DNA of 64,000 bases, counting the filler, from Asterionella formosa (lineage: Eukaryota): the NCBI GenBank assembly GCA_002256025.1. It is 5 parts of 5 records of this genome, joined end to end, with 100 filler letters (N's around TTAATTAATTAA, not from the genome) between each part and the next. Parts side by side here need not be neighbours in the genome. Positions count along the whole stretch, not along the records: positions 1 to 13,049 come from NKIB01006995.1; positions 13,150 to 26,195 come from NKIB01007001.1; positions 26,296 to 39,330 come from NKIB01007002.1; positions 39,431 to 52,445 come from NKIB01007017.1; positions 52,546 to 64,000 come from NKIB01008493.1. The stretch is one strand, 5' to 3'. The position numbers and the translations under genes are program-made. Under the pieces are notes generated by a model that did not search any database, was not told the DNA's origin, and saw only the letters and a list, made by a program, of their open reading frames with translations. Below, piece after piece: positions 1 through 64,000 of the stretch. Positions within the stretch are counted from its first letter, which is position 1, and the number at the start of each line of letters is the position of its first letter.

Positions 1-220
1 AGCCATTTCGTTTTCATTGGATTTCTTTTCAAGCTCTTAACAGTTTGCATACAAACATACTGTGCACTGTAGATGATGATCAATCGAAAACATATGATGA
101 CTTGAACGACAAATGGAGATTTTGTCACAAGCCCTCGTTCCTCTCAACATGGCTGTTTTGTCATTGTTGCAAGAATCAGAGTGAGGATTGGAGAGGATGA
201 TGAACCAAACCACATTATTT

Positions 221-440
221 TAGCTGGCACATTATCCTACCAAGATATTTAAATAAAGGAACCTAATAGAAACAATACATATAATAATTAAATATACATA
301 GTCAAAAGGGTTACTATTTAAATTATGTGGGCATTTATCAAAATTATTACATAATATAACGAAAAATTATGATCAGATGATCATACTAAGCAATCCTACT
401 ATGATGCATCATAGGAATATGATTGTTTTTATTTGCAGAC
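221..440. repeat. AT-rich dispersed repeat; diverged inverted copy at 63790-64000
   Basis: The reverse complement of 63790-64000 aligns along its length (e.g. gtcaaaagggttactatttaaatta, aacgaaaaattatgatcagatgatca, tttttatttgcagac). Confidence 0.9.
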
Positions 441-684
441 ATGTCCAACCCATTCAGGCGATGATGAATTCAATGATAGCTTCAAATGTGCTATCAAGGC
501 AGCAATCATTGCAATCTCCAAGCAAAACAACACCGAGTACAAATGCACAACCATCTTCATCTGCATCTATAGAATTTCAAACCCCAAATGATAATGATGG
601 TGACAAAACAAAAGCAGTAGTAGTGATGACGAATAAGTTAAATGAATATAGTAAATCTAAGTCTTTGAAAAATTACTCTATGAC

Positions 685-1888
685 TTAAAATGCATATCTG
701 TTAGCACTTCTATGCAAATAGGGCATGTAAACTGAAGCAATTTGATTCTTACTGACTGTACTGGCGCGAAAATTGTATAGTACTACTAAAACAATCATTT
801 GGAGTATAAGTTTCCTTTCACCATTCTCTTTTTAACGAAATTTATCTTTCATCCTGGGAAACAACCCCTGAAGACACCTCATTCTCTATTCAGACAACTG
901 CCTGACTGAAGTTCTTTGACGATTTATGCCAAATCTACGTCGAGAATTACCATTTGCATCCACATTATTTTGATGGGATTTTAGCATTGGATTTGATTTC
1001 TTAGATGCAAATGCTGAATTCACAACCACTTTTTTACCTGTATCCCTGTAAACCATTTCCATTAGATCATAGATCGAAGACCAAATTGCCATGGTAGAGT
1101 TGTGGAGAACACCAGGTCCATTAAAATAAGAGCAACGAATTTTTCCATCAGGAGAAAAAAGAAACAAGTTTGTCACATAGTGTTCATGAGTGAGTCCAAC
1201 CATTGTAGAAATCCTTTCATTTCCAGGTCGTTGCAGGGTGAGTTTCAGACCATCCATTGCTCCCCAAAATTTGTTTATCAAAGGGCACTTCTTATGAATA
1301 ATGGATGCAAATAAACGAGGTTTTGGCTGCAGTAGGTAGTCAAACAATGGCATCTTCATTAGTCCGAAGCACTTTGACAATCATCCGCCTTGAGAACTGC
1401 AACCAAATGCTCAAGGAACCATGAGTTAAGCCGAAAATGATCTGAAGAATCATATAGGATCCACGAGTTCTAGTCCATGCCAGCCCAAGTGCCAGACAAC
1501 TGATGGAGCACAGCAATCTGGATCGACTGGATTTTGTTATTGAATTCTTGGCAATGAATTCCGTTTTTTTTCGACAGGGAGTAAAATCAAAATAAGGCTT
1601 GAATAGCTGGTATAGGAGCTCGAAGGAAGCATGATCGAACCCACACAATGTGATGAGGGCATCATCATGCTTGCTATTGAACAAATCCCAGAATGGACTG
1701 GACAATAGATGCTGTAGTGCATGGTGCCGGATTTTGCCACTTCTTCTTCTGATCTCATCAACAGTCAAAATTTCATGAAATGATGCTGTCTTGTTTATGG
1801 CTAGATCACATGCTGCTAGCAGTGTAGTAGCTAATGTGATAATCAAATCATCACCATAATCATCAGGAGATGAGAGGTCAGCCGACAT
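685..1888 (-). mobile_element. Degenerate PIF/Harbinger (DDE_Tnp_4-type) transposase
   Basis: Split ORFs 1340-1888 and 886-1380 contain an HTH-like region (LALGLAWTRTRGS..LQIIFGL), WGAMDGLKL, NLFLFSPDGKI..NGPGVLH, VVVNSAF and RQLSE*..LQGLFPRMKD, ending LYNFRA..NQI. Frameshift and stops are present. Confidence 0.8.
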
Positions 1889-2494
1889 GGTCAGAGACTG
1901 ACACTGATGAAATTATGGATAACATGTATTCAGTGTACAAGAGGAGGCGTGACACACCAGAGAATGCGTCACTATGAACATTTAACTGTTATAAATTAAA
2001 GTTAAATTAATATTTACTGTGAGATAAGTAATCAAATATAATTCGAGTATCAGAGCGCAATGACGATGTTATATACCGGTATTATATAGCAAAAGATATT
2101 TGTGAAGTAATAATTTTGGCACAAATTTTATTTTGGTATTTCGAAGCACGCCCAGGATAACCTGACATAAGCTAGATTATAGGCAAAGTGGCATAACACG
2201 TAACACTACATATGTGTTGACATGGCCACACTTTGATACATATACTTGAGCTTAAACAGTTCTTTATGATTTCTTCTTTTACTTTGATCTCTCCTCTTGA
2301 ACGTTTGCTTCATCTTTATCTCTTCACGAGATCTTTACACATAGGTAAAAGGAAACAAATTGCAGAAAAGGCTGGCATCTCTCTTGGAATCAGCTTCAGT
2401 CCGTTCACTACTGGGACAGGCAAGAACAAAGTTGGTGCAGCTATTTAAACAAAAACACAAATTAAAATTATGTAGAAACATTACAAGAAAGCGA

Positions 2495-4684
2495 TCATTG
2501 GGACAGAGTCTGCTGACGGCCATCGGCCAGGGCTTTGATGGCTCTGGCGGCATCTTCAGCTTTGGGCATGTTCATTTGTTGCAGGCAAAAGTTTTCAGGC
2601 TTGCCATCTCGCGTTATATGATGAGGAACCTCATACAGCATCTGCGCCAATTGGCGTTCCTCTGGAACTGTCCCTCGCTCATACAGACTCATGAGTAACA
2701 AGTCCCCTTCAGTGTGGACAGCTGCGCAGTGAGCTTTACCCAAAGTCACACAACAAGTTGCGGCCAACTTGGCATGGGCAAGCTCCTCTTTAGTAACGTT
2801 ACCACGCTTGTCGAAGTGGCAGTTGAGAATGTACATGATGCTGTCCAAGATACCTTCGTCGAGTAAGAGGCGAGCCCGCTGTTTGTCTTTTGAGTGGTTA
2901 ATAATTTCCTCCATGGCCTCGTTCTTTTCCTCCATAGTCGTATTTACCGACGCCATGACATCCAGCCACGCCCTAGGTTGTTGGGAGGGCTCCAAGCCAT
3001 GAATTTGCTGTACTGGTACAATCCTTCCGTTCCTCAAGCACGCCACACGCCGATTTTTAGACTGCCCTTGACTAGGCTTTTCATGTGATACACTCGTACC
3101 CTTGACACTGCGATCATCGCCCTTTACAACATTATCGGACTTTCGAATAGTCGAAACTTCATCTTTCGTCATACGCTCGTCTGATTGAAAGCACTGCTTC
3201 ATCTCCATCGGAAGCTTGTTGTTAGTCTCGTGAAATCCTGCTGCACATGTTGACGACAAGGCTTCACTCGCATTCATTGCTGACTCGTGCGCTCGCTGGA
3301 GAGCGGCAGTCGCCTTGGTTCGGACGTTATTCCGCTGTTCCACTGGAATTTGCATGACACCAACGCCTATCCCGACCGTTGCGGCACCCACCAAGAGGCC
3401 GACAGGACCCAGAATCAAGGTTCCAACGGTAGCGGCAACGGCAACACCAGCAGCTGTCTTCACGACTGGTGTGTCCAGAGAGTGGCAGTAGTGCTCGACA
3501 TCTGCCCGAGTCAGCAATGGAGATGCGAAATTTGGATCTTCCACTGATTCTTTCTTTTGATAAGCAGCGGCTGCTTGTCGATTTTCTTCGAATCCAACGG
3601 AATCTTCTTGATCAAAGATTACTGAGTCATCTTGGTCGCTGTCGCGGTCCCCGTAGTCAAAAGTGTCATCGTCCCTGGGCGGTGGAGTGAGAAGATGGGA
3701 TGAGTTTGCGTGCAAGTCATATTGAGACCGGGAACCCTCCGTTTCGTAAGAACTACTGGACATACTGCGTGTCATGACAGAAGGTCTGCGTCCTTCTGGG
3801 AGCATATCGCCCTTGCGCAGTTTCGGCATGACAGGAGCATCCATTATTTGACGAACACTCGTCAACGTGGCTTCGTCGTCAGTAGGGTCGACCGGAGAAT
3901 GCCTCGAATACGTAGGATGGCTAAATACCAATGGTGTCGATCGCGTTTCCACATATTCTTGGTCTACGTTTTGCTGGAGTTGTCCTCGGGATCGTTGCTC
4001 ATATGGACGGCCCATTGAATTCCTGTTAGATTCCTTGCTGATTGAATGACCACCAAGTCCATCAGAGGATGATCTGCGATTGGCTGATTCGGGCGATGGC
4101 TGCTGCCGGCGGGAGGATTGCTTTGGAACTCTCGTTGACGAGTCATTGACTTGGGGAGGTGGTCGAGTGCTGTTCCTCTCAGTTGTTCGAGTACCCTCTT
4201 CTGTTCGATGAACTTGCTTGGCCTTACTGAGTTGCATCTGTTTCCTTTGTTGCCTGGCTCGTCGTCGTTCTGATAACGACGCTGGTGCAGATTGGCGGGA
4301 AGACGAGGCCCCCGGCGACCCGCCTGGCGACGACACTTCTTGTGATGACCCACCTGGTGACGACATGTGTGGTGTCTCTCCAGTGCGATCTACTTCCTTT
4401 TGCAACCGGCTTCGCCTCAAATGAGAGGTAGTACTTGTGGTCGACGCATTGTCACTCATGTCGACTCTCGCCAAGGCGCTCAAAATAGCCTCGCTTCGTT
4501 GTCGATGATCCGATAAGCCACTTTCCGATCGTGGCCCAGTGAGTCCGCTGACTCGCGACAGATCGCTTTGGTTGCGAGAGACTCTCACTTCGATGCCGTG
4601 TTTAGGTGAATAAGGAGGGGGCTCTGTGCGTTTTCCAGCATTCTGGGCTTCGAAGGACGCAATGCGACTTCTGACGATTGACAT
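2495..4684 (-). CDS. Hypothetical protein (~730 aa): disordered Ser/Arg-rich N-half, Gly-rich hydrophobic hairpin, helical C-terminal domain
   Basis: Uninterrupted 2.3-kb ORF; first plausible ATG at 4684 (MSIVRSRIASFE); segment AAGVAVAATVGTLILGPVGLLVGAATVGIGVGVM. Confidence 0.75.
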   Translation of the reverse strand: MSIVRSRIASFEAQNAGKRTEPPPYSPKHGIEVRVSRNQSDLSRVSGLTGPRSESGLSDHRQRSEAILSALARVDMSDNASTTSTTSHLRRSRLQKEVDRTGETPHMSSPGGSSQEVSSPGGSPGASSSRQSAPASLSERRRARQQRKQMQLSKAKQVHRTEEGTRTTERNSTRPPPQVNDSSTRVPKQSSRRQQPSPESANRRSSSDGLGGHSISKESNRNSMGRPYEQRSRGQLQQNVDQEYVETRSTPLVFSHPTYSRHSPVDPTDDEATLTSVRQIMDAPVMPKLRKGDMLPEGRRPSVMTRSMSSSSYETEGSRSQYDLHANSSHLLTPPPRDDDTFDYGDRDSDQDDSVIFDQEDSVGFEENRQAAAAYQKKESVEDPNFASPLLTRADVEHYCHSLDTPVVKTAAGVAVAATVGTLILGPVGLLVGAATVGIGVGVMQIPVEQRNNVRTKATAALQRAHESAMNASEALSSTCAAGFHETNNKLPMEMKQCFQSDERMTKDEVSTIRKSDNVVKGDDRSVKGTSVSHEKPSQGQSKNRRVACLRNGRIVPVQQIHGLEPSQQPRAWLDVMASVNTTMEEKNEAMEEIINHSKDKQRARLLLDEGILDSIMYILNCHFDKRGNVTKEELAHAKLAATCCVTLGKAHCAAVHTEGDLLLMSLYERGTVPEERQLAQMLYEVPHHITRDGKPENFCLQQMNMPKAEDAARAIKALADGRQQTLSQ

Positions 4685-5539
4685 GACGATGTGTGGAAGT
4701 TCGGGGTATGAACAGGAGCTACCTGCGGAAATCAGTAAGTATACCGGTAGTTCGCTTCCTTGTGACGGCGAAGAGAGTGCACCAATTCTTGAGCAACGGC
4801 AAATCAAAGAACAAGCAACGAAAGAGACAACGATGGAACGTTCTCCTTTCTAGAATGCTCTTCTGTCACAACTTTCCAGGTATGTACTGGTAGTTGTGTA
4901 TTTTGGTTTTTATGCACGGTGAAATTGGGTTCACATTGTTGCCGAAGTGCGCGAGAGCGTATCGTGTTGCCGGGGCTGAACTGGCAGCCAGCTTACAGAC
5001 GAAATCTCAACTGTATATTTTATATATGTCAACTCTTTGCTGAGGCATTGGCACTATCATTGAAGATACTCGGTAGTCTGTGGTAAGTACCTGGTACTCC
5101 TAGATACCAAAGTACTGGTACCACGGCAAATTCTTTACGCAGGCTCTAGTGGGCCTACCGGTACTCAAGGCGTTTTCCGTTGGAGACCAGGAGAGGCGTG
5201 CGCTTGGAAGCCGGATGGCGTGCAGAGAAAGGTACGAGAAGAATAATTGACGTTCCCGCAAAAAATTTTAATTTTGGTGATGTCGACCGTATACAACCAC
5301 ACCGCAGACACCACAAATTCTTACTATCGCTCAGTCACCACCTTGATGCCGTCCACGCTACCCCTGGTACCAGGTACCTGGTACCCTGGTACCTGATAAT
5401 AGGTACCTCAGGTAATCACAACGTACGGGAGAACGGTGTGTACATTTTTGGGGTCATCATCAAGCTCTGTATGGACTTGCGCCCCTTAACTTCTCAGATT
5501 TGTCTCTCTCTATTTAATGCTGGTGCCCAGTAAGTTTTT

Positions 5540-5620
5540 TGCGGTCATTTTGCTAAAATAAACAATTTAAAATAGGATAAAGAAAGCTAAAGTTTTAGTT
5601 TCAGCACAAGTACCGCCACT
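5540..5620. repeat. Dispersed repeat fragment shared with 26741-26820
   Basis: gcggtcattttgctaaaat(a/c)aacaat(t/c)taa...aagaaagctaaa occurs at both sites in the same orientation. Confidence 0.75.
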
Positions 5621-6549
5621 TTGACAGCTCGTGTACAGGTGGCACCAGGTACCTATATATACTGGTATATAAAAGTGACTTCGGGTCAGGCATCTTGACT
5701 TCCCTTTCGTGTACCGGTTGTGGTAACCGTATGAACCGTGCAGGTACATACGGTAACCTCCGTACTTCCTCGCGACGCGGAAAATTCCTTAGGTGGATCG
5801 TGGACAGACCTCGGTATATTTATTCCAAATGTCTGGCGGAATTGGTAGTCGCGCGTTCTTCTGCGAACACATGCAATATGTTGTGCTTCAAACTAGGCAT
5901 ATGCAAAGAGCAATTAATTTTGATGGTAAAAAGAATTCTAACTTTTTGCATTGTTTTTTAGCTAAATCAATTTCGTTTTGTCACTCCAAACAAGAGAAAG
6001 GAAATGAGGGTCAATCGAAAACCATAACATTCATTTGTCAGCCAATCTTGGCCACATTTTAGACTAAAGCTTTAACATTCTTTATGGTGAGCTTCAATCT
6101 GACATGTGACATGATTGGCTGAGAGATGAAGAAGTTGAAAATTGCGAAGTAACAATAACATATTTATTGACTTTTAGATCTGGTATGCTTCAACCACATG
6201 GAAACAGCATGTAGAAGCAGTTTCATCACAATAAAGCTCCTAGACAAACCACTCATTAAAAAAAAGAGGATTGTTACAATGATGAGCTTGATTCAAGCAG
6301 CAATTACTCTACTGCTAACTGGGATGTTTTGCCCCGCTTTTCCACAGTGCTGTTGACCTTGAAGCATGCTAACCGCATGCCATGAGTGCTACCATTTTAC
6401 AGAAATAAATCGAAAAGTTGTCTTTATTTGAATGAAGCTTGTGGAAACAACAATGAATGGGTTGAAAGCACCCTCTTCATCCAACAACCAACAAGTGCCA
6501 CAATGGAAATGTCACCCACTAACAAGGCATCAAATGCTATCACAAGCGC

Positions 6550-6864
6550 CACAACAGCAACACAAAACATCTACAAAATCAAGAGCAAGAGGAATGTTTT
6601 CAACACACACAAGTGACAACAAGCGCCCAAAACAAGTAACAAGCACGCAAGCGCCGAAGTGACAATGATACCGGAAGATCTCAGTGCCAAGAACCAACAC
6701 AAGGCATAATGAGCACCACAACAGCAATCATGACATCTACGAAATCAAGACCAGAACAAGCAAGACAATTTTCACAACACACAAACGCCCTCAAGAAGCA
6801 ATAACCAACAAGCACAATGGTACCAGAAGATCTGATTGCCAAGAACCAACACAAGGCATAATGA
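6550..6864. repeat. Imperfect tandem duplication (~150-165 bp units)
   Basis: Both units run from cacaacagcaa...catctac.aaatcaaga to gccaagaaccaacacaaggcataatga. Confidence 0.7.
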
Positions 6865-7599
6865 TAATCAAGCAAGAAATAAACGATTTCATTAAGAAAT
6901 ACATTGTTAGCATAATACTACTCCTTTACACTATAGCTTCAATGGCGCTTTTTTGTTTGATTGATTTTCGACTAGAAATAGTGAAGCTCTACTAGTCCTA
7001 GCAAATACGACTTACTGTCACACCATGATACATGAAAGATATACGACGATACTGTCCCTATTTTTTTATGACAAACTTCACCCGTTTACTGTAACAGTCG
7101 TACATATTCTCCAAGCAATGAATCCAAATAGATAGGACTGTTGCTTTTTAGATCCGTAGTGGTCTTTAAAGTTACCGCCATGGTTGTTTGAAAATCACTA
7201 CCGGTGGCTTTGTCGTGTTAATTGATTCTTAGGGGTATCAAGTCAATTTTTACCAATAATTATTACAGAGCATTTTTCATTCAGTTAGAAGCAGTCAATT
7301 TGGAAAGAAGAAAATTGCTAATGCTCTCGTCGGATCAATGCGCAACTGTTAGAACATAACTAATTCATGAGTGGTTTTGATCTTTCAGGATAATTGAAAT
7401 CAAACAGTATAATTGTTGTAAGTTATAAATAACATTGATGGAAAGATTTATGTGCTCTTGTGCGATATTCGACTGACACGTTATTATTCAGAAATATTCG
7501 AAAATACATAAGTCAATCCAGAATGGGAATCATTTGTTGTGGTGTAAACAAGCAATACAAATGTAACAACTTGCTGCTTCTCATTGTCACTATGATTAA

Positions 7600-9460
7600 G
7601 ATATCAAAATGAATTGTAAATGGAGAAGCATCTCATTTCGATAGCACCTATTCAAAAGAGCAAACGGGCAATCATATGTAAACTGAAGTAAGACATAAGA
7701 GGATAAACAAGCAAACAGTGGTGATATGAGGAGGGAAAGCAGAACAAGAAGGTAGATGAGTAGTTGGCGAACAATTCCTTTCGAATTTGAGTGACAGTGA
7801 GGACAGTTGGTTTGTCTGCAATCGATGTGAGAAGTGTGGGAAGCAAGGGAAGGCTCAGTAAAAATCGCCATCGAGCTACAGTAATCAAAGAACAAGCGAT
7901 GGTGTTGTCATAGTTTAAGGTTGGCGGCCGAAATGACGGTTAGCAGGTTGAAAGATAGAAATGATTTCTAATTATAGTAAAATTAAAATCTATTTCACCA
8001 TATTCACTTTGTTTAGAATTAAGATCATGTTATGATAGATTTATGGTGAAAAATGTACATCATAGGATAATGTTTTGATAATTATATGGTTTGTTATTTA
8101 TTATAAGTATGCTTGTCATGATCATATACATATTCTATACATTTATCATACATATAACAAATAAGTATCATGTGGCAAAAAATTCTGTGCCACATATCAT
8201 AAAATAACCATGATCTTCTAAATAGGATATTTTTATTGCAGATGATGTCGCGTGACTATTGCGTTTTCCTTGCCTTGGCCATTCATCTTGAGACATAATG
8301 TATGGAGTAAGGTGCATCACCCAAAAATCCATCGGTGTTGTCGCTAAGAACCAACGATAGATCAAATGCTAAAAGAAAATCTTATACAATTCTGCGCGAT
8401 GATGTATGGGAAAATCGAGGGTTCAAATGAATGAACAATGGTTTAATTGGCACACACACCCTTCGGAAGTAAACATCAAAACATGCAAGACAAAATGGCT
8501 GCTCTAGGGATGACGTTGCGCTCCATGTACGCTGGAAACGGTGCACAGAACAAGTTGACACTTACATTGATGTTGATCTAACCTATCCAGACGCCAAAGT
8601 TGCGATAGCCCTTTGTATTGGCGCCTCATGTAAGTATCATGTCAAAACAGTGTGTCTGATGATTGGCTTCTGCAATATGTAGCGCTGAATATACGCATGG
8701 AGTTTCCACGCGATGTGGCACTGACGCTGGCATGTCCACTGCTTTGGGCGGTTTTTGGAGCCAAGTCTACAGGGCTTCTTACCAGCAGGCAAGCTGACAC
8801 ACCGGATCCAGATGGCATATGCACTTGTAAGTAATCTTCCAAAAGGTATAAATACTGTGGGAAAACGGCTAATTTTTGTCAATGGTGCAGAGGCGGAACT
8901 CTACATAGACGATATTGGGGATCCAGATGATTTTTGGACAATGTGCTGAGAAAAAGTGGCTGCAATGTCAATAGGAGTAGCTGCAGTGTCAACAGGACAG
9001 ATTGGAGGAGGAGGCGGACAGCACCAAAAACAACAATCCATCAACGCATTTAGTCAGAGAAACGAGAACAAGAATGAAGTCCTTGGGCTGTACTCACAGC
9101 AAAGGGAGTCTCAACGGTATGTGAAAAAGATGCATTGCCAGCTTGCTATCCTTACGAGCACCATGAGTAAGGGGATGTGCAAGATGCAGACAAATTTAAA
9201 TCGACTTTCCCAAATGCCAGCACAAATGCTCAGGGGCAATGTTTCTACTGTTGCTTCCAGTGTAACAAATGCCAACAACAACCCAAATTCAAACATCGAA
9301 AATTTTGCTGTAGGAACCAAGAACAACAACCATGCAAGCAATGATGACAAACAGCCATGGCTGTAGATCCTGTTTATAATAGTAGCCTTTCCAAGACAAA
9401 AAAAACACTATTTGTTCTTTGGCACGAATGGGAAGAAATTGGAATTGCAGGACGAAAGAA
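7600..9460 (+). mobile_element. Degenerate Crypton (tyrosine-recombinase DNA transposon) with GCR1_C-like tail
   Basis: Manual translation gives DYCVFLALAIHLE (~8250) and LIGTHTLRK*..ARQNGCSRDDV..RWKR..QVDTYIDVDLTYPDAKVAIALCIG (8443-8620; HxxR, W and Y catalytic positions), then LACPLLWAVF and LSKTKKTLFVLWHEWEEIGIAGRK (GCR1_C-like). Multiple stops and frameshifts; the 5' boundary is approximate. Confidence 0.8.
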
Positions 9461-10097
9461 GCATTACATTCTCATTTCATTTACAGTATACATTATCACG
9501 TCATTGTTATATTCGCATTACATGATAGCATGCATAACCTGGTATATTATGGCTATTTATACATACAAGCTATATTTAAGATATATATATTTTACCTGTG
9601 TGGATGCATGTGAGGTGACTTTAAACAAGTACCAGCTACATGGTTCTACCGGTACTGGGTACACAGTGTAAGTTTGTACGACATCAACATTTTGCCGCCC
9701 CATCTGCAGTCGTATTTGGACTCTCGCCATCACTCTCCACATTTACTTGTACTGAACATAATTAATATCCGAGACATCACAGACAATCTGATACAGTACA
9801 GGTTCTCTACAATATATATATTTCTATATACCGGAATATATATCATTGATCAATTTCGTCACAAGGGGAGAAGTTGTAAATATACTCCTACATAATATAT
9901 ATGTACCGGTACCACCCCGCCTGCCCGTGGTAGATAAAAAGCACGTTCACCGCAATTTTTAATCATCTTTTTTTTAATGTAGCCTCTCTGATAAATGAAT
10001 CAAAAGATACTTGAACCTATATTGCTGCTTGTCATCTGTGATTTATCTGGTGCTGATTTGCTGTTTAGTAACTAAACGCTATACCACATCCTCATCC

Positions 10098-13049
10098 ATG
10101 CAAGAAGCGACTCTCGAAGACTACGGAGTGCTAGAAGTCAAAGTTATTAAATTGAAGCGGGCCAACGCGCACGCAAGGGCAATTTCGAAGCAACAAGTAG
10201 AGGCACTCCAAAAACAAATTCAAGCGCTACAAACGTTGGATAGGGAGATTTATGAGCTTAAGAAACGAGAAAACGTATTGGAAGAAGAATTGGACCGGGA
10301 TAATTCAACCAGCGCCGGTCAAAAGCATCTGCGATTTTCCTGTGATCCTGGAAACAACTTGCCCTCAAGGCGGCGACAGCTGACATATCTGCTCAGTGTT
10401 CTTGAAACTAAGACGAAACAAGTTAAACTTACCATGGAAAATCATGAAAATATGAATGATGACTTGGAGCGAATAAGCAAAAAGGCGTCTCACCGCACAG
10501 TCAAACGAACGCTCTTGGAGGAGCTTCTAGAGCAGGAAGCTGCCTTAATGCGAGAGTTAATGGCACTGCGAGCATACAGAGAAGAATTACGATTGCATTA
10601 TTGGAAAAGTATCTCCAATTCATCTTCATCAAATTCTTTCGGAAACGAAAAAAATAAATTGCTGTCACCTCGAATTTCGGCAACGGAAAGGAAACCGTCG
10701 CGGTTAGAACCAATTCAAGGATTTGCGGATGGGACCGAGATAACAGATGAAATCGACTCGATTGACGGATCTATAAACTCAAATCTTCACGATTCTTCGG
10801 CCGCAAATAAATATCATTTGAAGGACATTGCTGTATCTCAGCCTTCTGAGATTGAGCCCCTTTATCACCTTTCAGACAAAGCGTCGCGTTCGACACCCCA
10901 GGAACTGGAGTCAATGTTCGAGGATAATTTAGATGTCCAAAACGAACCAATACCTGCTCTCCTCGAGCCTTTGTGGAACCAAGTAGCGCTTCAAAATGAG
11001 ACCCCGAAACAGGTAGACGCCGAGAACGAGGACTATAGTGTCACTCCATCATTGACACCTTCCGCAGCGTCCGGTGCTTCAACAAAGGTAAATCGCGGTT
11101 GGTTTACCTCCCGAGTATTTTTCCGAGGATTAGCACAAGAGTCATCTACAGAAGATCTATATGGAAATCAGGAAAACGACGAAGTCAGTCAGGAAAGCAT
11201 GAATAAATCGAATTCGCAAAATAGTCGAAAACCCAGTGGAAATATGAAAACCCAGAAATCTATGACACTCAAGTTGTTCGGTGGTTATTCGAGAACTCCT
11301 CAAAATAAAAGGACTCCCGAAGATTCAAATGAGCAATCGTTTGACGAAGATACCCCATTTCCGACTTTCCCGTCGGATTCTGCCGAAGACTTCGGCCTTG
11401 ATGAACATCAACAGGCAGCCATTGAAAGGCTGAAAGTGTTCTTGACGGCAGAGGAACCCGACTTATTCCAGAAATTACAAAGCAAACACAAACAGAATAT
11501 TAACAAACCGAAATGTGAGGCATTACGCAGTCGCCAAGATTCGGACGGTAGCAAAGACTCAGACAGCACAGAGGTAAGGACGAAGAGCCTACACGAAGCA
11601 GATGAGACAGATACGCAAGAATCAGATTTTTTTTTGTCACAAGCTGAGAACGGCGAGACGACCTCTAATCCGCACATTAAAGAGATTCTAAAATTTGATG
11701 AAGACGGTTTCGAAACAAGTCCTACGAACAGACATTCAAGTGAGTCAGAAACTAAGTCGATGGAACAATGGAGACAGAAGAAGCGTGAACAAGAGGCACT
11801 AGCTGACCTGAACTCGATCCATTCGTTCGTTTTTGATGAATCGGACGAAACATCTGCAACACTACTGGCTGAACCTCCATCAGAAATCGTAATGGACACT
11901 GAACAACAAGCAGCGATTCAGAAGCTAAAGATGATACGGAAATCCAGACGATTAATTCCGGGTGAAGTATCTCATCAAGAATCGCATACTCAAGAAAGCA
12001 ACCACGATTATGATATTGAATCTATCGCTAGTGACGACCACATCAGTGAGTCAGAAACTGAATCGATGAAACAGTGGAGACGGAAGAAGCGTGAACAAGA
12101 GGCACTAGCTGACCAGAACTCGATCCATTCATTCATATTTGGTGAATCCGACGAAACATCTGAAACACTATCGGCTGCACCTCCATTAGAAATTGTAATG
12201 GACGCTGAACAACAGGCAACGATTCAGAGGCTAGATATATTGCAGAAATCAAGTGGAGTAATTCCGGGAGAAGTATCTCATCTAGAATCGCATACCCAAG
12301 AAAGCAACCACGATTATGATATTGAATCTATCGCTAGTGACGACCACATCAGCGAGTCAGAAACTGAATCGATGAAACAGTGGAGACGGAAGAAGCGTGA
12401 AGAAGACGCACTAGCTGACCAAAACTCTATCCATTCATTCATTTTTGGTGAATCCGACGAAACATCTGAAACACTACCGGCTGCACCTCCATTAGAAATC
12501 GTAATGGACGCTGAACAACAGGCAACGATTCAGAGGCTAGATATATTGCAGAAATCAAGTGGAGTAATTCCGGGAGAAGCATCTCATCAAGAATCGCATA
12601 CTCAAGAAAGTAACCACGATTATGATATTGAATCTTTCGCTAGTGACGACCACATCAGCGAGTCAGAAACTGAAACGATGAAACAGTGGAGACGGAAGAA
12701 GCGTGAAGAAGACGCACTTGCTGACCAAAACTCTATCCATTCATTCATTTTTGGTGAGTCCGACGACACACCTGCAACACTACTGGCTGAACCTCCATCA
12801 GAAATCGTAATGGACACTGAACAACAAGCAGCGATTCAGAAGCTAAAGATGATACGGAAATCCAGACGATTAATTCCGGGTGAAGTATCTCATCAAGAAT
12901 CGCATACTCAAGAAAGCAACCTCGATTATGATATTGAATCTATCGCTAGTGACGACCACATCAGCGAGTCAGAAACTGAATCGATGAAACAGTGGAGACG
13001 GAAGAAGCGTGAAGAAGACGCACTAGCTGACCAAAACTCTATCCATTCA
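10098..13049 (+). CDS. Hypothetical protein: N-terminal coiled coil plus acidic 102-aa tandem repeats; 3' truncated by contig end
   Basis: ORF open for about 3 kb up to the N spacer; first ATG at 10098 (MQEATLE). Confidence 0.8.
11739..13049 (+). repeat. Coding tandem repeat, 306-bp unit, more than 4 copies
   Basis: ag(t/c)gagtcagaaact recurs at 11739, 12045, 12351, 12657 and 12963. Confidence 0.95.
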
Positions 13050-13149
13050 NNNNNNNNNNNNNNNNNNNNNNNNNNNNNNNNNNNNNNNNNNNNTTAATTA
13101 ATTAANNNNNNNNNNNNNNNNNNNNNNNNNNNNNNNNNNNNNNNNNNNN
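13050..13149. other. Artificial contig spacer (N-TTAATTAATTAA-N)
   Basis: 100-bp N run containing an all-frame stop linker; identical to the other three spacers. Confidence 0.97.
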
Positions 13150-13457
13150 TATTATGACTATTCTATTGCTGTTCCAAGTACATCGTTGTCAGCACTCACG
13201 CATGTACCTAATCTGGTGGCTGCGCCGGTATGGTTCGTACGGCGCATGTATGGAGCATCATATGCAGATATTAACAGAGTCACCAGGTTTTACGGTAGCT
13301 CAGTTAGATGTTCCGATTTGGTCGGAAAAACCTACTGATATTATGTACGGGTACATTGCCGTATGCTGGTCCCTGGCTGCTGCTGTGCGATTGTGAAAAA
13401 CACAGCATCAGTTTGACTGATGAATATTTACCGTTGTTTTGAGTTTTCTCGATCACC

Positions 13458-13860
13458 ATGTTGTCCTCTCTCTCACGTAGCAGCCGAGTGATCGTGAATA
13501 GAGTGCAAAAGTATGTATATCAGAGAGGTTGCGGATGGAACGTTAGGCAGCGACGGCAAGGAAAATGAAGGAAAAATGGATCGAATGTCATTAATTGCTC
13601 ACCCCCGTTTGTTCCCTTCCTGATCGACCACCGGTAGGCGATATATGGCCAAGTATGGCGACGGATTCCACGTCCATAAGAACAAGTACATCGAGGAGTT
13701 GAATGGTCGTCGTGAAATTACAGAATTGAACTTCACCATGGATAAGAAGAAAGCACTAAGATCGTTTTTCTGGGTATTCCTTCTTCCCTATGGACTCTAC
13801 CAATTCGTCCGCACGGAATTAAAGCTTCGAGGAGATCGTCGTTATAAAGACTGCTTTTGA
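13458..13860 (+). CDS. NDUFB4: Mitochondrial complex I accessory subunit, B15/NDUFB4-like; 2 exons (13458-13510, 13638-13860)
   Basis: A GTATGT..TAG intron at 13511-13637 joins an Arg/Ser-rich presequence (MLSSLSRSSRVIVNRVQKRY) in frame. KNKYIEELNGRREITELNF followed by one TM helix resembles plant B15 (KNKFIE.W...RE..E.NF), recalled from memory. Confidence 0.7.
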
Positions 13861-14030
13861 ATGAGTTGCACCTGTTATCCTGGTAGAAAGTTCATGATTC
13901 CATTAGCAAGTACCAGTTAGAACCATGATGTTCGGATTGATGTGCTGTGAGTTTATGGCTATACTTGAACAACTGCATCAGTTTAACTCATAATTTATAT
14001 TAAAGTGTTCAGTTATCGATCATAATTTTA

Positions 14031-14424
14031 TCCTCTCTCTCACGCAGCATCCGAACGATCGACAATTGAGTACAAAGTTATGTTATGTATCACTGAGAGG
14101 TCACAGATAGAACATTAGGCGGCAACAGCACGGAAAATGAAAAAGCATCGACTGTCAGTGATTGCTCACAGCGTGGGGGGGGGGGGGGGAGGGGGGGCGG
14201 GGGGGAGGGGGAGGGGGGGGGGGGGCGGGGGGNNNNNNNNNNCCCCCCCCCTACCGATACCGATTAGGCGATCTATGTCTAAGTAAGGAAAAATGGCTCC
14301 ATTTACTTTAGAACAGTATATAAAGGAGTCTAATGGTCGTCATGAGATTACGGAACTGAGCTTGAACATGGGTGAAAAGGACGTACTAAGAAATGTTTTT
14401 CTAGGTAGTTTTCATTGTTCCCTA
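14031..14424 (+). pseudogene. Decayed tandem duplicate of the NDUFB4-like gene with a poly-G/poly-C tract in its intron
   Basis: tcctctctctcacg.agca.ccga, taggcgat.tatg and aatggtcgtc.tga.attac.gaa.tga match 13464-13790; no start ATG and in-frame stops. Confidence 0.85.
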
Positions 14425-14623
14425 GTGACTCGGCGGATTCATCCACACTGAATTCAATTTTCTAGGTATATTTTCATTATAACGACTGTAATGAATGGGC
14501 GAAGTGTGGGGAATGATGCGAAAATTGTTCAGAAGCAGCGAACAATCTTCTCGATTTATTAGGATTTCCAATACTGATTGATAGCATGCAATATTAAAAA
14601 TTGAGATAGGCACAAACAGAATT

Positions 14624-17600
14624 CTATTTGGTCATTTTGGTGCCCTTCGCTTTGCCTATAGTTTCAGATTCTGTGTCATAGAACCAATCATCATCTTCCA
14701 GTTGAAAAAGACCCGGGACAAACCTTCCATCCCTTGAGTAATTGTCCAATCGCTTGTAGCCTCGTCCTTTCTGCCGTTTGCGTGGGCGTGGGTTGCCTTC
14801 CATGTCCGATTGGTCACCCAGGTAAGGGTCATCATCAGTCAGCCTATCTGCGGGCCTTCGCACAGCCATGACTACTTCATTGGCATCCATATCATCTTGG
14901 GCTCCTGTTCGGAGGAACGTCAAGTCAACAACATTCCCGAATTTTGAAGAATCCATGCAATCATCATCCTCAGTCTTCACAGGCACACCGAGTGGATCAG
15001 GTGAACCCCAGGTTTTACCTTCATCGTCACTGCTAATGACAACCACTTCCGAAAACGAAACTTCCATCGGGTCAATGATAACGACATCGCTGGCATCATC
15101 ATCATTGAAAACTGGTGCTGCATCATCAAGCCCAACTTTTTTGACAGCAAGCATAGGCGCTTCAATGCCAACAGAAACCAGAAAATCCTTGACCCATTGC
15201 ATAGTTATCTGATGATCCAGCAGAAACGAAAGTGCATCTACTCGAAGGGTCTTCCATCCTACTCGCTCGATTGACCTTTGCTGTTGAAACATCGATTTCC
15301 ATTCTCCGAGGGACTCACCAGCTCCTTCAATGATGGCTGCCGCACGAGACCCAGAATGGGGACTTTCCACACTTATACCCTTATTCCAAATTTTCCCCAT
15401 TGAGCGATGGCCAAAATTTTCTTGTGCCAAGGCGCTTCGAAAGAGAGCAGATACTTGACGCTCAAACATACCAGTAGAATTTGGTTCATCCATCGTGGTA
15501 TCCTCTATATCTTCGTTGTGTAGCTGAGCAAAGAAACCAATAATTGGAATTTTGATGTCCTGATTGTTAGATACGTGATTTGTGTTGATACTTCTGACAA
15601 GCACCAACCTATCACGGGCTCTAGATAGAGCTACATTGGCACGTTGGGCATGCATTAACTGAGTTTGAGAAGGGACGCTACCGGGAGAACAAACTAGGCT
15701 CAGAAAGACAATATCACGCTCTGCTCCCTGGAAGGAAGGAGGTTCTCCAACAAGAATATTATGTTCATTCATTTTTTGAGGCCCGATGACATCAAGGAGT
15801 CTTCCTCGAATAAGCCTGCTTTGGTCATCTCCTATTAAAGAAATGACACCAATACTTCGGGGGTGTCCACTCGCATCATCACGGGAGACTTGATCTCGAA
15901 TCATTTCAATGATCTTATCGCACTCTTTCTCGTTGATTTTTCCCACTTTGACACCTTCCACTTCTATATCAACAAGTGATGGCGACAAACGCTCTTGACT
16001 TGTTGGTAATCGTAGTGGAACAAGTCGATTGTTGTAGAACTGACTGTTGCTGAATGCTATAATCTCTGGGGCACATCGAAAATGCTCCCGTAGAACTGCG
16101 CGGCCTTGAGGATACGCTTGACTACAAAGATCGAAAAAGCTGCACCCCGGTAAAAGCGATTCATCAAATGGCGATTCAGGAACAGCAGCGCGGAGGTTGA
16201 CAATGGAAACCTCAGAAATGAAAGCCTCCGTGGGGCTTACTTGTTTGCCGTCACCCACAATCAACCACTGTTTGCCTCGAAGAATTCCTGGTAAAGCTGT
16301 CACATCACTTTGTGATGCTTCATCAAGAACCACAAGGTCAAATAGGTCAAACTCGGCTGGTAAGTAGTCACTAATCTGAGAAGAAGTAAGAATCCAGCAG
16401 GGGATGTAACGAACGCACCGCTCAAAGGCATCTAAATACTCTTGTCGATGACGGCGTTGACGCTGTGAGAGTTTGCTCAATTGTGCTGACTTTCCGAACT
16501 TCGACCTTGCCGCTATTTGGGAAAATCGGATGAGCTGACGTTGTGCTTCAACGTCAAACATACGACTTAGTTGGGTCATCATTGTCGCCTCAACCAATTC
16601 GGTGGACAACTGTTGAAGTTGACTTGCCACTTGCGTCCGTCTTAAATCAAGTTGCATTGCCTCCGCAGCCACTTTGCAAGTATCGAACAACTCATAATTC
16701 CACACAAGCTCCTTCAACTCTGACAGTTTCTTCATCCATACAATAAACTCCTTGTCGATACGCCTTCTCCCGCCGTTGTTCCTCATCACCTTGTCAACTG
16801 CCCACCCATTGGTAGTAATCAAGGGTTCCAACGTTGTCCTAATAAAATTATCGATCTCATGCTCCCGTCGAAGGGCAGAACAGACTATCTCCCAGTCAGA
16901 CTTGGAAACAGGAGATTTTCCATCAAGGAGAAGACTTCCAACCAATTCGGTTAATTTTGCACATCTTGTTGTCAAACCCAAGAGGTTGCCGATGCCCGGT
17001 ACTTTAGCGATGAATTGACTTACTGATGTGTTCAAGGACGACAGCGTCTCGCCTGCTTTTGATGCAACTAATGTGATCAAATTTCCAGAAACTGGACAAG
17101 AAAAGCCACTCACTCTCTCGATAATGTCCGAGGAATCAACAAACATCATATCGGCCCTTTCGGCAATCTCGTGAGCCTCCTCCACGCTAATTTTTCTCGC
17201 GGCTTCCAGCATCCATGGCACTTCATTCATCATTGAAATCGAAATATTCATAACTTTTTGCCCTTCCTCTGAGTGGACGAAGCGCGTTCTATGGTGAGCC
17301 TGAACCTCCAGCTTTGTATCAATTGATCTCACCTCTCCCTCAAGTGTATCAATCTTTCGTTGAAGAACTAGGCATCGCTCTTTGTGTACATCGTTGTTGA
17401 GACCAGATATTCTATCAGCGAGATGCTCCACTGTTTGTTGCAATTGACGCATACCCTGTGATTCACTCATGGACACATCAACACACAATTCTCTTACACA
17501 TGGTGGCAATCGATGTCGCAACACCGAGAGTGCTGGAGCACCCTTGGAGGTTACCAGCACCCTTTTCCCTTGAGATAGGTAATCACATACAATATTTGCA

Positions 17601-19054
17601 ATGGTTTGACTTTTGCCACTACCTGGAGGCCCCTCACACACTACTGCAGGAACCCCTCTGGCAAGCAACATGGAAATTTGAGTCTGTGTTTCTGAGGTTG
17701 GCAGAGGCAATAAAGGCTTTATTGGCAGATCGGAATGTTTCGCAGTGCTTCCAGCAAATATTGATTTCATGGAAATCCATACATCATGAAAATTATTTGC
17801 TCTTCCTTTGCTTCTACTTAACAAGTCCATCACTGCAGGACCATGTGTTAACGACCATGCAGCCATAGGTAGGCTCGATGCTGGTTGGGCCATTACATTT
17901 TCAGCCATTTTCGATGCATCTCGTGCCCACACAGTGCCCGGTTTGGGTCTATGAAAGACACACCAGTCATCTGTCACAACCAGTTTCTTTGGATCAACAT
18001 TGTTATACACATCGGCTGCACTAACAAAGCAACCATCAGGTGAAAGCTCAACAGCCAAACCTCTTAACAATTTTGAATAAGTGTGTGGCTCTCCTGGAGC
18101 AAATTCATAAGTTTCTATTTCTGAAACGGTCCGATGCCACGAAGTAATTACATCAGTAGATCGAGTCAAAGCTGTCATTACTTCAGCATTGAGGTGTACG
18201 CCAGCATGTTGGCGTGGTCGAACTAACAAAGCTCCATCTCGAGCCAATTCCACTTCAACTAGTACTTCTAGTAATGGTCCATTCACAATCCTGCCATCCT
18301 CCAGCTGCTGCATTCCGTTCCCAAAGCCCCAAACTAAATCATCGTTCTCCCTTGCCTCCTGTAAACAATCAAAGAGTCTATTGTATAGTGGTTCCAGTTC
18401 TTGTTTCATTGCAGCTCGCTTGAGGTACGTTTTGTATTGCCTAAGAAAATTTTTGATTTCTGTTTGTTGATTTTGGCTCATGGAGGGTGGAGGCTTTGGT
18501 GCAGTGGCGAGTTGTTCTAGCGTCAATATTTTGGAGGAATTTATTCTCGAAATCAAATTCCATTGTTGCAAATACTCTTCAACTGCTGCACTTTTTGTCG
18601 AGGGTTTTGTTCGTTGTGACGTGAATCTAGTCAATCGAAGCCAACATGGTCTGTTATTATTAAAAGACATGTTGGCTTCTAGTTTGTTAGTAGTTTTATA
18701 TGTTTTTCGTTTGTTGGCGTCGGCTGTTGTTGCTATTGTTGTTCTGTTGGAGGAATAAAAGGAAAATGGCGGTGTACCACCCAGTTCAGCAGTGTGCTTC
18801 GTAATGCGACGAAAGTCATTTGTCGTGAATAGTATTCTATCTTCTATTCCCTGGAAATAGGCCAAAGTTTTGCCACTGGCATGTTCACGAACAAAGGAAA
18901 GTCGATCCACATCGTCGGCACCTACTTGGTGCATTTTCGAAATGTAATGTAAAATTTGAGCCAAACGCTTTTTGTGAGTCGCTTCCGCATCAGTTAGGGA
19001 CGATAAAGTCACTGCCTTCGTCCATGATGATGATGATGATGATGTGGATTCCAT
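14624..19054 (-). CDS. Superfamily 1 (DNA2/NAM7/UPF1-like) helicase with C-terminal Vsr/REase-like domain, bacterial-type architecture
   Basis: Walker A GPPGSGKS, RVLVTSK, FDLVVLDEASQ, IVGDGKQVSP, LREHFRC..EIIAFSN..FY, FQGAERD, NVALSRARD. Tail FERQV..AAIIEGAG..QQRSIERVGWK.LRV. Intronless ORF; start ATG taken at 19054 (uncertain). Confidence 0.9.
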   Translation of the reverse strand: MESTSSSSSSWTKAVTLSSLTDAEATHKKRLAQILHYISKMHQVGADDVDRLSFVREHASGKTLAYFQGIEDRILFTTNDFRRITKHTAELGGTPPFSFYSSNRTTIATTADANKRKTYKTTNKLEANMSFNNNRPCWLRLTRFTSQRTKPSTKSAAVEEYLQQWNLISRINSSKILTLEQLATAPKPPPSMSQNQQTEIKNFLRQYKTYLKRAAMKQELEPLYNRLFDCLQEARENDDLVWGFGNGMQQLEDGRIVNGPLLEVLVEVELARDGALLVRPRQHAGVHLNAEVMTALTRSTDVITSWHRTVSEIETYEFAPGEPHTYSKLLRGLAVELSPDGCFVSAADVYNNVDPKKLVVTDDWCVFHRPKPGTVWARDASKMAENVMAQPASSLPMAAWSLTHGPAVMDLLSRSKGRANNFHDVWISMKSIFAGSTAKHSDLPIKPLLPLPTSETQTQISMLLARGVPAVVCEGPPGSGKSQTIANIVCDYLSQGKRVLVTSKGAPALSVLRHRLPPCVRELCVDVSMSESQGMRQLQQTVEHLADRISGLNNDVHKERCLVLQRKIDTLEGEVRSIDTKLEVQAHHRTRFVHSEEGQKVMNISISMMNEVPWMLEAARKISVEEAHEIAERADMMFVDSSDIIERVSGFSCPVSGNLITLVASKAGETLSSLNTSVSQFIAKVPGIGNLLGLTTRCAKLTELVGSLLLDGKSPVSKSDWEIVCSALRREHEIDNFIRTTLEPLITTNGWAVDKVMRNNGGRRRIDKEFIVWMKKLSELKELVWNYELFDTCKVAAEAMQLDLRRTQVASQLQQLSTELVEATMMTQLSRMFDVEAQRQLIRFSQIAARSKFGKSAQLSKLSQRQRRHRQEYLDAFERCVRYIPCWILTSSQISDYLPAEFDLFDLVVLDEASQSDVTALPGILRGKQWLIVGDGKQVSPTEAFISEVSIVNLRAAVPESPFDESLLPGCSFFDLCSQAYPQGRAVLREHFRCAPEIIAFSNSQFYNNRLVPLRLPTSQERLSPSLVDIEVEGVKVGKINEKECDKIIEMIRDQVSRDDASGHPRSIGVISLIGDDQSRLIRGRLLDVIGPQKMNEHNILVGEPPSFQGAERDIVFLSLVCSPGSVPSQTQLMHAQRANVALSRARDRLVLVRSINTNHVSNNQDIKIPIIGFFAQLHNEDIEDTTMDEPNSTGMFERQVSALFRSALAQENFGHRSMGKIWNKGISVESPHSGSRAAAIIEGAGESLGEWKSMFQQQRSIERVGWKTLRVDALSFLLDHQITMQWVKDFLVSVGIEAPMLAVKKVGLDDAAPVFNDDDASDVVIIDPMEVSFSEVVVISSDDEGKTWGSPDPLGVPVKTEDDDCMDSSKFGNVVDLTFLRTGAQDDMDANEVVMAVRRPADRLTDDDPYLGDQSDMEGNPRPRKRQKGRGYKRLDNYSRDGRFVPGLFQLEDDDWFYDTESETIGKAKGTKMTK

Positions 19055-19904
19055 CGTTCGCTGAGATTGCTTTGCTGCTGGTGTAATTGTAACAGCGGTA
19101 GTATTTATAGAATCGAAGAATAGAAATGATATTGCTGATAGAACGAGTATACCGGGGCGGGGGTAGGTAGACAAAAAGCAATAATCGATAAAGCAAATCG
19201 AGATTGAGAGAATTCAGCCAAGAAGTGGTTTACACACGTACATACATTTATGTACGGACGGCTGCATAAATTCATAATTCGTAACAAGAATCGTCATCGC
19301 GCCATCGTCGTAGGCCGATGCCGCCGCGTCTACATACCGGTAGTCCTTTCGTCCCTTTCAAATTGCTTACCGGTGCCTACTTACTAACTACAGTATCGGT
19401 ATGGACATAGCGTTGGATCGTGTTTGATCCAGACGAGGAGGCCAAAGCCATGCGAAGTGCCGTGCGGTGAATGAGACATTTAGCTTGGTTTTCTTTCTAG
19501 TGAGAACCGTCTTTTACCGAACCTCCCTGTAATAACTCCTTGTACTCATTCGTTGTTTCAGTGTAGGTACTGTACCTCCCGGGATACACTTGTTATTTAT
19601 ACTCCCCCACCCACCTGCGTCTGATACGTACGTACCTGGCAGTCCACTCCAATACCGGGATCATGTCGTAGCAAAATGCCCTCGCATCACGCATTTGCTT
19701 GGCTTTCTTCGTACTCGCTCTTTTAAAGTATTGCATGTTGCTCATACATATATATAGTCGAGGCTCAATAACGCGTACTTAAAAATTTAGTTACCACATA
19801 TATATAAGAATATCTGTATGTGCATGTGTGTATGTACCGGTAGCTGTTGTTCTTGTTCTTTTCCATTGCAGCATACCATTAAGTGAGTAATCGAGCAGTT
19901 GACG

Positions 19905-20954
19905 ATGAAGTGTTCAGTTCCCTTCCTTCTGCTCCTTATCGCATTAGCTCCAACATGCCAGTCTCTCAGCAATATCTTCCCCAACCTCCTTGACACACTC
20001 GAAATGGCGCTCTTGTCGAGTGTTGTGTATCAGATGTGGGGGTCCGACGGATGCAACGCCACCTTGCTTCCACAGGACGTGACATGTCACTACTATCATC
20101 ACGACAAGTCGCAGGGGGCTCAAGTCTTGGTAGTCACTTCCGACGATTATATTGCCATCGTATTTGCGGGAACGGACGATTTGCGAACCAGCATTGCAGA
20201 CGGAGACATACTGCTAAAGCCATTTGGACCACTAGACGAACTGGGTGACAGCATTAAACTTCCTGGACCAGCTAGAGTGCATGCCGGATTTGACAATGCT
20301 GTCTTTGAAGATGGACTATACGACACTGTGGTGGAAGTTGTCAATGAGCTGCGAGAAATAAACGCCAATTACCGATTATTCACGACAGGCCACTCGCTGG
20401 GGGCGTCCGATTCACTCTTGCTCAGCGTAGGACTTGCCTTGGACTACCCAGATTTGACTATTTCCAACATTAATTTCGGATGTCCCCGGACTGGAAATCA
20501 TGAATGGAGGCAGCGGATTCATCACTCCTTGCCAAATTTGAGTGTCTTTCGGTTCGTCCTGGGCTGGGACTTGGTACCGAGACTGCCAGAATATCCCTTT
20601 CATCACGTTGGTCACACGGTCCAACTCGACACGGACAGTGCCAAGGCATATTATTTGCATAATGGCAACGCAACATTAGATTATTCCGGAGTGCCAATGG
20701 GATGGGACAGTATGCCGTTCTTTTGGCTCCCAGGAGCCTTAACATCGCATCACATAACGCGGTATCAAGACTTTTTTCTTCAATTCAGTGTACCAAATGA
20801 AGAGTTGTTTTTTGTGGATAAGTTTGAGCGTGTAACGCCAATAAATGATGATCATCCTCCAAATGTCAATGATGATAAATATGTGAATCCACCAGATGAC
20901 ATGTTAATGTTCGAGGAGGAGCTGCTGTTGACAAGTTATGCCGCTGTCGGCTAA
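19905..20954 (+). CDS. Secretory-pathway class 3 lipase
   Basis: Signal peptide MKCSVPFLLLLIALAPTCQS; IVFAGTD, VHAGF, TGHSLG nucleophile elbow, FGCPRTGN, DLVPRLP. Confidence 0.92.
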   Translation: MKCSVPFLLLLIALAPTCQSLSNIFPNLLDTLEMALLSSVVYQMWGSDGCNATLLPQDVTCHYYHHDKSQGAQVLVVTSDDYIAIVFAGTDDLRTSIADGDILLKPFGPLDELGDSIKLPGPARVHAGFDNAVFEDGLYDTVVEVVNELREINANYRLFTTGHSLGASDSLLLSVGLALDYPDLTISNINFGCPRTGNHEWRQRIHHSLPNLSVFRFVLGWDLVPRLPEYPFHHVGHTVQLDTDSAKAYYLHNGNATLDYSGVPMGWDSMPFFWLPGALTSHHITRYQDFFLQFSVPNEELFFVDKFERVTPINDDHPPNVNDDKYVNPPDDMLMFEEELLLTSYAAVG

Positions 20955-21328
20955 GCTTGCAGTCGCATCATTGATGGTCTCATTGAAAAGTGTTATACTT
21001 TATCCGCTGCGGCTTTTCAGTCATTCTAAGATTTTTACATCCATGTTCTGAAAACCTTGCTAACGACGATTGCCTATGTACAAAATTTCCACTTGTTTCG
21101 TCTCATGAGAAGGGTAAAACCTTCGCGACAACAATGAATTCCAGCACGGCACACTACCGGCAGTTGGACTCCGTGCCAACTCTGAACAAAAAACAACATG
21201 TATAGTCCCCCTTCTACTACATTCTTTTCCAACTTGGAGCCTTGAATGAGGCAACGGAACAATGCAATTTAATATTTGTGTTTTTAATTTGAAAGAAGAG
21301 TTAATTCCAACATTTTAACTACACATTA

Positions 21329-22072
21329 TCATCTCTTTAAATACTGCTTAAAAAACAATCTCACTTGATCCTTTTGCTCCTCCGTCTCGGGTGAATTAAT
21401 AGGTGTAGCTGGGTTCCGAACATTGGCATATGTTTGAATTCGTTCCAGTGCTTCTTCCGCACCCATACCATTATACATACACCCTAACATACAAGCAGCG
21501 ACAAGCCCTGCTCGTCCTTTGCCTCCCCAACAATGTAAGTATAGTACTTCATCCTCTTTCTCTTCCATTCTACGTTTCAATTCACCAGTAAGTTGCACTA
21601 AATCGTCCATACTATCGGCAGGTTGAAAATCTCGAATCCCCATGTATATAAACTTAGCAGGCGTATCGGGATAAAACTGATTGGCCTCCATGGCATAATT
21701 CACAAATCCAGGCATGATGTTGCATGTCGCTTCCCCAGCAGACAGTTCTTCACCAAATACTAAAGTATCTGGTGATTGTGGCGGTACTTCTGCTTGTAGA
21801 CAAACAAATGTCGTAACACCAAAGTCTTGTCGTAAGACACGCATTCGTTCCAAGCTATCACCACGACCTGATCCAGGGTTTCGGCCCTGTATTAGTTTTC
21901 CAGGAATGACCCAATTGGCATAAGGTGAAATGAAATGAGATTGTCGAAGTGTTGGCAAGTCTGAAAGCGATGTAATGATGAGCGCATTTGTTGGATGGAT
22001 TGTTGTCCCCCAAGTTAGCAGTATGACGAATACTATCGTGTTGGTGACAGCAGTTATGGCAACATAAACCAT
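21329..22072 (-). CDS. Dual-specificity/tyrosine phosphatase-family protein with N-terminal signal peptide
   Basis: CX5R motif LHCWGGKGRAG; NWVIPGKL; SPETEEQ; hydrophobic N-terminus. Confidence 0.88.
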   Translation of the reverse strand: MVYVAITAVTNTIVFVILLTWGTTIHPTNALIITSLSDLPTLRQSHFISPYANWVIPGKLIQGRNPGSGRGDSLERMRVLRQDFGVTTFVCLQAEVPPQSPDTLVFGEELSAGEATCNIMPGFVNYAMEANQFYPDTPAKFIYMGIRDFQPADSMDDLVQLTGELKRRMEEKEDEVLYLHCWGGKGRAGLVAACMLGCMYNGMGAEEALERIQTYANVRNPATPINSPETEEQKDQVRLFFKQYLKR

Positions 22073-22520
22073 GGCGTGATATAATATGGTGCTGCTATTA
22101 TCTCATAGGACTACATGTCACATTTTATTTTTATCATAAAAGACAGCAAAAGCCTGCAGAATCTTGGATCAAGCTGTTGCAATAAGAAGTAAAGACAAAC
22201 AAAGGAATCCAAGATTCTCGAATATTTGATTTCTAACAATCATATTATTTGCCTTCTGCTTTGCATGCGCGCTGTTTTTAGCTTACAAAAAGGAGTCTAC
22301 TTTTTTAAACAAAAATTTTGAAACTCCCATCCCCCATGATCAAGCATTAAAAAAAGGCGCAAACAATCATGATTGGCTTCTCCATCGTTGACAGGGCCAC
22401 CTTGGCTTTAGTGTTCTCATTTTTCGAAATCCAGGAGATTATCATGACCCATCATTCATTTCCTCGCGTACCTGTACCCACCACAACAAGCAAAAAAATA
22501 ATTCAATCAACAGTATCACC

Positions 22521-23444
22521 ATGATGAAGGAATACAATCAACCATTCGTCTACCTCCATTCGTTTCCACCCACTCCTCATTGCTGCAACATGAGTCCCTT
22601 TGCCATGAAGGTCGAGAGTTACCTTCGCGCTCACAAGATTCCTTACGAAATGGTCTACACTTCTAAATTCGGCGATAAGAATATGATTCCGTACATGCGA
22701 CTTGGCCATCCCGACGAAGGGGAAGAAGTCTCGGACAGTAACGTCATTCTCACCAGATTGAAGAAGGACTACGGCGACAAGCTCGACCAGCACCTGTCCG
22801 TTGAGCAGAAAGCTGTGGCTCATGCGTTTACTCGAATGTTGGAAGAACACACGGCACAAATCGCCTTTCACTACCGATATGGGTTGAACATGCCTGAATT
22901 TTGCCGCGTGTTGGATATTCCTGATCGAATTTTTGATGCCGAGACATCGCCTAAAGGAGCCATCAGGAGCTCCATGTTCATGAAGGCTCAGTCATCGCAC
23001 ACTTTGATGAAAACGAAGTACAGAGGGTTAGCCAAGCACACTGACGATGAGTTGTGGGATTTTAGTAATCAAGACATCAAGGCCCTGTCAGATTTTTTGG
23101 GATCGAACCTCTTCTTTTTTGGGGATGAAGTGACATCATTGGATTGTACTGTTTTTGGTCACCTCTCACAATTTATATACATTCCACTTCCTTCTCCACA
23201 AAAGAAGTATATGCAAGAGGAGTGTGCTAATTTAGTAGCCTTTGTGGAGCGTTTCCGCAAATTGTATTGGTCTGACTGGGTGGCTAGGTGCGAAAAACAG
23301 CCCAATGCCAAATACGCTCAGGAAGACGACAAAGACAATGCAACTACACCAAAACGCACAATCATGATCACTGGTGGTTTATCTGTGTTGTTGTTGGCAG
23401 CCACGCTATTGTTCTCAACATTACGGGTCCCACGCGCCAAGTGA
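22521..23444 (+). CDS. GST-fold metaxin/FAX-like protein with C-terminal membrane anchor
   Basis: SPFAMKVESYLR, IPYM..VSDSNVIL, AFTRMLEEH, DIKALSDFLG..FFFGDEVTSLDCTVFGHL; C-terminal hydrophobic helix. Confidence 0.88.
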   Translation: MMKEYNQPFVYLHSFPPTPHCCNMSPFAMKVESYLRAHKIPYEMVYTSKFGDKNMIPYMRLGHPDEGEEVSDSNVILTRLKKDYGDKLDQHLSVEQKAVAHAFTRMLEEHTAQIAFHYRYGLNMPEFCRVLDIPDRIFDAETSPKGAIRSSMFMKAQSSHTLMKTKYRGLAKHTDDELWDFSNQDIKALSDFLGSNLFFFGDEVTSLDCTVFGHLSQFIYIPLPSPQKKYMQEECANLVAFVERFRKLYWSDWVARCEKQPNAKYAQEDDKDNATTPKRTIMITGGLSVLLLAATLLFSTLRVPRAK

Positions 23445-23605
23445 GCTCTTACCCAATTTACGCAAGAGTAACAGCTTCCAACTCATACCTTGGTCGACGC
23501 TGATTAGCGACAAGCTGATTATCATATCAATATAATCAAAAATGCGCAATAATAAGTATTATACAATTATGGAAAGTACATGAGCCGAGCAAAACAGATA
23601 GATGG

Positions 23606-25357
23606 TTAGAAACCCATGGCACATCCATCGGCTCGGCCATCAGACCCAGCCCATAGTACTCCAGTCTCTCTATCTCGCTTGATGATTTGGGCTCGTCCAA
23701 ACATACTCCTTGAATGGCCTGTAATGCATGCGTTCATGTTGTGTCCTCGCCGTTCCAATTCTGCCAACGAATCGCTTGGAATGCCATCCTCTAGTTGCAC
23801 AGTGCCTGATGGTGTGCCGCAAGTTATACAAAAGCGAGGCAAGTCGACCGCAGCTTGCGGATCCATCCCTCCTGCCACCATGTCGACTGTTAGTTGCAAG
23901 TGTCCTTGGGGTTGCATGTTGCCCCCCATGTTGCTAATCGTAGCGTACAGCTCACCGCTATCCGCAAAAGTCAGCATTCCCGGAATAATTGTGTGACATG
24001 GTCTCTTTCCTCCAGCCAAACTGTTTGGATGACTCTCATCCAACGTGAAACCAAAGCCTCTATTTTGCAAAGTGAAGCCACAACCGTCTGGCATAATACC
24101 AGTCCCAAATCCCATATAATTGCTATTCACGAAACTTACAGCATTGCCTTCTTGGTCCACTACTTGAAAACTTACTGTGCAACTCGACGGAAGTGGATCT
24201 CCCTGAATCGTAGCCCTGCTTGGGTCAAAAAGCGCCTCTGCTCGGCTCCCAATTCTCGCCTGGTCCAAGAGCCATTCTGGCGTCACGAGAGTATGATCAG
24301 GACAGGCTACGTGAGCACGTGCATCTGCAAATCCCAAACGCATCATTTCAATCATGACATGGTAGGCATCCGCCTTGCCAATGTTGCCTGGTGAAATCAT
24401 CGGGCATTTTCCTTTTTCTTCCAATGCTTGCAATCCTGAAAGTGCAACCAGCGCTGCCACACCTTGACCATTTGGAGGTACTTGCCACAAGTCCACTCCT
24501 CGATAGTTGGCTGATATGGGAGTGGGAAAGAGCGATTCATGTTTGTGCAAGTCGTCTACTTCCATGACGCCTCCAAACTTCTTGATCGCATCTACAATTG
24601 CCTGACCTGTAGGTCCATTGTAAAAGCCGTCAGTAGCCCCAAGTTTCCCCAACTCCCTTAATACACGTGCCATGTCTGGATTGCAAAATATTTGGCCTGG
24701 CTTTGGTGCATTTTTCCCATCCACGGTCATGGGAACGATTGGATCCATTCCATTAACCCATTTCCTAATTTGATTCATACCAGTGGCCCAATGATACGAT
24801 GTCACTGGTGTAACTGGAAAGCCTTCCTCCGCTAGTACAGCAGCTGGCTCCATGAGTTCCGAAAACGAGAATCTTCCGGATCCCTTCGTTTTATGCAAAT
24901 CTTCCCACCCTCGTGCGGCACCTGGCACCGTCACAGAGTTGGCCGAAAATTGATAGTCTTGTTCTGATATGCCACCTTTTCCATCGGGACAATGCTGTTT
25001 CAGCAACTCCATAGACAGCCGCTGTGCCGATTTCCCACTCCCATTAATGGCCGATACCTGTCGGTCCTTAGCATTGTAGTACAAACAAAACATGTCACCT
25101 CCCAGACCTGTCGAACAGGGTTCCAAGACAGCCAGTGCTGCGGCTATAGCTACTGCAGTATCCGCCGCATTCGCTCCCTTTCGGAGCATGTCCAAGCCGA
25201 CGCTACTTGCCAGGGGCTGACTGGTAGCAACACATGCATGGCGGCATAAAAAGGGGGATCTTCGGGAGGTAAAGAGCAGCGCGTCATCCTCGCTGTCGCC
25301 TTGCAGCAAAACATTCGTTGATGGTGCTAGGCTCGACGCCGCGAACCATTCGCCCAT
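23606..25357 (-). CDS. GGT: Gamma-glutamyltransferase / glutathione hydrolase family protein
   Basis: SQPLAS..G..ML.KGANAAD, EPCSTGLGGDMF, TVPGAARGW, PPNGQG, autocleavage Thr in CTVSFQVVD, LQNRG, KRPCHTIIPG, MGGNMQPQGH, GSDGRADG. Confidence 0.95.
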   Translation of the reverse strand: MGEWFAASSLAPSTNVLLQGDSEDDALLFTSRRSPFLCRHACVATSQPLASSVGLDMLRKGANAADTAVAIAAALAVLEPCSTGLGGDMFCLYYNAKDRQVSAINGSGKSAQRLSMELLKQHCPDGKGGISEQDYQFSANSVTVPGAARGWEDLHKTKGSGRFSFSELMEPAAVLAEEGFPVTPVTSYHWATGMNQIRKWVNGMDPIVPMTVDGKNAPKPGQIFCNPDMARVLRELGKLGATDGFYNGPTGQAIVDAIKKFGGVMEVDDLHKHESLFPTPISANYRGVDLWQVPPNGQGVAALVALSGLQALEEKGKCPMISPGNIGKADAYHVMIEMMRLGFADARAHVACPDHTLVTPEWLLDQARIGSRAEALFDPSRATIQGDPLPSSCTVSFQVVDQEGNAVSFVNSNYMGFGTGIMPDGCGFTLQNRGFGFTLDESHPNSLAGGKRPCHTIIPGMLTFADSGELYATISNMGGNMQPQGHLQLTVDMVAGGMDPQAAVDLPRFCITCGTPSGTVQLEDGIPSDSLAELERRGHNMNACITGHSRSMFGRAQIIKRDRETGVLWAGSDGRADGCAMGF

Positions 25358-25842
25358 GCCTGACAATGATTTGATGATGGCTTTTTATGTTCGATGGATC
25401 CGCCATGAATTATACATCAGTTTGTCGTCTACCCTATGTACTCAAATAGTCTTATTTTTAGCTTACCGGTACATAATATATAGTGTAATACTCCGTACAT
25501 TATAGTACTTACTCCTTACCGGCATGTTGTTCGCGCTATCCCCAGAGCATATTGTACGGTACATACGTACTTTACGGTCAACACTCTCGCGTCAATTGTT
25601 CGCCGCAGCCAGCAGCCTCCAACAAATGCAAGGATGCCGGTATCCTCGCAGCAGGGAGTCTCCTCCCTCGCTCGGTCGTGTCTGTTTTCCCTCCATTTAC
25701 AATTCTATTCACACACCGGTACTCAATTGATTCAGCGTCCGTTGCTCTCCGTCAACATCTATACTTCAACTCCTTCTATTATTACTATTTGCATTGCATT
25801 GTCGCAATTCATGTCAGGCATCACACTATAGATTTCGCAATT

Positions 25843-26195
25843 ATGGCTTCAATTAGGGGAGGACCGACAACGTCAATGCCACGAACAAGGGCCATTGGAT
25901 GGCTTTTGTTGTTTGTGTCGTTCCTTTCTGTCATTGGGATATTTTTCGGTGCTCCTTCTTTCGATGACTCTATTGAGTATTCTTTGTTAGACAGCTCCAT
26001 CGACTTTGGTGTCAACAATGCGATCGTCAAGATCAGTTCAACTGCCTCAGAGTCTTTCATCGGCAACAACCTTGCTCCACTTCCAGGGCTTCAGCCTCTG
26101 CGGTGTGAGCAATACCTGGAGGATGTCTACAATGGTATTATCAACATTAGCGATCCAAATGATTTCAAGGTCTACGCCCGTCGTATTCAAGGGAT
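25843..26195 (+). CDS. 5' part of a type II membrane protein, truncated by contig end
   Basis: ATG at 25843, one TM helix (AIGWLLLFVSFLSVIGIFFG), frame open to the spacer. Confidence 0.6.
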
Positions 26196-26295
26196 NNNNN
26201 NNNNNNNNNNNNNNNNNNNNNNNNNNNNNNNNNNNNNNNTTAATTAATTAANNNNNNNNNNNNNNNNNNNNNNNNNNNNNNNNNNNNNNNNNNNN
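26196..26295. other. Artificial contig spacer
   Basis: 100-bp N-TTAATTAATTAA-N. Confidence 0.97.
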
Positions 26296-26399
26296 CCGAA
26301 ATACCATTACTCTGGGACTCGGTACCTGGTACCTGGTACTGATTCACACACCGGTATTTAATTCAAATTTTCAAATGGACACTCGAATCATGGGAATTC

Positions 26400-27200
26400 A
26401 TATTAGGAAACTCCCTGTTCCACGCCGTTTTTACAACCCTAGCGATATTTTCTACGAACTAGGGTTAAGCCGTCCCGCAACGTTACGTTTCCTAAAAGTC
26501 ATAGTCATTTCCTGCAATTCATAGGAATTTCCTGAAAGTCATAATGTTTTCTTGAAAGCTTAGTCATATGCTTTGTATTCTCGTTTTTGCAATTAGAAGA
26601 ATTCCGCTATTTATTTCGCTGATTCGTGCTATGAATGGAAGATGTCCTTTCGTGCTATTTATGATAAATTATGTCGCTGTCCCTTAACACATTGTTCGTT
26701 CCAGGAAAGTGACCGCAGCTTGCAGATACAGGAACCAGATGCGGTCATTTTGCTAAAATCAACAATCTAATATGGGATGAAAGAAAGCTAAATCTTTAAT
26801 TGAGCAAAATTTCCTAAACTTGCTGGTATCTGGTACATTATCAAGGAGATCTGAAACATATCAGCAAGTAAAACGTTGAATTTTAAATTGCCAGGATCAA
26901 ATGCCGGCACAAAAAATTTCTAATCAGTTCTGAAGGGGCAGCGAAACAAAACTCCTCGCATCAGTCAAGGATCTAGATTCTACGTAGATAACATTTTATA
27001 ACCTTTTTGGTCCTTGTATAGTCACCAAGTCTGTAGTGGGATGTCTGTCAGCATCCGTTCCTGTGAGTCCTTACATGTTCTGGCATCTGTTCCAACTTAT
27101 GACCATACAAACCTTCTCGCGTTAGCGGAAGATTTCTGTAATTGTTGAGTTCTTTTAAATTAGACTCGCGAAAAGTTGATGTACCATTCTGTTCACTAAA
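26400..27200. repeat. Non-coding repeat or non-autonomous element with ~20-bp internal repeats
   Basis: About 4 copies of tttcct(g/a).aa.tcata at 26488-26562; segment shared with 5540-5620; no ORF. Confidence 0.5.
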
Positions 27201-28150
27201 ATAATAATCTACCTGTACCTGGTAGGTAGTCTATGATGAAAACTGTATTTTTAACGTGGCGGTGCACTGAAAGGTTTTCTTCGTTTCACAAATTTTACCG
27301 GTACCGGTAAAGCGTAGTCTTGTAGACCACCCTTGTATTTGTACACAACTCCAATTTTTTCCGTATACCCAGGTACCTGGACCATCCACCGTGTACCTGG
27401 TACCAGGTACCACGGTTCTGTCCCTTGCCCTGGTACCCCTCTTGGCAAAAACACGCGCAGCGATCGTTTTAATTCCATATCTATGGGAATTTCACGACGT
27501 CAGCAAAAGGACAGTACCTCCATGACATTCAGGCTGAACCAGAAACATCGACGTCAGCATCAAGAAAAATTCTTACAAATAGGTACTGAAACAGAAAAGT
27601 AGTCTAATATGTATGCTTAATTTTGGAACAGTCGAACCAGATTTCTCGACCGTGAATTCGGCCTAGGCTGTTTGTAGTTTTGTCGAACTGGTAGTAGACG
27701 ACCGAAGGATAAAAGGTTTTAAAATTAGAGACAAAGGTTCCCGCTTCTCCAGCGAGATTCGGATGCTTATGTACATCTCAGAATTAGTTCGATACCTGCT
27801 TGGACCATAGCTATTCATCAGTTCAGCAGGGAAGTACAATGGTACCAGGTACCTCGTACCTTGTACTACATACCAGGTACCCTGGCACCACTTAATACAG
27901 ACAAAGTGTGTACACAAGACAAAACGTTTCCTTTTTATTGTTGTACCGGTTGCTATGTGACGCCCGGTAGATATACTTTTTCCCTTGCCTGGCAGCGGCG
28001 ATAGATGTGCCCGGAAGCAGTTGTTGCGTCAGATGTGGGGTAACTTTCAAGCGAACTTTTAATTCGATAATCTCGTCTTGCAACACTTATCGAACCTTAA
28101 CAGCCTTATCACCGCTCCCTTTTCCTCCACATCATAGCCTAGCTGTGACG

Positions 28151-29383
28151 ATGAGCCTCTCCGATGCTGCCTCGTCCGACCCAAATACGGACCCAGAAAT
28201 GTCGACCACAGCTCCTAGCTTGGATTACGACGGCGACGGGTTCGACTTTTCGCTGTGTGGCGAGGACGATATGAGCGACGACAGTGAGCAGTTTTTGCCG
28301 CTTCCCGGAAAGGAGTCGCACACAGCTGATATGGAGCAGTTCGAACTTTACTTAAGAAAAATCAAGGCTCTTCCTCGCATGGAGTACGAAGGGGACTCGC
28401 CGTTCAACGCTGACTTCTGGGCGTACATTCAAGGAGTGCTTGAACAGGCAAGGCCTCTAGGCTTTGATGACTTGCCTGATCGCGAGCAGTGCGAACCCAA
28501 GGGACCTAGCGATAACACGGCCATGATTACCAAGATTATCGAAACCGTTCCTATCAATCCTATTCACCCACATTTTGTGGCAGAGTTGTCTGGAGTCCCC
28601 CTTCAGGACGCCTTGACTGAACTTCATTACGCCGTCCAAGTGGGCATGATGACCATGCGATGGACTCCCGTCTGTGAGCGTTGTGCTAGTCCCGTATGCG
28701 CGAAGTTCAGCCTCAACAAGTTCCCCTCTGTTGCCTTCTGCAAGTCATGTCGCTACACCACTGGCGTCGAAATGATGCAGAAGATCAAGGTCATGTTCGT
28801 GTTTAACCAAGATATTTTTTACGCTTTGGCTCAAACGTTAGCCTGCAAACCTTCCAACCAGGCTCTGTCGGTCACCGAGTTCTACGCGATGATGCCTGCC
28901 ACTTTCAGTGGATCTGGATTCACTTGGTCCGCCGGTTGCGATGGGGATAAAATGCTCCGTCCTCCTCTTGCGCCCGGAAAATATCGCATGCGCTGCCCTA
29001 TATCCTTGACTGACTCATGGTTTGTCGTCGAGCGCGAAGCTTCTGAACATGATGAACCGTTTGATCTTAACATTCATGTTTCAGATCTGGTGTATCGAGG
29101 TGGCGACATGAAGACAATCACTGTACCTCACGGGAAGGTTCGTTTTCATTGTTTTTGTGACACCAATTCATTCTTCATACTTTGGATTCTGCAAGACTTG
29201 GACGCAAAGACGTTACTTTATTTACCACCAGATGAACGCTCGCCGCTGACAGACGCAGTTACCGTCATGGCACATCCAACATACCGAAAATGGTTCGAGG
29301 GAACGGATCGCGAAGCTGATTTATTTGCAGGTGCTGTTCAGCGAATGATGATGACCGCCGAAGCTTCTAAAGCGGATAATTGA
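28151..29383 (+). CDS. DUF5939-like Cys-rich protein lacking a cyclase domain (paralog A)
   Basis: INPIHPHFVAE..LTELHYAVQVGMMTMRWTPVCERC..FCKSC..IKVMF, LAPGKYRMR, TDAVTVMAHPTYRKWF. This pattern is recalled from the N-terminal region of bacterial DUF5939 adenylate/guanylate cyclases. Confidence 0.75.
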   Translation: MSLSDAASSDPNTDPEMSTTAPSLDYDGDGFDFSLCGEDDMSDDSEQFLPLPGKESHTADMEQFELYLRKIKALPRMEYEGDSPFNADFWAYIQGVLEQARPLGFDDLPDREQCEPKGPSDNTAMITKIIETVPINPIHPHFVAELSGVPLQDALTELHYAVQVGMMTMRWTPVCERCASPVCAKFSLNKFPSVAFCKSCRYTTGVEMMQKIKVMFVFNQDIFYALAQTLACKPSNQALSVTEFYAMMPATFSGSGFTWSAGCDGDKMLRPPLAPGKYRMRCPISLTDSWFVVEREASEHDEPFDLNIHVSDLVYRGGDMKTITVPHGKVRFHCFCDTNSFFILWILQDLDAKTLLYLPPDERSPLTDAVTVMAHPTYRKWFEGTDREADLFAGAVQRMMMTAEASKADN

Positions 29384-29855
29384 AGCAAATTTATGGAAGA
29401 TCAATGATCCACTAATTTGATTCTGTTTTATTACCGAAGATCAACTGCACAGGAATGCCCTTACATCGTGCATTGACTACCATTACATTTTATTATTCCT
29501 CAATATCATCTCCATGTTTCCGATTGATTGTAGTTTCAGACATTAGATCTTTTATTTCTTATCACGATAAATGAGCTGAATCTTTTTTCACTGCTGCGTG
29601 GCGAATATTTTCTCCTTTCGTTTTTGAATGCATCGCTTTGATTCACTACTTCCAAGTGTTGCGCACCATGCAACACACTAGATGCAAGACCTTCCTTCAA
29701 CTCAATCCACTATGATGTTCCACGTAATAATTCCCTCGTGAACTTGCAAACTTTGAATAAAAATTTGAGATCAAATGAATAACGTTTTCTTTTCTATACA
29801 CAATTTAACTATTCTCTCCAGTGGACACGTGTGGTCCCACTCCATGGAAATGATA

Positions 29856-31139
29856 CTATTCCAATTGATCACTCACGGATCCTATCAGGTCAGACTCGAG
29901 CTTCATTTTATGAACAGCTTCATTGAAGTGTTCCAACTCTGTTTCGGTATTTTCCAGTATCGACTGATAGGTTGGATTTTCCATGACTCGGTACGCACTA
30001 GTGAAAGGAGGGTTTTCTTGTTGAATCAACATTGTGAGACCTTCATCATCAACATTTGGGAGGATCCAACAGACAAAAAAAGATTGAGTGTCGGTAAATA
30101 TATCCATATGAATTTTACCGTGCTCCACCTTCAAAACGTTACGTTGCTTTCCTCCCTTGTAGTACAAGAGATCCGATACGTGGACAGGTAGAACACAGGC
30201 TTCGTCGTCATCCGTAGCATCTCGTTCCACTTCGAGGAAGTTGTCTGTCAAGGTCACAGGGCAGTGCATTCGATAACATCCAGCTGGAAGACTAGGCCGA
30301 ATCATGTCATCGCCACCGCAGCCAATCGAGTATCGAAATCCAGAACCAGTGAAGGTTGCCGGAACAATTGTGTACATATAGGTCATGTCTTTTGCCTCTG
30401 ATGGTATAATGCCATGATAATTTTCCGCCAAGACGTAAAAGACATCCGGATTTAGACGAAAGACAACCTTGATTTTCTGAAGGACTTCAATGGCATTAGT
30501 ATACCTGCATCCATTGCAAAAGACCGTCTGGACTTGAGACTTCCGAGAATTACGTTTCTGATGTGCGCAGCAACCAGAAGTCCTCTCACAGGACGGACCC
30601 CATTCCATTGTAACACATCCCACAATAGTAGCATAAATCAACTCCGTCAATACTTCATCTAAGGAAATACCAGAATCCTCAGCAATGAGGTGCGGATTTA
30701 TCGGGTTAATGATGGCAGTGTTCTGGATTTTCGCAATGAAAGCTTCGTTTTCTTCCGGACCCTTTTGATCGGTCTTGTCGGAGTCAGGTAACTCGCAGTA
30801 ACCCACTGACTTCGCTTTTTCAAGCACTTCCTTCATGAATATCCAGAACTGTTCACAAAATGGAGTGCATGTTTCGAATCTAGGTTGAATTTTTACACGT
30901 TGAATGTAAATCAAAAATTGGTCAATATCAGAAGTGTGCGACTCTCGCCCTGGCATAGGCAACAGCTCTTCGTCATCGCTGCTATCAATGCTGCACAAAC
31001 TGCATTTGCTCCATTGTCTCGATAGGCACCTTTCGGAGGTAAGGCTTCCACGGCGGTAGTGAATCATTTCAGGTTGTCTGCAAACTTGAGCTTCCCGCAG
31101 TGGTTGATTAAGCTTGATACGGTCTTGTTCACCCTGCAT
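29856..31139 (-). CDS. DUF5939-like protein (paralog B), convergent with paralog A
   Basis: Collinear similarity to paralog A (LP.PG.ESHT.D..QF, KGP..N.A.I.KI, INPI.PH..AE.SG, PATF.GSGF..S.GC.GD.M.RP.L..G.YRM.CP..LTD, HVSDL.Y, DT.SFF..WIL). Start ATG uncertain. Confidence 0.8.
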   Translation of the reverse strand: MQGEQDRIKLNQPLREAQVCRQPEMIHYRRGSLTSERCLSRQWSKCSLCSIDSSDDEELLPMPGRESHTSDIDQFLIYIQRVKIQPRFETCTPFCEQFWIFMKEVLEKAKSVGYCELPDSDKTDQKGPEENEAFIAKIQNTAIINPINPHLIAEDSGISLDEVLTELIYATIVGCVTMEWGPSCERTSGCCAHQKRNSRKSQVQTVFCNGCRYTNAIEVLQKIKVVFRLNPDVFYVLAENYHGIIPSEAKDMTYMYTIVPATFTGSGFRYSIGCGGDDMIRPSLPAGCYRMHCPVTLTDNFLEVERDATDDDEACVLPVHVSDLLYYKGGKQRNVLKVEHGKIHMDIFTDTQSFFVCWILPNVDDEGLTMLIQQENPPFTSAYRVMENPTYQSILENTETELEHFNEAVHKMKLESDLIGSVSDQLE

Positions 31140-31997
31140 TGTTATTATTCGTATTTGTTTCTTATGCGCTTCTACGTCAAGTATGAACACCTTGATTGAA
31201 TACTGTCCGGGATTCTTTGCGCTAAACAATTGGGTATGCAGATCAATCGCTTCAATATTGACAGAAGGTCGTTCGACAATAACTTGCTATTATTTGCTTA
31301 TTTTTGCATCGTTCTACCGGCAAGTCATCTTCTGATATAATAGCCAGCAAGAACTATCAAAATCAGCTGCCATGCATGTGCTTACAGCATCAACAATCAA
31401 TTATAGGAATGCATATGACATTTGAGAACGCCTTGATGACTCGTCGAGGGCCCGGTCATCCTGAAAGGAAAAGAGCACAAGTAGGACCACTATGGACCAG
31501 GTTCCCCCCCCCAAAACGACGGTTGATCTGCAGGTTTACAGCATGGGACAGAAAGAAAAATAGCAATAATAAGTAACGCATTGATATTTGACTCATTATA
31601 TATATATATCAACTTATATAAAAATTTTGTGTTCTACATCGCACGTGTTACAATCTACACATTAAGCATTTCTTGTCAATGTGATGCACAGCAAGAACCG
31701 TCTGTCCTACATACCTACATTGGAATGATAAATCACGTAGTTAGAGCATCTCCACCACATCGACCAAATACCAAAGCCAAACGCAGTTGAAAATATCAAA
31801 ACACGTCACCTGGTCTAGAAATTTTTATCAATAGTCGAAATTTTCATATTTTTTTCAACCGCATCGACCAAATCCTAAAATAGTCAAATCTCGCGACCAA
31901 AATTTTAGCAAATAGAAATAGAGTTTTATTTACGTTATATGTGTATCGTTGATATAGCTGTACATACTACATAGCTACATAAACACAAAATGAAACA

Positions 31998-33180
31998 ATG
32001 AGCAATGATATGGACTCATCTGATGATGATTGCCTCTACCATTTCCGCAAGATGCATCATCAACAAAGAAGTGAGAATGATGCAAAGAAAATACAAAATA
32101 GGGGAGGAGGAGGTTCCAAGGTTGGCAAGGCTACTAACGTGAATCGCTTTCGCACAGAGTATGATATGGGGGATGACTATTTCAGCGAGAATCCAATCTA
32201 CTCTCCTGCACATTTCAGGAGGCGCTTCCGGATGCGTCGCTCCTTATTTGAAAAGATTCTTGAAGATTTGGATGAGGCGAATCCATACTTTAAACAGAAG
32301 AAAGATGCCTTGGGTCTGGTCGGTTTTTCGCCACATCAAAATTTAACCTCAGCACTTCAAATGTTGGCTTATGGAACTTTGGCAGATCAGCTGGATGACC
32401 TCACAAGAATGGCTTAAGCGACTACACTCCACATCCTAAAAGTGTTTTGTAACTCAACAATCAGCAGGTATGGAACAGAATACTTGCGAGCTCCTACAAA
32501 GGATGACATGGAAATGGTTTTACGTCTACATGAAGCAAAGGCAGGGTTGGCCGGGACTTCTTGGTTCATTGGATGTGATGCAGTGGAAATGGAAGAATTG
32601 TCTCAAGGCACACAGAGGAGCGTTTCAAGGAAAATATGGAGTGGCTACTGTTGCTTTGGAAGCTGCTATTGATTGTAGACTTTGGTTCCTCTGGCACGCA
32701 TGGTTCGGAATGCCAGGTGTTGACAGCAATCTCAATATTTTGGATCGTTCTCCATTTTTCCGGGATCTGACAGCTGGAAGGACTCCTGCCGTCAACTTCA
32801 CAATCAACAACAAAGAACACAATCTAGGTTACTCTTTGGTTGATGGCATCTATCCAGATTGGCACATTTTTGTCAAAACAATTTCAGAACCACAAGGTGC
32901 AAAGCGAGCACATTTTTCAATGGTTCAAGAGGCCCAACGCATGGACGTAGAGCGAGCATTTGGTGTGCTAAGAAAAGCAATGTGGAGGATCCTGGCGCTT
33001 CCATGCAACCTTTGGTCAGTGGGTGCAATGAATCATGTCATCACTCCATGTATCACACTACACAACATGATTGTAGAAGATGAGGGGGATACAAAAGACA
33101 CAAACGAATATTTATTTGATAATATTCAGGATGCTTTTTGGTTGACAATGTGAATCACGACAATGTGCATACTTTTCTAG
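31998..33180 (+). pseudogene. Pong/Harbinger DDE transposase, disrupted
   Basis: DYFSENPIY..HFRRRFRMRRSLF, LQMLAYG, GWPGLLGSLDVMQWKWKNC, LEA..D..LW..WHAWFGMPG, LVDGIYPDW, QEAQRMDVERAFGVL, CITLHNMIVEDE. Stop at 32415 and a frameshift near 32540. Confidence 0.9.
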
Positions 33181-33847
33181 ACCATCTCCTCCATTGCTTC
33201 ATGTGCCTTCATGGCAAACCACCTTTTTGCTTCTGCTGATTCACTATTCATTGAAAATATCTTGAATAGAAACTCATCACGTTGAGTTTTCACCTTTCTT
33301 TCGAGCATCATAACATGCTTCTGTTGAGAAAATAACATCCTTGCACAAAAGTGTTTCTAAATCCACAATTGCCTTTTTTGGGAATTCGTGATTATTTTTT
33401 TGGGTAAATATGTAGCAAATGGAGAATAATTTCTATCAATGATAGAATATTTTCCTAACTACCACTTCGGGGCTTCCTTTAAGATATGCCAACAACCTTC
33501 GATAATAAATTCTTTGCCTAGCCTTTTCCCTTTTCCTTCCAATTTAATTAGCTCCATTGCTTTATTTATCTTCCGTCCATCCCGATTTTGGAACACTTGT
33601 CACCTGTGCAAAAAGTTCGCAGAACTTTGTGACATCTTGATTTATCGTTCCCCATCGAGCCGTGCATGCTGTTGACGTCCGCTCCTTGCCATCCGGCCGG
33701 GATGAGACCTACATAGATCTCAAACACCCAGCCCCAAAACTTGCTTGCTTTTTGACCAGTCCCAGTGATTGAGTCTTCACTGGCTGCAACCCAGGACCGA
33801 GCAAGCGCCTCATCCTCTTCTTTCTCCCACATAACACTTGAACCCAT
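33180..33847 (-). pseudogene. Pong ORF1 Myb/SANT-like DNA-binding protein, disrupted
   Basis: WEKEEDEALARSWVAASEDSITGTGQKASKFW; lies inside the TIRs, convergent with the transposase. Confidence 0.85.
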
Positions 33848-34259
33848 ACTGACAAGGTTGGATAAATTGTTAGTATATTTATGAGTCGACACCAAACACA
33901 CACGCTGATGGATGTTTTTTTACTAGTCTAAGATTGTTCCGAAAATGTATTGCAACTATTTATGCACTCATTAAACCATAAACGTTAGGTTGCCGGCGTA
34001 AGCCACAATCTAAACCAATAGCGATGCTTCTTTTATTTGGTTATGGTCGGAGTCTAATTGACCAAATACCTGATATTTGGTCGATAAAGGGTTATCCTCG
34101 AACAAGACCAAAGCATATTTGGTCTTGGTCGATGCAGTGTCTAAATTATTCTTACTTTTTCGATCAACACAATGCATCATGACATGTAATGACCCGCAAC
34201 TTCAATTGGCTTGGTATTTGGTCGATGCGGTGGAGATGATCTTATAATTTTGCATTTCA

Positions 34260-35550
34260 TCTCTTGATATTGCATACACAGGTAACTGACCCCTTTTTGG
34301 GCTGGTTGCCTGTCCCCTCATCTACTCTTCTTTCTTTGCCATAGAAACTGTGATGTGTCTTTCAATCCACTGCTTCTTCGCTTGTTCTCCTTTGGATTTC
34401 TATGCAAACAGTACAACAAAGCCTCTACTTTGTTGCACCTCCTTTCCACATGATTTTTCTACCCCTCCGCCTTTCCCATTCCTTGAAGTTCTGGACTACC
34501 CCCTCCCCTGATTCAACTGTACCTCCTTCTCTCCAATTTGGCATTGGTCCTGGCACAGCATCCACCTCCTCTTACATCCCATGATACTGGCACCTTCAAT
34601 TTCTCTTGCTCATTGAATCACCATCCCTCATAGTACTACCAGCACTGGTGAACCCCCTGCCTCTCACCAGTGGCCACCATCAACTCCACCCCCTTCCCAC
34701 TCTTTCCGTCAATGTGAGGACATCCAGTGTGTTGCCTGTGGTACTTGGGGCTATTCTGCTTCTCACTGTTCATCCCTTGCCAAAGCTGCCCTTCTTCAGA
34801 CGGCATACATCCTTGCAAATCCCTCTCAGCCATGCTGAAAATGCGGCGCTACTGCTTCGAGGAAGACTGCTTACCTGACCTCAATGTGGATGATATTTAT
34901 GAAGCAAATTTTCTGTAGGTCAGTCATTCTCCCTTCCATGAATGATAACAAATTCGGGTTTGTGGAATGACTGTCAGAGAGAGTTACTACCCTCCTATTA
35001 GGACTCTTTTATTGCCGCTTCCTCTTCCTCTGACTCCATCTTGTCCCTCCTTAAATCGCCTTCATACCCATGCATTCAACATTCCTCATCATCCTACTGA
35101 TTGTTTTGACAGTTTTTCCCTTGTTCCTTCAATCCTTCCATATGCCAACAATTCAATAATGGCTACAATTACTATCTCTTGATCACTAATGCTAAAACCT
35201 GTTTTACATGGTGTTCTTAATTTCTTCCAAATCCCCTCCGTTTTATATTGTTCACAAATTCCTTAACACCTTTGGTCTTAATGAGGAACTTCACAGAGAA
35301 GAACATGCCAATATCACGTAATTGGCACGAAATGAAAGGATCAGATGGATAATTTATATGCTCCAAAGCGAAATATGCAGCCAACCACCAAGACAAAAAA
35401 ACTTCCACACAGAACTGGAAATTCTTTTGAAATCGCGAATGAGCAAAAACCGCCCCTTTTTGGAAAGCACAGACTTCATTCTAGTTGCATCAAGAAAATT
35501 CGCAGCAACAGGCCAAACAACACTATGAACATATTTCACCTCAACAAAAA
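34260..35550 (+). mobile_element. Possible highly decayed non-LTR retrotransposon 3' fragment
   Basis: Pyrimidine-rich stop-ridden sequence ending in NEELH...QTTL*TYF, reminiscent of LINE C-termini; weak evidence. Confidence 0.3.
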
Positions 35551-35918
35551 AACCTGTGAGGGCAAGCACCCATAGAATGCCCCAGCCAAGCATAGACAAA
35601 GAAATAGGAACACAACTCAATGAGAGCATCCAGGTTACAGACCCATGCATACAACCAGTGGTATCTTTACACCAGGAACAGATCACAGAAAATACACCAA
35701 AACACACCATCCACCACCCCAATCTGTCTGGGCCATGGAGCACAATGAATACAATGAATACAATCCTGTAGCTAGGCTAGTATTAATGTGCTATACAAAT
35801 TATTGATATATATCGAACAAGAATAAGCAGCAGCATGATGAAACCAATCTATACCACTGGATCGTAATATCCTAGCACACCCCGTGCTTTGAACTGAATC
35901 CTGGATCAATCTGAAAGC

Positions 35919-38382
35919 CTAGCTCACTGAACGAATTGCAACATCAATCTCAGTAGCGCTAGGAGCCAGGTAATTTTCCATAGGGCTTTCGACGTTCGCA
36001 TCCAGAAGCTGAATCTGTAATGAATCAGGAGTCATGACCTTTCCAGCTTCAGACGTCAACATGATATTCCCACTATTGGACAGACTCAGTGAAGCCAAGA
36101 ATAAACGGCAAACCTCATATCGCTCACAGTTCCTAGTAATTGCGTGAAAGTTGATCAATTGTGATGCCTTAGGTTCCCTTGAAAGCTTTGTATCAGCAGC
36201 CCTCTTCAGAATTTCGAGCTGTACACCAGAAATGACTTTTTCGCCGTACTTGTAAATGTCAAACTCTGGTCGCCGTTCTTCCTCCTCTAGAATAGGAGCA
36301 AGCTTGCTTTGCCATTTCCCTACTCGCTTGGTAAGATTTGTTTCAGCAGCATATTTATCAGCTCCCCTGGCGAAAGCTCGAATATGAGCTCGACATAGAG
36401 CTTCAAAGGCAGTCGCATCTGGACTCGTCGAATCTGCAGCATTTATAATAAGCGCATGCCCTGACAGCAAAAACACTCTACCTATCTAGCACTTACCGTG
36501 TTCCGATGTCAAATAAACATGGTCTAGCGAAACCATGCCTGTATTACCCATTGCTGCCTTGTCATTGTCGACATCTTCCCCACCTCCGAAGGACCCATCA
36601 TCTCCGCCTCCAAAGTCAAAGTCTTCCCCATTGTCGTCATGATCATCGTATCCAAGAAGATTATTTGCCTCTTTTTCAGGCAATGCAGAGGGATTTTCGG
36701 CAACGACCTTTCGACGCAATCGCCGCTCAGCGACCCTACGCTTGGCTTCAGCTTTCGCAATATACGCGAATTCATGGCCAAATATGAGGCCCTTAACAGG
36801 TACAATCGGGCGTTGCAGCACGTAGTCTTCAACACTAGCATTGTAATCCTCCGAAAGAGCAGTGTCACCTTCATTCCGGCTATTTCCTACTTGTTCTCGT
36901 CTACGTCGATCATTTGCCATTATCGCCTTGAAAGTAGCGGCAGCAATGCACATATTTTCTTTGATTGCAGGTTGTTCTTGGAATCTTGGCTCGTGCTTTC
37001 TCTTGGTACTGGCACCGGTGACACATTGTGATGGTGGTTCCACCAAGCCACAAGGTAGCTTATAAGTGATTCCGACCTTGAGCGAGCGACCTGTTACTGA
37101 TTCTGTGTCGTGAGGATCTAAAAGGTCCCATGGATCAGCCTTGCTATGCTTGGCAGATGCCTTGAATTGTACAGACTTTGACTTCTCTGTAGTCTCTTCA
37201 AATTTTCTAGACAAATTAATTTCGTCATTCATATCGAATCCAGGTCCATCGTTTTCATCACCGTCAGCATAGTAGAGCCCACCAACTTCGTCATCCACTT
37301 CCATTGGAGATAGTCCTTCAGCATGGGAAGGGTTCATCATCACGGCGCCAATATGACTATGACGAGGTCCATTTTGATTCGACGCATGAATGGCAGTCCC
37401 AGGCAAATGCAGAATTCCAGAATGATTGACATCACTCCTGTCACTCAATAGACGCAAGTTGCTTCCACCGGCATCACCACCTTCCCTGTTGAGGGTGCTC
37501 ATGAGCGTACGAACAGCTGCCGCCATGTTTCCATGTTGCAATGCACTTGCGTCCATCTTCGTGACAGATAGACCACCAAGTGAAAAGCGAGTTCCACTCA
37601 TGGAAGGGCGACTGACAAGGCTGACGAGAGAGTTGTTAAGCTCAGCGCCGTGTCGATCAAGCGCAGACTCTTTAAGGTTAATCTTGTCTCCACCTTCTGT
37701 TTTGTCAGTAGGCAAAACATCATCTAGTAAAAGGAATTGAAATTCTGTATCAAATGCCTCGAAATCATCGATTTCCGCATCAGTGCCCTTCGTCTTTTGC
37801 TGTTTGGCATGTGCAGAAGAGGCGACAAGGTCATCGAGAGCAGCATAGACCAACGCATAGAGGTACTCTACCTTTCGACCGTAGACGTTGGTTGAGTTTT
37901 GTAGTAGGAGAGCTGCTTGTGAAAAGTTCGGTGTGCCATCACTGGAGAAAAGAGACGCAGCTCCAGCAGCAGTTTCAGGGTCAAGGCCAACAATATCTTG
38001 GAGATAGTCTTCGAGGCTTTGGTGAAAAGCAGAGAAATGAAAAGGTGAGCAAAGAAAAGTTCATGTAGAAAACTAAGCTGCCGAGTACGTGGGTCTCCAT
38101 GGTTCTAATATCATGATGTCTTCCTATGTACTGATGAGTATACAGGTTGTATGCGTGTCGATTGCTCGATCAGAGTGCACCGGTAACTGAACTGCGTTTG
38201 TATTTGCTTGGCAACCAAATAGCATCAATTTTACGGAATCTAATCTTACTGCTTCTGTGAATGACTTACTATGAAGCAATATCGACATCCCAATTCTTAG
38301 CCAAATCTCTGAGAGGCTGCAAATTTGCGAGAGCAGCCTCGAGCTTCTGATGAGTACCGTCGCTTGCGTCCATCAACATCAT
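35919..38382 (-). CDS. NCAPH2: Condensin II kleisin subunit CAP-H2; at least 3 exons (38382-~38269, 38016-~36497, ~36435-35919)
   Basis: LQPLRDLAKNWDVDIAS/YLEDYL, NFSQAALLLQNSTNVYGRKVEYLY, DPWDLLDPH; C-terminal WQSKLAPILEEEERRPEFDIYKY and EVCRLFLASLSLSNSGNI. GTAAGT donors near 38268 and 36496. Confidence 0.93.
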
Positions 38383-39140
38383 GGTTGCAAAGTTTAAACG
38401 GCGTTTTTGGCAACAACCGTGTAGAATCCAAATAGTTCTGCAGTGGAACAGTACCGGTATTTATTATTACGCTCGTGTATGAATATATTAAGAACAGGAT
38501 CATGCACTGACTATTTATTACCGGTTCATGTTTTCTGTTTACCATAATGCATAATGGAGTACCGGTATGTAGTCTATTGGTACCTGGTACGCAAATAGAG
38601 TACCAGGTACCCTGGTCCAAGGAGATAAAGGCGTTATTTAGTACCGGTAACACGAAAGGGCGACTCGATTTGAATTTACCAGGAGCCTGGTAGCTACTTT
38701 ATGTACAGTACTGCTCGCGAGACAGTGAATGAGTGGAAAGTACCGGTAATTTGAATTTCGAAGAATTGATTCTTGGACAAGGCAGCGACTACTATTATGT
38801 AGATACAGTACCAGGTAGCATTCCGCAGGACTACAACAACAGCCAGCGAGCCAAGGCCAGTAATGAATGCTACGCAAAAATTCAGAAACAACGGAATCTT
38901 AAATATATACGCACGGGTGCTGTATCGAATTATCTTTTTCATATTCACTACCAGGTACCGGTATCTCATTTTTTACTCAGAGTACTACTACAGGTTCTAA
39001 GTTCTACCGGTAGGTATACAACGACACTACATATGTATCACATTCGCGCATACAAGGGTTGTCAACTCAACGACAGCAGTCTTGATTGTGAATGAAACGA
39101 TCTGAGAACATTATTAGTTTGCTTGCCCAAAGATTGAACC

Positions 39141-39330
39141 ATGACTCCGTCTTGGATTGAGATCGCAGAAGATTCGGATTTTTCGTTGGAAAACATTCCC
39201 TTCGGCGTTTTCTCGACTCGGGAAAAGCTTCTGCCCCGCTGTGCAACAGCAATTGGAGACACAGTTGTGGATCTATCCATCTTGGCAGAATCCGGCATGC
39301 TTGATGATATACCCAATTTCTCGCCGCGAT
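39141..39330 (+). CDS. FAH: Fumarylacetoacetase N-terminus, truncated by contig end
   Basis: SWIEIAEDSDFSLENIPFGVFST..PRCATAIGDTVVDL. Confidence 0.88.
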
Positions 39331-39430
39331 NNNNNNNNNNNNNNNNNNNNNNNNNNNNNNNNNNNNNNNNNNNNTTAATTAATTAANNNNNNNNNNNNNN
39401 NNNNNNNNNNNNNNNNNNNNNNNNNNNNNN
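39331..39430. other. Artificial contig spacer
   Basis: 100-bp N-TTAATTAATTAA-N. Confidence 0.97.
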
Positions 39431-39945
39431 CCTTTCCTTCTATTTCTATATTGTACTTGCTCGACTTATTGCTGTAGACTATTTGTAGCTGCTCCGAAAC
39501 GGAGAAGGCCATTGCGGCACATCTCAATTTTGACTCACTACGGCGACATGCAAGGTTAAAATATGCAACAGCTGTTTCTGAACGAAATAACGGATTCAAT
39601 TCCTTATTGTCAGCTACTCAGCATCCTTTCCTTCTTTTTCTATATTGTACTTGCTAGAGTTATCGCTGTAGACTATTTGTAGCTGCTCCGAAACGGAGAA
39701 GGCCATTGCGGCACATCTCAATTTTGACTCACTACGGCGACATCCAAGGTTGAAATATGCAACAGCTGTTTCTTAACGAAATAACGGATTCAATTCCTTA
39801 TTGTGAGCTACTCAGCATCCTTTCCTTCTTTTTCTATATTGTACTTGCTCGACTTATTGCTGCAGACTATTTGTAGCTGCTCCGAAACGGAGAAGGCCAT
39901 TGCGGCGCATCTCAATTTTGACTCACTAGCTACGGCGACATGCAA
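39431..39945. repeat. 194-bp tandem repeat, ~2.6 near-identical copies at the contig edge
   Basis: cctttccttct.tttctatattgtacttgct starts at 39431, 39625 and 39819. Confidence 0.93.
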
Positions 39946-40362
39946 TGCTAAACGATGCTCAACGAGGACCAACAGTGCTTTATTTCCAATCTGGCAGGCT
40001 ATTGTAATCTCTACAATCAACAATGACTTAATTATGTGTCTACAACATCAACTACTACTACTACGTGTGCTGAATTCTACAGTGTGAATCTTCCTCTTGC
40101 ATGTGTTATTCTTTGCCAGTTCAGATCAAAGTGATATGTCGGAGCGGAAAAAATAATAAGTGTATCGGAATTGGCGACTCTTTCGTTCATTATATGGTGA
40201 AAGCAGCATAATATTGCGGCAGAGCAGCATAATTTCGCTTTTAAACTGTTGCGATGGCTAGTTGGTCAACATATATTGTCACGAACACACATAATTATTG
40301 GTGTGATCACATAATTATTCGATAAGTGAAATAAATTTTTGTTTAACCCGAATAAATGAGGG

Positions 40363-40440
40363 AAAAAGTAGCATAATATTTCAAAAAAGTAACATAATAT
40401 TTTAGAAAAGTAACATAATATTTTAAAAAAGTAGCATAAA
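40363..40440. repeat. Minisatellite, 4 x ~21 bp (aaaagta(g/a)cataatattt)
   Basis: Seen directly in the sequence. Confidence 0.8.
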
Positions 40441-40539
40441 TACGTCACTTTACACATAAATTCGAAAAAGTGCCGTAAACGGCGTCTTAGATGATGGCAA
40501 CAACTGATTGGCGAATTGTGCATTGTCCTCCTCCCACCA

Positions 40540-40980
40540 GCCCTCCCCGGCAGCCGTAGCCTGTTCAGCTTATTCCATGGCCAATACGCACCGCTAGCCG
40601 GTCTTTCCACCTCTCGGACAACGCCCTTCTCACCCATTTCAACTCTCTTTTACCACAGCCCACCTCCTGGACACTGCACCGGTTGAATCCCATCATGCTC
40701 TCCTTGCTGACCTCCGTGCTGTTCAGCCAAGCGGCCGTTGGCTCTGGAGTCGAAGTGTCCCCGCCCTGCACCCGCACCACATCCTTCACCTGGCACCTCT
40801 GGGTCACTTTCTGCTCCACCCTTGACCTTGACCCTTCCCCCCCCCCCTCCCCCTCCTTCCAGACTTCCGCGATAATAAATCCCATGGGGAAACACCTAGT
40901 ATACCGGTACGGACTCTGTGTGCAGTGGTAACAAGGTGCTGGAACTCCTAGTAAACCCGCCATTACCACCATCACCCAGA
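40540..40980 (+). mobile_element. GC-rich fragment of a DIRS/Ngaro-like tyrosine-recombinase retrotransposon
   Basis: Translation ASRSFHLSDNALLTHFNSLLPQPTSWTLHRLNPIMLSLL resembles the RNase H tail of such elements; HLWVTFCSTLDLDP resembles the start of the YR ORF; abrupt GC shift. Confidence 0.55.
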
Positions 40981-41388
40981 TTTACCTACCACTAGTTTTA
41001 ACTTCTAGACCCCCGTATCAGGGTTGAGTAGAAACGGGAGTCCTAGGCAAAGCGGGTACAGAATACCGGTAAATAGTCAACTATTTTATCATTTTATCCC
41101 GGGATGAATAAATTTATCTGGCACAAAAGAAAATAGGAGCTGAAATGACGAGACAACATGACACCAACATTTGCTTGTCACGACTCCCATGTATAAAATG
41201 TATCACAATTTTAAGTTGTAGACTACGTCGGTACTCCACCGAGTACCAACTTGATAGTTCTACTTGATTGATGCATAGGCACTGCTACAATTTGCCTTGT
41301 CGCTGCACACAATTGATAGCCAACCAACCACCCCTGCAGTCTAGCACATTGCAGCCAATGTTCGCATTGCGCAATGCACACAAAAAAC

Positions 41389-42921
41389 ATGTTTTCTCCA
41401 ATATTTCGAGGGCCCAAATTGGCGCTCGTTCGCTTCTCGAGCTGCAATAGCAAGGTCCTCTCGTCAGTTCAAGAAGCTCTTTCCAAGGTCCCCTCTCTTG
41501 AAAACGTGACTGTGTGTATCGGAGGCTTTGGACTCGGAGGCAACCCCGAGACTTTCTTGAGTGCTCTCTCCGAACATGACGGCACTTCCAATCTCACAGT
41601 CGCGTCGCTGACGGCAGGCATCGATGGCTTTGGTCTTGGCAAACTCATTGAAGGGGGGAAAGTCAAGAGAATTATTTCCAGCTATGTCGGGGAGAATGCG
41701 GAACTCGAGAAGAGATACTTTAATGGATCTCTACAGGTCGAACTGACGCCTCAGGGGACCTTGGCGCAGCGCATGCAGGCAGCAGGGGCTGGTATACCTG
41801 CATTCTTTACTCGAACTGGGGCCGGAACGATTTATGCCACTGGAGGCATTCCTATTCAGTACACATCAGACGGATCTGGAGATGTACTAGTCGAGAGCAC
41901 TCCAAAAGTTACGCAAGAATTTGATGGACTGGAATATGTCATGGAACTAGCCCTCAAGGCTGACGTTGCGTTTGTCAAGGCTTGGAAGGCCGACACTAGA
42001 GGTAATCTTGTCTTTCGAGGAACAGCACAAAATTCGAATCCAGATGCTGCAATGTCGGGAAAGATTTGTTTGGTGGAAGCAGAGGAAATCGTAGAAGCGG
42101 GGGCGTTGCACCCCAATGAGATTCACCTTCCTGGTGTATACGTCGACCACGTGATTCTAGCGACAGAAAATGAAAAACACGTAGAACGATTGCGATTGGC
42201 TTCTACCGGAGGAAGAAATGGGGTCGTGAAGGGAGGGCGGGGAAGAATAATGAGACGAGCCGCCAAGGAGTTCAAGGATGGGATGTATGTCAATCTTGGG
42301 ATTGGGTTGCCGACCATGGCGAGCAACTACATTCCGGAAGGGGTGAAGATTGAATTGCAAGCCGAGAATGGTCTCATGGGCATTGGACCCTATCCTGCTT
42401 CGGAAGCAGACGCTGACGCGGATTACATCAACGCTGGAAAAGAAACTATTACTGCCTTGCCAGGAGCAAGTACGTTTAGTTCGAGTAATTCCTTCAACAT
42501 GATTCGAGGGGGACATATTGATTTGACTATATTGGGAGGACTTCAGTGCAGCGCTACAGGAGATCTAGCTAACTGGATTGTACCGGGTAAGCTTGTCAAG
42601 GGTATGGGAGGCGCCATGGATTTGGTCGGCGCTCAAGGCACTAGGGTTGTTGTGACTATGGACCATACGGCAAAGGATGGTTCACCTAAAATTCTTCAGG
42701 TTTGTTCCCTTCCGTTGACTGGTCACAAAGTGGTGGACAGAATCATTACTGATGTCGGGGTCTTTGATTGCGACAAGCGCGGTGAGGGTGGTTTGACCTT
42801 GGTTGAGATTGCCCCTGGAATGACTGTTGCGGATGTTAGGGCCTGTACTGGGGCGGACTTTAAGACTGTACCAGAGCCCATTCCTCTCATGGATGACCAT
42901 ATCGACGAAGATCATGAGTAG
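41389..42921 (+). CDS. OXCT1: Mitochondrial succinyl-CoA:3-ketoacid CoA transferase (SCOT, fused alpha/beta)
   Basis: [57 protein letters not shown], catalytic [23 protein letters not shown]; presequence-like N-terminus. Confidence 0.96.
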
Positions 42922-43299
42922 CCATTGCAATTTTTCAGGAAAATTTAAGTGAAACATGGGTACAGGTGAAATATTCACCAAATCAAATCTGTAACTAGCA
43001 TATAGAGAATCATATATCAAAATGAATTATAGAATGAGAGTAACTTATATTTCTTATAACCTGAATATTGGTCTGCGGAATGGATCTAAGTTTAACATGG
43101 CGTTTGGACCTCAGTTGAGATGCCCTGGAAATGAAAAGGTTGATTCCAATGTGTGTGTGTCCGCCAGAGCCAGACCAATTTATCTGATTGGCTTAACCTT
43201 GAGCTTACTGATTGGAGCAGGTATGCGAACCATGTACAGTACAGCAATTATTTTATTATGTTATCATTCCTTCCTTCTCCCATAAGCATACTGCTATTA

Positions 43300-44330
43300 C
43301 AACTGCACCAACCCCAACATGCAAGTGTAGAGTTGTCTGTGTGTCTGACTGGGATGTTTGCAAAAAGCACAATCTTCTTGGTCAAGACCAACACATCAAG
43401 TCTCATCAGGATCTGGATATAGATTACGAGAATTACCATTCGCAACTAAATTGACGAACGGTGACTGCAATAGGTTGGCCGCCAATGTTTGCATATGCAA
43501 TAAGTGTAATATTGCAATGAAAGGGACTTATACACTACCCCCAGATAATAGAGCAACATTGTTACTACAGGATGACTGGATCACAAATCACATCTCCAAG
43601 GCCATTTGAGAGGAAAGCTACAAAAATGCAATTTTAAAAATACATCATTACAAAGACCAGAAAAAAATTTGAAGCATACATCATTACAAAGACCAGGTGG
43701 GATACATGAGAAATCTTCGACATGACCGATTGAGAGGCAAGTTGCAGAGCTGGAGATCAAATGATGAAGAGTCAGAAGATCACACTCATCAAGTTGGAAT
43801 TCGACCTATTAGAAACAACGAAAAACAAAAATCATGAATGACTTATAGATGGGAGACGCCCGCAATGCAGGCATTTCAATGAGGATTTTAACTATGTGCT
43901 TACGTGCCCACATCACATACAGCAAACAAACGAATGATGGAAGGAGTGGCAAAACTTTATTAATTTTATCAGAGGAACATATTTCCGTTTGTTTCTCAGA
44001 AATTTAGTACTGGCAGTGGAATGGAACAATGGTTATTCGACAGGCCTGGTTGAGTACTGTCTGGCAGACTATGGTAGAGTGTTTCTAGACCATCTGTAGT
44101 GTCTCATAAAAAGGCTGTATAAGATTGTCAAAGATATAAGCTCCAGTCACGAGGATTGTGGACTCGATTGTAATCCAATGAGTCGAATATTGCATTGCCA
44201 TGCCAATCAGCTATCTAACGAGATCAATGATTGAAGATTCTAAGGAAATATAAAGTGGAAATTCGACGAGAGTCTTATAACAACTTGTGGGAAGCATAGA
44301 TGCATGGAGAGGAAACATTTAGTTTAACTT
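43300..44330 (+). mobile_element. Decayed non-LTR retrotransposon 3' part (RNase H tail plus CCHC knuckle)
   Basis: HIKSHQD..LPFATKL..DCNRLA (RNase H C-terminus), YIITKTRWD..FD..D, and PQCRHFNEDFNYVLTCP (CxxC..H..C-like knuckle); many stops. Confidence 0.6.
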
Positions 44331-44428
44331 TTAATTTTAGATGATCAATTGAGGAAACAGTGTGTTAATTGACAGGAAGGTCAAAATAAGTTTTATTACA
44401 TCTTTCAATAGCAGGAAGGCTAGAAGCA

Positions 44429-44740
44429 TGTTGAAATATATGGCGCCTACTCTAGCACGTTCCAGTACTGCCCTGGAATGACTGGTCAAGATCTGTCTCG
44501 CGCCGCTCGTTAGAGTATTATTCTGCTACATAAATACTGTCTATTTCCGTTTAGACATTCCTCAGACTACATCTAGTCTTCGGACACCTGTCGACATCAA
44601 CAGCCTAACAGACACACTCTGACAGAAGCATGCAGAGCAGAGAGAAAAGAAGGTGGTACTAGGGAGGACTACGAGCACGTAAGAATCTACGTAAAGAGAC
44701 CCAGCCCGCGAGAAGGAGGTCGTACGGACCTTTTCCAACA
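44429..44740. mobile_element. Possible solo LTR (312 bp)
   Basis: TGTTGAAA...TTCCAACA termini and an internal TATA-like motif, but no matching TSD. Confidence 0.3.
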
Positions 44741-45033
44741 TAAGTACCGGTACCGGTTGGGTTCTTAGGGAAATAAATTGCGAGGTCCAACATAAATATA
44801 TATCATATCAAAAAAATTCCATCCATGCTCTTTTTGGCAAGAACGGCCGACCGAAGACGAGAGAGGGGACGACCCACTAAAGAACGAGTTCCGTTTCGGG
44901 CCATAATTTATTCAGCGTTGAAAGTCCACTACGGTAGTCCATACCGAATTGATGTGTAATTCTGTTCATTGCCGACTTGCTGCCGACTACGGTTCACACA
45001 GCACGGAGTCACTGCACAAATCTATGGAATAGC

Positions 45034-46162
45034 ATGTCTCGTAGTACGGGTAATCACATCAAAACACCAATCATTACTCCCGTAGCTTGCCTGGACTTGC
45101 ACGGATACCGAAAGGAGGCTGCCATTCGAGCCCTGACTGACTTCATTGAACGTTTGTCGTTGAATAGACCAACTTGTGATGGTTCCGTTTGGGTCAATGT
45201 CATTACAGGTTCTGGACAACATTCTTCGCAAGGTGAGACTCAGCGCTCTCGAAACAGGAGAGTTTAGGGATGGGTGCCTCATGTGCATAATATTGGGGAG
45301 TGAGCGTGTGGGCTCACCTAACTTTTTGCGCATGTTGTATGCTACGTCAAAATAACGAATAAAACTCTAATAAACAGGCCCAGTGCTTCGCACGGCAGTG
45401 GATAAACTGCTTCGAAAGAGACAAATGAAATTCATTCTAAATGCGGATAAGGGAGGATTTCTCGTTGATGCTTCATCTGGAATCGTATTGTATGCCAGTG
45501 GTCCGCCGACAGATACGAAAGTGGTGGTTCGAAGCATGACACTATCAGAGAATAATAATATTCCACTAGTAGGACGAGTCCCTCCCAAGATACTTGTGAA
45601 TCCTCCTGCAGAAGATAATCAACCACTGCCTGTTCATGTCGCGCAAGACGACGCCCTGTTAGAACAAGCCAAGGAAGTTTCTCGGAAACAACGTCAGACC
45701 GAAGCCACATTGGATGTCAAGGAACGACAAGCATTGAAAAAGGCAATGTCAGATAGCATGTTGGAACATCTGACTCTGCAAAAGAATCAAGAACGAGAAG
45801 ACGATTCTTTGCAAACTGCATTAATAATGTCAGTGCCATCTGTAGATAATGAGGACGAACAAATACTGCAGAAAGCCTTGCTGGAATCGAAGCTAATGTT
45901 TGAGATGAGCAAGAATGATGTCGAACTGGAAGCAGCACTAAAAATGAGTGAAAGTCACTTTCATATTTGTGATTCAGAGATTGATGCTTTGGATTCTGAA
46001 TTGCAAGAAATACTACGACAATCTGCTGAAGAGTTCTCAACAGTACAACCAATGCCTGAGGCTCTGATGAAATCGCCACGTCCGCACGAGCTACCAAGCC
46101 CAATATCCGAAGAGCATGGAATGACTGGCAAAATTGCACTTGAAAAGTTTCGTATGATCTGA
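45034..46162 (+). CDS. Smr-domain protein with ~6 UIM-like repeats; 2 exons (45034-45232, 45378-46162)
   Basis: LDLHGYRKEAA..VITGSGQHSSQG/PVLRTAV..L..NADKGGFLV across a GTGAG..CAG intron; repeated acidic-L-x-x-A-L-x-x-S motifs follow. Confidence 0.88.
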
Positions 46163-46629
46163 AGTTGAAGACTGCATGCTGTATTTTAATTCATCGGAGC
46201 TGCATGTATTATTTCTAACATATCAGATCCCCATTAGTCTGGTCATGCTTTTGGCGTCGTGCCCGAAATCATAACATTGTGAAATTGAAAAGTATGCAAT
46301 AGTCATTCTACAACAAGAACAGCTGCAAAGCTTTATGTTATATTACTCTCGTTGTAAAATTAAAACCTTGAACAAATGGTTTTCTCATGTCCATATACAT
46401 AGAGTATAATAAGTATGAGGCAACTGATATGTAGTGTTGGCAACTCAACATAAGTACCTTCCCTATCGTATTGATGTTCTGACTCTCACTGTCAAGACAA
46501 TGTAGGAAACATGCCTTGATTGAATATTCTCCTTCATTTCGACTTACCAATCATTCCATGAGAGGGAATATAATGGTAATGAAAAGATGGGAAGCGAATG
46601 AATGCATCGATTTGGGATTATAGAAGGAG

Positions 46630-47511
46630 TTAAGCAGTCTGCGCAGAGTACATTGTGAATTCCATTGTGACACTTCCATCGACAGTAAAGTGATTGTCAA
46701 GATAATGAAAGGGCAGCCCTTCAAAGAACAAGAGATCACCTGGCTTGTTGTCTGCTTCAAATGGAGGTATTGGAATGTCTTTCTTATCAGACGGCATATT
46801 CGAAAGAACAGGTGTCGGTTGACATTTGACTTCGGAGTTCCATAAAAAGCAAGTCAATGGCTGCTCCTGTGTGGCGAGAATATGAGAGCCCATGGTACCG
46901 ACAGCTTCGTCACACTGTTGAGATGGTATGCATGGTAGCTGATACAAATCAGGCTCCATTTCCAAAATAGCTCGTCTGACTTTGGTTCCCTTGACTTTTT
47001 GTCGACTCATTTCATTGCAAAGAGATCTCTTGCCACGAAGAAAGCAATCATGAAAATAGCATCCCTTGTCTTTCCCTTGCGTGAGTCGACGAAAGCCATA
47101 TAGATTCAGCTGTCGCTGAAACGAGGCGAACTTGGACTGTTTAAAGTAGAAGGGCATAACTTTCTCGACAAAGCGCACTGAGTCTTTGACCACAAAGGCT
47201 CGTCCATGAGATTGCCACGATACTAAGTGACTAAAGCCATCACCTTCGACGTTTTCCAACATTTCATGGAGCTTCCAAGGAAAGGGCGTCACAACTCCTC
47301 CTCGAGAAACAGCTGGATTGCATGTATCATTTTCTGAATCAGACGACACCTCAGCTAAACTTTCAGCATGCGGTTGCGCGAGGAGAGCTTCACTGTTGGA
47401 CAAGATTGGCACGGAAACAGTATGAATTGACTGGTCATAGAAAAGTAGTCGGTTCTTCACGATGGGATCTACGGCCCGAGAGGACGAGTTGAATACGCGC
47501 CTTGTGGACAT
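46630..47511 (-). CDS. HSF: Heat shock transcription factor (diatom type)
   Basis: RGGVVTPFPWKLHEML, IVSWQ-like LVSWQSHGRAF, YFKQSKFASFQRQLNLYGFRR, YFHDCFLRG; C-terminal FEGLPFHYL. Start ATG uncertain. Confidence 0.93.
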   Translation of the reverse strand: MSTRRVFNSSSRAVDPIVKNRLLFYDQSIHTVSVPILSNSEALLAQPHAESLAEVSSDSENDTCNPAVSRGGVVTPFPWKLHEMLENVEGDGFSHLVSWQSHGRAFVVKDSVRFVEKVMPFYFKQSKFASFQRQLNLYGFRRLTQGKDKGCYFHDCFLRGKRSLCNEMSRQKVKGTKVRRAILEMEPDLYQLPCIPSQQCDEAVGTMGSHILATQEQPLTCFLWNSEVKCQPTPVLSNMPSDKKDIPIPPFEADNKPGDLLFFEGLPFHYLDNHFTVDGSVTMEFTMYSAQTA

Positions 47512-50310
47512 GGTCAATGAATGAGGAAACTTTAAGATGGTATCAAGACGATGAATCGATAGTCTACCTTGCTTAACTATTGACACCATCGAAAGAACGG
47601 AGGGAACAAAATAATTTATGTAGACAAGAAAGTGACAGGAAAAACACATACCCGTATGTAGTTCATAAACGTACATAAAAGCCCGGTCAATCTGACATAA
47701 ATTCGTTATTTATATATATAACACGGTACTGCGATGTTCTTCATTTTGCAGAAGTGGTTGTGTTGCATTCAGTGTAAAATGATGTAGCGACTGTTCATGC
47801 TACATACACCATGATAATTCTATGTCAACATAGTACGTGACGGTTGCATCATTATGTAGAACACCAACAGTCATACCCTGGGAGGGACAGGAGCCCGTTT
47901 TTACAAGCAACAAGGGGCGGCGGCTGAACATTGCAGTGCTGCATGTACTTCGCTCGTCCTGGTAGGTTTGGAAATCGCTCGTTTTGAAAAAGGCATCAAG
48001 AACAGGACACAGCATTGTTGGCAGTTGTCTAGGTAAATAACAGTACCAGTAGTACCAGGTGCTCCGTCGACAATTGATTACCGGTCATAAAAGTGCCAAG
48101 ATATACTCGAAGTGCCAGGTACTACCAGGTACCGGTACCAGGTAATACTCGCAGTTTATGAGAAGCAAACATGCAGCTAATCATGTGCGTACCGGGGTAC
48201 AGTAGTGACAGATCTCCATGTTCCTTGGGCGGGTATGTTAAATTTAGGGTTCTACCGGTACATTTATGAATTAAGCATGGCGTGGGACGGTCATTCTCTT
48301 TTGTTCCTCAATTTTGAGCAGGGACTCATCCTCGGCTAAGTAAACTCTCTGATCTTCAACTGCAACATCCGCCATAATTGTTCGCTTGTCAGCTGTGGTG
48401 ACGTCTGCTCATTTATTTCATTGTGTGTTCCTCATGACCTGTGCCCATGATCCATGTTCCATTTTTATTATGTAGACACAAATGACCTTTTCGATACCAT
48501 GGATATTGAAAACAAATGATGCATAACCGAGCATTCATGAAAAATCCTCGATGTACTCATTTGGTAGTCTCCAGAGTCTCCTTCTCCTTGTATTCAACAG
48601 TGCAAATTGTAGATCTGCAATTCTTGGCAGTAGCACTAGTAGTCTGAGGACCTGGTACTTGTCCATATATTTACAGTAAACTATGTCACAATACAAGTAA
48701 TATAGATCATATCATCAATACCAGGATGGTCCAGTAACACATGTTTTAAAAGCACCATTTTCATTTTCAATCCCTTCCCCATGAGATGTTCCATCCCTGG
48801 TGCCAGGCAAGATAGGCCAGCTTTCGATTGAATAATATTCCTTAAGTAATTTAGAAAATAATTACTTGTATTGTTGACCAACGACAATTTGCAGATTCAG
48901 TTGCTCAACAGGACTTGGATTTGCTGACAGATGAACTGGTTCAGCAAATTGTCTTCTAGTTTCAGCATACAAATAGTAGGAATTCCTTTCTACATTTTAG
49001 AACTTGCTGACAAGGACATGACTTTGCTGACAATAACTAGTTTTCTCATAACAATTAGAATCTGCTGGCAAGAATGATTAGGACTTGCTGACAACAACCA
49101 GAACTTGCTGAAGATTAATAGATTCTCTGAATGACCCTTTGCATATGAAGTATATACATGAACAGATACAACCATCTTCCAGTTGCTGAATACCACTGGG
49201 AGTAGGTGAACACGATTTGGATTAAGAACACAACTTGGATTTAGTGAATGAACTTTAACTGCATCGAAAATTACTTAAGAGAGTTCTTTGGAATTGAAAG
49301 GCATCCCATTTCTTCTGACAAGCATGGCACAAATCATAGGGAGAGAGTTGATAAAATGTGTGTTAGTACAGACCTTCCAGGATATTTGTGTCGTGCAGCT
49401 ACTACTTAGCTTGCAAGAGATATCATAATGGTACCAATAAAAGCAATTTTATGTACCGTGGCTGCTCTGGTATATTGATTTACTTCTTCATAAGGACTAA
49501 AACTATTCACCCTCTAGGGGAAGCAATGGCTCAGTTGCTTGGAGCCATTGCCTTTGATTTGAAGTTGTGTGGTTCGATGCCCGCAGTTTTTTGAGAAGCA
49601 ATTGTTGGGTTCAACTCCCACACTCTTCAACGTCCTATGCGGTCTTGCCTGGTGTGCAAGGAAAAGTGGGTTGCCCCCTTACATGCAGTGTGCCGCCTTC
49701 CTAGACGATCGGATTTCCCCTAAAGCTGCGGCTAAGATGATCATCTTTTGCGAAGATGGTTGGGGACTCACCTATGCTAACAAAACTAGGGAAGCACACA
49801 GACTTGTTGGCAGGCCATGCTATGAAATTCCATGTGTGATTCTTTGGTCTTAGAAAGCGCATTATATGTGACTTCCATTTTAAAAGTATTCACCCTCTGT
49901 TCCAGTATGGCTAGTTGCAACATGATCAGCAACTATACTTTTGTGAAGTCCAACTGTAGAAGATTCAATATCAATGCTGGCGATGGGTGCTTTGGTTAAA
50001 TTAGTATATTAAGGTGAGTACTGGTATATCATTTAACAGCAATACAGTTTCATCATAAAGGGCTTTTGAATTTCGATGGCCAGTCATTGGCATGCATATA
50101 TAAGCATTGAGTGTGAAAACGAAATAGCTAGCTAGCTAAATAAATGGATGAGCTTGCATTTATGGGGGAAAATATTTGTTCAAGCAAGGTCCTCAAATAA
50201 TCGAACTTAAAATATGTGCAAGTCTGGATTTATGAGAAGCTGGCCATTCAGTTCGACAGCCCCATCAGCCTCCCTTTTGAGGTTGCAAAAGGAGCAACCA
50301 ATCAACAATC

Positions 50311-51700
50311 ATGACCTCGAAAGCGCCTCGACAAGGCAATGTCTTGCCTCGGAAGAAATTTTCTCCTGAAGAGTTGGTCAGTGTTCAGATTTGTCTTAAC
50401 AATGTGACTAGGGAGCTAGAAGCTAAGAAGGCTAACAATGGTAGAAAAATGCCTTATGGTGCTATTTCTAGGACAGTATCAGCTAAGCAATGCATTTTCC
50501 CTTGGATATCTGTTAACCAAGTGAAGAATGAACTAAAACGAAGTGCTAAACTAGAAGTTAAGTCTAGTACTAATATCTATACTACTTCTGGTTTGTCCCT
50601 CTTTCAATCATCAACTGCAACCATGGTGTCTACATTGACACCTGACCATTGTGGCCCTACTAAACCCCAATTCTTGAATGCTGATGGCAGCTTTGCCTTG
50701 TTATTTCCCAGCAATTTCATTCATAATTCATATGAAATTGTCAAGGAGGAAGAAGATGACAACAATGAAGGTGTGAGTGAGCATTATGATAGTCAGTTTA
50801 CAATGGGCACTTTGGCATATGAACCTGGAAACAATGGTGTGCTTACCTGGGGAAGTTTGGAGGCAAATACAAACACAACAAAAACAAACAAGGAGGACAT
50901 GAGTAGTACAACGAGGATGGTATCCCCGGAACTATAATGTCTTGCTTCACCCTGAGATTCAACTAAACCTACCACAACAGAACATCAATGCGCCCACAAA
51001 GACTGCCACTCCCCCTGCTCCTGATGAGTTAAACCTCCAAACTGGCTTTGCTGGAACAATTTTTGGAAGAATCAACGAGTTTTGCAAATGCGAGGATGTG
51101 CGAAATGGAATCGACTGGGAGGCCCAAGCTAGAAAGAGAAAGGAGACAGCGGATTCACACATTGAGGGACACAAGAAGAGGATAACAGCAGGACTACTGG
51201 CCTCTGCACAAACCTTTGCCCTTGGGCCAAATATTCTTGCTGCTACACTGGAACGGAAGCGAATTTCAGACATTGTCATTAGTACAAAAGAAACAAAAAG
51301 GCAACAAGAATTCAATACACTTCGCGGAAAAGTACTTACATTGAGGGAACAGAGCAAAACAAAAGAACAGATGTCTGTGCCAGAATTGAAATAAATGGTG
51401 CGTTGGTACAAACGATCAGGTGATTTGCCGGTTCCACAAACAAGGCAAGCTCTGATTACAAGATTCGACAACACCAATCACCATGGTGACCAGCAGCCGC
51501 CATTCCCTCTCCATACACCTCTTATTGCTGTGGTTGTTTTTACTGCACCTCCTCCTGTTGCTATTCCCTCTCCTTTTACAACTGCTACTGCCTATCCACC
51601 ATTCCGTGATGAAGTTTGAGACTCCACAACAAGCAAGTAATTGGATGCAAAGAAGCTCGAGATTAATGCAATGCATCAGAAGAATTCTCCAACAATGATG
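50311..51700 (+). mobile_element. Internally deleted, decayed pogo/Tc1-like transposase-related sequence
   Basis: N-terminal GRKMPYGAISRTV..FPWIS and C-terminal KKRITAGLL..LK*MVRWYKRSGDLPVP resemble ends of diatom pogo-like proteins (recall). No DDE core is seen; stops are present. Confidence 0.4.
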
Positions 51701-52445
51701 CTGCCCTGCAAAAGTGTAAAACGTAAAGTAATAAGAAAATAACTTTTGTAGTATTAATGGAGTAAAATTAAACACGGTTTGGGGGGAAAATATATACATG
51801 TACAGATAGAAAAATATGCACTGTAAGCCACTGCTATGCAATAAGCTTAGTGACTTTGGGAAAATTATTTCTTCATGGCTAGATACACTGAATCAAAACT
51901 GATTCCTTAATAGTATAGCAGAGAGCATTGCCTAACATAAGCTTTGTACTTGCGTCAAGTTTTGATCGTTGAATTACATAAATATTTTTAGTCGAAAGAT
52001 AGAGTAAAATAACGGTGGCTTACAGTTTTTAAGTGGTACCATACTTCGATGATGATGACTTTTTATTAATTATGTAATCCGTAACAACTAATGTTCCTGG
52101 TAATCTACTACCATATTGTATGGACACTTCGTTTGTAACAATAGGTGGCAAGAATCACAGTGGCGTCGATACCGTGTTCACAATGATTGCAACGAGGAGC
52201 ACAATAATGTCCATGGTAAGAGACACTGACATGCAGAGTTCCAACTTTACATGGTTGTGAATACCGACAGTAGTAGATCGTAATACTTTATGGTCAAGAA
52301 AGATCAAATGATTGAAAGGAAAAATCGGCCTATTATTACCTTATGATTCAAACAAAGTGTTGGTATGTAACAGTCGAACATGTATTAATTTACATGGATT
52401 GCAGGTGCTCAATGATGCCCTTGCCATCGGTTAGCTCTTGGGCGA

Positions 52446-52545
52446 NNNNNNNNNNNNNNNNNNNNNNNNNNNNNNNNNNNNNNNNNNNNTTAATTAATTA
52501 ANNNNNNNNNNNNNNNNNNNNNNNNNNNNNNNNNNNNNNNNNNNN
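52446..52545. other. Artificial contig spacer
   Basis: 100-bp N-TTAATTAATTAA-N. Confidence 0.97.
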
Positions 52546-54400
52546 TCCGATAATTGTACAAAGATTCCAAAATGTGCCAACTTAAATATTCCAAGTAGTA
52601 ATTGATGAAGAGCCTCAAATGTAGTTGCACCAAATAATCCTTCTAAGTCACCACCAAAGAAATGATTTATTATTGCAGGCATAATAGGATTATGCAGGCA
52701 TAATAGGATTATGCGATATAACACGGCACCACTCGTTTGCTGTTGCGTATTTGCCATTAGATTGGGAGACACAATACTCAGGTGGGATACATGGTAATTG
52801 ACCATCCGGATATGCATTTTTGTCAAGAAACTTGTTTAAAAATATTTTAACATCTGACACTTTACGACGTTCACATCCAATATCAGGATTATCAGCATCC
52901 TCAGTTGAAAACAGGCAATCACGACAAACATATCGTCGATATAATCCATTGCCAACCCTGAAACCACAAATTTTTTGTGTTCTTCTTTATCACCAATGAT
53001 CATTCCAATCTGAAAATAAACTTTTGTCATACAAAGACCATGAACCCAAATATCGTATGACTTGTTTGGATCGCTCGTCTTCGAAAGGCGACAATAGAAA
53101 TCCTGTAACAGAATGGTATAATTTGAGTCTACATAACAAGGACAAGTCGTCACCAGATAACTTATTATTCATTTGTTTCTGCAGATCACTGACTTCAATG
53201 ATGTCTGGCAAAAGAGATACCAATTGCGCCATCCACCAACTTTTTTCTTCCTTCTAACGTTAAGTTTAACATTGTCAGCGAAAACGGATGCTCAGAATGT
53301 TTCACTTGTTTATCAATAGGTGAACCATCACTGAAAACTGCTAGGGCAACAAATAAACACCCTGTCTTCACTTCAACACTCCATTTTCTGATGCAGGAGA
53401 ATTGTTGAATGCATTTTCAAACCAAGTCGCAGAAGTTACTTTGTCATATATGCATTCTCCAAAAGTTGTTAGTTTCACTTGTGAGTGACGTACAAAATGT
53501 TGGATGATATCGGAATCACAAAGCAATCCTGCCATGAGCTGTACTGGTTCGAAAAAATGGAGTGTGCGTGGGATGATCATGTTTGAATTGTTATCAATCT
53601 TTATTTGTTTGGTCAACAGTTGACCACCAGCTAATGTTGGTTGACCACCAGCTTATGTTGGAAAAAAAGAAATATCCATGCGTTTTTTCAAAGTCTGGTA
53701 GGATGGAGCTTGATACCTTCCATCAAAATATTTCATTGCTTTTGCCTTGAACAGCCATTTCATTAGATGATCAAAGTAAACTGGTGAAAGGTAATTCTCG
53801 TTGAGGAATAACATGAGTTCTAATTCGATTGGATGAGCGCATGTTTTGAGAATGTTTACTTGGAAGTTGAAATTGAGGAGGAAGGGGCATTTCCATTGCA
53901 TTTTCAGGGAGAAAACCGGCGTGATCTTGAAAATCTGAATGTTGCATGCTTTCTGAATTCAACCCTTGGAGAGTTTTTAGTCTCAATTGTTTGTCCTGTT
54001 GTGACTGAATATTGTTATAAACTGAATCGTTGCTGTCGTCATGGAGTGGATGATTGTGGTCACTTGATTCAAGGATACTAGGACACATAATCTCTTCTTG
54101 TCTAATCTCCCTAAATGCTGCAGCAGTTACACTGCCTGCCATCATTAACTTCTTTCCTTGAATGATTCGATTCACTACCGCAATACATAGTATGTATTCC
54201 AGGAACTCGATGTTCTTGCATGCAATGTCGACAGTGACCATATGCATAAAAAACACGGTTGCTACAATTTCGATTGTGAGACTCAGATGGGGATTTGTTT
54301 TTCCGAATTTTGTAGTTACACAGATAACACCATTGCAATGTGCGCAAAGACATTGCAAATTGCAAATGATGACCAAGTCAGGATATGAAAAGGATAGAAT
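52546..54400 (-). mobile_element. Degenerate Plavaka-type (CACTA-related) transposase
   Basis: Fragments LMAGLLCDSDI, TSATWFENA, LAVFSDGSPID..SEHPFSLT, VSLLPDI, KLYHSV, MIIGDKEEHKKF, CRDC and FEALHQLLLGIFK in order across several frames; Cys-rich N-terminus. Confidence 0.65.
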
Positions 54401-56068
54401 GAAAATGAATTAATAATAATGAATTTGGCATCACTCCGAACATGCTGTGCTGGACAATACAGAATCGTGAAATTATCACTCCACCATAGTAGTAAAAAAT
54501 GGAGGTATACCGCTACATAAAGTACAGTCGGCACTACTACCGGTAGTATAGAGCAATATCATCTTTTTCTTCTTAACATCTATGATATGGTTTGCATTGT
54601 AGAAGTCTCACTTACTATATTTATTACGTCATTAAGTATGCATTGGATTCTTTTAGATTCATTCAAAATCAACGTTGTCATCAATGTCCCTGTTGATTAA
54701 TGCGGTTATTGTATTCAATATTCATCACAGAAACATTTGGTTGAAGTGATTCAACATATTGATGCATATCCTCTTCACTTACGTTGGGAAATGAGAAATA
54801 TGAGTGTGGGTAGACAAATTCACCGATGCGGGTCATTAGGAGCTCGCCCCGCTTGCGCGCCCTGCCACATCAGTTCTTTGACAATTACTGATTCTACTCA
54901 TTTTATCTTATTTTGTTATGAGATGGGGGGATGTTAGGAATCACCTCTTCATATGACATGTCAATATATGTCTGTTTTTCATACAGTGCCTATCTTATCT
55001 AAATATTGTTCTTCCATATCAACTTAATCTAATCATTCCTTTAACAAACACCACACCTTCTTCCCCAATCTCCTTTTGAGCTTGTCAGGCTAGTTATTGG
55101 ACTCCCCTCCTCTCTTATCTACTTGTTCATCAACCTTGTCGATCTCTTCTCATCTATTTCTAAAAAGCATAGAAAACCTTATCTAGTCAAAGTTATCCAG
55201 CTAATCGCCGCAGACTCAACACGCACTGTCTCGTTTTTGGTCATATCTTAAAATCTGAGCAAATGACGAGCAAATGACAAGCGAAAACAACTTCCAGGGG
55301 CGATTTCAACTTTTTGTTGTCAGTTTTTATTTATAGAACAAATACCTCATCAATGATAGACTACATATACGTGAGAAAAAGGAATTGTTCATCATGAATA
55401 TTGGTGGAGATATTCGTCCAATAATTTCGTCATGGTCAAGACAGAGCTGCTGTCTCATCTTCCTCCTACAGGGTTACGGGAAATGAAAGATTATGGTAAT
55501 AAATGGAGTGATACATTGAATATGGAATACAATAGACTACACATATTTACTGCCAAGAAGCAAAAGGCTGCGATCATCAGCTCAGCCACTCATGGCAAGG
55601 AGTATTACACAGTGCTCCAGGTACTGATACCACCTAAAAACGACTACCTTGAACCTATATTTCACTATGTTCGATCGATTAGTATGGCTAAACATTGAAA
55701 CATTCATTTCAATCATCTTCGATGCTCCAGATGTTCTCGAGAGGTGGGGGATCAATGATGTGATGGGAAGGCCACAGCAGCAGTACAATTGCATTTGCTT
55801 GTGCCAATGGTACCATGGTACATCATGCATGCTATTCTATATTGGTATTTATCGCTATAGCATTACATTCATCAAATTATATATTTCTACGTAATAATAG
55901 CTGATAATAAGATCTTATTTATTGTAAAATTATTTAGTAATATATATTAGAAATAATAGCAATCTTATAAATGTGATCAAACTATCATAGGTTTAGTTAC
56001 AAGTGATTGTGAGTATGTGATAATGAATTATAAGTTCACTGTTGTAATCATACAATAATATGATATTA

Positions 56069-56290
56069 ATGGTACGATCTCTTTTGAGTGTACAGAAGCG
56101 TGGAAAAATGGGGAGAACATAGGAGATCCTGCTACATTTTTGGGGAGAAATTCTCCCATTTTTTCCGTGCTGACGTTTATTCCCCTCTAGTTTTTAACAC
56201 GTATATTTTCTGCAGCCCCGTCAGCAGCGGCTTTTTGGGGAGACTTTTCTCCCCAAAAACATGTGGAAACAGCGTTCAATTTTGTACCAT
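56069..56290. repeat. MITE-like element with internal inverted repeats
   Basis: Termini atggtacga / ttgtaccat; internal ggaaaaatggggaga pairs with tctcccattttttcc, and ttttggggaga pairs with tctccccaaaa. Confidence 0.5.
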
Positions 56291-56420
56291 CGTAGGATTC
56301 ACGTTGACAGTACATGCATGATAGCTTACTGCTAATACTAGCTATACCGGTAGTACTAGGGGTTCCGACTCAGCCAATTATGAACATCAATTGAGAACAA
56401 AAACAATCAACAATATACCT

Positions 56421-57895
56421 ATGGAAGCAACCCACTGCCACATCAAAATATCATGTCAGTTTGTGCATCTCAAAAGAGGTGCATGGTGAAGGAGCTACCA
56501 AGGTCAACTGCACATTGCTAACTGCCCTGGATGTGGGTATAGCATTCATGCTCTTCGCGGTCATTTGCATAAAGAAGAAGATATTCAGTTCAAAAGAACA
56601 TGCTTCCATTGCTATAAAAAGTTTGGTCACACCTTGATGGATCCAGACGATGCAATGACAGCATTGCAACAACTACAACAAGATGAAGAGAGGAGAAATG
56701 ATTCCTCCAATCGAGGACAAGAGGATGGCATAGTAGTACTTGTGCATGTAAATATCACGGATAGCATTTTACCACCAGAGATTGACAAACAAGGCAGAAC
56801 TATTAGAGAACATGATACACAAAAAGCGAAGAAGGAAGCAAATAAAATGATGTCCCTACAGCTCATGAATTTAGCAAATATCAGAGGGAACGCAAGAGCA
56901 AAATCAACAATGAGCCAGCACCAGTCTGAATATGAAGTCTTTCTGTTGTTATATCTATATAAACATGCGGACCAGCTACTAGGACCGGAGATGCTAGCGC
57001 CAATCAGATATATCACTGATGATATTAATGACATTCCCATTCATATGAAGAAAGCAAGATCAGTGATACGCAGTTTTCTTGAAAGGGAAGTCTCTATAGG
57101 ATTGCATCCAATTAAATTTGAGGACTTAAAGCCTACAGACTTCGCAAAGTATCTTGGGACCCTCAGTAATCCATTGACAGGCTGCCTACTTAGTCAGAAG
57201 ATGTATAAAAACAAGAAGACATCACTTTACAACCTGTTTAAGAAGTATAATATGAAGGCTACAGACGACTTGTTTGATGATGAGCTCAAAGATCTCATTG
57301 CTGGCGTCAAATGAATTGCAAATAAGGCAAAACAAGATGGGATGGGTAGCCTTGAGGAGGGAAAACGTGAATGGACAATGGACCTGTGCCTAAAATAAAC
57401 ACATAGTTGATTGAAGATGGCTCTCCATCAGCTCTTTTTGCACGTGCATTTTTATGTCTAACTTGGAATTTGATGCGCTGTGTTGATATTACTGATGGTG
57501 TCTGTATCAAGCATTTGGTTTGGAGTCAAGATGCTGTAGGGAATCGATTCTCTCATACAAAAAATGATCAAGATGGCTCTAAGAATTTCAAGCCCCAACC
57601 CTGAAGATTTCGCATTGTGCCCAATAACTGCATTGCTTGAGTACATGATATGCTTCCCAGAAATTCTACAAGATACAGATGGTCTGTTGTTTCCTGGTGC
57701 AGAGCAGGAGGATTGATTCAGAAAAAATATAAAGAGGTTGCTACATGACATGAAGGCGATCTAGATGGATATGAGGTGGGGGATATTGGTACTCACAGCA
57801 TCAGGAAGAAGGGTGCAACAACATATGCATCGAGTGGCTCTACAGCAAGTTCATCAAGTGTAGCAATCAACAATCAAGGTGGTTGGACTATTACA
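56421..57895 (+). mobile_element. Second, distinct degenerate Crypton (tyrosine recombinase), 3' truncated
   Basis: EEGKRE, FARAFLCLTWNLM, FSHTKNDQDG, NPEDFALCPITAL..Y, LLFPG..Q, DIGTHSIRKKGATTYASSGST..GGWT; frameshifts; ends before the catalytic Tyr. Confidence 0.85.
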
Positions 57896-59220
57896 ATTTA
57901 ATTTAATTTAATTCAGAATGTGCAAATGTATGATGATTGCTAGATTCAATATAAACATGATAAAATGTAAGAAATAATGATTTTGAAGCCAACTAGCTTT
58001 ATACTGTTGACTAATCAAACCATAGAGAGATATTACGGATACATATTGTCTACCGGGTACCATGAGAAAAGGCAGCATACTATTGTTCTTAATTGAGTGA
58101 AACCTCCTTTGTAAGTGCGTGTACAGTGGTACATATACTAGATATAAATTTATAGCAATTGGTTTCTCCTTAAATATTGGTTGAAAAGTGCAATCAACGA
58201 AAATATTGCCAGAACACGGATTACCCCATGTTTTGGGGATTCATTGTTATATGATACACGCAGCTCAATAGAAAAATATCGCCTTCGATTTATTTGTTGT
58301 CTGATTCCTGTCATATCCTTGTCCCTGTCACTTGATAGTGCCTAAGTAACTTGAGAATTATAAACTGGCGCCCTATCACACATAAACTTGAAAGGAAATG
58401 TGTACATACCAGTGTGCGATTTTTAGCTCGTAATATGGCAAAAAAGGTATCGAGCAAGGCGGCTCAGTCTATTCGCAGCACAAACAAAGCCAGGATGATT
58501 GAACATTGCCTATTGAACATCTGCTACATAATCCTGGTTCATGATGATTGAAGACAGTATAAAAATACCAGTAGTAGTATTGATTTTACCTACTGGTATT
58601 CAGTGCATCTAATATGTGTGGCTGGCGTCAACCGATCAGAATATGTGTAGTGATGAGGGAAGTAACACAGGAGTCTTTTTGGACAGAGAGATATCCAGCA
58701 AAACATACCTACACAAGACTCTAAGTATACAAGAATATTTTTGCATGTAAAAATTCAGATTCCAATATTTAAAAAGCCAATTTGGTGGACATTTTGGAGG
58801 ACAATTGCTCTTCATCTATGGGTTTCATGAAGAATAATATAAATAGCTGTGTACCCTATAACGTCAGGAGTTAACTTCTGCAGAGAAGTGGCAGTTATCT
58901 CCCATAGATTTTGAAAAGGAGGTTTGTAACCCCCTTTTTTGTCAAGAATATTAGCTTGATTCACAGGGAATGTAGACTCAATTGTAATCCAACAAGTCAA
59001 ATCTTGCATTGCCACATCAATCAGGAAAGAAGAGGTGTCTATCATGGTCAGATGGAGGTACCATTCAACTTGAGTACTACATAGTAGGTACACCTGTAGA
59101 GTCATAGTCACCTTTTGAGTGTAGTAATTCAGTATGCTCTTCACTTTTCCACATGTGCAGAACTATACATAATCTTCAAAGCATTATTTGCATGTGGAAT
59201 GGTTTTGGCTAATGAAAACA

Positions 59221-59860
59221 GGAGTAGAATCTTTGGCACAAAAGACACATAGTTAACAACTTTCCTTCAGGTTAAGATTGTCAAAGGAAATTATCATTTG
59301 TGGCAATTCACATCTCATAATATGATCCTAGAAGTCAACCCAACTTTTCAACCAATTCAATAGTTGTTGGTCTACTTTTGCAAATGGTCTGAATGCAACA
59401 AATGGCTAATTTGATGTTTCAACTCAATTCTCACATAAAGTGCAGTTATTTTTATGTTCCATTTTTGCACTGAAAAATGTTGGCAACAGAACTTCTTTTC
59501 TTTGGCAAAGTCTTTGGGTTAATGGCTGCCTGTTCAGAAGTGATGGTTTATAGAGAGCTCACAATAATTATAAAGGTGCAATCTGATCAACTTCACTTGT
59601 TCACTATAGTTATTTTTGATAATTATTGCATTGTCTATATCAGCTTTGCATTGCAATTCCCAAAAAGTAGAATCTTGGCACACAAGACACATTGTTAAAT
59701 GCTACCATTCAGGTTATGATTGTCAAAGGCAGGTATCATTTATGACAATTCACATACCCCATTATGATCTGTTGGCCTTACAAGTCGATCACTTTTCAAC
59801 CAATTAAAAAGTGTTTGGCCTCCTGTTGCGATTTCTCTGAATGCAACGAATGGCTAATGT
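59221..59860. repeat. Diverged direct duplication (59221-59410 similar to ~59665-59860) of the kinase 3' region
   Basis: gtagaatctt.ggcaca.aagacacat.gttaa, gattgtcaaagg, caattcacat, ttttcaaccaatt and tctgaatgcaac.aatggctaat occur in both copies. Confidence 0.8.
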
Positions 59861-62094
59861 ACACACCGAGGCCAGAATTCCATCATCCCAATTCTTTGCT
59901 AGAGGATCAACATCTTCTACCAGTTTTAGAATTGCCAACACCAATGCCTCATCAATGTTTCCTTCAAATTCATCTGGGAAGTATCGTTCATAGAAATCTC
60001 CCAACCTTGTCTTATCATTTTGGAGGCAGCCTGTCACAAGCTCAATCATGACAATGCCAAATGAGTAAACATCACATGATGCTTCAAATTTTTTACCGCC
60101 CCTAGAATACCATGGACATTTGTAGCCAGGTGTCCCAAAGACTCCACCATTTAATGAATTCTGAACTGACATCGAAATTGCATTGCCATCGTTAGGCACA
60201 AACTTGGAAAGGCCACAATCAATCAGCTTGGCAGTATAGTTATTTGAAAGCCAGATATTAGCCGATTTTATGTCACGATGAAACAGACCAAGGTAGTCCT
60301 TTCTTTTAGTATGAAGGAAGTGGATGGCAGAATTAATGTTGTAAATGATTCGAAGTCGGATCTCACTTGAGAGAGTTGCTCTGCTTTGTTCGCTCTCATA
60401 AAATTTATCAAGAGAACCCTTGGATGCATACTCAAACACAAAGTATTGATTGGGCGAAACAGAGGACAAACGATAGCCATACAAAGATACGATATTGGGG
60501 TGTCGGAACCTCTTCAATGCCTGAAACAGTATCACAGTAGAATGAGAAACAGAAAGTCTTAAAAACATGCAATATTTGATACCACGAATGAGCTCACCTC
60601 CAATTCAGTTTTATCTTTCTTCACAGCAATGTCATAATAGAAATGTTTAACAGCAAAAACCCGATTGTCATACTTGCCTTGGTAGACAACACCAAAAGCT
60701 CCTACACCAAGTTTCAAGGAAACATCAAGGTTGTTTGTAAAACTTTCAATGAATTTCATAGGAAACCTGATTGGTTTTGAACTCTCATCATCAATAGCTT
60801 CCTTTATTTTCAACCAAGCTTCAGAAGTGAGATCAGAATTGAGATCAGTTGGATTGCTACTGCGTAGTGTTCGAGTTGCGGGAGAAGGAAGATGAGCGGC
60901 TTTTTTTGTTATTCGAGGAGTGGGCGCTGGTGGTATCGGAGGTGTAGGCCCGTTTTCATCTTCAATCGGGGTTGGAGGTACATTAGGGGTGACAAGTTGA
61001 GCCTCCTTTGTTTTCTCAACGCAGATCTCCAGTTTTACATAAATTTTACTCTTATTGCTCTCGTTGCAGAACAGTCCATTCCTCGCTGTCTTGCCGAATA
61101 GCACCAACCCTGCATGTTTGGTTCGCTGTTTAAGTACTTCTCGATCGAACTTGACAAATGAACTCTGAACGCCTACCCCGAGCGTCCCCAAAGAAACCAC
61201 CTGCTGAATTCCGCCACTTAGGTTTCCCTGAACCCGACTGCTGTCCTTGGATTGTTGAAAATTGTCAATATCTACCCTGTTGTTCGCTCCTACATAGCTT
61301 ATCGTGAAGGTAGCACGCTGTATCACTGAGTCTGTCGTCAACCGACAGCTTTTGAAACGATATCCTGCTGGTATGTGGTGTACAACTTCCTTTGTTTGCT
61401 TACTGTTAAGTATCATGATAGGCCCTTCAAGCCATTGTTCTGATGACGGCACTTTCTTCTTACGCGCGCCCCCCAACAAGCCGGCCTTGCCCAAGTACAC
61501 ACACGGCGCGTAGGGAGGATGGGCAGTAGCCATGATATGAATGCGAGATCTAGATGCCCAAACATCTTGGCGCTGCAAATCTGCAAGCAGCATCCCGATG
61601 TCTCCGGAGCTCACCACAGGTAGGGTGCGCTTGTGCGTACTGGTACCTATGCCAGCCAGAAGTACCGCCTGCCACTGACCACCCACCTGCCTAAACAGGA
61701 CACGCTCGCCATAAGAAGCAGTAAAGAGCTTGGAGGGGTGATGGACATTGGAGATGCCTACAGCCCGAGAATGGATATCAGCAACTTGAACTTTGGCAGC
61801 ATCTGACGCCGGTGGCAAAGACTTAACCCCATCAACGCGCGCCAACGAGGCCGATCCCACAACCGCTTGCTGGGTTGTGCGCAAGAGATGCTCTTGGGAT
61901 TCTTTCGGGCCTTCGGTGGTACCACCAGAGGGTGTGAGTACGGTAGAGGAGGAGGAAAGATGCTGGTACGGAGATGCTAGAACAACACCACGCACAGCGG
62001 AAGGCAACACGGCTGTGAATTCTTTGAGAGAAAGTTTAGTCAAACTTGGATCATTCGTTTTCAACCGTTCGACATCTTCTTCCCATATAGGCAT
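59804..62094 (-). CDS. Chimeric Pelle/IRAK/RLK-like (TKL) protein kinase; 2 exons (62094-60598, 60520-59804)
   Basis: LGVGAFGVVY, FAVK, TELE/ALKRFRHPNIV across a GTGAGC..TTTCAG intron, HRDIKSANI, LIDCGLSK, GTPGY, DVYSFG, RRP; long composite N-terminal extension. Confidence 0.88.
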
Positions 62095-62469
62095 TGTCAA
62101 TGTCGTCTTGAATGTAATGGAAGTTGTCTATTGTGTTGACGAGCGACTTTTTTCTTGTTCAAGTGAAGAGTGAAAAGTGTTTTTTTGTGGTCAAATTTCT
62201 TTTCTCGTGCTGCCAAAATAATGTCGCTCGTGTTTGTAATTCTTGACTACAGCGAACTGCTAGAACAAACACTTGAATGAACAGGAGAGATCAATGATCT
62301 CGATAGCAAAATTACGAAGAAGCGATGACAAGTCGAATAAACTGAAATTATGATGTTAAAACTAAGTTGAGACGAAAAAGGTAACCTTGGTGTAAATGAC
62401 TCTGAAAAGGTAGAAACAGAGTAGGGTAGTAGTTGCGACTTGATTTGGGAGAGTAGAGTCTACACAACA

Positions 62470-63790
62470 TGAATTCTTATGCTGTAGCTCTCAATATCCA
62501 TTGTCGTAGAACGAGGACGCGACCGCAATGAACGAGGTCAAGCAAAGGAATTCACACTGGTGAGTGTGTGAATGAGGGAAGAGTAGTGGGAATGTAGATT
62601 TGTAGTAGGAAATGTACGGGAGCAATAGTCCTTTCGGGACCGGTGTTATCTGTGACTAACTGGCACTAAGGCATAATAATCGGGTCACATACGGGAGCAA
62701 TAGTCCTTTCGGGACCAGTGTTATCTGTGCGTAACTGGCACTAAGGCATAATAATCGGGTCACGGCTCTCCCTCTCGAGGAAGTGAGACAGCACCAGCCC
62801 ATTAAGAGTTTCCGAAGGGCTTGATACTTGACACGATCAAGTCCTTTTGTAAAGATATCTAGAGTATTCTTACTGCTTTCAACCTTAAATATTTTGATTG
62901 TCCCGTTGGCAACATGTTCGCGAAAGAAGTGGTATGGGACAGCGATGTGTTTAGACCGATGAGTCATTCTTAGTGAGGTGGCTAAAATTAAAGCCCCATT
63001 GTTATCCTCAAACACGGATGAATACGTAGATGTAAGAAAAGAAGGATCATTCATCAACGATGATGCAACTTCTTCGACCAAAGATTTTAGTGGTAGAAGA
63101 CTGCGCATACTTGTACTGAGTGCAATATATTCAGCTTCCATAGTAGAAAGCGCGACTTATCCCTGTAGCTTGGATTGCCATATGAGGGGACAGTTTGCAG
63201 GAGAAATGACAAAACCTGTACGCGATTTAACAAATACTGGATCTTAGTCATCTTCGCGTCTCCACAAACCTGCATGGTACGCGTCAACATACGTATCCAG
63301 ACCGAGTTTCTTGGTAGGTCGCAATATTAGTCCTTGTGTAGATGTCCCATTTAGGTAGCGGCAGATTCGCCGGATGGCTTCACCATGGGACACTTTAGGC
63401 GAGTGTGTGAAACGTGCGCACTGATGCACAGCGAAAGAGATACCAGGGCGCGAATTCAAAGCTAGGTAGAGAAGCATTCCAACAGCAGATGGGTAGCTGA
63501 TTTCGTCAACAAATGTGTTGCCAAGTAGATCGGTTCCAAGAGCAGTTGAGCTCGCTGGAGTATCCTTTGCATTGCAATCCTGCATAAGACAAGTCCTGAG
63601 GATTCGATCAATCAAAGCCGTTTGAGTGAGGAACAGGGATCCATCCTCTAACTCATCAATTTGAATACCAAGAAAGCAGGAAATGTCTTTGTCCATTGTT
63701 AGTTTAAACTCTTTGCCCAAATTAGCAATCATTGTATCAATTTTCGTGACATCTTTTCCCAGATAGATTAAATCATCAACGAAAACAACG
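62470..63790 (-). mobile_element. Ty1/Copia retrotransposon 3' part: RT C-half, RNase H, PPT and 3' LTR
   Basis: FVDDL, FLGIQI, YPSAVGMLLYL..SRP.ISFAVHQCARF, YVDA, EAEYIALS, FEDNNGA, RSKHI..YHFFRE, DIFTKGL, LMGW; PPT gagagggagag near 62766-62776. LTR outer end approximate. Confidence 0.92.
62615..62763. repeat. 75-bp tandem duplication inside the Copia LTR
   Basis: tacgggagcaatagtcctttcgggacc...cgggtcac occurs at 62615 and 62690. Confidence 0.93.
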
Positions 63791-64000
63791 TCTGCAAATA
63801 AAAACTATCATATTTCCATGATGCATCATAGGATTGTGATCATCTGATCATAATTTTTCGTTATATCATCTATTAATTTTGATAAATGCCTTTGTAATTT
63901 AAATAGTAACCCTTTTGACTACATATATTTAATTATTATATGTATTGTTTCTATTTGATTCCTGTATTCGAATTTCTTGGTAGGATAATGTACCAGTTCA
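63790..64000. repeat. Inverted copy of the 221-440 repeat, abutting the truncated Copia RT
   Basis: Homology begins immediately before the codons for VVFVDD. Confidence 0.88.

Follow-up and report, generated by a model that had tools for sequence, protein, structure and literature searches.

The palindrome TACCGGTA and its longer relative TACCWGGTA (hereafter the W word or W site, its 5-base core form being the W unit), the most over-represented words among the sampled DNA of Asterionella formosa, are very probably excision footprints of TA-targeting pogo transposons. Both words arise in repeat copies by insertion of a single block at a TA, and their cores are spelled by the ends of two TA-targeting families of this genome, one CCGT-ended and one CCAG/CCAC-ended.

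Abundance and placement of the words

The genome-wide enrichment anticipated in an earlier note on this DNA is borne out: TACCGGTA occurs 28,528 times against 1,718 for its reversed-word control, and TACCWGGTA 26,886 times against 902, together ~55,000 intact copies. The word TACATGTA is not enriched (2,333 vs 3,176). The window, the whole stretch of 64,000 nucleotides analysed here, consists of five contigs separated by spacers of the form N44-TTAATTAATTAA-N44, and because it is made of joined contigs the interval 26296-27970 begins at a contig edge. All 23 TACCGGTA positions read by eye in the earlier note are exact. Base composition predicts ~0.85, close to the single site it had expected, and dinucleotide shuffles of the window predict 0.19, with at least 23 reached in 0 of 100. 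The convergent 3' spacers it listed as empty (20955-21328, 23445-23605, 29384-29855, 46163-46629) hold 0 TACCGGTA and 0 TACCWGGTA, and the promoter 22073-22520 is likewise free of both. The CAP-H2 and FAH gene identities are upheld, as are the six TACCGGTA attributed to the divergent promoter between them (38061-39330), whose sites the contigs from runs X2 and X6 partly cover. That nearly all sites precede a start is correct for 20 of the 23, at ~60-900 bases 5' of an ORF start (starts were placed by hand, 3 of 12 being off by a few bases), and not for site 2074, which does not lie in a gene flank. The runs said to co-cluster with TACCGGTA are more accurately described as TA(CC[W]GG-TA)n, a form in which 4-base units alternate freely with 5-base ones, as at 48123-48144 (Table 1).

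Table 1. Words, chains and element remnants along the window
Position	Strand	Feature	Context
2074..2081	.	TACCGGTA; +6 insert at TA vs other copies	Subterminal region of multi-copy PIF/Harbinger-type element
4742..5410		Cluster: TACCGGTA at 4742, 5156; TACCTGGTA at 5088; chained W units 5363-5385, degenerate tail	Upstream of ORF 2495-4849 (-)
7199..7206	.	Putative decayed scar TACCGGTG; +6 insert at TA vs repeat copy L029	
9647..9911		Two TACCGGTA	Upstream of ORF 9999-13049 (+)
13283..13297	+	Orphan terminal repeat of CCGT-ended Passer-like pogo family, then TA	Near contig start
19335..19842		Two TACCGGTA	Divergent helicase/lipase spacer
25464..25471		TACCGGTA	Divergent spacer upstream of gamma-glutamyltransferase gene
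26323..26338		Two chained W units	Contig start
27216..27881		Cluster: W sites 27216, 27843, 27871; double unit 27296-27309; W chain 27394-27411	Upstream of ORF 27971-29383 (+)
38452..39012		Six TACCGGTA, four TACCWGGTA; mixed chain 38949-38963	CAP-H2/FAH divergent spacer
40902..41071		Two TACCGGTA	Upstream of CoA-transferase gene
44745..44752		TACCGGTA	Upstream of ORF 45374-46162 (+)
48123..48260		Three-unit mixed chain 48123-48144 (5-, 4-, 5-base units); TACCGGTA at 48253	Upstream of HSF gene (-)
50281..52040	+	Internally deleted CCAG/CCAC-ended pogo-type copy; right terminal repeat 52023-52036	blastn match to L018 element spans 51717-52038; by eye, ORFs 50281-51394 resemble pieces of the L101/L102 ORFs
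54538..54545		TACCGGTA	~130 bases beyond start of stop-to-stop frame 53771-54409 (-); no host gene assignment
56345..56352		TACCGGTA	~145 bases ahead of frame 56490-57314 (+); no host gene assignment

The expected 5' bias is also present: per TA, TACCGGTA is ~5-fold and TACCWGGTA ~12-fold denser upstream than downstream of ORFs. Among 255 TACCGGTA in a 534 kb sample, 114 are upstream only (<=800 bases), 17 downstream only and 13 both, with 104 elsewhere in non-coding DNA and 7 in long ORFs; the bias is strong, not absolute. Density falls to 0.04 per kb in long ORFs vs 0.29-1.7 outside, and the word is ~10- to 30-fold rarer in ORFs. Its upstream profile has no sharp peak, forming a plateau from 100 to 700 bases, and upstream of genes one word alone marks 2 in 100 TA sites. 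Contigs of runs X2 and X6, from two studies, read through several of the sites with no gap of 6-7 bases, so a library artefact is not the source, and because the flanks of the sites are unrelated neither is one MITE body. A literature search covering few subscription papers returned, among the matches listed, no report of the TACCGGTA word in diatoms and none of excision footprints as the dominant word of a genome.

Insertion at TA and the candidate families

The suggestion that the word is actively written finds support in repeat copies, in which TA becomes TA-CCGG-TA or TA-CCWGG-TA as one block and, compared with the empty site, the target TA is present twice, once on each side of a short core. 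An empty partner exists for 28 of 94 aligned motif sites (some being repeat views of one event, or ambiguous arrays), 16 differ from their partners by substitution only, and 40 are unclassifiable. The word at 2074 is absent from all 27 other aligned copies of its element, the nearest of which (e.g. L042, L043, L046) have a plain TA run at that position; at the L132/L174 site one empty copy stands against a majority of full ones, leaving the direction of change ambiguous. Six-base indels in repeats have TACCGGTA context in 19 of 89 cases, and no other TA-bounded six-base insert recurs, save one decayed form seen twice. The 5-, 7- and 8-base inserts include TACCGTA (4/50), TACCAGGTA (3/34) and TACCATGGTA (1/26), respectively, and those of 13 and 14 bases include double units. 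Every gain observed lies in a repeat and none in a host promoter; a search of metagenomes for orthologous promoters returned none with a CAP-H2 query and one weak 21-residue match with a lipase query, and when contigs of four runs were aligned to 26296-39330 the indels among the rows listed lay in repeats.

Most distinct chains (500 of 579) consist of a single unit. The 95 adjacent unit pairs include 38 W pairs of the same orientation, 21 of opposite orientation and 24 mixing 4- and 5-base units; since same-orientation pairs (38/59) exceed half, some slippage or orientation bias acts. In one multi-copy repeat, otherwise near-identical copies carry 3, 4 or 5 identical units.

The CCGT-ended family comprises 2.46 kb elements, 99-100% alike, with a 421-residue DDE_1 ORF of catalytic spacing DD35D (35 residues, copy L127) and a second ORF of 124-145 residues without a Pfam match. 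An empty paralogue evidences TA duplication, and the terminal inverted repeats (TIRs) are short (< ~40 bases). Pfam matched the transposase to BrkDBD at E=0.0067, under cut-off, and did not report HTH_Tnp_Tc5. Judged by sequence, this would be a young, Passer-like and apparently intact family of loose target choice. The CCAG-ended family has 221 exact ends vs 0 controls and the target GG-TA-CC; long CCAG/CCAC copies carry broken pogo-like ORFs, with DD37D spacing in one broken copy whose motifs were read by eye. No match was returned by a Pfam search of the broken ORF pieces or by BLASTP of one piece against the CCGT transposase (L127). Atlas features match HTH_Tnp_Tc5/DDE_1 clusters at 0.91-0.93, ranked behind two unnamed clusters. 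A DDE_3 search of the genome gave a Tc1/mariner-type match in 0 of 16 candidates.

Flanking bases connect words and elements unevenly. The flanks of CCAG elements (n=53) have G at -1 in 94% and at -2 in 83%, those of W words (n=329) in 80% and 64%, and here the words clearly mirror the target preference of the element. The profiles of CCGT elements (n=38) and TACCGGTA are both near background, and their agreement is therefore weakly informative. In the window, the TA at 52037-52038, beside the right terminal repeat of the CCAG/CCAC copy, sits inside GGTACC. One homologous TA has neither scar nor element in five copies, two scars in L161, and a scar together with an element in L105. By these comparisons the CCGT family fits as the candidate writer of TACCGGTA and the CCAG/CCAC family as that of the W arrays.

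Proposed excision and its alternatives

Insertion at TA with duplication of the TA is seen here. From Tc1/mariner/pogo biology, excision would then leave short overhangs of the element's terminal letters, which end-joining would close to TA-core-TA. With 3-base overhangs, a length fitted to the products, CCG ends would pair perfectly over 2 bases to yield TACCGGTA, with TACCGTA and TACCSGGTA as minor products, and CCA ends would yield TACCWGGTA, TACCAGTA, TACCATA and TACCATGGTA. Every scar would make a GG-TA or TA-CC, the preferred CCAG/CCAC target, and therefore revisits, in this presumed order, would build mixed, randomly turned chains, and slippage could extend runs of three or more identical units. 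The 5' excess may stem from more frequent insertion and excision where promoter chromatin is open and unmethylated, from the loss of whole elements by purging in those regions, and from CpG decaying more slowly. The 3-base model yields no TACATGTA from CAG ends, in line with the lack of enrichment of that word. A 2-base overhang ranks below it, giving neither TACCWGGTA nor TACCSGGTA and predicting TACATGTA from CAG ends; a target duplication of 4 bases (GTAC), combined with CAG ends, is indistinguishable at GTAC targets and fails at two W gains on non-GTAC targets (L161, L104). By the same rule GGC-ended elements should leave TAGGCCTA, and the rarity of that word, with 3 copies in 534 kb, counts against the model.

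Scars number ~55,000 vs a few hundred element ends, a roughly hundredfold surplus; the flanks of CCGT elements hold 0.75 TACCGGTA per kb vs 1.5 upstream of ORFs, so that survivors are not concentrated in motif-rich DNA; and no excision was seen directly, the search of 94 element ends for an occupied and a bare-scar copy of one site finding empty paralogues and no clean pair. These observations favour an alternative in which the letters are written at TA without a whole element, by templated insertion at breaks in open chromatin, the writer being an enzyme of the host or a transposase, either domesticated or free. We consider this improbable, as the insert spectrum tracks the terminal letters and the separate target preferences of two resident families, an element occupies the very TA where scars accumulate, and the rate roughly estimated from repeats has the magnitude required for the non-promoter density. 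Methylation- or repair-directed conversion of near-matches to the palindrome, by analogy with HIP1, would account for the extreme excess of one palindrome holding CCGG/CCWGG and for the 16 substitution-only sites. The gains are however 6- or 7-base inserts with a duplicated TA, decay, mainly at CpG, could account for the substitution cases, and the scarcity of the word in ORFs is unlike HIP1, so that this mechanism, proposed in the earlier note, is hardly credible.

The earlier note also proposed a primary cis-element, a view that finds no support here: the word is gained as a single block of 6 or 7 bases, duplicates its target TA and consists of pogo terminal letters. In its fuller form, as a site for a dimeric or MYB-type transcription factor built and kept by selection in promoters, it draws on the strong 5' bias, on the identity of TACCGGTA with oomycete motif M94 and motif-9 (PsMyb37 binding the sister word TACATGTA), and on a slight scarcity of one-mismatch neighbours upstream (0.35 vs 0.53 per perfect site, p=0.08; the mismatch-excess test, lower upstream, gave p=0.08 and 0.15; 534 kb sample). 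Block arrival inside transposon bodies, where selection for host sites is not expected, cores varying between 4 and 5 bases, chained units sharing TAs, and an upstream plateau in place of a sharp peak make such an origin very improbable. These arguments concern origin only, and promoter scars may since have been co-opted as secondary binding sites. Microsatellite slippage or misassembly could explain the repeat with 3, 4 or 5 identical units, and slippage may act on long pure runs; as a general origin it is refuted by the predominance of single-unit chains, by mixed and opposite units, by inserts from bare TA and by the same sites in independent runs, and we give it next to no weight.

If the words are excision footprints, transposons, usually counted by their resident copies, are here far outnumbered by the scars of departed ones, which dominate the promoter k-mer spectrum and are so numerous as to mimic a promoter signal. 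Such scars would chart, across the genome and in datable form, where cut-and-paste elements were once active and where chromatin lay open, and their later recruitment for regulation becomes testable; motif discovery in diatoms and oomycetes can meanwhile return a scar as the top 'binding site'. Of interest in itself is the presence in a diatom of a Passer-like element that is young and apparently intact. A wider reading, which we offer tentatively and think unlikely to hold in full, is that the commonest word in promoters comes mainly from pogo excision, that a second family homes on and amplifies the scars, that the host has co-opted them as binding sites, and that oomycete M94/motif-9 has the same origin, in which case the shared stramenopile 'cis-element' would be a scar that transposons have planted independently in every lineage.

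Comparison with known systems

HIP1 is a cyanobacterial 8-base palindrome found far above chance genome-wide, in coding as well as non-coding DNA. The diatom word resembles it as one 8-base palindrome in great excess, but avoids ORFs, favours 5' flanks, exists in more than one length and is gained through insertions that duplicate the target.

A closer likeness is to the footprints of IS630-Tc1-mariner/pogo elements, with insertion at TA and a few terminal letters between duplicated TAs: that of Tc1 is taCATGta, as cited in the available text of PMC3520976, and ZB leaves 0-3 bases (PMC7913693). Passer, in the accessible portion of PMC9976928, leaves footprints of 0-4 bases, favours transcription starts in human cells and has a TIR oligo starting TA-CCGTA; the CCGT ends and the bias to transcription starts are shared. 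Known footprints are infrequent and come from individual loci or from assays, whereas here ~55,000 copies are concentrated upstream of genes, forming chains because one family targets scars. The CCGT family also agrees with Passer in TA duplication, short TIRs from CCGTA, a single DDE_1 transposase of ~420 residues, perhaps with a weak Brinker-type domain, and the DD35D spacing by which excerpts of PMC7386202 define the group; it differs in that HTH_Tnp_Tc5 is undetected by Pfam and in its extra ORF of 124-145 residues. The CCAG family, with DD37D in one broken copy and a strict GTAC target, fits no fixed spacing listed for Passer, Fot or Mover.

In oomycetes, TACATGTA is known as M93/motif-1/AM-20 and is bound by PsMyb37 (PMC11134190); a footprint origin for it was raised and then set aside in the text available from PMC3520976. 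The oomycete motifs are described as binding sites, and TACATGTA is unenriched in Asterionella formosa. Oomycete genomes also carry CCG-ended Passer elements (10 of 15 among the matches listed), and, so far as the available parts of PMC3597505, PMC3520976 and PMC10031896 describe it, their promoter motif M94/motif-9 is TACCGGTA itself, the identical palindromic word, occurring in abundance in the 5' flanks of genes in a second group of stramenopiles.

Distribution of the words in the genome

TACCGGTA and the W word, TACCWGGTA, are a real genome-wide feature, and they are very probably scars, TA-core-TA words left by the excision of pogo elements from two resident families. All 23 coordinates at which the earlier note placed TACCGGTA in the window are exact, and in dinucleotide shuffles of the window (mean 0.19 copies) 23 is reached in 0 of 100. 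The enrichment that it proposed genome-wide is borne out by counts in the 68.4 Mb genome (28,528, reversed word 1,718) and by a second-order Markov background, over which TACCGGTA is the top over-represented 8-mer (59-fold, 334 kb sampled, biased toward long contigs); TACCAGGGTA is enriched in the k-mer analysis as well. Genome counts reach 26,886 for the W word (control 902) and 2,562 for the S unit, TACCSGGTA (control 517), three pure units in a row occur in 50 places, and TACATGTA is not enriched (2,333, control 3,176).

A library artefact, the possibility raised alongside these claims, finds no support: contigs from separate studies carry sites in the spacer of the divergent CAP-H2/FAH gene pair, those of run X2 spanning 38356-38681 with zero differences and that of run X6 spanning 38455-38991, where it differs by a single letter plus two gap letters. 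Because these contigs cover them, the sites in 38356-38991 are real and common to two studies. Habitat labels, where given, on runs containing window DNA are freshwater, lake or algal samples, and those homologues of the CAP-H2 protein that bear names are diatom. Artificial spacers separate the five contigs of the window, and 1-13049 is the only stretch that maps to contig G000:C6995.

Features of the window
Feature	Position	Remarks
Family A remnant	13283-13297	
Family B remnant	50281-52040	
1,000-residue ORF	9999-13049	coiled-coil start; several long internal repeats; no convincing Pfam match
Convergent ORFs	27971-29383 and 29856-31286	motifs in common by eye; DUF5939 match in one; possibly a duplicated pair
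Artificial spacers	13050-13149, 26196-26295, 39331-39430, 52446-52545	
ORFs cut where they run into spacers	9999-13097, 25489-26247, FAH at 39141	

The claimed bias toward gene 5' flanks also stands. With genes approximated by long ORFs (136 in 534 kb), without intron or transcript data, the density of TACCGGTA per 100 TA is 2.06 in the 800 bases upstream, 0.42 on the downstream side, 0.67 in the remaining non-coding DNA and 0.10 inside ORFs; the corresponding values for the W word are 1.48, 0.12, 0.44 and 0.09 (upstream versus downstream, binomial p<1e-12 for both words). A site is present in 8 of 12 divergent gaps versus 2 of 12 convergent gaps, and by position the sites form a plateau between 100 and 700 bases upstream of ORFs, with no sharp peak. 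CpG is better preserved upstream (CG/GC 0.80 versus 0.53 downstream), where the ratio of perfect words to the TACCAGTA class is also higher (odds ratio 2.7), a pattern that unmethylated promoters would produce. Upstream, neighbours with one mismatch are slightly scarcer, both per perfect TACCGGTA (0.35 versus 0.53, p=0.08) and per perfect W word (0.67 versus 0.96, p=0.15), which hints at retention without establishing it.

Gain of units at TA

Site 2074 sits within a repeated PIF/Harbinger-type element of which all 27 other aligned copies lack the word; the closest copies have nothing but a run of TA there, indicating that the window copy gained CCGGTA. In a set of 189 sequences (837 kb, with repeats over-represented), an empty-site partner exists for 28 of the 94 aligned motif sites, a number that includes duplicate views of single events and ambiguously aligned arrays; for another 16 the partners are full-length but carry substitutions, 10 have the same word and 40 are not classifiable. 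Several sites have at least three empty partners and thus indicate gain, and the direction is ambiguous at the site shared by sequences L132 and L174. When six-base indel contexts are counted independently of the motif, TACCGGTA makes up 19 of 89 distinct contexts, and another six that are TA-bounded start TAC or finish GTA, most resembling decayed forms. Other lengths yield TACCGTA (4 of 50 contexts), TACCAGGTA (3 of 34) and TACCATGGTA (1 of 26), and double units account for three of 24 contexts of 13-14 bases. The aligned empty partners and the indel contexts together give the unit event as TA to TA-core-TA. Every gain seen lies inside repeats, and no orthologous promoter usable for comparison was recovered.

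The same alignments hold TAGCTA, another insert that arises de novo at TA time and again (14 of the 194 contexts with four-base indels, in two cases doubled; for example L006:6319, L026:1330, L040:4204 and L048:1746), which is 2.3-fold enriched, yet without 5' bias; no source element for it was found in the genome sample. TA-C/G-TA makes up 26 of 431 three-base indels. Four-base indels (194), many of them short duplications, outnumber those of two (147) and five bases (50). In L053 and L055 (G000 C1037 and C1030) the Harbinger-type subterminal region around site 2074 occurs twice, inverted, as in elements joined end to end.

Resident elements and their match to the proposed scars

Screening for inverted repeats flanked by TA, together with a DDE_1 profile search (93 matches), recovered TA-targeting elements whose starting letters are the core letters; a DDE_3 search of the genome gave zero matches. 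Family A has CCGT ends and a length of 2.46 kb, and the spacing in its DDE_1 protein of 421 residues is DD35D; ten copies are 99-100% alike across ~1.95 kb with the ORF open up to the contig edge, and the TA duplication is evident from an empty paralogue. It is a candidate Passer family, its features fitting those described in the accessible parts of PMC7386202 and PMC9976928. A second CCGT-ended subfamily is present, and a loose pattern covering both finds 596 ends (control 309). The CCGT-ended element also contains, as at L127:781-1215 and in L132, another ORF that converges on the transposase, is 124-145 residues long and lacks a Pfam match.

Family B ends CCAG or CCAC, one 16-letter form having 221 exact ends against 0 controls, and comprises short copies of 0.4-1.1 kb and long copies of 3.4-3.5 kb whose broken transposase looks pogo-like, with no Pfam hit. 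The target of the family, to which L101, L102 and the window remnant belong, is strictly GTAC, and one broken copy has a D-to-D spacing of 37, which lies outside the fixed spacings given for Passer, Fot and Mover in the accessible descriptions. Family B may be an undescribed pogo-like group.

Tc1/mariner excision leaves overhangs of 2-3 bases. Here, excision would leave overhangs of terminal letters, which end-joining would seal into TA-core-TA. When end-joining products are enumerated for overhangs of 2, 3 or 4 letters, those of three explain most of the observed word set: CCG gives TACCGGTA through a perfect 2-base overlap and TACCGTA and TACCSGGTA through mismatched ones, CCA gives TACCWGGTA, TACCAGTA, TACCATA and TACCATGGTA, and CAG gives TACWGTA without yielding TACATGTA; TACCAGGGTA would require a 4-letter overhang. 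Footprints of 0-4 bases for Passer (PMC9976928) and 0-3 bases for ZB (PMC7913693) are given in the accessible text of these reports. Flanks can be matched as well: family B targets GG-TA-CC, 94% of its 53 ends having G at -1 and 83% at -2, and W words have G at these positions in 80% and 64% of 329 half-sites. For family A (38 ends), as for TACCGGTA (505 half-sites), flanks are near background.

Family B would home on scars, since each presents GG-TA or TA-CC, and such targeting would explain the chains. Among 95 adjacent unit pairs, 38 are W units in the same orientation, 21 W units in opposite orientation, 24 mixed 4- and 5-base W units, 8 pure 4-base and 4 involve S units. One homologous TA is empty in five repeat copies and bears two W units in L161; in L105 it holds a single W unit and a single variant unit, with a family B element of 398 bases in residence. 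Long pure runs are subject to slippage, as in one multi-copy repeat (L187-L192; G000 C4502, C4556, C5659, C6456, C8085, C7797) with 3, 4 or 5 pure TACCGG units. Copies of that repeat, otherwise near-identical, also show a 13-base difference between two adjoining TACCGGTA words.

Against the excision reading, excision itself was not seen, an occupied and bare-scar allele pair being absent among 94 element ends; the confinement of the observed gains to repeats and the lack of a source element for TAGCTA weigh on the same side. Moreover, GGC-ended elements are present, for which the same rule predicts TAGGCCTA, found just 3 times in 534 kb versus 35 occurrences of TAG[GC]CTA. As a rough check on the number of scars, 19 gains, 14,483 TA contexts and a pairwise divergence of 0.108, with two counts filtered differently, give an estimate from repeats of ~0.02-0.03 scars per substitution. 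If eight letters can mutate, this rate predicts ~0.3 scarred per 100 TA, close to the observed 0.42-0.67 outside 5' flanks. Upstream DNA has a scar density three to five times higher than the estimate-matched regions away from 5' flanks, an excess that would fit the preference of Passer for transcription starts in human cells reported in the accessible part of PMC9976928. Surviving family A elements do not lie in motif-rich DNA (0.75 per kb, versus 1.5 upstream); a purge of whole elements from promoters, the scar alone surviving, would reconcile the two locations.

Comparison with known systems

According to the accessible parts of the oomycete literature, TACCGGTA is promoter motif M94 (PMC3597505) and motif-9 (PMC3520976; sequence quoted in PMC10031896), a Tc1 footprint origin was considered and then set aside for the sister word TACATGTA (PMC3520976), and PsMyb37 binds TACATGTA (PMC11134190). 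PMC7386202 Table S1 contains 49 stramenopile rows; the 15 available, from the top of that list, are all oomycete Passer elements, and the terminal inverted repeats of 10 start CCG, which makes it a live idea that M94 arose as a transposon scar too. Our findings would be more significant if it is true that scars are co-opted or account for the oomycete motif. In mainly open literature, we found no report of TACCGGTA in diatoms, or of footprints as the dominant word of a genome. Excision footprints of this superfamily have long been known; what is unusual here is their scale, their promoter bias and their self-targeting chains.

Follow-up and report, generated by a model that had tools for sequence, protein, structure and literature searches.

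Two convergent genes of Asterionella formosa, termed A and B, encode stand-alone DUF5939-like proteins. Their architecture and their descent from DUF5939–cyclase proteins that have lost the catalytic domain are highly probable, whereas the chances are about even once this descent and architecture are taken jointly with a regulatory mechanism in trans. The A/B pair is a new variant within a known yet uncharacterised family. Full-text literature searches by the Pfam name (DUF5939) and accession (PF19363) returned no paper, and the family was treated in none of the papers listed on diatom class III adenylyl cyclases, as judged by their titles and the openings of their abstracts. The window (i.e., the whole 64-kb stretch of DNA that was analysed) is diatom nuclear DNA according to the genes that flank the pair. 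Condensin II, HSF and Harbinger-type genes were found nearby, and the named relatives of the adjoining CoA-transferase among the 120 matches listed were all diatoms, with identities of 65–73%.

Gene A (28151..29383, + strand) is an intronless coding sequence of 410 amino acids plus stop and belongs to the A-type clade; gene B (29856..31139, − strand), also intronless, encodes 427 amino acids plus stop and belongs to the B-type clade. According to the ORF list, the first ATG is located at 28151 (+) in A and at 31139 (−) in B, and the stops end at 29383 and 29856, respectively. The spacer between the stop codons, as read from the sequence, is 472 bp in length (29384..29855). The two genes are convergent; this spacer must hold both 3′ ends, and it is too small for an additional coding exon of A or B. 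The two proteins were collinear in BLASTP, with 45% identity over 376 residues (E 5e-117) and 10 gap positions. This alignment and the ORF list agree with the sequence-only reading, in which the genes had been described as intronless, tail-to-tail, diverged yet collinear paralogs with intact ORFs. The pI values of A and B were 4.7 and 4.9, the net charges were −25 and −23, and no hydrophobic span was present; both proteins are thus predicted from sequence to be acidic and soluble.

The Pfam profile DUF5939 (PF19363) matched B with 32.7 bits, above the gathering score of 22.5, and residues 132–244 were aligned to profile positions 24–134 of 281. The corresponding score of A was 12.4 bits (E 0.088), which is under the gathering cut-off. 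Only the first half of the Pfam profile was aligned in both proteins. At the level of sequence, A is nevertheless assigned to the family, because it shares 45% identity with B and because the profile shared by the two finds true DUF5939 proteins. In a search of 1.84 billion representatives, this stand-alone profile matched 169 clusters at E ≤ 1e-3, and the proteins retrieved scored up to 150 bits on DUF5939 themselves. Several bacterial members were aligned weakly in its second half, e.g., P0168 at profile positions 261–389 (E 8.5e-06). The DUF5939-like identity that had been proposed for the pair was therefore borne out by the Pfam match of B and by the reach of the stand-alone profile.

Both reading frames stop without entering a cyclase domain. 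The H/NPTY motif is followed by only 32 residues in A and 36 in B, and no match to Guanylate_cyc (PF00211) was found on either protein at E ≤ 1. The 2071 six-frame pieces of the 64-kb window were searched, with all filters off, with a cyclase HMM derived from 21 fused relatives; no cyclase-like coding piece was found, and the best E-value was 7.2. The stand-alone-family profile detected only A and B in the window (E 6e-198 and 1.8e-177), the next best E-value being 1.5. The earlier description of a module without its cyclase was upheld by these searches. The place where the cyclase domain starts in fused relatives is occupied in A by a conserved tail, FAGAVQRM (residues 392–399, 29324..29347, +), and the last helix of B (residues 399–410) bears the same stand-alone-specific tail, F..AV.KM. 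This tail was conserved across the stand-alone rows, and 26 cyclase-less proteins have their own conserved C-terminal tail. A possible origin of F..AV.KM as a remnant of the first strand and helix of the cyclase (FTD.VGST) depended on the MAFFT placement only and was dropped as unsupported.

A distant cyclase exon joined by splicing, or ORFs that are decaying remnants of cyclase genes, would make the pair only apparently stand-alone, and introns can occur within the cyclase part of fused relatives from metagenome DNA (L004). In the fused forms L002 and L004, however, the cyclase follows the module immediately in the same exon, and A and B face each other at 472 bp in a 64-kb window that holds no cyclase-like piece. 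Moreover, both frames stop after the tail conserved in 26 proteins. Decay is further opposed by the intact frames of all relatives, by a pN of 0.38 between A and B, far below the saturated pS of 0.82, and by the 20 stand-alone sequences, in which 35 columns are invariant. Splicing or decay is accordingly regarded as extremely unlikely. The metagenome scan yielded four loci when the alignment was used as the query and no relative when B alone was used. At one of these loci, L001, 92 bp separate the end of the stand-alone reading frame from the 3′ end of a long ORF that points towards it. A transcriptome-derived stand-alone protein was also found in Grammatophora oceanica (P0008).

The closest relatives of A and B are eukaryotic DUF5939–class III cyclase fusions, with identities of 35–45%; the named ones include diatoms. 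These fusions match the stand-alone profile at E 1e-120 over the full module, and Guanylate_cyc was present in 12 of the 22 eukaryote-type matches scanned. Examples are P0112 (Seminavis robusta "Receptor-type adenylate cyclase", CAB9498523.1), P0035 (a Thalassionema frauenfeldii MMETSP transcript) and P0221 (an Odontella aurita protein). They share the whole N-terminal module with A and B, i.e., GRESHT.D, the beta-sandwich, the HP.F helices and a winged-helix-like domain that bears the Cys loop. The fusions then run straight into Guanylate_cyc (PF00211), whereas A and B close with a conserved tail of their own, 30 residues long. The stand-alone forms also differ from the fusions in a fifth loop Cys and an N-terminal W.xCSLC motif; CSLC was present in 13 of the 18 stand-alone rows having that region. 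A basic, KR-rich C-terminus was observed in four stand-alone members (P0008, P0011, P0015 and P0016).

The GRESHT.D block lies at residues 49–60 of A (LPLPGKESHTAD; 28295..28330, +) and at residues 60–71 of B (LPMPGRESHTSD; 30927..30962, −), where residues 61–80 were modelled with pLDDT values of 92–98. The residues G-R-E-S-H-T-x-D were at least 90% conserved in a 39-row alignment of stand-alone and fused forms, and the bacterial proteins begin downstream of this position, the block being eukaryote-specific. An extra N-terminal block shared by the pair had been noted previously; it is real in A and B, but it is not specific to them, since the eukaryotic fused forms also carry GRESHT.D.

The descent of the stand-alone forms was explored with two trees. 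The first was built quickly from 76 rows, 15 of them bacterial and used as the root; in it, the 20 stand-alone rows formed one clade (SH-aLRT 98) nested in the fused eukaryotic forms, and the bacterial outgroup was set off by a branch of approximately 2.2 changes per column. In a careful tree of 47 rows, 24 of the 26 true stand-alone rows fell in a single clade (92/92). The A clade (8 rows, 100/99) was sister to the B clade (10 rows, 99/95), and the two were joined at 97/93. The backbone of this tree was a polytomy, and the stand-alone rows P0017 and P0220 fell apart from the other 24. When all 26 stand-alone rows were constrained together, the log-likelihood was 0.59 above that of the free tree, with a p-AU of 0.527. 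That the cyclase domain was lost once, within eukaryotes, is the simplest reading of these sequences and is compatible with the trees; it is neither rejected nor proven, owing to the polytomy of the backbone and the two rows that were not placed with the others.

The exact A protein is on record inside a 7-member cluster at 90% identity. Orthologs of A (P0215, P0216 and P0217) had identities of 69–72%, those of B (P0002 and P0003) had identities of 73–74%, and for each gene orthologs exist at both ~70% and ~50% identity. As the A-type and B-type clades are sisters, each with orthologs at these two levels, the sequences indicate that the duplication is old and that both copies have long been retained. 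The subfamily is small and eukaryotic, and its named members are from diatoms; the restriction to diatoms is provisional, with one named stand-alone protein (Grammatophora).

The sequence-only reading had proposed that a bare bacterial DUF5939 module was gained horizontally and acts in trans as a metal/redox sensor. The family is indeed widespread in bacteria, with 564 stretches confirmed by tblastn in prokaryote genomes; the best 80 of the 564 came from Chloroflexota, Rhizobium, Mesorhizobium, Bradyrhizobium, Nitrospinota, Acidobacteriota, Myxococcota and others. DUF5939 was directly followed by Guanylate_cyc in 22 of the 28 bacterial-type matches scanned, consistent with the claim that the bacterial module normally sits before a class III cyclase. 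The other 6 of the 28 had DUF5939 with no cyclase match, a point in favour of horizontal gain; if these are complete proteins, forms without a cyclase may exist outside eukaryotes as well. The Cys4 pattern was invariant in the bacterial rows as well as in the long eukaryotic rows. The bacterial DUF5939-cyclases (~450–500 aa; Chloroflexota, Rhizobiales and others) share with A and B the helix and CxxC...CxxC core (profile positions ~139–223) and the next beta-rich region. However, they are distant, with matches of E 1e-10 to 1e-4 over ~85 residues against E 1e-120 for the eukaryotic fusions, they lack the GRESHT.D block common to the latter as well as the first helix, and they are always or mostly fused to a cyclase, unlike A and B.

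The nesting of the stand-alone proteins within eukaryotic fused forms on the bacteria-rooted tree, with bacteria as a remote outgroup, likewise argues against acquisition of a bare module from bacteria. The base composition of the pair also matches that of the neighbours: the GC3 values of A (0.55) and B (0.45) fall within or just above the range of the six neighbouring genes (0.39–0.54). Furthermore, the invariant Cys4 looks like a structural zinc ribbon, and a sensing role is hypothetical. A survey of 139 of the 147 nearest flanking ORFs picked, which covered 76 of the 80 loci, gave no recurrent partner family near the bacterial loci; one rubrerythrin, one Fe/Mn superoxide dismutase, one AhpC and three cNMP-binding proteins were among the neighbours. 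Hence, horizontal gain of a bare sensor module is very unlikely, and loss of the catalytic domain from a eukaryotic fusion remains the preferred origin of the pair.

The Cys loops of the two proteins differ. The loop of A (CERC-ASPVC...CKSC, residues 175–202; 28673..28756, +) contains the complete canonical CxxC...CxxC quartet, spanning CERC...CKSC at residues 175–200, plus a fifth Cys. The loop of B (CERT-SGCC...CNGC, residues 184–213; 30501..30590, −), in which CERTSGCC...CNGC occupies residues 184–211, is degenerate, and its second canonical Cys is lost. These patterns are as previously described, including the rearranged first pair of B. According to counts of alignment columns, all four canonical positions were Cys in 15/15 bacterial, 41/41 long eukaryotic and 10/10 non-B stand-alone rows. 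The second canonical Cys was gone in nine of the ten B-clade rows, and the extra Cys was kept in nine of the ten. The fifth loop Cys was present in 19 of the 20 stand-alone rows versus 4 of the 41 fused rows. This Cys, typical of the cyclase-less group, may stand in for the zinc-ribbon Cys lost in the B clade, and C190 and C191 of B may be available as substitutes. The B loop was poorly modelled at residues 186–207, with pLDDT below 50. Because of this and the lost canonical Cys of its clade, the two paralogs may differ in biochemical function.

The AlphaFold2 model of B had a pLDDT of 80.8 and a pTM of 0.78, and a domain model of the region of residues 236–417 reached a pLDDT of 86.2. The models suggest a winged-helix-like domain bearing the Cys loop, followed by a beta-sandwich. 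Residues 236–417 of B (29889..30434, −) comprise the beta-sandwich, with model strands between residues 255 and 361, and then four C-terminal helices. Sequence searches against PDB chains gave no match at E ≤ 10, and Foldseek searches of the whole model and of the beta-sandwich model against the PDB gave none at E ≤ 0.001. The ESM Atlas model of B was poor (pLDDT 0.29) and provided no usable feature match. For the beta-sandwich, the best VIA-align match was a weak one to a circularly permuted azurin (Z 3.9, rmsd 4.5); a bacterial relative, P0169, had a Cupredoxin_1 match of sub-threshold length.

The best structural match of the winged-helix part (B residues ~71–235) in VIA-align was PerR-Zn (2fe3_A; Z 5.8, rmsd 3.1, 79 residues aligned), followed by TFE-alpha (1q1h_A; Z 5.5) and members of the GntR, Fur and CRP families (Z 5.0–5.7). 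Values of 5–6 are common for unrelated models, and none of the winged-helix matches reached Z 8. The likeness to PerR/Fur (2fe3_A and 2xig_A) and TFE-alpha/TFIIE-alpha (1q1h_A and 6pln_A) consists of a helical core with a beta-hairpin wing (Z 5.4–5.8, B residues 71–235) and a Cys4-type site near the wing, comparable with their structural Zn(Cys)4 site or zinc ribbon. The differences are the weak scores, the lack of a sequence relation, the acidic surface with no sign of DNA binding, and the insertion of the Cys loop inside the wing in the module of A and B. The pair could have a cyclase-independent role, for example if the winged-helix and Cys-loop domain bound nucleic acid or another protein in a regulatory or scaffolding capacity after the cyclic-nucleotide link had been lost. 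The best structural matches of this domain are winged-helix DNA-binding domains, and the W.xCSLC motif, the new tail and the KR-rich C-terminus of four members are absent from the fused forms, both of which argue for such a role. Nevertheless, matches of this strength also occur among unrelated models, the acidic winged-helix segment has a net charge of −4 to −5, and basic residues are absent from the helix that occupies the recognition position (in B, VLTELIYAT). Moreover, every motif shared with the cyclase-linked forms was kept, i.e., GRESHT.D, INPI.P, VLTEL, SGFRYS.G, YRMHCP, PHGK and DT.SFF. The functional surface looks retained in sequence, and a retained function is favoured over a cyclase-independent role, which is rather doubtful.

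Class III cyclases function as dimers. A and B have kept the entire N-terminal regulatory module after the loss of the catalytic domain. It extends from the GRESHT.D block through a winged-helix-like domain, with a Cys-rich loop of zinc-ribbon type in its beta-hairpin wing, and the beta-sandwich to a helical C-terminal cap, which ends in the new conserved tail. In the proposed mechanism, A and B would recognise whatever ligand or partner is bound by the front half of the cyclases, and they would pair mutually or with the corresponding domain of full-length cyclases, so that cyclase dimers are tuned or blocked. Pairing would be the most likely route given the dimeric nature of these enzymes. 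By architecture and analogy, A and B are tentatively assigned to cyclic-nucleotide signalling, as regulatory or sensor subunits that lack catalysis; regulation in trans in this manner is, taken by itself, less likely than not. A stronger version, which is improbable at present, treats A and B as a conserved, linked two-gene module: a heterodimeric cyclase-less sensor, with the full Cys4 in A and a rewired one in B, that would dock on the N-terminal domains of DUF5939-cyclases and, in diatoms, turn cAMP/cGMP synthesis on or off. In three other cases, A-type and B-type cluster members reported the same longest-contig size (24982, 6282 and 91113 bp), and these pairs correspond to the three sub-clades that run in parallel in the A and B clades, which is only suggestive of conserved linkage.

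Diatoms use cAMP in their responses to CO2 and nutrients, and to our knowledge the receptors of diatom cyclases are largely unknown. DUF5939 is widespread as a receptor-like front part of class III cyclases and occurs in soil bacteria, diatoms and some other protists. As small, soluble and intronless proteins in two long-kept forms, A and B provide a handle on the metal, the ligand or partner, and the structure of this module. The pair may exemplify a regulatory subunit made by cutting an enzyme off its own sensor. If the two-gene-module reading is true, A and B would represent a trans-acting subunit of class III cyclases that is built from the receptor domain of the cyclase itself.

The ORFs of A (28151–29383, + strand, ATG to stop end, 410 aa) and B (31139–29856, − strand, ATG to stop end, 427 aa) lay face to face, 472 bp apart from stop to stop. 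The two proteins were collinear and 45% identical across 376 residues (E 5e-117), and the exact sequences of both were present in public protein collections. According to the ORF list and the alignment, the coordinates, cysteine strings and N-terminal block assigned to A and B by the sequence-only reading were all correct, and its overall observation of the pair was confirmed. Within the window, only A and B matched a profile of the family (E 6e-198 and 1.8e-177); every other match had an E value of 1.5 or above. Both proteins were acidic (pI 4.7 and 4.9), and no membrane span was found in either.

The DNA of the window is eukaryotic. ORFs near A and B matched condensin II CAP-H2, the HSF DNA-binding domain, gamma-glutamyltranspeptidase, class 3 lipase and a Harbinger/PIF-type transposase, among others. 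The neighbouring 3-oxoacid CoA-transferase (41374–42918) had 7147 relatives at E ≤ 1e-100, and all organism names among the 120 matches listed were those of diatoms, with identities of 73% (Nitzschia inconspicua), 72% (Bacillariaceae sp. and Cylindrotheca fusiformis), 71% (Mayamaea pseudoterrestris), 70% (Seminavis robusta), 68% (Helicotheca) and 65% (Nitzschia sp. Nitz4). The transposase (31998–33153 overall, +) was located about 860 bp upstream of the B start. Its ORF at 32470–33153 (+) matched Plant_tran (PF04827, E 9.2e-64) and DDE_Tnp_4, and the 139-aa ORF ahead of it (31998–32417), which had no Pfam match, may represent a first exon or a partner of the transposase. Two other ORFs were very long and free of interruptions, one of 1028 aa with a short NOV_C match (10011–13097, +) and one of 1516 aa with AAA_11/AAA_12, denoting an Upf1-like superfamily 1 helicase (14624–19174, −). 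A run of N at about 26200–26250 marked an assembly gap, and X appeared in the two ORF translations ending at 26247 and 26251.

The assignment of A and B to the DUF5939 family was supported. The Pfam profile (PF19363) gave B 32.7 bits against a cut-off of 22.5, whereas A taken alone stayed below the cut-off at 12.4 bits; in neither protein did the alignment extend beyond the first half of the profile. A protein search with B returned 45 proteins, 21 of which were fused to a class III cyclase domain (Guanylate_cyc; 550–745 aa), and the 24 without it comprised B itself, 17 proteins of 342–585 aa and 6 short pieces. A profile built from 20 stand-alone (cyclase-less) proteins was run against 1.84 billion cluster representatives and matched just 169 clusters at E ≤ 1e-3, of which 93 reached E ≤ 1e-10 and 62 reached E ≤ 1e-30; the family is small. 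The fused eukaryotes that carried a name were the diatoms Thalassionema frauenfeldii, Seminavis robusta and Odontella aurita, together with Papus ankaliazontas and a transcriptome labelled 'Hpha', and the sole stand-alone member with an organism name came from the diatom Grammatophora oceanica.

A Pfam scan covered 51 of the profile matches (22 strong, eukaryote-type and 29 weak). Guanylate_cyc was detected in 12 of the 22 strong matches. The weak matches were DUF5939 with Guanylate_cyc (22/29, about 450–640 aa), DUF5939 alone (6/29) and an unrelated repeat protein (1/29), and they aligned to the stand-alone profile only at positions of about 139–223, which correspond to the last helices and the Cys loop. 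A prokaryote scan with one genome per species yielded 564 stretches confirmed by tblastn, by which the weak group was confirmed as bacterial. The best 80 of these 564 spanned nearly the whole DUF5939–cyclase query and belonged to Chloroflexota, Rhizobium, Mesorhizobium, Bradyrhizobium, Nitrospinota, Acidobacteriota, Myxococcota, Planctomycetota and others. At 76 loci of bacterial DUF5939, the 139 flanking ORFs surveyed showed no recurring partner family, and an oxygen-stress setting did not emerge as a general pattern. The arrangement of P0193 echoed a kinase–SRPBCC–DUF5939–pseudocyclase layout. In 6 of 28 bacterial-type matches (P0162, P0177, P0180, P0184, P0185 and P0194), no cyclase domain was seen, and these may be either genuine stand-alone proteins or cut gene calls; P0185 (318 aa) covered the whole DUF5939 profile and then ended.

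In fused relatives, and likewise in the uncut metagenome DNA of loci L002 and L004, the cyclase followed directly after the HP.F..LF helices in the same frame. The cyclase-less proteins, A and B included, terminated after a common tail, T-E-x-E-..-F-x-x-A-V-+-K/R-M, which indicates the true C-terminus of a conserved subfamily rather than a truncation artefact. Three short proteins without this tail (P0028, P0099 and P0222) clustered with fused forms on the trees and are fused forms that were cut off. Moreover, a cyclase HMM built from 21 fused rows, with all filters off, found no match among 2071 six-frame pieces of the window (best E 7.2). The stand-alone state of A and B was supported. At the metagenome locus L001, 92 bp separated the end of the stand-alone gene (3–1226, +) from the 3' end of a long ORF running towards it; unlike A and B, this gene carried about 32 additional in-frame residues, located between NFA and CTPS, that resemble an intron. 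Another stand-alone gene, L003:253–1017 (+), had a frame break after the second CxxC, an apparent intron that also distinguishes it from A and B. One stand-alone sub-clade (P0008, P0011, P0015 and P0016) possessed a basic K/R-rich end, ...KR.R(P).RS.QA, which is absent from A and B and could be a localisation signal.

The descent of the pair was evaluated with two trees. In the quick module tree (76 rows, 15 bacterial ones serving as the root), the 20 stand-alone rows formed a single clade (SH-aLRT 98) nested in a starred 49-row group, the remainder of which was fused, and more fused lineages branched deeper. In the careful tree (47 rows; support given as ultrafast bootstrap/SH-aLRT), 24 of the 26 true stand-alone rows fell in one clade (92/92), and P0017 and P0220 fell in the unresolved backbone. 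The tree constrained to unite all 26 rows was 0.59 log-likelihood units above the free search (p-AU 0.527); hence, a single loss of the cyclase is the best-fitting, though not proven, history of the group. The A clade (8 rows, 100/99) was sister to the B clade (10 rows, 99/95; join 97/93), and each contained three parallel sub-clades. Orthologs of A (P0215–P0217) and of B (P0002 and P0003) showed identities of 69–72% and 73–74%, respectively. Between A and B, synonymous sites were saturated (pS 0.82) and pN was 0.38. GC3 reached 0.55 in A and 0.45 in B, against 0.39–0.54 for six neighbouring genes, so the values were within or just above the range. These results argue against both recent transfer and decay. 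The horizontal acquisition proposed earlier was not supported, given the neighbour-like GC3 and the position of the stand-alone clade inside fused eukaryotic forms. Furthermore, A-type and B-type cluster members shared the size of their longest contig (6552 bp for A and B themselves; 24982, 6282 and 91113 bp for others, the last also common to a third stand-alone type), a suggestive match to what conserved adjacency of the two types would give.

Cysteines were counted per alignment column in the 76 rows. All four canonical cysteines were present in the bacterial (15/15), long eukaryotic (41/41) and non-B stand-alone (10/10) rows, and the second was kept in just 1 of the 10 B-clade rows. An extra cysteine a few residues downstream occurred in 19/20 stand-alone, 4/41 long eukaryotic and 0/15 bacterial rows, a distribution that dates its origin to the emergence of the stand-alone clade or shortly before it. 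This residue may have permitted the loss of the second ligand in the B clade. Judged from the alignment, the invariant Cys4 looks like a structural zinc ribbon, and the metal/redox sensing suggested before stays hypothetical.

B was modelled with AlphaFold2 from a 39-row alignment, at a mean pLDDT of 80.8 and a pTM of 0.78. Residues 1–55 were disordered, and the N-terminal GRESHT.D block and the helices after it were confident. Helices at 72–172 and strands 176–182 and 223–229 formed a winged-helix-like domain, with the poorly modelled Cys loop (184–211) between the two wing strands; next came a beta-sandwich, with its strands in the interval 255–361, and four helices (365–410) ending in the tail. 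The top structural matches, for residues 71–235, were all winged-helix domains (PerR-Zn, Fur, GntR family members, CRP and TFE-alpha included) at Z 5.0–5.8, a range that is common according to the tool. A separate model of residues 236–417 (pLDDT 86.2) gave generic beta-sandwich matches only (Z ≤ 3.9), and Foldseek and PDB sequence searches for solved relatives returned no match. The net charge of the winged-helix segment was −4 to −5, which speaks against DNA binding.

A starred clade of eukaryotic relatives (P0077, P0087, P0088, P0094, P0098 and P0101) had a C-terminal extension of 220–335 aa with cyclase-like features such as a GRV..-..GD motif. Guanylate_cyc was found at E ≤ 1e-4 in 0/6, and the F-T-D metal-binding stretch was replaced. 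These proteins, which some sources label 'class 3 adenylate cyclase', are possible pseudo-cyclases.

A and B are conserved and soluble; every conserved motif from the front half of the cyclase is retained in them, and the catalytic half is missing. They might still bind whatever the front module of the cyclase binds, and would then serve as non-catalytic regulatory or sensor subunits of cyclic-nucleotide signalling. The active site of class III cyclases needs two catalytic domains; hence, if a cyclase-less paralog paired with a full-length subunit through the front half of the latter, the active dimer would be altered or prevented. A and B could instead pair together and signal to another target. 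Regulation in trans is a tentative possibility, and a new role independent of cyclases is rated slightly less likely. The A/B group is a cyclase-less paired subfamily in diatoms, within a catalogued but unstudied domain family.

What the first reader, a model, noticed from the sequence alone, without database searches (positions are those of the whole stretch)
59804..62094. Mosaic Pelle/IRAK-like kinase containing an endosymbiont-type (Amoebophilus/Cardinium-like) domain
Seen, in one open frame: (i) MPIWEEDVERLKTNDPSLTKLSL, the usual cap of RNI/NLRC3-like LRR proteins but with no LRRs after it; (ii) a visibly GC-richer block (~61440-62010) encoding FTASYGERVLFRQVGGQWQAVL..RTLPVVSSGD..LQRQDVWASRSRIHI..PYAPCVYLGKAGLLGG; (iii) a beta-rich unknown domain; (iv) a Pro-rich linker; (v) an AT-rich RD kinase with a spliceosomal intron. 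From memory, block (ii) matches the conserved N-terminal region (T..G..V.F.Q..G.W.A.V..LPV..IH..VY.G..GL.GG) that precedes diverse effector domains in Amoebophilaceae proteins. Inference: a bacterial endosymbiont effector leader was captured and fused into a host kinase, possibly as an integrated decoy or sensor. Its GLLGG end resembles a ubiquitin-like cleavage site.
Basis: partly seen in the sequence, partly recalled or inferred. Interest (0 to 1): 0.8.

Follow-up and report, generated by a model that had tools for sequence, protein, structure and literature searches.

The report
Diatom kinase carrying a symbiont-derived module
A freshwater diatom gene encodes a signalling kinase whose usual sensor part has been replaced by a two-domain module otherwise found only at the front of surface proteins of tiny intracellular Amoebophilaceae bacteria, suggesting the alga took a piece of a symbiont's toolkit and wired it to its own signalling.

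Summary
At 59804-62094 (-) lies a two-exon gene of 737 codons. It has an LRR-type cap, about 340 residues of bacterial type, a Pro-rich linker and a complete RD kinase split by a 77-nt GT..AG intron. The bacterial part comprises a linker, "block ii" ending GLLGG, and a jelly-roll "block iii". It has 60-77% identical relatives that begin with a signal peptide and lipobox and end in varied domains (STAND NTPase-TPR, TIR, ANK, HEAT, lysozyme).

Their genes sit beside bacterial housekeeping genes in 0.9-1.9 Mb Amoebophilaceae genomes. They occur in 16 of 48 genomes of that family and in no other Cytophagales genome sampled. This fits the published "Amoebophilus prodomains" APD1/APD2.

Host genes in the window are diatom-like. 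Independent DNA and poly(A) RNA contigs bridge the bacterial block, the kinase and the spliced intron, so it is not an assembly chimera. Diatom copies form one clade inside the bacterial family, which fits a single bacterium-to-diatom transfer that replaced the LRR sensor of a cap-LRR-kinase gene.

A role as a sensor or docking kinase for such bacteria is inference. A ubiquitin-like fold for block ii was not found.

The parts
62020..62094 (-). Res 1-25: host-type N-terminal cap of RNI-like LRR proteins (MPIWEEDVERLKTNDPSLTKLSL); no LRRs follow
   Evidence: It aligns with the cap of the diatom LRR-kinase P0245 (res 2-23 vs 9-30, pairwise E 0.05). Contig depth over 62036-62149 is hundreds of times that of neighbouring bins in the DNA run X7, so it is a multi-copy module. 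GC is 40%.
61735..62019 (-). Res 26-120: low-complexity linker of bacterial type (AVLPSAVRGVVLASP...), GC-rich
   Evidence: tblastn to MAG locus L002 starts at res 29, and blastn gives 77% over 71 nt. The same motif follows the lipobox in P0004 and P0010. The segment is 92% identical to P0003. AF2 pLDDT is low for the part modelled.
61468..61734 (-). Res 121-209: block ii, the APD-like domain ending VYLGKAGLLGG
   Evidence: Relatives. Nucleotide identity to Amoebophilaceae MAG loci is 76-81%. All 17 of 17 columns that are >=85% conserved among 146 other family members are kept. The AF2 model has the order bbb-aa-bb with pLDDT 85-94 in the core. GC 57%, GC3 61%.
61003..61440 (-). Res 219-364: block iii, a jelly-roll/CUB-like beta sandwich, also of bacterial type
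   Evidence: HMMER matches span query 120-265, both with and without block ii. tblastn to L004 covers res 121-374 at 42%. AF2 pLDDT is >90 over most strands. VIA gives Z 8.2, a generic jelly-roll level. Diatom copies form one clade with SH-aLRT 96.
60775..61002 (-). Res 365-440: Pro-rich linker and juxta-kinase segment, host type
   Evidence: Collinear with the linker of the LRR-kinase P0245 (res 371-483 vs 335-466, pairwise E 0.004).
60598..60774 (-). Res 441-499: kinase N-lobe (GVGAFGVV, FAVKH), end of exon 1
   Evidence: Pfam Pkinase positions 5-42 (E 0.073 on this short piece alone). P0003 aligns through this segment.
60521..60597 (-). Spliceosomal intron, 77 nt, GT..AG, phase 0
   Evidence: Sequence. 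A poly(A) RNA contig of run X4 (376 nt) joins 60597 to 60519, skipping 77 nt, with 27 letters on the short side (table 5). P0003 reads through the same junction in frame.
59804..60520 (-). Exon 2: kinase C-lobe (HRDIKSANI, DCG, GTPGYKCPWY) and stop codon
   Evidence: Pfam Pkinase 2e-26 and PK_Tyr_Ser-Thr 5.8e-22. The best solved relatives are plant RLCK/RLK kinases and IRAK1/4. The closest named relatives are diatom kinases at 40-46%.
59233..59410 (-). Duplicated remnant of a kinase 3' end and 3' UTR (reads ...RPTTIELVEKLG*)
   Evidence: Direct repeats of 95 and 68 nt at 80-82% identity, spaced 442-448 nt. Translation.
62615..63804 (-). Upstream flank: 75-nt tandem duplication (62615-62763) and a copia-type retroelement fragment
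   Evidence: TRF finds 2 copies at 95% identity. Pfam RVT_2 scores 2.6e-10 on 63247-63804.

Best explanation
SHOWN. This is an expressed, spliced nuclear gene of a pennate diatom and it encodes a chimeric protein. Its parts are: a host LRR-type cap (res 1-25); a ~340-residue module of Amoebophilaceae type (linker, block ii ending GLLGG, jelly-roll block iii); a host Pro-rich linker; and a complete RD kinase of the RLK/Pelle-IRAK-like kind.

In the bacteria the same module follows a signal peptide and lipobox. It is the constant front end of a large family of proteins with varied C-terminal domains. This is the arrangement published for Amoebophilus prodomains APD1/APD2.

INFERRED, about 85% likely. 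One bacterium-to-diatom transfer put the module into a cap-LRR-kinase gene in place of the LRR sensor. The gene then duplicated.

INFERRED, about 35% likely, and the mechanism I commit to. The stolen module still makes the contacts that it makes on the bacterial surface. Those contacts are either homotypic clustering with sister effectors or binding to their common anchor or target. The cytosolic kinase would therefore dock onto such bacteria or their effectors and signal. Fast-diverging block iii would be the recognition surface and conserved block ii the scaffold.
For: Gene model and kinase.

Bacterial relatives. 41 proteins at E 5.5e-48 to 3e-14. 149 cluster representatives at E<=1e-3. 87 of 179 fetched homologues have a strict lipobox-like N-terminus, and 111 of 179 by a strict or loose rule.

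Genome distribution. Genome loci lie in Amoebophilaceae MAGs beside HisRS, MetRS, IleRS, L25 and Pth. There are 22-38 profile matches in each of four 0.9-1.1 Mb genomes. The block ii profile hits 16 of 48 genomes of the family. It hits 5 of 201 Cytophagales genomes, and all five are in that family.

Varied C-termini. NB-ARC/NACHT/AAA-TPR, TIR, ANK, HEAT, lysozyme and FtsK-like domains appear, and no Pkinase, in 134 representatives scanned. Only P0003 has a kinase.

APD description: PMC3482391 and PMC3417536, passages read.

Host identity. A CoA-transferase gene in the window is 70-73% identical to those of named pennate diatoms. The kinase relatives are from Fragilaria, Amphora and Epithemia.

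Contiguity and expression. DNA contig X7 rec 28 spans 60581-61539 with 2 differences. Poly(A) RNA contig X12 rec 7 spans 60872-61605 with 0 differences. A contig of run X4 is spliced. Neither RNA run covers the flanks 62378-62700 or 59300-59527, while the DNA runs do.

Single origin. The window and P0003 pair in the block ii tree (SH-aLRT 86), inside a 121-row clade (98). Four diatom-type block iii sequences form one clade (96).

Donor-like composition. Block ii is 50-59% GC in the MAGs too.

Constraint. All 17 of 17 family-conserved columns are kept. Paralogue variants show 6 synonymous and 0 non-synonymous changes in res 67-90.

Sensor swap. The gene is collinear with the cap-LRR-kinase P0245.

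Mosaic divergence from P0003: linker 92%, block ii 81%, block iii 40%.
Against: Direction of transfer rests on distribution, unequal distances and unrooted quick trees with few columns (94 and 146). It does not rest on a rooted test.

One weak match lies in a 67% GC Dokdonella MAG (38% identity over res 41-110, E 4e-4). Another is a 13-residue match in a Bacteroidota MAG.

Identity with published APD1 or APD2 could not be checked, because the alignments are not held.

RNA evidence comes from contigs only. There is no strand information and no full-length transcript. The splice joint is in one contig with 27 letters on the short side.

Signs of possible decay. The gene stops where P0003 has Glu, and the homologous tail continues out of frame. 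It lies between a retroelement fragment and a duplicated 3' end. Relatives P0095, P0053 and P0042 look deleted, frameshifted or differently fused.

The 40% identity in block iii could reflect relaxed constraint rather than diversifying selection.

No function is known for the bacterial module. Papers holding both Amoebophilaceae and diatom number 7, and none by title or abstract describes such a symbiont in diatoms.
Confidence: 0.75

Rival explanations
1. Young, functionless by-product. A hugely expanded, recombining diatom kinase family picked up transferred bacterial DNA by chance. The chimera is transcribed but is drifting towards loss.
For: There is a premature stop relative to P0003, and the homologous tail is out of frame. 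The flanks hold a copia fragment and a duplicated 3' end. Relatives show block iii deleted (P0095), a frameshifted linker (P0053) or a different fusion (P0042). Block iii is only 40% identical between the two full copies.
Against: The 737-codon frame is intact and all catalytic motifs are present. The gene is spliced and present in poly(A) RNA libraries of two studies. All 17 of 17 family-conserved columns of block ii are kept in both the window and P0003. Paralogue differences in res 67-90 are all synonymous, 6 of 6. At least two full-length copies keep the same architecture.
Confidence: 0.17
2. Reverse transfer. The module arose in diatoms, or another eukaryote, and was taken up by an Amoebophilaceae ancestor, which expanded it.
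For: Amoebophilaceae carry many eukaryote-like domains (TIR, NB-ARC, ANK, HEAT) on these same proteins. The trees are unrooted.
Against: The module is in 16 of 48 family genomes, with up to 15 copies each, and family members are down to about 30% identical. Eukaryote-type copies are few and form one shallow clade nearest to one MAG's paralogues: 65-69% identical to loci of that MAG against 38-48% for three other MAGs. Block ii is GC-rich in the bacteria and stands out of the diatom gene. The diatom copy keeps the bacterial post-lipobox linker. Named diatom kinases carry LRR or ANK instead.
Confidence: 0.04
3. Assembly chimera or contamination. Bacterial DNA from a co-sequenced symbiont was joined to a diatom kinase exon by the assembler.
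For: There is a sharp GC change at about 62020 and a gradual one at 61000-61450. The samples are metagenomes.
Against: One uninterrupted frame runs from the host cap through the bacterial part into the kinase N-lobe. Contigs from three other studies bridge the junctions, in both DNA and RNA. P0003, from another contig, has the same order of parts. The nearest bacterial DNA is only 76-81% identical.
Confidence: 0.02

Closest known systems
APD1/APD2, 'Amoebophilus prodomains' of Amoebophilus asiaticus effectors (Zhang et al. 2012, PMC3482391; Aravind et al. 2012, PMC3417536; passages read)
   Same: The bacterial relatives have a signal peptide and lipobox, then a conserved N-terminal module, then polymorphic C-termini that include STAND NTPases. 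They are lineage-specific to Amoebophilaceae and expanded within each genome. The published prediction for the module is surface anchoring or homotypic clustering.
   Different: Here the module sits in a eukaryotic nuclear gene, without signal peptide or lipobox, behind an LRR cap and in front of a kinase. Which of APD1 or APD2 corresponds to block ii or block iii, if either, could not be checked. The nearest donors are GC-richer genomes of about 1 Mb.
Diatom cap-LRR(RNI)/ankyrin - IRAK-like kinase family (e.g. P0245; Fragilaria crotonensis 'serine/threonine kinase' P0209)
   Same: The cap, the Pro-rich linker and the kinase with HRDIKSANI and IDCGL motifs are shared. The kinase is 40-46% identical.
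   Different: The repeat sensor (LRR or ANK) is replaced by the bacterial module. The Cys-rich C-terminal extension of about 330 residues in those proteins is absent, because the stop comes right after the kinase.
IRAK/Pelle and plant RLK/RLCK kinases (solved: RIPK, PBL2, SYMRK, IRAK1, IRAK4)
   Same: These are the best sequence matches among solved structures, at E 9e-21 to 1e-16. The protein is an RD kinase.
   Different: It has no death domain, no transmembrane segment and no extracellular domain. It has DCG instead of DFG. Identity is only moderate.
Integrated decoys of plant NLR immune receptors (recalled knowledge, no call)
   Same: An immune-type signalling protein carries an unusual integrated domain tied to a microbe's effectors.
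   Different: Plant decoys copy the host target of an effector. Here the integrated piece is homologous to the microbe's own proteins, and the receptor is a kinase, not an NLR.
Domesticated bacterial effector genes in eukaryotes, e.g. dae amidases (recalled); Tox-REase-8 in arthropods (PMC3482391, passage read)
   Same: Effector genes of bacteria have been transferred to eukaryotes and kept.
   Different: Those are catalytic toxin domains used as such. Here the non-catalytic constant module was taken and fused to a host kinase.

Membership tests
APD1/APD2 (Amoebophilus prodomains) | [quoted passage not shown] | tested here: met
   87 of 179 fetched homologues match a strict lipobox-like pattern in the first 70 residues, and 111 of 179 by a strict or loose rule. 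Many of the rest are fragments. ORFs of L017 and L018 show the same arrangement.
APD1/APD2 (Amoebophilus prodomains) | Signal peptide and lipobox in the protein under study | tested here: not met
   The diatom protein starts with a hydrophilic LRR cap and has no Cys-lipobox. Bacterial homology begins at res ~26-29.
APD1/APD2 (Amoebophilus prodomains) | Constant N-terminal module joined to polymorphic C-terminal domains | tested here: met
   NB-ARC/NACHT/AAA-TPR, TIR, ANK, HEAT, lysozyme, FtsK-like domains, DUFs and a shared unnamed C-terminal domain are found.
APD1/APD2 (Amoebophilus prodomains) | Specific to the Amoebophilus lineage | tested here: met
   16 of 48 genomes of the family have matches. 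5 of 201 sampled Cytophagales genomes have matches, and all five are in that family. Exception: one weak match in a Dokdonella MAG.
APD1/APD2 (Amoebophilus prodomains) | Sequence match to the published APD1 or APD2 alignment | not testable with these tools
   The supplement is not held as text. There is no model in Pfam or NCBIfam.
RLK/Pelle-IRAK-like (TKL) protein kinases | Complete kinase domain with catalytic Lys, HRD Asp, Asn and D(F/C)G Asp | tested here: met
   Pfam Pkinase 2e-26. The motifs FAVKH, HRDIKSANI and IDCG are read directly.
RLK/Pelle-IRAK-like (TKL) protein kinases | Nearest characterised kinases are RLCK/RLK/IRAK | tested here: met
   The top solved matches are RIPK, PBL2, LysM-RLK, SYMRK, IRAK1 and IRAK4.
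IRAK/Pelle proper | N-terminal death domain | tested here: not met
   No Pfam family other than Pkinase is found in P0001 at E<=1.
Diatom cap-repeat-kinase family | LRR or ankyrin repeats between cap and kinase | tested here: not met
   No LRR or ANK Pfam match in P0001, whereas P0245 and P0209 have them.
Ubiquitin-like domain with C-terminal GG | Domain ends in Gly-Gly | tested here: met
   GLLGG is at res 205-209. Its G, L, G, G columns are conserved in 92-95% of 146 family members.
Ubiquitin-like domain with C-terminal GG | Beta-grasp fold | tested here: inconclusive
   The model of block ii alone has the order bbb-aa-bb. The fold searches gave only weak rows: best VIA Z 4.1 and best Foldseek E 0.24.
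Plant-type integrated decoy (NLR-ID) | The integrated domain copies a host target of effectors, in an NLR | tested here: not met
   The integrated part is homologous to the bacterial proteins themselves. There is no NB-ARC in P0001 or P0002.

The most novel reading that the evidence does not exclude
This diatom lineage lives, or lived, with an intracellular Amoebophilaceae bacterium. It has built a small, fast-evolving family of cytosolic receptor kinases that use a stolen copy of the symbiont's own effector-clustering module as bait. The module docks onto the bacterial surface or onto sister effectors and switches on IRAK-like signalling. This would be a new kind of innate immune or symbiosis-control receptor, made from the microbe's own parts rather than from a host target.
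Probability: 0.2. Interest if true: 0.9.

Novelty: new variant of a known kind. Interest (0 to 1): 0.78.

Why it matters
Bacterial genes in diatoms and domesticated bacterial toxins in animals are known. So are immune receptors with integrated decoys. Here the non-catalytic constant module of an endosymbiont's surface-effector family has replaced the sensor domain of a host immune-type kinase, and I found no report of this. The only papers naming APD1 with Amoebophilus are the two from 2012.

It points to an unrecorded association between freshwater pennate diatoms and Amoebophilaceae. It gives a handle on what the APD-like module binds. It also offers a testable model of how a protist might sense or manage intracellular bacteria.

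Tried and rejected
- **Own genome.** None is held, so paralogues could not be counted in the assembly.
- **Metagenome scans.** Two metagenome-contig scans, with P0001 and with the P0001/P0003 alignment, found no locus. The DNA of P0003 and of other paralogues was therefore not available, and no dN/dS could be computed.
- **Curated families.** Pfam and NCBIfam have no family for block ii or iii. A profile search against PDB sequences gave only chance-level rows, E >= 0.25.
- **Fold of block iii.** Only generic jelly-roll/CUB/capsid-like similarity was found: VIA Z 8.2 with many ties, and Foldseek best E 2e-3 to the Kex2/furin P-domain. No function follows from this.
- **Fold of block ii.** There was no convincing match: VIA best Z 4.1 and Foldseek best E 0.24. 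No ubiquitin-like chain appeared among the rows listed. The ubiquitin-like reading of GLLGG is therefore left without support, though it is not excluded.
- **ESM Atlas.** Best scores were 0.81 and 0.75, below the level that means anything.
- **Complex prediction.** The diatom module was tested against the module of the bacterial protein P0019. The verdict was 'no answer' (score 0.00, controls not run, partner fold uncertain). This is neither for nor against binding.
- **Earlier findings of the scan.** Nothing on this genome or sequence. One unrelated lipoprotein family came up by words.
- **Rfam.** No family in 58500-64000.
- **Second copy in the window.** No second copy of the module was found.
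- **Uncovered stretches in the RNA runs.** I use these only as a contrast with the DNA runs, not as proof of transcript ends.
- **Antisense frame.** The 127-aa frame at 61790-62173 (+) was considered and set aside. It is a by-product of the GC-rich coding strand and has no separate evidence.
Full report
**1. What is there**

On the minus strand a frame opens at ATG 62094 and runs uninterrupted to 60598 (499 codons, P0001). After a 77-nt GT..AG intron (60597-60521) it continues in 60520-59807 (238 codons, P0002) to a TAA at 59806-59804.

Pfam sees only a protein kinase: Pkinase 2e-26 on exon 2, with the N-lobe start on exon 1. It sees no LRR, no death domain and nothing for res 1-440. The kinase has the Gly loop, FAVKH, HRDIKSANI, IDCG and GTPGYKCPWY, so it is a complete RD kinase.

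The GC contrast is real. Res 31-209 are 56-57% GC (block ii GC3 61%), block iii is 45% and the kinase 36-41%. Seven other ORFs of the window have 44-52% GC and GC3 39-53%.

**2. The host is a diatom**

A single-exon CoA-transferase gene in the window (41320-42918) is 70-73% identical to those of Nitzschia inconspicua, Mayamaea and Seminavis, and up to 86% identical to unnamed sequences.

The closest named relatives of the kinase (40-46%) are from Fragilaria crotonensis, Amphora and Epithemia. Those proteins carry ankyrin repeats in front of the kinase. One relative, P0245, carries the same kind of cap followed by RNI-type LRRs. Most continue into a Cys-rich C-terminal extension. Among solved structures the best matches are plant RLCK/RLK kinases (RIPK, PBL2, SYMRK) and IRAK1/4. 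'Pelle/IRAK-like' is therefore fair for the kinase domain, but there is no death domain.

**3. The front part is of bacterial type**

Res 100-215 find 41 proteins at E 5.5e-48 to 3e-14, 55-88% identical over the aligned part. An exhaustive HMMER search with res 100-365 finds 149 cluster representatives at E<=1e-3 and 25 at E<=1e-30. Block ii (res ~121-217) and block iii (res ~219-364) occur together or apart in proteins of 125-3120 residues.

[quoted passage not shown] 87 of 179 match by a strict pattern and 111 of 179 by a strict or loose one. Many of the others are fragments.

Their C-terminal parts differ. They include NB-ARC/NACHT/AAA plus TPR, TIR, ankyrin, HEAT, phage lysozyme, FtsK-like domains, DUFs, and a shared unnamed domain of about 200 residues. 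No kinase was found in the 134 representatives scanned: 68 and 66. Four very long representatives were not scanned. In one search, P0003 was the only one of 9 with a kinase.

A scan of species-representative genomes gave 10 loci. Seven are in three MAGs titled Amoebophilaceae bacterium and one is in an uncultured Cytophagales MAG. There is also a 13-residue match in a Bacteroidota MAG and a weak match (E 4e-4) in a 67% GC Dokdonella MAG. The MAG contigs are truly bacterial. Next to the genes lie HisRS, MetRS, IleRS, ribosomal protein L25, peptidyl-tRNA hydrolase, an FtsX-type permease and an MraY-like transferase.

The four genomes are 0.9-1.1 Mb and have 22-38 profile matches each. A profile of block ii alone hits 16 of 48 genomes of that family. 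It hits 5 of 201 genomes sampled across the order, and all five belong to the family. In a single-contig genome of 1.88 Mb from the family, the hits are again signal peptide, lipobox, linker, then block ii ending Y(I/V)G..GLLGG, then a different C-terminus.

**4. Comparison with the literature**

Zhang et al. 2012 (PMC3482391, passages read) and Aravind et al. 2012 (PMC3417536, figure legend read) describe two 'Amoebophilus prodomains', APD1 and APD2. [quoted passage not shown] They are conserved N-termini on proteins with extremely polymorphic C-termini, among them Otu peptidases, F-box, U-box and STAND NTPases. The papers predict that they anchor effectors on the symbiont surface or cluster them by homotypic contacts.

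The family found here fits that description feature by feature. I could not see the published alignments, and neither Pfam nor NCBIfam has a model. Which APD corresponds to block ii or block iii therefore stays open.

**5. Not an artefact, and expressed**

The stretch is held by 20 listed public runs of 13 studies, 8 of them RNA. I laid four runs from three studies.

- A DNA contig (X7, 959 nt, 2 differences) spans 60581-61539. That runs from the intron start through the kinase N-lobe, linker and block iii into block ii.
- A poly(A) RNA contig (X12, 734 nt, 0 differences) spans 60872-61605.
- Poly(A) RNA contigs of X4 cover much of 60597-62055 with 0-1 differences. The listed pieces are 60597-60945, 61110-61260, 61247-61469, 61561-61775 and 61746-62055. 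Further contigs of this run were not listed.
- One 376-nt contig of X4 joins 60597 to 60519, skipping exactly the 77-nt intron. Its short side is only 27 letters.
- Neither RNA run covers the flanks 62378-62700 and 59300-59527, which the DNA runs do cover.

P0003, from another contig, has the same order of parts and reads through the exon junction in frame.

Depth over block ii is several-fold higher. The cap and the kinase are therefore modules of a very large family, and the bacterial module belongs to a small subfamily. Depth is a sum over contigs at >=90% likeness and is not a copy number.

**6. Origin**

The nearest bacterial DNA is 76-81% identical over 209-299 nt. Homology begins at res ~26-29, right after the cap, with the same AV.P.AVRG.V.AS motif that follows the lipobox in the bacterial proteins. 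It ends at about res 365. The cap and the stretch from the Pro-rich linker into the kinase are collinear with the cap-LRR-kinase P0245: pairwise E 0.05 and 0.004, which is weak. The simplest history is that the module replaced the LRR block of such a gene.

In a tree of 148 block ii domains the window and P0003 pair (SH-aLRT 86). They lie inside a 107-row group (90) and a 121-row clade (98) that otherwise hold lipoprotein-type and MAG sequences. In a tree of 64 block iii domains the four diatom-type sequences (window, P0003, P0053, P0058) form one clade (96) among bacterial ones. These are quick, unrooted trees on 94 and 146 columns.

Direction is inferred from four observations:
- the breadth and depth of the family in Amoebophilaceae against a handful of shallow diatom copies;
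- the unequal distances, 65-69% to the loci of one MAG against 38-48% to those of three others;
- the retained bacterial linker;
- composition, since block ii is 50-59% GC in the MAGs as well, above their own loci at 46-51%.

**7. After the transfer**

Between the window protein and P0003, identity is 76% in the cap, 92% in the linker, 81% in block ii, 40% in block iii, 49% in the Pro linker, 59% in the N-lobe and 71% in the rest of the kinase.

Both proteins keep 17 of 17 columns that are >=85% conserved among the 146 other block ii sequences. Variants seen in paralogous contigs are 6 synonymous and 0 non-synonymous in res 67-90, but 8 non-synonymous and 1 synonymous in res 50-66.

Other diatom-type relatives are a copy lacking most of block iii (P0095), a frameshifted fragment (P0053) and a different fusion (P0042). 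The front is therefore conserved or homogenised. Block iii diverges fast and the family is in flux.

**8. Structure**

AlphaFold2 with 68- and 71-row alignments gives confident cores (mean pLDDT 79.7 and 78.7). Block ii has the order bbb-aa-bb, with the GLLGG tail disordered. Block iii is an eight-stranded sandwich with two short helical inserts. Block iii resembles jelly-roll/CUB/P-domain folds only at a generic level.

**9. How it most likely works**

Shown: a cytosolic protein with no signal peptide that joins a bacterial surface-effector module to an intact RD kinase, and that is transcribed and spliced.

Inferred at about 35%: the module keeps its native contacts, which are either clustering with sister modules or binding to their common anchor or target. 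It would bring the kinase to Amoebophilaceae cells or effectors, with block iii as the variable recognition face. This differs from plant integrated decoys, which copy host targets.

Rivals are a drifting by-product (about 17%), reverse transfer (about 4%) and an assembly chimera (about 2%).

**10. Verdict**

The functional reading remains a hypothesis, and the ubiquitin-like idea has no support beyond the GG end. It is a new variant of known kinds of event: bacterial gene capture by diatoms, domesticated effectors, and sensor-domain swaps in immune-type kinases. I found no report of it.

Noticed in passing
window 59233-59410 vs 59675-59858: The 3' end of the kinase and its 3' UTR are duplicated 442-448 nt downstream, as 95- and 68-nt repeats at 80-82% identity. 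The downstream remnant still reads ...RPTTIELVEKLG*, like P0003. The gene's own copy has TAA where P0003 has Glu, and the rest of the tail is out of frame. A contig in DNA run X7 joins 59364 to 59837, skipping 472 nt.
   Followed up: partly
window 62615-63804: There is a 75-nt tandem duplication (2 copies, 95% identical) directly upstream of the gene. Next to it is a copia-type retroelement fragment on the minus strand, with RVT_2 at 63247-63804 and an RNase H-like ORF at 62659-63156 that has no Pfam hit.
   Followed up: partly
window 62036-62149 and 59984-60097: Summed contig depth in DNA run X7 is about 350,000 and 290,000 here, against about 400-500 for single contigs. The LRR cap and a kinase motif belong to very large gene families in this diatom or in its sample.
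   Followed up: no
proteins P0004, P0007, P0015, P0017, P0036 etc. (relatives, not in the window): Many bacterial relatives share a conserved C-terminal domain of about 200 residues with no Pfam family. It contains ...PCPFWP..VKDTHLLVLIP... and ends ...CLRKF. It is sometimes present twice in one protein (P0015, P0017, P0043). Its conserved His and Cys suggest a possible peptidase, but this was not tested.
   Followed up: no
L001 (MAG contig), 1-9751: Genes of the family lie in tandem arrays on one strand: at least three block ii-bearing ORFs, at 1-1206, 1522-2889 and 3089-4765. Further same-strand ORFs at 5625-7376 and 8231-9733 were not checked.
   Followed up: partly
window 13050-13149, 26196-26295, 39331-39430, 52446-52545: Paired 44-base runs of N recur about every 13,140 bases (plus a 10-base run at 14233-14242). 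They look like masking or scaffolding marks rather than biology. None lies in the gene.
   Followed up: no
diatom relatives P0189, P0192, P0194, P0200, P0209, P0245: The diatom kinases of this family continue after the kinase into a Cys-rich zinc-finger-like stretch and a conserved domain of about 250 residues (...CPTLVW.VPA...YF.CQHSF...) of unknown function. The window's gene and P0003 lack it.
   Followed up: no
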